Made by a program: the position numbers and the translations under genes
Shown: piece after piece, positions 1-20,000 of the stretch
Numbering within the stretch: position 1 is the stretch's first letter
How the letters are laid out: every line of letters begins with the position of its first letter
Origin: an uncultured virus (IMG/VR IMGVR_UViG_2814123061_000003)
Lineage: Duplodnaviria; Heunggongvirae; Uroviricota; Caudoviricetes
Length of the DNA stretch: 20,000 bases
Direction: 5' to 3' (one strand)
IMG/VR virus record: IMGVR_UViG_2814123061_000003
The notes under the pieces: generated by a model
What the model was told of the DNA's origin: nothing
Seen by the model: only the letters and a program-made list of their open reading frames with translations
The model's database searches: none

Positions 1-2
1 AT

Positions 3-635
3 GTTGATTTTATGAAAGGATATGAACCTGATTACTATGAAAATGACAGCCTACAAAGTGGTGCTTTAGTCGAACTTCAACCAGGGCAGAACGTAACGAG
101 TGTAAACCCAAATGGGGCAACAGATGGTATTACCGAATTCGTTAATGCTCAGATGCAACAGATCGCTATGTCTCTTGGTATTACTGAACAATCGCTAAGT
201 GGTAGTACTGCTAATGCGTCATTCTCAGCAGCGAAGCTAACAGATCGCCTACAACGTCAAACATTTAAAACACGTACAAATGCTTTAACCACATTCGTAC
301 TAAAACCAATTTATTCACGTTGGCTAAAAGCTGAAATGTTACGTAATAAGGGCTTGAACCTTAATTTTAGTGATTTCGATAAATTAGTAAACGCTAAATA
401 CGTTAGTGAATTCGTTGAATCACTTGATCCTCTTAAAGATGTACAAACACAGGTATTAATGATCGATAACAAGATCAAAAGCCGTTCTATGGTCGTTTCT
501 GAATTTGGCTATGACCCATATCAAGTACTGAAAGAAATTGAACTGGAGGAAGCACAAACAATAAATACTACAAAGGAAGTTATTCAGGATGAAGAAACCA
601 CTAACGAGGGAACTAAACCTACAGAAGATAAATAA
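3..635 (+). CDS. Portal protein, lambda-like family (5'-truncated by window edge)
   Basis: Frame is open to the window start. Motifs LQPGQ, IAMSLGI..QSLSG...ASFSAAKL and DPLKDV resemble lambda gpB-type portal C-termini. Lies directly upstream of the protease gene. Confidence 0.88.
   Translation, partial: VDFMKGYEPDYYENDSLQSGALVELQPGQNVTSVNPNGATDGITEFVNAQMQQIAMSLGITEQSLSGSTANASFSAAKLTDRLQRQTFKTRTNALTTFVLKPIYSRWLKAEMLRNKGLNLNFSDFDKLVNAKYVSEFVESLDPLKDVQTQVLMIDNKIKSRSMVVSEFGYDPYQVLKEIELEEAQTINTTKEVIQDEETTNEGTKPTEDK
562..567 (+). promoter_or_regulatory. TAAATA late-promoter-like box for protease-capsid
   Basis: 27 nt before ATG 589. Confidence 0.55.
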
Positions 636-2502
636 AGCTATTGATGTAGAGAATCGAACAATTGAAATTGCCTTTGCCAGTGAAACACCTGTTAAACGTG
701 ATTTTGGTGAAGGGCTTGGTGTACTAAATGAAATTCTTAAATGTACTCCAGATGCCGTAAATCTTTCTCGCCTACTTAATGGTGCTCCATTACTAATAGA
801 ACATGATTTCACTCGACAAGTGGGAGTTGTATTAGATGCGAGAGTAGACAGTGATCATATATGCCGTGCGACGGTAAAACTATCTTCAATTCAAGCAGCA
901 GAAACTATTTTTACAATGATTCAGGAAGGTATCCGTACAAAGATTTCAGTAGGGTACAACATTGAATCATACCATATCGAAGGTGAAAACCTAATTGTAG
1001 ATCTTTGGTCGCCATATGAAGTAAGTAGCGTATCTGTACCCGCAGATGATTTTGTTGGTGTTTCACGTTCACTAAATACAAATGAAATTCAACTTAGTGA
1101 AGGTGAACAAATGGAACTTGAAAACCAACAAGAAGAACTACGAGTTAATGACGTAGAAGAAACAGAAGTTGAAGTACAAGAAAGTACTGAAACAGAAGAA
1201 GTAGAAGTATTAGAAACTCCAGAAGAAGTACAAGAACCTGTAGAAGAAACAGAAGTATTAGAAACCGAAGAAGTAGTACAAGAACCTATTGATGAAGCTG
1301 AAACAGAAGAAGTACAGGAAAGTACTGGTGATGTTGAAGTAGAAGCACAAGAACGTGCCGCACTAAATAAAGGTGAATCTGACGAATATCGAATTCGTGA
1401 GTTAACCGCTATTGCTGAACTCTACAACGTAGATAGTTCGGAAGCAATTAAATCAGGTGTATCAGTTGAACAGTTTAAACAGGAAGTTCAAACCAGATCC
1501 CTAAATAAAGAAACAAATCTAATTAACAAGGATGTTAATCTTATGAAAAAAAATGTAATTGGTGAACTAATCCGTAGTATCAACGAAGATAACTTTGATT
1601 CTGTAAAGGTTGAACTTGAAAAAGGTCAACGCGGTTTCAAAATGGATTTTTCACGTGCTCTTGGTGCTAATACCGATACTCAAACAGCAGCAGGTACAGT
1701 TAAAACTGTTTATGCGGATTCTTATCTAACCGCTCTATTGGCTCAATCCATTCTTGGTAGCCTAAATCCAACTATCTATAGTGGCCTTGCTTATCGTGGT
1801 GTACTTTCTATTCCTCGTCTAACTGGTCTAACTCCAGCGGCTCCAGGTAACTTTAAGTTCTACGAAGAAGGTGATGCGGTAACAGAATCTATTTCTAACT
1901 TTGATTCAATAAAGCTATCTCCAAAAATGTTCGCGGGTTCTGTACCAGTAACTAAGCAACTAATGCTAAGTTCTGATACCGCAGCTACTTTTGTTCAAGA
2001 TGCCCTAATCCGCTATGCGGCTAATGGTCTTGAAGCTCAGATCTTCTCTACCCTACAGGCAGCTATTCCAGAAGTGGAAACCGCAGCAGTAGGTACTATG
2101 ACCGTAGCAGACGTACAAGAAGCTATTAAAGCACTTGGTGTTGCTAACGTTGATGTACGTTCTTGTGTCGCAGTCATGCACCCAAGTACATTGGCTAAAC
2201 TACGTCAAACCGCAGTAATGGGTAACACCGCAGCCGTATCTATGGTTGAAGGTCATCGTTTTGATATGTGGCTAAACGATGAAGTACGTGTAATTGAATC
2301 TACCTTTGTTGAAGCTGATTCTGTAATCATCGGTGATTTCCGTAACCTAATCATTGCTAACTGGTCAGACGGTCAAGAAATTGATGTAGACACTACTACT
2401 CACCGTGCCGCACAAATTACTGTATTCCGTTCATTCCAGTACTTAGCAACCGCTATTGCTCATGATGAAGCGTTTGTAAATCTAAAAATTAAATCCGCTT
2501 AA
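589..2502 (+). CDS. Fused prohead protease (HK97/S78-like), acidic scaffold linker and major capsid protein
   Basis: N-terminal motifs LLIEHD..QVG, ISVGY and EVSSVSVPAD are typical of HK97-type proteases. Central Glu-rich linker. C-terminal HK97-fold-like segment (EEG, LSPK, MHPST, IIGDF). SD AAGGA at about 573-577. Confidence 0.9.
   Translation: MKKPLTRELNLQKINKAIDVENRTIEIAFASETPVKRDFGEGLGVLNEILKCTPDAVNLSRLLNGAPLLIEHDFTRQVGVVLDARVDSDHICRATVKLSSIQAAETIFTMIQEGIRTKISVGYNIESYHIEGENLIVDLWSPYEVSSVSVPADDFVGVSRSLNTNEIQLSEGEQMELENQQEELRVNDVEETEVEVQESTETEEVEVLETPEEVQEPVEETEVLETEEVVQEPIDEAETEEVQESTGDVEVEAQERAALNKGESDEYRIRELTAIAELYNVDSSEAIKSGVSVEQFKQEVQTRSLNKETNLINKDVNLMKKNVIGELIRSINEDNFDSVKVELEKGQRGFKMDFSRALGANTDTQTAAGTVKTVYADSYLTALLAQSILGSLNPTIYSGLAYRGVLSIPRLTGLTPAAPGNFKFYEEGDAVTESISNFDSIKLSPKMFAGSVPVTKQLMLSSDTAATFVQDALIRYAANGLEAQIFSTLQAAIPEVETAAVGTMTVADVQEAIKALGVANVDVRSCVAVMHPSTLAKLRQTAVMGNTAAVSMVEGHRFDMWLNDEVRVIESTFVEADSVIIGDFRNLIIANWSDGQEIDVDTTTHRAAQITVFRSFQYLATAIAHDEAFVNLKIKSA
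1073..1078 (+). promoter_or_regulatory. TAAATA box for the internal scaffold start
   Basis: 38 nt before ATG 1111. Confidence 0.5.
1111..2502 (+). CDS. Putative internal in-frame start giving a scaffold-capsid product (MELENQQEE...)
   Basis: In-frame ATG at 1111 at the protease/linker boundary, SD-like AAGGTG at 1100-1105, TAAATA at 1073-1078. Confidence 0.55.
   Translation: MELENQQEELRVNDVEETEVEVQESTETEEVEVLETPEEVQEPVEETEVLETEEVVQEPIDEAETEEVQESTGDVEVEAQERAALNKGESDEYRIRELTAIAELYNVDSSEAIKSGVSVEQFKQEVQTRSLNKETNLINKDVNLMKKNVIGELIRSINEDNFDSVKVELEKGQRGFKMDFSRALGANTDTQTAAGTVKTVYADSYLTALLAQSILGSLNPTIYSGLAYRGVLSIPRLTGLTPAAPGNFKFYEEGDAVTESISNFDSIKLSPKMFAGSVPVTKQLMLSSDTAATFVQDALIRYAANGLEAQIFSTLQAAIPEVETAAVGTMTVADVQEAIKALGVANVDVRSCVAVMHPSTLAKLRQTAVMGNTAAVSMVEGHRFDMWLNDEVRVIESTFVEADSVIIGDFRNLIIANWSDGQEIDVDTTTHRAAQITVFRSFQYLATAIAHDEAFVNLKIKSA
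1150..1345 (+). repeat. Degenerate GAA-rich repeats encoding the acidic EETE/EVQE linker
   Basis: Recurring units such as GAAGTACAAGAA, GAAACAGAAGAAGTA and GAAGTATTAGAAAC. Confidence 0.8.
1502..1507 (+). promoter_or_regulatory. TAAATA box for the internal capsid start
   Basis: 41 nt before ATG 1543. Confidence 0.55.
1543..2502 (+). CDS. Putative internal in-frame start giving the major capsid protein (319 aa, MKKNVIGEL...)
   Basis: In-frame ATG at 1543, SD AAGGA at 1528-1532, TAAATA at 1502-1507. Size fits an HK97-fold capsid protein. Confidence 0.65.
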   Translation: MKKNVIGELIRSINEDNFDSVKVELEKGQRGFKMDFSRALGANTDTQTAAGTVKTVYADSYLTALLAQSILGSLNPTIYSGLAYRGVLSIPRLTGLTPAAPGNFKFYEEGDAVTESISNFDSIKLSPKMFAGSVPVTKQLMLSSDTAATFVQDALIRYAANGLEAQIFSTLQAAIPEVETAAVGTMTVADVQEAIKALGVANVDVRSCVAVMHPSTLAKLRQTAVMGNTAAVSMVEGHRFDMWLNDEVRVIESTFVEADSVIIGDFRNLIIANWSDGQEIDVDTTTHRAAQITVFRSFQYLATAIAHDEAFVNLKIKSA

Positions 2503-2513
2503 TGGTGAAATAA

Positions 2514-2813
2514 ATGAGAGCATTTTTTAGTAACTCACAATCAGAGTCACTACTTAATGCTTTTGGTGAAAAGCTCGTCATTGTTCAAGATGGTGTATCA
2601 ATAACGATTACCGCAATTTTTGAACAAGACGAGCTTTTTTTCGATGATAGTAAAACTACCGTAACATATTTTAGTGCTAAGTCAGGAATTAAACTAAATA
2701 GCACCTTCACGATTGATAACACCGAATACGTAGTAAATAGAATAGATGATGATACGAGCGGTATCTCTAACTATCACTATGTTCGCAAGATCGATTTAGA
2801 AGAGGAAATATAA
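2514..2813 (+). CDS. Head-tail joining/head closure protein (lambda gpFII-like)
   Basis: 99 aa directly after the capsid gene. Beta-rich with TIDNTEYVV..IDDD.SG pattern. Confidence 0.65.
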   Translation: MRAFFSNSQSESLLNAFGEKLVIVQDGVSITITAIFEQDELFFDDSKTTVTYFSAKSGIKLNSTFTIDNTEYVVNRIDDDTSGISNYHYVRKIDLEEEI

Positions 2814-2814
2814 T

Positions 2815-3252
2815 ATGTTCACGGCAGACTATTCAATAAGAAAGTATTTGATTAATAAATTAGCAGTGATTGTTAATTTACAATATCCATCAAAAGCCTC
2901 AGTAGATAATACTACAATGGTTTACATTGGTGATTCTTCTGTACAACGTACACAGATAGCTAAAGCAAATCAAATTGTAAACAATCAAATCGTACCTTCA
3001 ACTATTAGAAATTTATGTGAATTTCGAGTTGAGTTTGTAGCTGTCGGACAATCATTTAAAAGTGCTTCAGATGAAATAGAAAAGATTCTTGAAGCACTTT
3101 ATACATCTGGTTTCTTTGATGAACTAAACCAGCAACTTCCAATGCCATTATTCAATATCCGTATTGAAGATAGCCTAATGACTACTCAAGCCGAAGCAAC
3201 GGAAACCGCTTATGTACACACGCAAACTCTATCTTTTAGCTATGGGGAATAA
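2815..3252 (+). CDS. Putative tail terminator (gpU-like)
   Basis: 145 aa. Assigned from its position before the tail-tube-type genes and its alpha/beta pattern. Confidence 0.5.
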   Translation: MFTADYSIRKYLINKLAVIVNLQYPSKASVDNTTMVYIGDSSVQRTQIAKANQIVNNQIVPSTIRNLCEFRVEFVAVGQSFKSASDEIEKILEALYTSGFFDELNQQLPMPLFNIRIEDSLMTTQAEATETAYVHTQTLSFSYGE

Positions 3253-3254
3253 TT

Positions 3255-4946
3255 ATGGCTCAAACATTTTTAGGGAATCTAACTACAGTATGGATTAATA
3301 CCGATACAACCAACGTTGATCCAAATGTCCGTACTTTTGTTCAAGTAGAAAACCTTTCAGCATTTCCAAGTTTTAGTGAATCAACTTCTGTTTCAACTGT
3401 AGAAACATATGATAGTACTTACACCTCTAAAGTAGCGGGTGATAGTTCATATGGTGATATGACTATTTCAGTTAACTATATTCCAGGTGAAAACGCCGTA
3501 CTTGATTCTGTTGTTGATTCTCAGCAATTAGTACAGGTCAAGGTAGAAATGCTTGATGAAGGTTCAAACGATACTACCGTAAACTATGTGCTTTACAACG
3601 GTTACTTATCCAGCGTTTCCGATACGTCGGATATGGATCAGGTTGTTACCCGCTCATACGTATTCACACCAGAAAGCCAGGTATCAGCAGGTATTCTTGA
3701 TGAATCAGTAGTTGAACTCTATCGCGGTGATTGGGGTGTTGGTTCGAACGGTAACGAGTTTCCAAGCTATCAAGGCCGTGACGGTAACTCATTCGTTAAG
3801 ATCGCAGCAGCCAACGCACCAACAGGTGTTGATATGTTGGGTATCACTAACCTTGATGGTTCTAACGGTACTCAATTGGTAATGAGCAAAACCGGTACGC
3901 CAGTACTCAACTTTCGTAACTTCTCAACAGCAAGTAACGGGGCATGGTACAAGGTCTACACCAGTGCTGATAAACCAACGCTAACAGAACTTGGTGCGGC
4001 AGCCGCTACCGATCTCAGTTACTACGTACCAATCACACGTACTGTCAATGGTAAAGCACTTACAGCTAACATTACTCTGGTAGCAGCAGATATTAGTGAT
4101 GTTTACTCTAAGACCTACATTGATTCAAACGTAGTACCGAAAGTGTTTCAATTAAACGGACACGCATTATCAGGAACGGCGTTGAACTTAGTAGCGGCAG
4201 ATATACTTGATGTGTATTCACAGACACAGGCTAATAATACCTTTGTAGCTAAAACAGTTACTGTTAACGGATTGCCTTTAAGTAGCAATATCACACTAAC
4301 GGCAGCACAACTTACTGATATGGCATCTTTAGCATATAGTAATAGTACTTATGTGCCTAAGACGTTCTTAATCAATAACAAGCCATTATCTGGTACTAAC
4401 ATTCAATTAGTAGCAGCAGATATTAGTGATGTATATTCCCGTACTGAAAGCAACGGATTGTTTGCGTTACGTATCACTACAATTAACGGTTATGCTTTAA
4501 ACAGTAACGTAACCTTGAACTATAACGATGTAGGAACGTATTCAAAAGCACAAATTGATGCCAAAGATGCCGCACTACAAGCGAACATTGATACCAAAGT
4601 AACTATCACTCAAGACCTTCTAACAATAAATAACGTAGAAGATACATTAGAACTTGATATGTCTGATGGTAAACGTGTTTTCAAAGCAACTCTAACAGCA
4701 CCAGTAACACAACTCAGTGTTATAAATGCGAGTGGAAGTAATTTAAACAGCCAAACTATCACGATGTTATTAACACAAGGAACAGGGGCAAATAAAATTT
4801 CATGGCCTTCTAATGTTAAATGGTCTTATGGGCGTGAACCAGTATTAACCTTTACGAAAGATTCAATTGATGTAATTCAATTCTTGTCAATAGATGGAGG
4901 AAGTACCTGGTACGGCTCCTTACTAATGGCGGATCTACAAGAATGA
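3255..4946 (+). CDS. Tail-tube-domain protein fused to fibre repeats and a C-terminal adaptor domain
   Basis: First ~140 aa align by eye to the 7822..8295 tail tube protein (F.GN, TF..VE...AFPS, D.T..VN..PG, QVKV, NGY.SS, D.D.VVTR). Five NG..L...I.L.AAD...VYS repeats follow. C-terminal WPSNVKW...P.LT...D...DGG.TWYG domain is of a kind seen in tail fibre proteins. Confidence 0.8.
   Translation: MAQTFLGNLTTVWINTDTTNVDPNVRTFVQVENLSAFPSFSESTSVSTVETYDSTYTSKVAGDSSYGDMTISVNYIPGENAVLDSVVDSQQLVQVKVEMLDEGSNDTTVNYVLYNGYLSSVSDTSDMDQVVTRSYVFTPESQVSAGILDESVVELYRGDWGVGSNGNEFPSYQGRDGNSFVKIAAANAPTGVDMLGITNLDGSNGTQLVMSKTGTPVLNFRNFSTASNGAWYKVYTSADKPTLTELGAAAATDLSYYVPITRTVNGKALTANITLVAADISDVYSKTYIDSNVVPKVFQLNGHALSGTALNLVAADILDVYSQTQANNTFVAKTVTVNGLPLSSNITLTAAQLTDMASLAYSNSTYVPKTFLINNKPLSGTNIQLVAADISDVYSRTESNGLFALRITTINGYALNSNVTLNYNDVGTYSKAQIDAKDAALQANIDTKVTITQDLLTINNVEDTLELDMSDGKRVFKATLTAPVTQLSVINASGSNLNSQTITMLLTQGTGANKISWPSNVKWSYGREPVLTFTKDSIDVIQFLSIDGGSTWYGSLLMADLQE
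4023..4566 (+). repeat. Five tandem ~36-37 aa fibre shaft repeats
   Basis: Units begin YVPITRTVNG, VVPKVFQLNG, FVAKTVTVNG, YVPKTFLINN and FALRITTING. An identical 23-nt stretch GTAGCAGCAGATATTAGTGATGT occurs at 4080-4102 and 4410-4432. Confidence 0.85.
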
Positions 4947-7765
4947 TAAGAAAACAAAATATCAGCAATGCCCAACAGATGATTGAAGGGCATTGGAAAT
5001 TTTTAGAACGTAATACTGGTTTAGTTAATGATAATAAAACAGATCACTATGTACTAAACCCACAAAACGTTATATGTAACAACAGGCATTTTATAGCGGA
5101 AACGGGATGGGAAGCACAACCGGACGGTGATGCAACCACAGAAGGACAATCCTTAGCAATTCTTGGTGCTATCTATGCGTATCAGGCAACCAAAGAACCG
5201 TACTACCTACAACGTGCTAAAGACTTTTTCAACGCCTATCACATGGCGTTCTTCCGTGGTGTAGCGTTTCCTGATCCACCTGATGGTTCATTGCGTTGTA
5301 ACTGGATCTGTAACGGTAAGGCTCCAGTACTGGCACATTACCCATTAGATCCAGAGTATCCAACTCACGGCGGGTTCAAGGGCGTATTGTTCACATGGAC
5401 GAACGGACAAACACAGATACCTCATGGTTCACCTAACTACGGTGAATACCTCGATGCTGTATGGTTTGCCTTTCCAGAACGGGCGGGTCTTGGTTGGAAC
5501 CAGGTTAACGCAACTGCCTACGCATGGTTAGCCAGTGAAGATAGCATTGATTGGGATACTAAAGCCCCTACTTATGATGTTGATTGGATTGTTGACCGTA
5601 CAGGCCGAAAGGTAGATAGCAATGGTGATGTACTGGCAGAAGGGCTAACAAGTCAGATCGGTACAGTCCAGCTCAAGGACACGTCTATAAACGGCAATTA
5701 CCGATTCAATTACGCAACTAAAAACCCTGTATCAGAGGGTGGTTATCTCATGGGGCGTAATGAGCGTTGGCACAACAGGCCAGTAAACGTACCTATTGAT
5801 AACTATGGTACGCTCGACTTTTCTGATAACGCCTCAGATGCTGAATTGTGGTTCTGTCAGGCATGTAAATTACTATGGGATATTACAGGCGAACGTATCT
5901 ATTACTTAGCATGGCAGAATTCACTAATTACTTGTACTGGTTATTCTGATATTGATAAATTTGATATGTTCTTTCGTAAGAGTGCTATTGCTTTAACGCC
6001 TTTTACAGATGGTATCTCATACGATTATTTCTATCCAAGTGATCAAGTAGCATCATATTCACGTGATTCAGATGGCTATATTGTCATAAATCAAAGTGCC
6101 TCAGCACAAACAACACTTGAACAACAATCTATATGGTTCAAGTTTAATAATAGTTCATCATTCCATGTTGAATATAGTGGTGTTGATACAACTGGTAAGC
6201 CGTTAAGCCTTGCTGTAGCTATGACAGTTAATAAAACAAAAACAGAAGATGGTGCTATTAGATACCGTTGCGGTTTACCTATTACTAATACAGATAATAG
6301 TATTATTTCAATGGATATTCCAATGAACCACTTTACCAGAATTGCTAAACCTGATGGTGGACAGTACTTAACCGCAGATATGCGTATGTTATCTGACTAT
6401 GGGGATAATACAGTAACTTCACTTCAATATGTTTCCGGTATCGCTGGAACGTACTATGACAACGTGATTTCTACTACTATGGATTCTGACGGTAGTTCTA
6501 CAGTTGGATTCTGGATCTTTGATGATGAAACACAGGACTTAAACAGCTTCACATACAGAACATATGCTGATGATTTTAATATCCGTATTGTTGATGATCT
6601 TGGTTGGCGTTGGTGGACTATGCTACCAGCAAGTAACGGGGCATGGGTAACACAAACGTTTAATGTACTGGATTTTAAATTGAGTTCTTATCAACCGGAT
6701 CATGAAGAAGGTGATGAACAGCCCGGACAACCAACACTAACAGGACGTGAAGAGTTTACGCTATTACTTGATACCGATCCGGTTGATGGTGTCTCAGGGC
6801 GTATTGACTGGTATTGTGTTAACGATTTGCCAGCACTTTATAATGATGGTGGTACAGGGGATTATTCAGTACTGGTTTCTCTAACTTTCAACGATAGTAC
6901 CAGTAGTGGATATACAGCACGTTTAGGTGATTGTGTAATTCGTAATTACATGCTTGATAGTTTGTCATATACACCCGGACTAATACCATTTAGTAACATC
7001 ACAGATCCATATGCTCAACTGTATTCCGGTTGGCGTGGTCTACCATATCCAGGTTATCAACTACCCGCTATATGGTGTTTCAAAGGTACTACAATTGATC
7101 AAACCAGACTAAATAATAGTATTAAGTTCTTATGTGATGCTCAAGATTGGTTTACTAATAAATTCCATCCTGCTTTACCTGGTCCATGTGCTCAGGCTTA
7201 TGTATGGAACCGTCAGGACGCATTAGCATATTCACCTGATGGACAACCGGATCAATTCATTATGCAGCACTGGTATGAAGAAGCATGGTCAGGTTATGAA
7301 CCTCGTGCGTTCTTTGGTGGTTGTGATGTGGTCCATGAACTATATCAACGTGGTGATTATGCTATTCCGCAGAACATTATTACGTACTGTAATAACTGGA
7401 TGAATTACTTAAAGTGGTTCATGAAAAATAATGATGGTCACGCACCAACACGATTTAAAGATACAGGTGAAGTTATCTATGATGGCTTTACAGGTCATAT
7501 GTCTGGTTTGTGGCTTGCTGGTGCTTCAATGATGGCAATAGCAGGTTATCCAGATCACGAATTACTTGATTTACTATTCGCGGAAATTCAACAGAACTAT
7601 AACGTAGTTTCAGCTAATCACGTAATGAATGGTGGCTGGTCATCAGCTATCAGAAGTGGAACACCTACTACACCACAGAACAACTCTATGTTCTTTGGAT
7701 TCTATACAGGTGAACTACTAAGAGGTTTAGCACTTTACATGAAGTACTACAACCAACATATATAA
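4943..7765 (+). CDS. Large tail-associated GH8-like glycoside hydrolase with inserted carbohydrate-binding-like domains
   Basis: TTEGQSLA (E67) and NASDAELW (D299) resemble the GH8/BcsZ motifs TSEGQSY and SASDGD.W. Trp/Tyr-rich. ATGA overlap with the upstream fibre gene. Confidence 0.65.
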   Translation: MIRKQNISNAQQMIEGHWKFLERNTGLVNDNKTDHYVLNPQNVICNNRHFIAETGWEAQPDGDATTEGQSLAILGAIYAYQATKEPYYLQRAKDFFNAYHMAFFRGVAFPDPPDGSLRCNWICNGKAPVLAHYPLDPEYPTHGGFKGVLFTWTNGQTQIPHGSPNYGEYLDAVWFAFPERAGLGWNQVNATAYAWLASEDSIDWDTKAPTYDVDWIVDRTGRKVDSNGDVLAEGLTSQIGTVQLKDTSINGNYRFNYATKNPVSEGGYLMGRNERWHNRPVNVPIDNYGTLDFSDNASDAELWFCQACKLLWDITGERIYYLAWQNSLITCTGYSDIDKFDMFFRKSAIALTPFTDGISYDYFYPSDQVASYSRDSDGYIVINQSASAQTTLEQQSIWFKFNNSSSFHVEYSGVDTTGKPLSLAVAMTVNKTKTEDGAIRYRCGLPITNTDNSIISMDIPMNHFTRIAKPDGGQYLTADMRMLSDYGDNTVTSLQYVSGIAGTYYDNVISTTMDSDGSSTVGFWIFDDETQDLNSFTYRTYADDFNIRIVDDLGWRWWTMLPASNGAWVTQTFNVLDFKLSSYQPDHEEGDEQPGQPTLTGREEFTLLLDTDPVDGVSGRIDWYCVNDLPALYNDGGTGDYSVLVSLTFNDSTSSGYTARLGDCVIRNYMLDSLSYTPGLIPFSNITDPYAQLYSGWRGLPYPGYQLPAIWCFKGTTIDQTRLNNSIKFLCDAQDWFTNKFHPALPGPCAQAYVWNRQDALAYSPDGQPDQFIMQHWYEEAWSGYEPRAFFGGCDVVHELYQRGDYAIPQNIITYCNNWMNYLKWFMKNNDGHAPTRFKDTGEVIYDGFTGHMSGLWLAGASMMAIAGYPDHELLDLLFAEIQQNYNVVSANHVMNGGWSSAIRSGTPTTPQNNSMFFGFYTGELLRGLALYMKYYNQHI

Positions 7766-7768
7766 ATA
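7761..7768 (+). promoter_or_regulatory. TATAAATA box (full T4 late consensus) for the major tail gene
   Basis: Overlaps the upstream stop codon and is followed by a hairpin at 7776-7798. Confidence 0.65.
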
Positions 7769-7821
7769 AACAGAAGGGGTATCAAGGACTGATGCCCCAA
7801 ATATATAAAGGAATATTAAAT

Positions 7822-8295
7822 ATGGCTTTTAATTCTATTTTTGTAGGCAATAATGTAAAAGTTGAAATCGCTAATGCTCCAGCGGGTGGCGGTCAGGCAA
7901 CTACTTTTACTGTTGTTGAAGAAGTTGGTGCTTTTCCATCAGCGGCAGGTGCGGAATCTAACGTTGTTAGTGTGAACACTTTCGGTCAACAGTACGCTAA
8001 GAAATTGCTTGGTTCTCGTTCAGTACCGGATCTAACTCTAACTGTTAACTGGAAACCAGGTGCGACAGGTCAAGAAATGCTTGCGGCAGCCGCAGCAGCA
8101 CAAACCCTAATCCAGGTTAAAGTAACTTATTATCAAAATATTGATGATCAAGATGGTGCGGCTTATTACAGCATCGTAAACGGTTATGTAAGTTCTGATG
8201 TAGTTAACGGTGATTTTGATGGTGTAGTAACTCGTGATTTCGTTGTTTCCGTTACTGGTGCTCCAATTGCGGTTGGTGAAGTTACTGGTGCGTAA
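7822..8295 (+). CDS. Major tail (tube) protein
   Basis: Start reassigned to ATG 7822 (SD AAGGA at 7808-7812). 157 aa, located before the chaperones and tape measure. Confidence 0.85.
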   Translation: MAFNSIFVGNNVKVEIANAPAGGGQATTFTVVEEVGAFPSAAGAESNVVSVNTFGQQYAKKLLGSRSVPDLTLTVNWKPGATGQEMLAAAAAAQTLIQVKVTYYQNIDDQDGAAYYSIVNGYVSSDVVNGDFDGVVTRDFVVSVTGAPIAVGEVTGA

Positions 8296-8299
8296 GTAC

Positions 8300-8305
8300 T
8301 AAATA
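8300..8305 (+). promoter_or_regulatory. TAAATA box for the chaperone gene
   Basis: Intergenic, 36 nt before ATG 8336. Confidence 0.6.
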
Positions 8306-8335
8306 CTACAAACCAACTAACAAGGATAAAGCGAA

Positions 8336-8626
8336 ATGGATTTTACTAATCTTATGAATGCTATTGGTGTGAAATTAACACCAGTAGTACTAACACCAGA
8401 ATGTACTGTATACATCAAACTACCAACTATTACCCAACACGCAGAAGTTTCAGATCCATATAAAGCGATCTTCTATTGTGTGGTTGATGAAAGTGGTAAA
8501 CAGATTTTTGATTCACCTGAACAAGTTGAACAGAATGTTGATTTAACAGTACAACTAAAACTAAATGCCGAGATCGGTAATGTGTTTGCCAAATCCTTTA
8601 ATGTTGAGGATGTAGAGGCAAAGTAA
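8336..8626 (+). CDS. Tail assembly chaperone (gpG-like)
   Basis: Between tail tube and tape measure. VVDESGKQIF motif. SD AAGGA at 8322-8326. Confidence 0.8.
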   Translation: MDFTNLMNAIGVKLTPVVLTPECTVYIKLPTITQHAEVSDPYKAIFYCVVDESGKQIFDSPEQVEQNVDLTVQLKLNAEIGNVFAKSFNVEDVEAK

Positions 8627-8994
8627 GACGCGATCCGATTCTCAGACTATCACTATCTTTATTGTATAACAGCGGGTGTAGTGTGGATGATCTCTACACT
8701 ATGCCCGTTTTGCTTTTCTTCTACCTATTAGTTTTCAAAGAATCGGTTGATCCTGATTCATCACAAATTGAACAAATCAGGCATACAGAACTACTACAGG
8801 CAATATGGTTAAGTACTGGCAATATCAAGAAAGAAGATATACCGAAATTTAGTATCTATGAACTCGATTCATTGAACATTATTTCAAATAAAACCTTAGC
8901 TGAACAACAAGCAGAGAGGGAGAAGAAGATCGCAGAACAACAAAAAGCAAACATGCTTAATTGGATGGGAGTAAAGCCACATGGCAAACAATAA
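8623..8994 (+). CDS. Tail assembly chaperone gpT-like part, probably expressed as a -1 frameshift fusion (gpGT)
   Basis: The -1 frame is open from 8608 and reads VRRDPILRLSLSLLYNSGCSVDDL. Only a TTG start with no obvious SD is available. Confidence 0.7.
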   Translation, partial: VRRDPILRLSLSLLYNSGCSVDDLYTMPVLLFFYLLVFKESVDPDSSQIEQIRHTELLQAIWLSTGNIKKEDIPKFSIYELDSLNIISNKTLAEQQAEREKKIAEQQKANMLNWMGVKPHGKQ

Positions 8995-11443
8995 TAAACA
9001 ATCAATGATATTTGAAATCACAGGTGATGAATCTGGATTACAAAAATCATTAAAAAACGCAGCAAATGATATAGGTGATTTTGGGGATCGTGCTGGCGGT
9101 GTGTTCGGTAGTTTCAACACCGGACTATCAACCACGGCTAAAGCTATGTCTGGTTTCGCTGGTGCGGTAGGGGTGGCAGGTATCGCCATTGCCGCCACAT
9201 TAGCCAACGTTCAAGCTCAATCAGAAAAGGCGTTTGAAGTCTTTCAGGCAGCATCACTATCACAAACTGGCATAGTACAGATACAACAGGCGGCTAATAT
9301 GTTTGCGGGTGTTGGTCTGACTATGGATCAAGTAGCCGATCAGATGAAAGATGCTAAGGATAAGTTAGGCGATGCTATCACGAATAACGCTGGCTCTATG
9401 CTAACCGATGTGATTCAACCATTGAAGTTGAATATGTTTGAGTTACAGAAAGCAGCAGAAAACGGTGAAGATATTATTGCTAAGATTTACTATCAAGCTA
9501 AACAAATGGGTTTTAGTCAGGCTCAGATTGTACAGATGATGGAAACCGTAGCTAACGATGCTACTAAACGCATGACTGTATATAGAGAATTCAGTACTGA
9601 ACAAGAGTACCAAAATAGCCTTGCTAATGAAACTATACAGTTAACAGCAGAGCAATCACGACAATTTGAAGAATATAGAACGGCAACTAATAATCTATCA
9701 AGGGCGTGGGATGCGTGGCGAAATTCAACACTTGCCCCTGTTGCTAAAAGCCTTGCTGATATTCTTGATCTAATGACTAAGATACTCAACAGTAAGCCAG
9801 TGGCAGCAGCCGCAGCAGCTACGAGTAAGCAGGGTATACAGGCAGTACAGGAATATCAAAAACAGTACCAACAACAGATACAGAAAAACTCTTCTATCTA
9901 TGGTGCTCAGATGGTAGAGGAACAGCAGAAGCAACAAGAAGCCAATAACAAAACCTTTGAGAATCTTTTAGCAAATCTTGATGCCGCACATAATCTACTT
10001 GATAAACAGAAAGAAGAATATAACAAAGGTTCAGATAGAAGTGTTATTGATACAGCGTTGAAACCTTATCTATCAGCTAAGCAGAAGACACAAGCACAGA
10101 TTGATACTCTTGATGCTACTCACAAACAATTACGAGCAACTATTAAAGATTCTTTAGTACGTGCATATAAGGGTGATGAAGCGGCAATGAATGCCGATTT
10201 AGCTAAACTTGATGAAGGTTATAAAGCTAACCGTGAGAAGTTAGTAAAAAGCCTAACAGCCGATGAAGATAAAGCACGTGAAGATAAAGCTAAGAAAGAT
10301 GAAGCAGCAGCCAAGAAAGCACAAGCCGCACAAGATAAACTTAATGAACAAACTAAAAGAGCAAAAGCACTATTAGAACAAACCCTATCACAGATCGGTA
10401 CTAACGAAGCTCAGATACGTATTACTCGTTTTAACTATGAACAAGATGAAATTGAAAAACGTATCAGTACAGCAGGTAAATTAGCTGGTAAGAGTGAAAC
10501 TGAAATTACAGCAATGTTAGATCAGCAATATAAAAGCCGTGCGACTAAGTACAAAACTATGGTTGATGAAATGCTTGCTGAAACAGACCGTTTAAAACAA
10601 GCACAAAACATTGCCGCAATTGCCAGTGATCCGAATGCCACACCAGAGGCTAAAGCCAAAGCAGCAGCAGCGGGTAAGACGTGGACAGGTGACACAGCAG
10701 GTCAGGGTTTAGGGTATACAAACCCATTAGACTTCTCACCAGATCCAACGAAAGTACAGCAAGTAAACACTGAACAGCAAGAGAACCAGGATGGGGCTAA
10801 AGCTCTATACGATGCCAAAGTAATTGGGTTCCAGGAGTACCAGGATCAGCTAACAGCGATTCAGGCCAACGCCGATATGAAACGTGGTCGATTAACCGCA
10901 GACGCCTTAACCAGTACTTTAGGTATGTGGCAAGCTGGGGCAGGTGATGTAGGAACTATCATGGCTGGGGTTTTCGGTGAGTCATCAGCAGCGGCTAAGG
11001 CAGCTTTTGCCGTAAGTAAAGGTATTGCCATTGCTCAGGCAGTGATCAACATCCAGCAGGGCATATCCGAAGCAATCAAACTTGGGTGGCCTATGGGGAT
11101 CGCAGCAGGTCTACAGGTAGCAGCTCAAGGTGCGTCCATTGTCCGTACTATTAAAGGTACAGCTATTCAGGGGCAAGCCCATGATGGTTGGGATTCACTA
11201 CCAAGTACTGGTACATACAATCTTGAAAAAGGTGAACGTGTAGTAGGTAAATCACTAAACCAGGATTTAACAAAATACTTGAGTAATCAGGATGGTAGTA
11301 AATCAGGTGATATTAAGATTGACGCACCGTTAATTATTAATAGTAATGGTCAAATCTCAGATTCAGATTTCCAAAAGATGTGTGATAAACACGCTGATAC
11401 TATTGTTCAGGCAACACGTAAATCTCAGAAGAATAACGTATAA
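8981..11443 (+). CDS. Tail tape measure protein
   Basis: 820 aa, Ala/Gln/Lys-rich and helical. N-terminal ITGDESGL and C-terminal GQAHDG...GTYNL..GERVV motifs. Confidence 0.93.
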   Translation: MANNNKQSMIFEITGDESGLQKSLKNAANDIGDFGDRAGGVFGSFNTGLSTTAKAMSGFAGAVGVAGIAIAATLANVQAQSEKAFEVFQAASLSQTGIVQIQQAANMFAGVGLTMDQVADQMKDAKDKLGDAITNNAGSMLTDVIQPLKLNMFELQKAAENGEDIIAKIYYQAKQMGFSQAQIVQMMETVANDATKRMTVYREFSTEQEYQNSLANETIQLTAEQSRQFEEYRTATNNLSRAWDAWRNSTLAPVAKSLADILDLMTKILNSKPVAAAAAATSKQGIQAVQEYQKQYQQQIQKNSSIYGAQMVEEQQKQQEANNKTFENLLANLDAAHNLLDKQKEEYNKGSDRSVIDTALKPYLSAKQKTQAQIDTLDATHKQLRATIKDSLVRAYKGDEAAMNADLAKLDEGYKANREKLVKSLTADEDKAREDKAKKDEAAAKKAQAAQDKLNEQTKRAKALLEQTLSQIGTNEAQIRITRFNYEQDEIEKRISTAGKLAGKSETEITAMLDQQYKSRATKYKTMVDEMLAETDRLKQAQNIAAIASDPNATPEAKAKAAAAGKTWTGDTAGQGLGYTNPLDFSPDPTKVQQVNTEQQENQDGAKALYDAKVIGFQEYQDQLTAIQANADMKRGRLTADALTSTLGMWQAGAGDVGTIMAGVFGESSAAAKAAFAVSKGIAIAQAVINIQQGISEAIKLGWPMGIAAGLQVAAQGASIVRTIKGTAIQGQAHDGWDSLPSTGTYNLEKGERVVGKSLNQDLTKYLSNQDGSKSGDIKIDAPLIINSNGQISDSDFQKMCDKHADTIVQATRKSQKNNV

Positions 11444-11446
11444 ATA
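11439..11446 (+). promoter_or_regulatory. TATAAATA box for the distal tail/tip genes
   Basis: Overlaps the tape measure stop codon and is followed by a hairpin at 11452-11474. Confidence 0.65.
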
Positions 11447-11494
11447 TCATATGGCCCACATGGATTGTGGGCTAACTATTAAAGGAATAATAAT

Positions 11495-12049
11495 ATGTTA
11501 AATAACACTCTTATTAGTGAGTTCATGTTAACGGACAATATACCGCAATACCAAAACCAAACATGGACAGGTGAAACTATTACACGTGTTGTTGGTTCGC
11601 AGTACTTTACCCTTAGTTTCAAAGTTACCTTAAACAAGATGAACCGTGCTGAACTCGCTAACTTCTACGCTTTATATGGTCAGGGCAAACCGTTCTCTAT
11701 GCCTCTTGGATGGTGGAGTACATACAACGGTACTCAAACATCACAAGTACAGGCAACAGCAGCAAGGGCAGCGGGGGCAACATCCATTGCCGTTAATGCT
11801 AATACACTTGAAGTTGGTACGTTAATTCAATTCAACGGACACAAGAAACTATACCGAATCATAGCCAACACTGGCAACGTGATTAGTATCTTCCCTGGAT
11901 TAATCAAAAACATCCAACTTGGGGAAGTAATGAAATATGACAATATTCAAGGTTCATTTATTCTTACACCACAGAACGCAGCATATCAGATGCCAAGTAC
12001 AAATATTATGGAAGTGACAATAAATGCAACCGAAAACATCAGAGGTTAA
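11495..12049 (+). CDS. Distal tail protein
   Basis: First gene after the tape measure, 184 aa. SD AAGGA. Confidence 0.65.
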   Translation: MLNNTLISEFMLTDNIPQYQNQTWTGETITRVVGSQYFTLSFKVTLNKMNRAELANFYALYGQGKPFSMPLGWWSTYNGTQTSQVQATAARAAGATSIAVNANTLEVGTLIQFNGHKKLYRIIANTGNVISIFPGLIKNIQLGEVMKYDNIQGSFILTPQNAAYQMPSTNIMEVTINATENIRG

Positions 12050-12052
12050 TTT

Positions 12053-12697
12053 ATGTCTATTCCAAGTAATGTACTAACTAATGCGGATCTTGTCGCGTAC
12101 TGGAACCTTACACGAGGCGATAACAAAACCGTACTAACAGAAAAAGAACTATATCAATGTGGTGTTATGGTAAAGCTAATAGATGTACTTCCACCTACCG
12201 GAAGTAACATATATCTAACTGATGCCATTGCCGATCAAAACTATAATGGGATTAACTATAAGTCTGTACCTGATTTCCTTGATTCATCATTTGCTAACTA
12301 TGTAGAAAAGAACCAAATTAATAATAACGGTACTTCTTTAAAAGTAAGTAATGTAAGCCAGGATTATCTATCTATGGCGTTACGTGGATTGTGGAATGAT
12401 GCAAAAGTTAATATCTGGATGGGAATTGTTAACCCAGCTACAGGAGGTATTTTATATGCCTATCGTATGTTTAGTGGTTACATTGATTACTTTAGTTCAG
12501 ACTTTAACAACACAGCAGGTAATACCACAAATGAAACAACAGTAAATCTAAATTCATTGTGGAAGAAGTTAGACCAAACACAACGCCTGTTATCAAGTAC
12601 ATCAGTACACCAATCATTACACACTGGTGATAAGTTCTTTGACCTAATAGGAATACTAAATAGTTCAGAACAATTCTGGAAGAGTAGTAAGAAATAA
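12053..12697 (+). CDS. Baseplate hub/minor tail protein (gpL/DUF2163-like)
   Basis: Synteny. YLTD, FSGYID and HQSLHTGDKFF patterns. Confidence 0.6.
   Translation: MSIPSNVLTNADLVAYWNLTRGDNKTVLTEKELYQCGVMVKLIDVLPPTGSNIYLTDAIADQNYNGINYKSVPDFLDSSFANYVEKNQINNNGTSLKVSNVSQDYLSMALRGLWNDAKVNIWMGIVNPATGGILYAYRMFSGYIDYFSSDFNNTAGNTTNETTVNLNSLWKKLDQTQRLLSSTSVHQSLHTGDKFFDLIGILNSSEQFWKSSKK
12657..12662 (+). promoter_or_regulatory. TAAATA box upstream of the gpK-like gene
   Basis: 40 nt before ATG 12697, within the upstream CDS. Confidence 0.4.
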
Positions 12698-13092
12698 TGA
12701 AAAACGGATTTATAACAGAGTACCTAAGTAGTTTAGTTGGTGAACCTTTAGTGTACGGTACTAATGATTGTCATATCATGGTGCTAACAGTAATTGATAT
12801 GATCACCGGTAGTAAATACCGTGATGAAATCTACCAGAAATACACAACACCAACAGCAGGTAGAAAATACGCAAAAGCAAACTGTAGTTATTCTACTCTA
12901 CATCTATTGTGTAAAGAAAAAGGCCAATTAGTAACTGAACCACTTGATGGGGATATCATCATTTCATCAGGTCACAGTACAGTTTATTGGCGTGGGAAAG
13001 TAGTAATTTTATCAGAAGATAAATCTAACTATATCGTTTCTCAATATATCCCAAATGAAAAAGACAAAATATACAGATTTAAAGGGGAATAA
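12697..13092 (+). CDS. Tail tip assembly protein, NlpC/P60-like (gpK-like)
   Basis: YGTNDC...GDII...H motif. TAATG coupling to the upstream gene. Confidence 0.7.
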   Translation: MKNGFITEYLSSLVGEPLVYGTNDCHIMVLTVIDMITGSKYRDEIYQKYTTPTAGRKYAKANCSYSTLHLLCKEKGQLVTEPLDGDIIISSGHSTVYWRGKVVILSEDKSNYIVSQYIPNEKDKIYRFKGE

Positions 13093-13094
13093 CT

Positions 13095-16000
13095 ATGGCA
13101 GTAGCAGCAGTTGCCGTAGCTATTATCGCAGGGGCATCAGCAGCGGCAGCAGCATACGCAGCAGGTTTAGCTTTAGCAGCAGTAGTAGCTATAGGTATTG
13201 GTACAGCAGCACTATCTTACATTAGTTCATCACAGATGATGAATGTAGGCCAAATGGGGGTAACGTATCCGAGTACGGGTAGTAACAATGCCCGATCAAC
13301 ATCACCAAGTACTGGAATACCGATTTCATACGGCGGTTCTAACCGCAACGCAACAGAGGTAGCTTATAACAAGTTAGGCTCTATCGTCGTATGGCAGAAC
13401 GTCTATAAAGGTACTTCAAATCAGTTATGTACGGTTCACGCGATCAGTATCGGTGAAATCGGGCAAGTACCAGGGGAACAATCACAAGGCGTAATCAAGC
13501 AGATCTTTTTTGATAATGCTCCGGTACTCATGGATGGTGCGTACATCACCACAGAGGGGATCGTGCCTACCTCAATGATGATTGAGAAGTACCGCAAATA
13601 CTTACAGATTGAGATACGTTTCGGTAAGCCGTCCTACGGTGGTTCTATGACGCTTGCCCGTCAATATGGCGGTAGTCAATGGACTGACAACATGCGTGGT
13701 GATGGTCTTGTACAGATCTGTTCCGTAATCAAGAAAACCAATGATTCATTGATTGATGGGATTCTAACGAACCAGAACTATACATTATCGGTAGAAATGC
13801 GTGGACGTATGATCTATGACTTAACTGATAATGTACGTAAACCAAGTTCAAACCCACCAAGCCAACTATATGACTTTATCACTAATACAGAATTTGGTTT
13901 TGGGCTTGATCCTAATGATATTGATATTACCAGTTTCCGTAATATGGCAAACTATTGTGCTCAGAATCATTTCTATTCCAATGGTAATATTCAATATGAT
14001 AAATCCTTTAAGGAAAACATTGAAAATATTCTACAAACATTTGGTGGTGTACTTTATGAATCAAACGGTAAGTACTATCTAACCGTTGATGCTCCAGATA
14101 TTCCAAGTGTACATTTTGATGAAACAAATATTATTGGCAGTGTGAATATCACAACGGGTTCTAAGTCTGACTATTTTAATACAATGGACAGTACCTATAC
14201 AAACCCAGGTAATGACTATTCACAAGATATTATCCGTTATCCAAGTGATGCCATTAGTAACGCATCCATTGCTAAAGATGGTTATATTATCAAGAAGGAT
14301 TTAAACTATCTTTGGTTACAGGATAAAAATCAGCTTGCTATTCTTAGTAACATTGAATTGCTAAAATCTAAGTACATTACGAACACGATTACTTTCAATA
14401 CCTATGTAACAGATATGAAAGTATATGATGTGTTTACAATTGATTTTAAAGAAGCTGGATTTAGTAATAAAAAGTACAGATGTATTCAACGTACTGTACC
14501 AATGACCGTAGATAAAGCAGGCATTATCCAGATCACCGCGATTTCATATGATGATGGTATATATCAAGGAAAAGATCCGGGACAATTCCCACAAGATGGA
14601 TTGACCAATCTACCTAACCCAACATACGTAGAACCGCCAAGTAACCTACAGGCTCAACGTTTAGGGGCAACGGCATCAGGTAACACCGTTCTATTAACAT
14701 GGGATCTTAGTCAGGATACAACTGTACGTGGTTATAAGATTCGTTATAAACGCAGTGATTCCAGTGTTTGGATCAGCATTGGTAACGTAGGGCAGTACTC
14801 TACAAGTTTTGAGATATTAAATCTTCTATATGGGGTACAGTACGATTTTGCTATTGAGGCGTATAACACATTAGGTTATTCATCGGATTTAGTAGCTATC
14901 TATAATCAAACACCACAAGTTATATTCGCATTACCGAAGATTACTAACCTTGATATGGTGAATGATGATGTAGGTTTAAACCAGACTTATGCTCAAGATT
15001 TTATTTTACGTTGGGATGATCAGGCTAACATAGCCGTAAATGGTAAAACATTTGCTGATTTCTTCAAACATTATGAAATTCGTGTGTATGACCGATACAG
15101 GAACTACATCACATCGTACTACACCACTACAAGCAACTGGACGTACTCATATTCAATGAATACCAGTGATGGCCTTAGCCGTTACCGTGTGTTTGGGATC
15201 ATCGCTCATGGTTGGGGTACTGGTATCTATAGTGAAGAAGTTCAGATTGAAGTTAGTAACCCACAACATCCACAGTTGTTAGGTGTAAATTTGAAGAGTG
15301 GTTATGATTCCGTGTTCATTGACTGGACTGAATCAAACGTACCGGATTATGCGGGAATCGTTCTGCAAATCGCACTTGATGAGGGTTTTAGCTCAGGGTC
15401 GAAGTACTTTAGCAGTGCTAACCGTTATTCAGCATCGTTTGGTATTGAAGATGGTTCATGGTTCGCACGAGTAGCAGCCTATGACGTGTTCGGACAGGAT
15501 GAATTGGTATGGTCGCCTACTATCGGTTTTAACCAGAACACGAAGGTTCCTTACAGCAAATTGAACGAAGATGTTATTGATGGCCTACTTAACAGTGATA
15601 CGGCTACTGGCATTGTTGAGAAACAGATCGTAGATGAACTTGGTTCACGCTGGCAGCTACAGGTATCAAACAACGGTAACGTAACGGGCATTGCTTTAGC
15701 CGCAGATGAAAAAACATCAGTGTTTACCGTAATGGCGGATCGCTTTAGTGTTATCAGTACGGACAGTGCCAAACTATCAGACAGGGTTTATCCGTTTGTG
15801 GTTCAGGGTGGTAAGACTTACATCAACTCAGCGGTGATAGCATCAGCGAGCATCAATGAGGCTATGATCAATAACCTTTCCGTTTCACGTGCGAAAATTC
15901 AGGATGCCGCAATAGACAACACGAAGATTGCCAATGCCGCTATTCGTAATGCACATATCATGAATGGTGAAATTGACTCAGCGAAGATCAGCCAGCAGAT

Positions 16001-16631
16001 ACAATCCAGTAATTGGGATGGTACGAACGGTTGGATGATTAACAAGAACGGTACAGCCAACTTTGGTAACGCTACTATTCGCGGTACGATTTTTGCGAAC
16101 AGCGGAGTACTCAACAACGTTACTATCAATGAAAACTGTAACATTCTTGGTACTCTAAGTGCCTCACGTATCGTAGGTGACATTTGCCGTCCTCAGTCTA
16201 CAGGTATAGCATCAGTGCCGTTTATTTTCGGTTCACATACTGTATCAGGTGGTCAGGCCGCTAATGATCCAGTAGCTTACCAACACTATGTAGCGTTGCG
16301 TATACGTGGTGAAGATTTCGATCGTATCCTTGATAGTAATATGACTATCACACTTACTTCATTTGAGCGTCAGTACTTCTATATTCGTATGGGTGGTGAT
16401 GGCATTGGTTTAACAAACTTAGCTTTCGTTGATGCTGGTAACAATGGACATAACACACCATATACTTTCCCAATCAATGGTATCTATGTACCTGCTGTTG
16501 GTCGTGGCAAGTGGAATTATATCTATGTTATGTGTACTACATCGCGTTCTGGTTTAGCTTCACTTAATGTACCTTCATTATTGAATGCGTTTATATATCG
16601 AGCGGGGGATCAACCTTTATATAATGCGTAA
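13095..16631 (+). CDS. Tail tip/central fibre host-specificity protein (gpJ-like)
   Basis: 1178 aa. Ala-rich hydrophobic N-terminus, IPISYG, SSNP, FN3-like PPSNL..LTW..GYKIRYK, a DUF1983-like FTVMADRF..PFVVQGGKTYINSA segment, and GWMINKNG. Confidence 0.9.
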   Translation: MAVAAVAVAIIAGASAAAAAYAAGLALAAVVAIGIGTAALSYISSSQMMNVGQMGVTYPSTGSNNARSTSPSTGIPISYGGSNRNATEVAYNKLGSIVVWQNVYKGTSNQLCTVHAISIGEIGQVPGEQSQGVIKQIFFDNAPVLMDGAYITTEGIVPTSMMIEKYRKYLQIEIRFGKPSYGGSMTLARQYGGSQWTDNMRGDGLVQICSVIKKTNDSLIDGILTNQNYTLSVEMRGRMIYDLTDNVRKPSSNPPSQLYDFITNTEFGFGLDPNDIDITSFRNMANYCAQNHFYSNGNIQYDKSFKENIENILQTFGGVLYESNGKYYLTVDAPDIPSVHFDETNIIGSVNITTGSKSDYFNTMDSTYTNPGNDYSQDIIRYPSDAISNASIAKDGYIIKKDLNYLWLQDKNQLAILSNIELLKSKYITNTITFNTYVTDMKVYDVFTIDFKEAGFSNKKYRCIQRTVPMTVDKAGIIQITAISYDDGIYQGKDPGQFPQDGLTNLPNPTYVEPPSNLQAQRLGATASGNTVLLTWDLSQDTTVRGYKIRYKRSDSSVWISIGNVGQYSTSFEILNLLYGVQYDFAIEAYNTLGYSSDLVAIYNQTPQVIFALPKITNLDMVNDDVGLNQTYAQDFILRWDDQANIAVNGKTFADFFKHYEIRVYDRYRNYITSYYTTTSNWTYSYSMNTSDGLSRYRVFGIIAHGWGTGIYSEEVQIEVSNPQHPQLLGVNLKSGYDSVFIDWTESNVPDYAGIVLQIALDEGFSSGSKYFSSANRYSASFGIEDGSWFARVAAYDVFGQDELVWSPTIGFNQNTKVPYSKLNEDVIDGLLNSDTATGIVEKQIVDELGSRWQLQVSNNGNVTGIALAADEKTSVFTVMADRFSVISTDSAKLSDRVYPFVVQGGKTYINSAVIASASINEAMINNLSVSRAKIQDAAIDNTKIANAAIRNAHIMNGEIDSAKISQQIQSSNWDGTNGWMINKNGTANFGNATIRGTIFANSGVLNNVTINENCNILGTLSASRIVGDICRPQSTGIASVPFIFGSHTVSGGQAANDPVAYQHYVALRIRGEDFDRILDSNMTITLTSFERQYFYIRMGGDGIGLTNLAFVDAGNNGHNTPYTFPINGIYVPAVGRGKWNYIYVMCTTSRSGLASLNVPSLLNAFIYRAGDQPLYNA

Positions 16632-16637
16632 TAAATA
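16632..16637 (+). promoter_or_regulatory. TAAATA box for the TM/coiled-coil gene
   Basis: First bases of the intergenic gap, 41 nt before ATG 16673. Confidence 0.6.
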
Positions 16638-16672
16638 CTATTACCAAAATATATAATATAGGGAAATTCTTA

Positions 16673-16942
16673 ATGGATATTGGGACACTTCTTGCTCTGG
16701 TTATTAGTGGGTTAGGCGTTTTATATTCTATCTTCCGTGACAATACAAAGGATACTACTGATTTATTAAGTCGTGTATCCTACCTTGAAACTACCATTGC
16801 GGTACAAGATAGTAACATTACACGTCTAAGCGACGAACAAGACAAGATGAAAGAAACCTTGCGAAACCTTGAAATTCAAATTCACGAATTGGATATCAAA
16901 CTTGAAAGGATTATTACTATTCTTGAACAATCAAAGCAGTAA
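16673..16942 (+). CDS. Small single-TM coiled-coil protein, possibly lysis-related
   Basis: N-terminal hydrophobic helix followed by a heptad pattern. Adjacent to the lysozyme. Confidence 0.5.
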   Translation: MDIGTLLALVISGLGVLYSIFRDNTKDTTDLLSRVSYLETTIAVQDSNITRLSDEQDKMKETLRNLEIQIHELDIKLERIITILEQSKQ

Positions 16943-16944
16943 TT

Positions 16945-16984
16945 AAAAAGGGATAGTACCGTAATTGATACTATCCCTTTTTTT
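16945..16984. terminator. Bidirectional intrinsic terminator
   Basis: AAAAAGGGATAGTA-10 nt-TACTATCCCTTTTT between two convergent genes. Confidence 0.9.
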
Positions 16985-17429
16985 ACTTATTAGTTAGTTG
17001 TGCGATCATCGCATTAACTCTATTTGGTGTCTGACGATACCATAAACTATCTTTTGCTTGTTTGATTGCTTCCGTGTAGTTGGCATCACGTAGTGCTTGA
17101 ATCATCTTTTTAAACTTCATCGTTCCAGATAGGCCAAGTTGAAAAATCATGATGATCATGAAGTCTTGCCAATCTTTAGGAATGGTTAGGTTTAGTTTAC
17201 TTAGCTGGCTTGTTGCTATGGCTATATCTTTATCAAGTAGTCGAAGTACTTCAATCTCATTAATACCATTATTGAAATTCTCGTTTGGTAGTACCTTATG
17301 TCCGTATCCTACGGTTAAGAATCCTTCACTATCTTTATATGGATAATACTTGTTGTTTCTAAAGTACCCCATACGTATTTGATATGCTCGTGAACCCTCA
17401 TAATCTATGAGTCGTGTTTTTATATCCAT
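16983..17429 (-). CDS. Endolysin, T4 lysozyme-like (GH24)
   Basis: EG...YKDSEGFLTVGYGH and SLWYRQTPNR correspond to T4 lysozyme YKDTEGYYTIGIGH and SRWYNQTPNR. Confidence 0.92.
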   Translation of the reverse strand: MDIKTRLIDYEGSRAYQIRMGYFRNNKYYPYKDSEGFLTVGYGHKVLPNENFNNGINEIEVLRLLDKDIAIATSQLSKLNLTIPKDWQDFMIIMIFQLGLSGTMKFKKMIQALRDANYTEAIKQAKDSLWYRQTPNRVNAMIAQLTNK

Positions 17430-17433
17430 TGAA

Positions 17434-17439
17434 TAAATA
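17434..17439 (+). promoter_or_regulatory. TAAATA box for the GIY-YIG to holin operon
   Basis: 35 nt before ATG 17469. Confidence 0.65.
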
Positions 17440-17461
17440 CCTTATGATAATTTTTATAAGG

Positions 17462-17467
17462 TATTTA
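17462..17467 (-). promoter_or_regulatory. Minus-strand TAAATA box for the endolysin
   Basis: 38 nt before the lysozyme ATG. The only minus-strand copy found by manual scan. Confidence 0.65.
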
Positions 17468-17468
17468 T

Positions 17469-17900
17469 ATGGAAGCATGGCAATACAACGAAGATTGGAG
17501 CGAGAAGGAATTAACAAACGGAAGTTATGTAGGATTCGTGTACTTGTTCCAATTTGAAGATAACACAAGCTACATAGGCAGCAAACAGATGTACAAGAGA
17601 GTTAAGGATATTAAGAAACTAAAAGATAATTCAATAGAAAACGGATGGCGTGAGTATAGTTCAAGTTCAAAAATAGTTAATTCCAAGATTGAAGAAGGGT
17701 TGAATTATACTCGTACCATCTTGTGGGCTTTCCCTTCGATGAAAGAAACACTTTTTGTAGAAACAGCATTAATCATAAATGAAGGACTAAAAACGGGTAA
17801 TCTAAACCTTGCCGTAATGCATAAGGCAAGATTACCGAGTGGGAAAGATGCTGTACGTATTCGTGGAATCCTTCAATCATTATATGAAATACTCAATTAA
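17469..17900 (+). CDS. GIY-YIG family nuclease
   Basis: GFVYLFQFEDNTSYIGSK motif followed by WREYSSSS, a downstream Glu and a C-terminal NLN. Confidence 0.75.
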   Translation: MEAWQYNEDWSEKELTNGSYVGFVYLFQFEDNTSYIGSKQMYKRVKDIKKLKDNSIENGWREYSSSSKIVNSKIEEGLNYTRTILWAFPSMKETLFVETALIINEGLKTGNLNLAVMHKARLPSGKDAVRIRGILQSLYEILN

Positions 17901-17909
17901 GGAATTGAT

Positions 17910-18518
17910 ATGGCTTGGAGAAACAGTAATAGTCCTAATGATATGAAGCGATTCATAAACAAGAATAGCCCAAAGATAGGACAAGAATTTAAAAAAGAAT
18001 TAAGTAGCCGTATGCGTATTGTTACACAGCACATTCAAAGAAAGATTGATAATGATGTAGCGGGTGGTGGTGTCGCGTTTACTGGAAAGAGTATGTACTT
18101 TAACTTTAGAAAGATAAATGAGTTCAAGACAGTTAACCAAATCATCCTATTACCTAATCAAGCATCATATTTGAAGTACATTCTTGATCCAGTATATAAG
18201 CATGTTAATGAAAGTAAGATCATACCTTACCAGAATGCTAAGTTAACGAAACAGGGCAACATTACACAACTACGTTCTAGATCTAAGAGTAATAAATACA
18301 AAAAGGTGAAGAGTAAGAATGGTAATACGTACTTAATCGACACTACCAAGAAATCCTCTAAACGCAATCCTAAACTAGCACGTGAACAGAGGGTGATTGG
18401 TTACTATGGTTCCGTTGGTAGAAAACCATTGTTTGATTTCTATGATGAAACCGAGAAGCAAGTAATAGAACAATTAAGAACATTACGCGGTACGTTTGAT
18501 TACCGTTGGAGGAAGTAA
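17910..18518 (+). CDS. Basic protein, possibly tail completion protein (gpZ-like)
   Basis: Very Lys/Arg-rich, 202 aa. AFT..S, QASYL and C-terminal FDFY patterns recall gpZ-like proteins. SD AAGGA. Confidence 0.45.
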   Translation: MAWRNSNSPNDMKRFINKNSPKIGQEFKKELSSRMRIVTQHIQRKIDNDVAGGGVAFTGKSMYFNFRKINEFKTVNQIILLPNQASYLKYILDPVYKHVNESKIIPYQNAKLTKQGNITQLRSRSKSNKYKKVKSKNGNTYLIDTTKKSSKRNPKLAREQRVIGYYGSVGRKPLFDFYDETEKQVIEQLRTLRGTFDYRWRK

Positions 18519-18519
18519 G

Positions 18520-18843
18520 ATGGATAACTTAGAAAATTTCCCATGTTATGATCATTCTGTACTAACAGATTTTTCTTTTCAGACAATACAACCTGTAAGT
18601 GTTACATTACCATATGATAAAGCACTATCTGGTAGTAAGCTCATAAAAAAGAAAGTAGATAAAACAAAAGGTGATTTAGTCGTATATAGCTTCCATCATC
18701 ATACAACACCTAAAGTAAATGAAGATGATGTATTGATGGTTGAACTACTAAAAAAACAAGTAGAAGTAAAGGTACTATTATCTTACAACCACATCTTTAA
18801 AGGTCATCGCGTAGTTTCTTGTGTTTGCCAAATACAAGGATAA
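18520..18843 (+). CDS. Hypothetical protein (107 aa)
   Basis: ATG 18520 has an SD GGAGG just upstream, which is better supported than the TTG at 18496. Confidence 0.7.
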   Translation: MDNLENFPCYDHSVLTDFSFQTIQPVSVTLPYDKALSGSKLIKKKVDKTKGDLVVYSFHHHTTPKVNEDDVLMVELLKKQVEVKVLLSYNHIFKGHRVVSCVCQIQG

Positions 18844-18846
18844 AAT

Positions 18847-19149
18847 ATGTTAAGTATTATCATTGACCTTATCAAATCAGGGATTAGCCTTTTTAGTAAG
18901 AATAAAACCGAAGTTGCTAAGTCAAAAGACGAACTTGAGACAGAAAAAACGAATGAAGCACAGGAAACAAACCGTGAAGAGATCAAAGCTGGTAGAGGCT
19001 GGAGATCATTCTTAGGTTATGCGTGTACTTTCATTCTTGTGTATAACTATATCTTAGTACCTATCTTAGATTACTTTGGTATTGTTTTATTCTCTTTCCC
19101 ACTATCTGACATTATCAGAATCATCGTTTTGTTACTTAGTGGTAACTAA
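18847..19149 (+). CDS. Putative holin (3TM/gene-transfer-release-like family)
   Basis: GWRSFLGYAC motif followed by hydrophobic segments, with an amphipathic N-terminus. Confidence 0.65.
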   Translation: MLSIIIDLIKSGISLFSKNKTEVAKSKDELETEKTNEAQETNREEIKAGRGWRSFLGYACTFILVYNYILVPILDYFGIVLFSFPLSDIIRIIVLLLSGN

Positions 19150-19153
19150 AGTT

Positions 19154-19177
19154 AAAGCCCCAATCGGGGCTTTTTTT
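19154..19177 (+). terminator. Intrinsic terminator ending the late region
   Basis: AAAGCCCC-AATC-GGGGC followed by T7. Confidence 0.92.
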
Positions 19178-19226
19178 ATGGTTTTATATTGTTCTTTTGT
19201 TATAAATGGTTTCCTGGCGTAAATGC

Positions 19227-19255
19227 TTGCAATACTATAAAGGTTACTTTATTCT
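19227..19255 (+). promoter_or_regulatory. Putative sigma70 promoter of the moron gene
   Basis: TTGCAA-17 nt-TATTCT. Confidence 0.55.
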
Positions 19256-19289
19256 TTGTGTGTTAATTTTTATGGAGTAGATTGCTAAA

Positions 19290-20000
19290 ATGTCTTCCAA
19301 CTTAAAAATAGTAATTTTTGTATCAGTGTTTTTTGTCTTTTTTATTATATATAAATCCTGTCCTGAATATATATCTGGAATAAAAATTACAGATTGGATT
19401 TCAGCCTTATGTAATGTTTTTATGGCTGGGGCGGCAATTGGTGGTTTTTGGATAGCAAAGAATTGGCAAAGACAAAAAATGCATGAGGATGCTTATCAGT
19501 TATCAAAGAAAATCGTTCTGAATAATTATAGAGATATCTCCAATGTGTATTCTGATCTCTATGTTCGACTGGATTTTTATAGCATTTTCATTTCCGCATT
19601 ACCACAAAGAGGGAAGGAGCATTTACCAAGTATAGAAAAGGTTCATCAGTTTAAAAATAAACTCAACTCACTCTATCATTTAAGAAGTGAACTTGAAGAT
19701 AATCTTTTGTATATTGAAAAGCTTGGTTGGAAATTTAAAATCGAATTGCTGGCTTATGATGAGGAATTTAATAATATAGCTTTTGGCGATTTACTTCAAA
19801 CAACTAAATCTGCTTTGGATACAATTGAGTTTATTATACTTAGTATCGAGAATGAAGATCAGAATGATATAGTTAAAGGTAAGCGTGAGTACTTAGAGTA
19901 CATGATAACAATCAAACATGAGCAAAGATTGTTAGATGCTAAGTATGAGTACTTCAAAAACTTTTCAAAACAAGTTAATGGTTATTTTGATATTGAGTGA
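19290..20000 (+). CDS. Membrane protein of unknown function (moron-like), 236 aa
   Basis: Two N-terminal hydrophobic segments then a helical soluble domain. More T-rich than upstream genes. SD GGAG at 19274-19277, stop TGA at 19998-20000. Confidence 0.75.
   Translation: MSSNLKIVIFVSVFFVFFIIYKSCPEYISGIKITDWISALCNVFMAGAAIGGFWIAKNWQRQKMHEDAYQLSKKIVLNNYRDISNVYSDLYVRLDFYSIFISALPQRGKEHLPSIEKVHQFKNKLNSLYHLRSELEDNLLYIEKLGWKFKIELLAYDEEFNNIAFGDLLQTTKSALDTIEFIILSIENEDQNDIVKGKREYLEYMITIKHEQRLLDAKYEYFKNFSKQVNGYFDIE

Follow-up and report, generated by a model that had tools for sequence, protein, structure and literature searches.

When a phage with the gene set of lambda carries the core of a T4 late promoter ahead of its gene starts, two questions have to be asked: do these boxes function as promoters and, if so, what reads them? 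The window considered here is a stretch of 20,000 nucleotides from an uncultured virus (IMG/VR IMGVR_UViG_2814123061_000003), in which a first-pass annotation, made from the letters, noticed TAAATA boxes upstream of ten starts and suggested that lambdoid late genes were wired to gp55-type promoters. The observation is confirmed by the computations described below, and the interpretation is partly supported.

The lambdoid architecture is borne out: relatives have a Nu1-like terS together with a gpA terL, and the gene set further comprises a portal of the lambda family, a fusion of protease and capsid, a tape measure protein, Dit and a tip protein resembling J. The family that carries the boxes consists of integrative, lambda-like, virion-coding elements of ~34 kb, residing in Enterobacter, Cronobacter, E. 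coli and their relatives, with 36-39% G+C as against 56% in host coding sequence. A variable cargo slot holds OLD nuclease, DuOB, mSLOG and other conflict-type genes.

Placement and forms of the boxes

The box positions listed ahead of the ten starts all proved correct, at computed distances of 27-59 nt (Table 1). Two of these starts, 1111 and 1543, were placed correctly but are internal in-frame ATGs of the 589-2502 gene, not starts of separate ORFs. The statement that a box opens every gap longer than 30 nt holds for five of the six true gaps (the next best hexamer opens three of six) and fails at 8627-8661, a gap of >30 nt ahead of ORF 8662, with which the count becomes five of seven; since ORF 8662 lies in the -1 frame relative to the tail-chaperone gene, it may be a frameshift extension of that gene. 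Seven of the 20 + strand copies sit 20-65 nt before the 18 curated + strand starts, a zone that covers 4.1% of positions (binomial P=1e-5), and this upstream enrichment ranks second of 972 hexamers, behind the overlapping AATACT. In six whole elements, non-coding sequence makes up 5-12% and holds 9-13 of 30-43 + strand copies, most of which stand 29-60 nt ahead of an ATG. There are few sigma-70-like promoter sites (42 vs 69.8, sd 8.8), and only one, a weak one, overlaps a box.

The two full TATAAATA boxes noted on the + strand (7761 and 11439) are joined by a third on the - strand (17462-17469), all three being located in gaps and each pointing at a gene. The - strand copy is the sole one of its orientation and, as annotated, precedes the sole leftward late gene, that of the lysozyme, an arrangement found in 7/7 elements. 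Five copies read AATAAATA and 6/21 read ACTAAATA; altogether, 14/21 match (A/T)(A/C)TAAATA, a pattern defined as the union of the T4 consensus, the commonest T4 variant and the Aeh1 form CTAAATA. At the major tail protein gene, the true start is 7822, 59 nt from the box core at 7763.

Table 1. Boxes, predicted RNA structures and related features of the window
Feature	Position	Strand	Remark
Box AATAAATA inside portal gene end; core 562 to ATG 589 (27 nt) of protease-scaffold-capsid gene	560..567	+	Kept in 7/14 relatives
Genes without TATTTA in coding sequence	589..19149	+	0 vs 12.8 expected
Internal box ACTAAATA; core 1073 to in-frame ATG 1111 (38 nt), SD AGGTG	1071..1078	+	Aligned site in 37%-identical gene
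Internal box CCTAAATA; core 1502 to in-frame ATG 1543 (41 nt), SD AAGGA; putative start of capsid-domain product	1500..1507	+	Sequence comparison
Full TATAAATA embedding TAA stop (7763-7765) of 940-aa tail protein gene	7761..7768	+	Heads major tail protein gene
Predicted hairpin, starting 2 nt past predicted start 7774	7776..7798	+	RNA fold
Box ACTAAATA; core 8300 to ATG 8336 (36 nt), tail chaperone	8298..8305	+	Kept in 10/12 relatives
Full TATAAATA embedding TAA stop of tape-measure gene; core 11441 to Dit gene 11495 (54 nt)	11439..11446	+	Kept in 12/12
Predicted hairpin, starting at predicted first transcribed base 11452	11452..11474	+	RNA fold
Box ACTAAATA within preceding gene; core 12657 to ATG 12697 (40 nt)	12655..12662	+	Kept in one relative
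Box AATAAATA right after J-like gene stop; core 16632 to ATG 16673 (41 nt)	16630..16637	+	Kept in 7/7 elements
Divergent 39-nt gap with back-to-back boxes	17432..17469	both	Both kept in 7/7 elements
Divergent-gap box AATAAATA; core 17434 to SegE-like GIY-YIG gene 17469 (35 nt)	17432-17439	+	Kept in 7/7
Divergent-gap box TATAAATA; core 17467 to lysozyme start 17429 (38 nt)	17469-17462	-	Kept in 7/7
Intrinsic terminator	19154..19173	+	Sole strong one in window; closes + strand gene block

A missing reverse word

The manual count of about 20 + strand copies and one - strand copy is exact (20 and 1). The raw 20:1 asymmetry, however, is not unique, because nearly all genes lie on one strand: it ranks 9th among 851 hexamer pairs, and CAGCAG, with copies in repetitive coding sequence, reaches 33:1. 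Furthermore, TAAATA on the + strand is ordinary in number (20 vs 17.5 upon synonymous-codon shuffling and vs 16.7 upon codon shuffling), and the two strands together have 21 copies, fewer than the mean of 30.8 upon dinucleotide shuffling. The anomaly is the absence of the reverse word: TATTTA occurs once on the + strand vs 14.1-14.9 expected, a number as low as this being reached in 0/1000 shuffles, and it is the most depleted among 1223 hexamers (Poisson 9e-6). In + strand coding sequence there are no copies in any frame, vs 4.9/3.6/4.3 expected, and codon usage cannot explain this depletion, which therefore supports a promoter function. Thus, the suggested selection against antisense copies stands as far as the missing TATTTA is concerned, and not as a surplus of TAAATA; as the + count is at expectation, most in-gene copies may be neutral. 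Words one mismatch away from TATTTA, described earlier as common, are indeed near their expected numbers. Host genes are free of the bias (35 observed vs 32.4 expected in 253 kb).

Conservation among relatives

The depletion extends through the family: sense TATTTA is absent from 13/14 related loci (0 vs 2.8-9.0 expected), the remaining locus having 2 vs 7.5, and even in the head module of one element (G001), where protein identity is only 36-44%, there are 0 vs 5.4 expected. As to the boxes, the TAAATA core at 7761 is kept, with differing flanks, in 13/13 relatives with anchors, and the 11439 box in 12/12; the two relatives lacking the 8336 box have lost 2 bases of it, and the 12655 box is present in the single relative locus that reaches that far. 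In the divergent gap, the 22 nt between the boxes exist in three versions. The box before 589 is the weakest copy, since it is kept in just half of the 14 relatives, lost in the other 7/14 and replaced in the 85% group. Like these losses, the site before terS counts against the promoter reading, as it carries a box in only 3/6 elements, namely TATAAATA in G005, TTTAAATA in the E. coli copy and GATAAATA in G001, and none in G002, G003 and G006.

The two boxes inside the head gene can be judged against a homologue of only 37% identity (G001, E. coli), where GATAAATA and an in-frame Met align with the 1111 site, the box codons being Ile-Asn there vs Leu-Asn in the window, and where ACTAAATA lies 41 nt before the Met aligned with 1543 (residue 319 in the window, 309 in the E. 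coli copy), this Met having the SD AAGGA. This comparison supports 1111 and 1543 as probable internal starts. Nested in-frame products are known from lambda C/Nu3, and the T4 record notes internal initiation in genes 17 and 21; as in these cases, the in-frame internal starts of the head gene each have an SD but, unlike them, each would also have a putative promoter of its own.

Hairpins beside the boxes

We predicted T4-type transcription starts as the last box base + 6 (7774 for the 7761 box). In RNA folds, hairpins either begin about 1-2 nt beyond the predicted start or mask ribosome sites. Of the first kind are the two listed in Table 1: that at 7776..7798 has 7 pairs, 2 of which show compensatory changes on both sides among 11 sequences, and that at 11452..11474 is nearly invariant in sequence among relatives. 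Masking folds are seen at the 16630 box, where read-through RNA pairs the SD region with sequence upstream of the box, and in the divergent gap, where the boxes together with CCTT/AAGG form a 12-nt inverted repeat, so that in RNA each SD (AAGG) pairs with CCTT; a transcript from the predicted start would be devoid of the 5' arm of this repeat. At the first early gene of five elements (four different sequences), the hairpin loop contains the box and the 3' arm contains the SD.

The same design has been described for Aeh1 mobE and for the T4 genes e, soc, 49 and I-TevI (PMC3014915): read-through RNA has its SD concealed in a hairpin, and RNA from a late promoter in or beside that hairpin lacks the 5' arm. 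Such translational masking is predicted here for the first early gene of the five elements and for the lysozyme/GIY-YIG pair; lysozyme and homing endonuclease are the gene classes concerned in T4 as well, and the placement of the box in the loop at the first early gene is unlike T4.

Relation to known late promoters

T4 late promoters carry TATAAATA at -13 to -6 and are read with gp55, gp33 and the gp45 clamp. Here, too, an 8-bp box without a -35 element stands ahead of virion and lysis genes, with three exact copies, and two boxes embed the upstream TAA stop, as happens at genes 17/18 and 21/22 in our T4 box sample. The distance to the ATG is 22-36 nt for 9/14 sampled T4 boxes (those within 40 nt) as compared to 27-59 nt here, the remaining 5/14 being 81-4458 nt from a start. 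Sense TATTTA is reduced to about half in T4 late genes (16 vs 32.5, second lowest of 64 A/T hexamers) and less so in early ones (18 vs 24.6), whereas here the depletion is total. The carriers differ as well, a 34-kb integrative lambda-like element vs a 170-kb virulent myovirus.

The variants fit the same class. According to PMC2988020, A at -13, that is, AATAAATA, is the commonest natural T4 variant (9/50 T4 sites). Likewise, PMC1524935 gives CTAAATA, the form of ACTAAATA, for the Aeromonas phage Aeh1, and A or T at -13 for RB49, KVP40 and S-PM2. For the jumbo phages CBB and GAP32, ATAAATA is given as the late motif, along with a gp55-like sigma (PMC5259590); both infect Cronobacter, also a host genus of the element. 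The part that is invariant in all these promoters, TAAATA, is the strand-biased word here. The phages with these variant promoters encode a gp55 homologue, and none was found in the element. A parallel in this respect is rV5, for which PMC3606486 describes a T4-like motif TggTAaAAtA before late genes and reports no homologues of gp55, gp33 or gp45; its core, however, is TAAAATA rather than TAAATA, and rV5-like phages are virulent and ~140 kb in size, unlike the integrative element.

Taken together, placement, conservation and word statistics lead us to assign a probability of about 0.65 to the view that TAAATA, mostly as TATAAATA, AATAAATA or ACTAAATA, forms the core of promoters that lack a -35 element and belong to the T4 late type, used throughout the element family. 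RNA polymerase with a box-recognising factor would start ~6 nt downstream of the box. The capsid gene and two products nested within it would thereby each have an entry point of their own, as would the genes of the major tail protein, the chaperone, Dit, the post-J product, the endonuclease and, leftward, the lysozyme. Some transcripts would open with a hairpin; for some genes, a hairpin would hide the ribosome site on read-through RNA, so that only box-initiated RNA, devoid of the 5' arm, would be translated. With six bases being enough, any copy facing leftward would give rise to antisense RNA and would hence have been purged.

What reads the boxes?

The proposed T4-type wiring is thus upheld as far as the class of the boxes and the weakly similar behaviour of T4 late genes go, and not as to the reader. 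T4 encodes gp55; here no gp55 family or sigma domain was found. Specifically, an own gp55-like sigma outside the window, as proposed in the first-pass annotation, did not materialise in five whole element records, where phrog_234, phrog_12791 and Sigma70_r2 gave no match at E<=10 and where no replication gene or repressor was detected. BLASTP against T4 gp55 returned nothing, Pfam/PHROG scans of early genes (gp33 and gp45 not queried by name) gave no match pointing to gp33/gp45, and the six elements yielded no gp55, sigma, replication initiator, CI/Cro or Q-like gene. As judged by sequence similarity, there is no recognisable gene for a box-reading factor in the element or in a lysogen, the complete genome of which (G001) has no phrog_234 match.

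One possibility, put forward tentatively, is that host RNA polymerase is redirected to the boxes by a protein which the element itself encodes and which has escaped recognition. The element would then be a temperate phage that lives autonomously and whose early genes are poorly annotated; the protein might be sigma-like and novel, or else an appropriator or a small activator. Boxes of this class also precede early + strand genes, so that the cascade must be set off by some factor of the element or the host, and rV5 (PMC3606486) is a case in which a T4-like motif occurs without gp55. Among non-structural proteins, universal conservation is limited to a membrane peptide of 49-70 aa and a protein of 85-96 aa, the latter present in every element examined except G006, with 23 database relatives, all from these hosts. 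Against this candidate, its model (pLDDT 73; five strands, two helices) is beta-rich and matches no solved fold, sigma or other. Another candidate, an all-helical family of 153-198 aa, is encoded in the early operon of G003, G005 and G006 (a 174-aa G001 protein resembles it marginally, E=0.029) but is not universal, and its poor model (pLDDT 56) has no match. The empty gp55 search and the lack of a recognisable replication gene also speak against self-read boxes.

Helper dependence, a special case of the promoter reading, is no more likely than an unrecognised factor of the element's own, and we regard it as rather unlikely. In this case the boxes would be read by the gp55-type late machinery that a virulent phage (T4-like, RaK2-like or similar) brings in upon co-infection, and the element would be a virion-complete satellite borrowing late transcription and, perhaps, replication. 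The failure to find a reader, a replication initiator or a repressor in the six elements, and a reader in the lysogen, fits dependence on a helper, as do the low G+C content relative to the host and the conflict-gene cargo slot, which resembles those of known satellites. Some genes are shared with virulent phages: the element encodes homing-type nucleases, and the best phage matches listed for the SegE-like GIY-YIG protein (15 of 32 records, ~33% identical) are in genomes of 136-177 kb, which we take, from size and name, to be T4-like. RaK2-like jumbo phages have a lysozyme with 45% identity to that of the element, and rV5-like phages of 141-148 kb from the same hosts have counterparts of the 940-aa tail protein with 55% identity. 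Against a helper, T4 breaks down host DNA and prevents cytosine DNA from being transcribed, and both obstacles would have to be overcome. Moreover, nothing ties the element to any particular phage, and missing homology is weak evidence because most early ORFs are of unknown function. CBB and GAP32, which combine an ATAAATA late motif with a gp55-like sigma (PMC5259590), favour a helper; rV5, which has a T4-like motif although no gp55, gp33 or gp45 homologue is reported (PMC3606486), does not.

Explanations without promoters

It is very improbable that the pattern is an RNA-level or compositional effect, in which late mRNAs would disfavour UAUUUA (e.g. because a nuclease acts there) and TAAATA following a stop would provide a context for termination or a spacer. 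It is true that sub-words are low too (TATTT 19 vs 43, ATTT 110 vs 155), that a maximal-order Markov estimate, made by hand from sub-word counts, expects only ~5 TATTTA, that A/T-only hexamers as a class are under shuffle expectation (587 vs 763), and that two gap boxes owe 3/6 bases to a TAA stop codon. Yet no other of the 64 A/T hexamers is as extreme as TATTTA (the next lowest observed/expected ratio is 0.27), TAAATA and ATAAAT are within the top three, cargo-gene mRNAs tolerate UAUUUA (25 vs 28.3), the sole tolerated sense UAUUUA is the leftward box itself, and placement ahead of starts is not predicted.

In phage T7, all EcoP15I sites (CAGCAG) have one orientation and so escape a Type III enzyme needing inverted pairs, and TAAATA could similarly be an asymmetric site kept on one strand to avoid restriction or defence, gap copies arising by chance in A+T-rich spacers. 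The neutral + count beside nearly absent - copies would fit, as would the strong avoidance of other short words (GCGC 0 vs 21, CTAG 2 vs 51 and, specifically in this lineage, TGCA 12 vs 82) and a second strand-specific gap (GCTGC 0 vs 21, while GCAGC is 46 vs 31). In the leftward cargo genes, leftward boxes are scarce too (8 vs 20.3 expected, the loci not being independent) with sense TATTTA undepleted, which is not predicted by a simple sense/antisense rule and fits an absolute-strand one. We know of no enzyme recognising TAAATA, however, and this explanation is very improbable: unlike CAGCAG in T7, TAAATA is also placed before gene starts, the conserved inverse copy at the lysozyme gene would restore sensitivity, and neither the hairpins nor the box conserved in the 37%-identical gene are accounted for.

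In terms of the promoter reading, then, the family represents a lambda-like prophage which, with no recognisable reader gene of its own, has the T4 late core set before its particle genes and the opposite strand purged of it.

Purging of the reverse box from the coding strand

Exact counting bears out the strand skew of the TAAATA box claimed in the first-pass annotation, with 20 copies on the plus strand and one on the minus strand. The raw asymmetry of 20:1 occupies only rank 9 among 851 pairs because the genes run one way; it reflects gene direction and, hence, it is the test against shuffles preserving each gene's protein and codons that counts. In such shuffles, TAAATA is expected 17.5 or 16.7 times on the plus strand, so that the anomaly is not an excess of the box, the count of which is ordinary, but the near-absence of its reverse word. 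TATTTA, the form that a minus-strand box takes on the plus strand, occurs there once against 14 expected, and none of 1000 shuffles came that low; no other of the 1223 hexamers expected at least 6 times is depleted as strongly (Poisson probability 9e-6, about 0.01 after correction). Within coding sequence, the word is missing from all three frames (0 versus 4.9, 3.6 and 4.3 expected) and, therefore, a codon-pair effect is not the cause. Its single-base neighbours are near expectation, and among the 64 hexamers made of A and T only, TATTTA is at the bottom (ratio 0), the top three being ATAAAT, AATAAA and TAAATA. The shuffles rule out codon usage, amino-acid order and dinucleotides as the source of the bias. 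A host-wide bias is ruled out by the host genes of a lysogen with a complete genome (G001, 253 kb sampled), where 35 copies were found against 32.4 expected; thus, the bias belongs to the element.

The same pattern is seen in 14 related loci from viral contigs with capsids 77–99% identical to that of the window: plus-strand copies number 10–30 and minus-strand copies 0–4, and sense TATTTA in plus-strand genes is absent from 13 of the 14, with two copies in the remaining one (expected 2.8–9.0), although these loci overlap in ancestry and the counts are not independent. In G001, the head module has been swapped for one with proteins 36–44% identical, in which sense TATTTA is again absent against 5.4 expected; at this identity synonymous sites are saturated and, therefore, the purge is maintained by selection. 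The suggestion of the first-pass annotation that antisense copies are selected against fits this recurrence in the replaced module.

Placement and conservation of the boxes

All box-to-start distances listed in the first-pass annotation are correct, and the positional enrichment that it proposed to check is present: seven of the 20 plus-strand copies lie 20–65 nt 5' of a start (binomial 1e-5, with 18 curated plus-strand starts whose upstream intervals make up 4.1% of the sequence). Among 972 hexamers ranked in this way, AATACT alone, which overlaps the 3' side of the box, scores better, and the next-best words (ATACTA, AAATAT, AAATAC and ATAAAT) overlap the box as well, so that the motif approximates (A/T)(A/C)TAAATA(CTA). 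The pattern WMTAAATA fits 14 of the 21 copies and all six gap boxes; the full TATAAATA is present in three exact copies, all in gaps and each pointing at a gene. An invariant TAAATA core is thus combined with flanks documented in the T4 family, variants with (A/T) at -13 and C at -12 being described in two papers (PMC2988020, PMC1524935). A box is present in five of six true gaps, any other hexamer being found in at most three of the six; the exception is the gap after the terminator. The assertion that every gap longer than 30 nt before a gene start between 7765 and 17469 opens with a box fails at a seventh gap (8627–8661), where the ORF that follows uses the -1 frame of the chaperone gene. 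Just inside the ORF after the tail chaperone gene, a 17-bp stem followed by a T-rich tract (8671–8709) may belong to a signal for frameshifting or attenuation.

The boxes stand 5' of late genes, namely those for the capsid, the major tail protein, the chaperone, Dit, the small post-J protein and the lysozyme; in the relatives, a box also precedes the first gene of the early operon. In six whole elements, 9–13 of 30–43 plus-strand copies fall into the non-coding 5–12%, and in one of them (the provirus record G002) all nine non-coding copies lie 29–54 nt 5' of an ATG, gene starts in the relatives being defined by our own ORF rules. Conservation in relatives, which the first-pass annotation wanted checked, holds for most boxes: the box at 7763 is kept in 13 of 13, though the spacer 3' of it is replaced in the 85% group, that at 11441 in 12 of 12 and that at 8300 in 10 of 12, and the 16632 box and the divergent pair at 17432–17469 are kept in seven of seven elements; the 562 box, by contrast, is found in only seven of 14. 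The 22 nt between the divergent boxes exist in three different versions among these seven elements. The sole leftward box, a full TATAAATA 38 nt 5' of the sole leftward late gene, is conserved throughout next to this variable stretch, which indicates that the leftward copy is no accident.

Two boxes lie inside the capsid fusion gene, at 1073 and 1502, 38 and 41 nt 5' of in-frame ATGs (1111 and 1543) equipped with Shine-Dalgarno sequences. The 37%-identical gene of G001 and of an E. coli copy has boxes at matching places, 29–35 and 41 nt before methionines that align with Met175 and Met319 of the window. At the first internal site, the box is made by Ile-Asn codons in the 37%-identical gene and by Leu-Asn in the window; since the same box is formed through different codons, the constraint acts on DNA. 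The arrangement fits putative separate entry points for nested scaffold-capsid and capsid products.

Enrichment 20–65 nt 5' of starts is confined to words that form overlapping pieces of the box, with no conserved -35 element; in a sigma-70 scan, a single weak site (9 of 12) overlapped a box, and the other gaps had no site. The box could hardly be a sigma-70 -10 element: TATAAT and its complement are both about halved (4 versus 7.8 and 6 versus 11.5), and, by reasoning, the key T at -7 or A at -11 is missing from the box in every register.

RNA structures and transcripts

The T4 box spans -13 to -6 (PMC1524935), and transcription from the boxes of the element would, as in T4, start 6 nt 3' of the box. 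Hairpins predicted by folding after the two plus-strand TATAAATA copies begin 2 and 0–1 nt, respectively, after this presumed start, and one of them shows compensatory changes at two of its seven pairs. In E. coli, 5'-terminal hairpins are mRNA stabilisers. Before the first early gene, five elements with four unrelated sequence versions share a hairpin in which the loop contains the box and the 3' arm the Shine-Dalgarno sequence; the same masking is predicted for both genes flanking the divergent-gap palindrome (lysozyme and GIY-YIG endonuclease), and a weaker pairing of this type for 16673. The predicted start site splits the masking hairpins, so RNA reading in from upstream would be masked and RNA begun at the box would be open. 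These hairpins are not terminators, having no U tract behind them on the plus strand. Such masking is described for the T4 genes e (lysozyme), soc, 49 and I-TevI and for Aeh1 mobE (PMC3014915), and the masked genes of the element likewise include a lysozyme and a homing endonuclease.

Twelve of 24 runs are on record as RNA; the four of the 24 that were examined (X4, X5, X10 and X13) are all assembled contigs without readable 5' ends. Contig depth over the late genes is 0–13 in most bins, a level compatible with DNA carry-over or weak transcription alike, versus 123 and 1133 for 18260–19179. The latter segment (the end of 17910–18518, then 18496–18843 and 18847–19149) is covered by RNA contigs of two studies, which depart from the window sequence right after 19179. 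The genes immediately preceding the terminator thus resemble morons in that they seem to be active in cultures without induction.

Alternative readings and the T4 signature

Could the asymmetry be a Type III-style bias in the orientation of a restriction site, rather than a promoter signature? Such a bias accounts for the neutral plus-strand count and for the finding that leftward copies are scarce in leftward genes, too (8 versus 20.3), but neither for the placement of the boxes and their enrichment before starts nor for the hairpins, and the conservation of the inverse copy in all seven elements speaks against it. The T7/EcoP15I pattern, with one orientation only and no preferred position relative to genes, is not what the element shows. 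A dislike of UAUUUA at the RNA level is contradicted by the cargo genes (25 versus 28.3) and does not predict the placement.

T4 itself offers a comparison. In 35 kb of its late genes, sense TATTTA is found 16 times where 32.5 are expected (sd 4.2), only one A/T hexamer ranking lower, and TATTTATA 0 times against 1.8; in 28.5 kb of early and middle genes, a mild deficit is seen for both orientations (13 versus 19.3; 18 versus 24.6). Hence, a genome known to use this promoter class carries the same signature in a weaker form. T4 boxes also embed upstream TAA stops, like two boxes of the element. We put the probability that the boxes function as promoters at about 0.65.

A second strand-specific gap is found in the plus-strand genes, where GCTGC occurs 0 times against 21 expected, CTGC 5 against 43 and GCAGC 46 against 31; in the relatives L028–L041, counts of the GCTGC type are 0–8 against 14–57, and CAGCAG shows a 33:1 strand ratio in the window. 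A MotA box is not behind the depletion of TGC words (TGCTT, 17 versus 15.7 expected). Short palindromes are very strongly avoided in the window (GCGC 0 versus 21, CTAG 2 versus 51, TCGA 24 versus 48), and GTAC is enriched (163 versus 108 expected). TGCA is found 12 times against 82 in the lineage of the window and 58–103 times per locus in 77–87% relatives, which looks like lineage-specific restriction avoidance.

The element and its relatives

Features of the element in the window and in related records
Feature	Position	Strand	Remark
Lambda-family portal gene (3' end)	12–635	+	
Protease-scaffold-capsid fusion gene	589–2502	+	
Head-closure gene	between capsid fusion gene and 3255		
Tube-like protein with fibre domain	3255–4946	+	
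940-aa tail protein	4943–7765	+	
Major tail protein	true start 7822	+	
Chaperones	between major tail protein and tape measure genes		
Tape measure	8981–11443	+	
Dit	directly after tape measure	+	
Two baseplate proteins	between Dit and J-like gene		
J-like tip protein	13095–16631	+	
Small gene	after J-like gene, before lysozyme gene		
T4-family lysozyme	16983–17429	-	leftward
SegE-like GIY-YIG endonuclease	17469–17900	+	
Three further genes	17910–18518, 18496–18843, 18847–19149		last ones before terminator
Strong terminator	19154–19173	+	single one
Large serine recombinase	left of window, in relatives		Pfam/PHROG scans
Short operon	left of window, in relatives	+	small genes of no assigned function and homing-type HNH or GIY-YIG nucleases
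Cargo block	left of window, in relatives	leftward	variable: OLD-family nuclease, DuOB, mSLOG/DUF4326, DUF488
EAL-domain gene	inside cargo block, in relatives	+	
Tlde1-domain gene with small partner	within plus-strand operon, in relatives	+	
Nu1-like terS, gpA-type terL	left of window, in relatives		
G+C-rich block 5' of terS	L043 ~11150–11340; L052 ~9640–9805		equivalents in G002, G003, G006

The window covers the late part of a prophage-like element. The provirus record G002 is 97% and the copy in the complete genome G001 96% identical to the window. In G001, the element comprises ~34 kb at 33–42% G+C between flanks of 49–61%, the host coding sequence having 56.4%. Homologues of one element protein carry the names Enterobacter, Cronobacter, Klebsiella and Shigella; copies with 96–99% identity occur in relatives, among them one of 5426 complete E. 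coli genomes. In this E. coli (NZ_CM132639.1; L052 33817–35029), the insertion is in ybhA (pyridoxal phosphatase), the element supplies a replacement copy of the gene, and a truncated host ybhA remnant adjoins it. A sharp mosaic joint at window position 2512 separates genes 92–99% identical between G001 (L008, L002) and the window, on its 3' side, from the diverged terminase-to-capsid module on its 5' side. All elements with the window-type head module carry a G+C-rich block (CGCGTAGTTTCGCCGCACCC-like) directly 5' of terS, in all likelihood the cos site at which the lambda-type terminase acts. A partial capsid-gene match (112 residues, 96% identical) at the end of a 75-kb contig of ~40% G+C (L027), from a MAG labelled Sphingobacteriaceae and left out of the analysis, may be a binning artefact owing to the low G+C of the element.

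There is no close relative among cultured phages, the top capsid match being ~30% identical, and megablast of the window against phage records gave no match. The lambda-like architecture proposed by the first-pass annotation stands: Nu1/gpA terminase, lambda-family portal, tape measure, J-like tip protein and an integrase are shared with lambda-like temperate siphoviruses, although the integrase belongs to the large serine and not to the tyrosine recombinases. Unlike in lambda, no CI/Cro switch, O/P replication genes or Q-type gene was detected with Pfam and PHROGs in the early regions of six elements, where most scanned ORFs have no assigned function, so that absence is not proven. Whereas satellites (P4-like, PICI, cf-PICI, PLE) lack some or all virion genes, the element encodes a complete head, tail and lysis set.

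What might read the boxes

The first-pass annotation envisaged either a gp55-like sigma encoded elsewhere in the element or a T4-like helper. The former gained no support from profile searches: at E<=10, neither the entire G001 genome nor the element records G003–G006 contain a match to phrog_234, the gp55 family, and the five records G002–G006 contain none to phrog_12791 or PF04542 (Sigma70_r2); no recognisable reader of the boxes emerged from these searches. Two candidates gave no BLASTP match to T4 gp55, and Pfam/PHROG scans of the early ORFs of six elements detected no sigma, replication initiator, repressor or antiterminator. Among the non-structural genes, wide conservation is limited to two, one for a membrane peptide of 49–70 aa, present in all five elements whose records reach its region, and one for an 85–96-aa protein, present in every element examined but G006. 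A model of the 91-aa copy of the latter (pLDDT 73) has five strands and two helices; it had no match with E<=0.001 in a PDB structure search and nothing usable in the ESM Atlas. A 153-aa helical protein, with a model too poor to trust (pLDDT 56), likewise had no PDB match with E<=0.001, and a 174-aa protein gave only weak (0.85–0.88) integrase-N-terminal-like hints in the ESM Atlas.

Virulent phages that infect these hosts have several genes in common with the element. Proteins from 526 phage records match the 940-aa tail protein at 55% identity over 99% of its length, with the best matches in rV5-like phages (141–148 kb) that infect Cronobacter, Enterobacter, Salmonella and E. coli, which is probably why CheckV assigns a completeness of 17–28% to four of five related provirus records (84% to the fifth). 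The lysozyme is 45% identical to those of RaK2-like jumbo phages and the GIY-YIG nuclease, among the matches listed, ~33% identical to proteins of 136–177 kb genomes, which, judging by size and names, we take to be those of T4-like phages. In the RaK2 relatives CBB and GAP32, the late motif is ATAAATA and a gp55-like sigma is encoded (PMC5259590); for rV5, a similar motif and no gp55 are reported (PMC3606486). Such common genes allow a helper and fit an unrecognised factor of the element's own equally well.

Granted that the boxes are promoters, we consider an unrecognised factor of the element itself slightly more likely than a helper. It appears rather unlikely that the element represents a novel type of phage parasite, an integrative island with a full virion and no replication, switch or late-transcription factor, fired by the T4-type late machinery of a virulent helper. 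Such an island would be silent until a T4-like, RaK2-like or similar phage infects Enterobacter, Cronobacter or E. coli; the gp55-type polymerase of the helper would then fire every TAAATA box, and the island would be packaged in particles of its own and turn its homing-type nucleases and defence cargo on the helper.

Implications

T4-type late promoters are regarded as a hallmark of T4-related virulent phages with gp55. The element described here looks temperate, is lambda-like and moves between enterobacterial genera, and its gene expression appears to be organised by this very class of box; in the literature covered, which included few subscription journals, we found no account of late boxes of the T4 type in any temperate or integrative element. 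A six-base word wholly purged from one strand would be a clean example of selection against spurious antisense promoters. Either temperate phages have an unrecognised way of reading this promoter class, or such elements are switched on by virulent phages, which would constitute a new satellite lifestyle; if the latter is true, phage therapy with T4-like phages could mobilise such islands together with their defence cargo.
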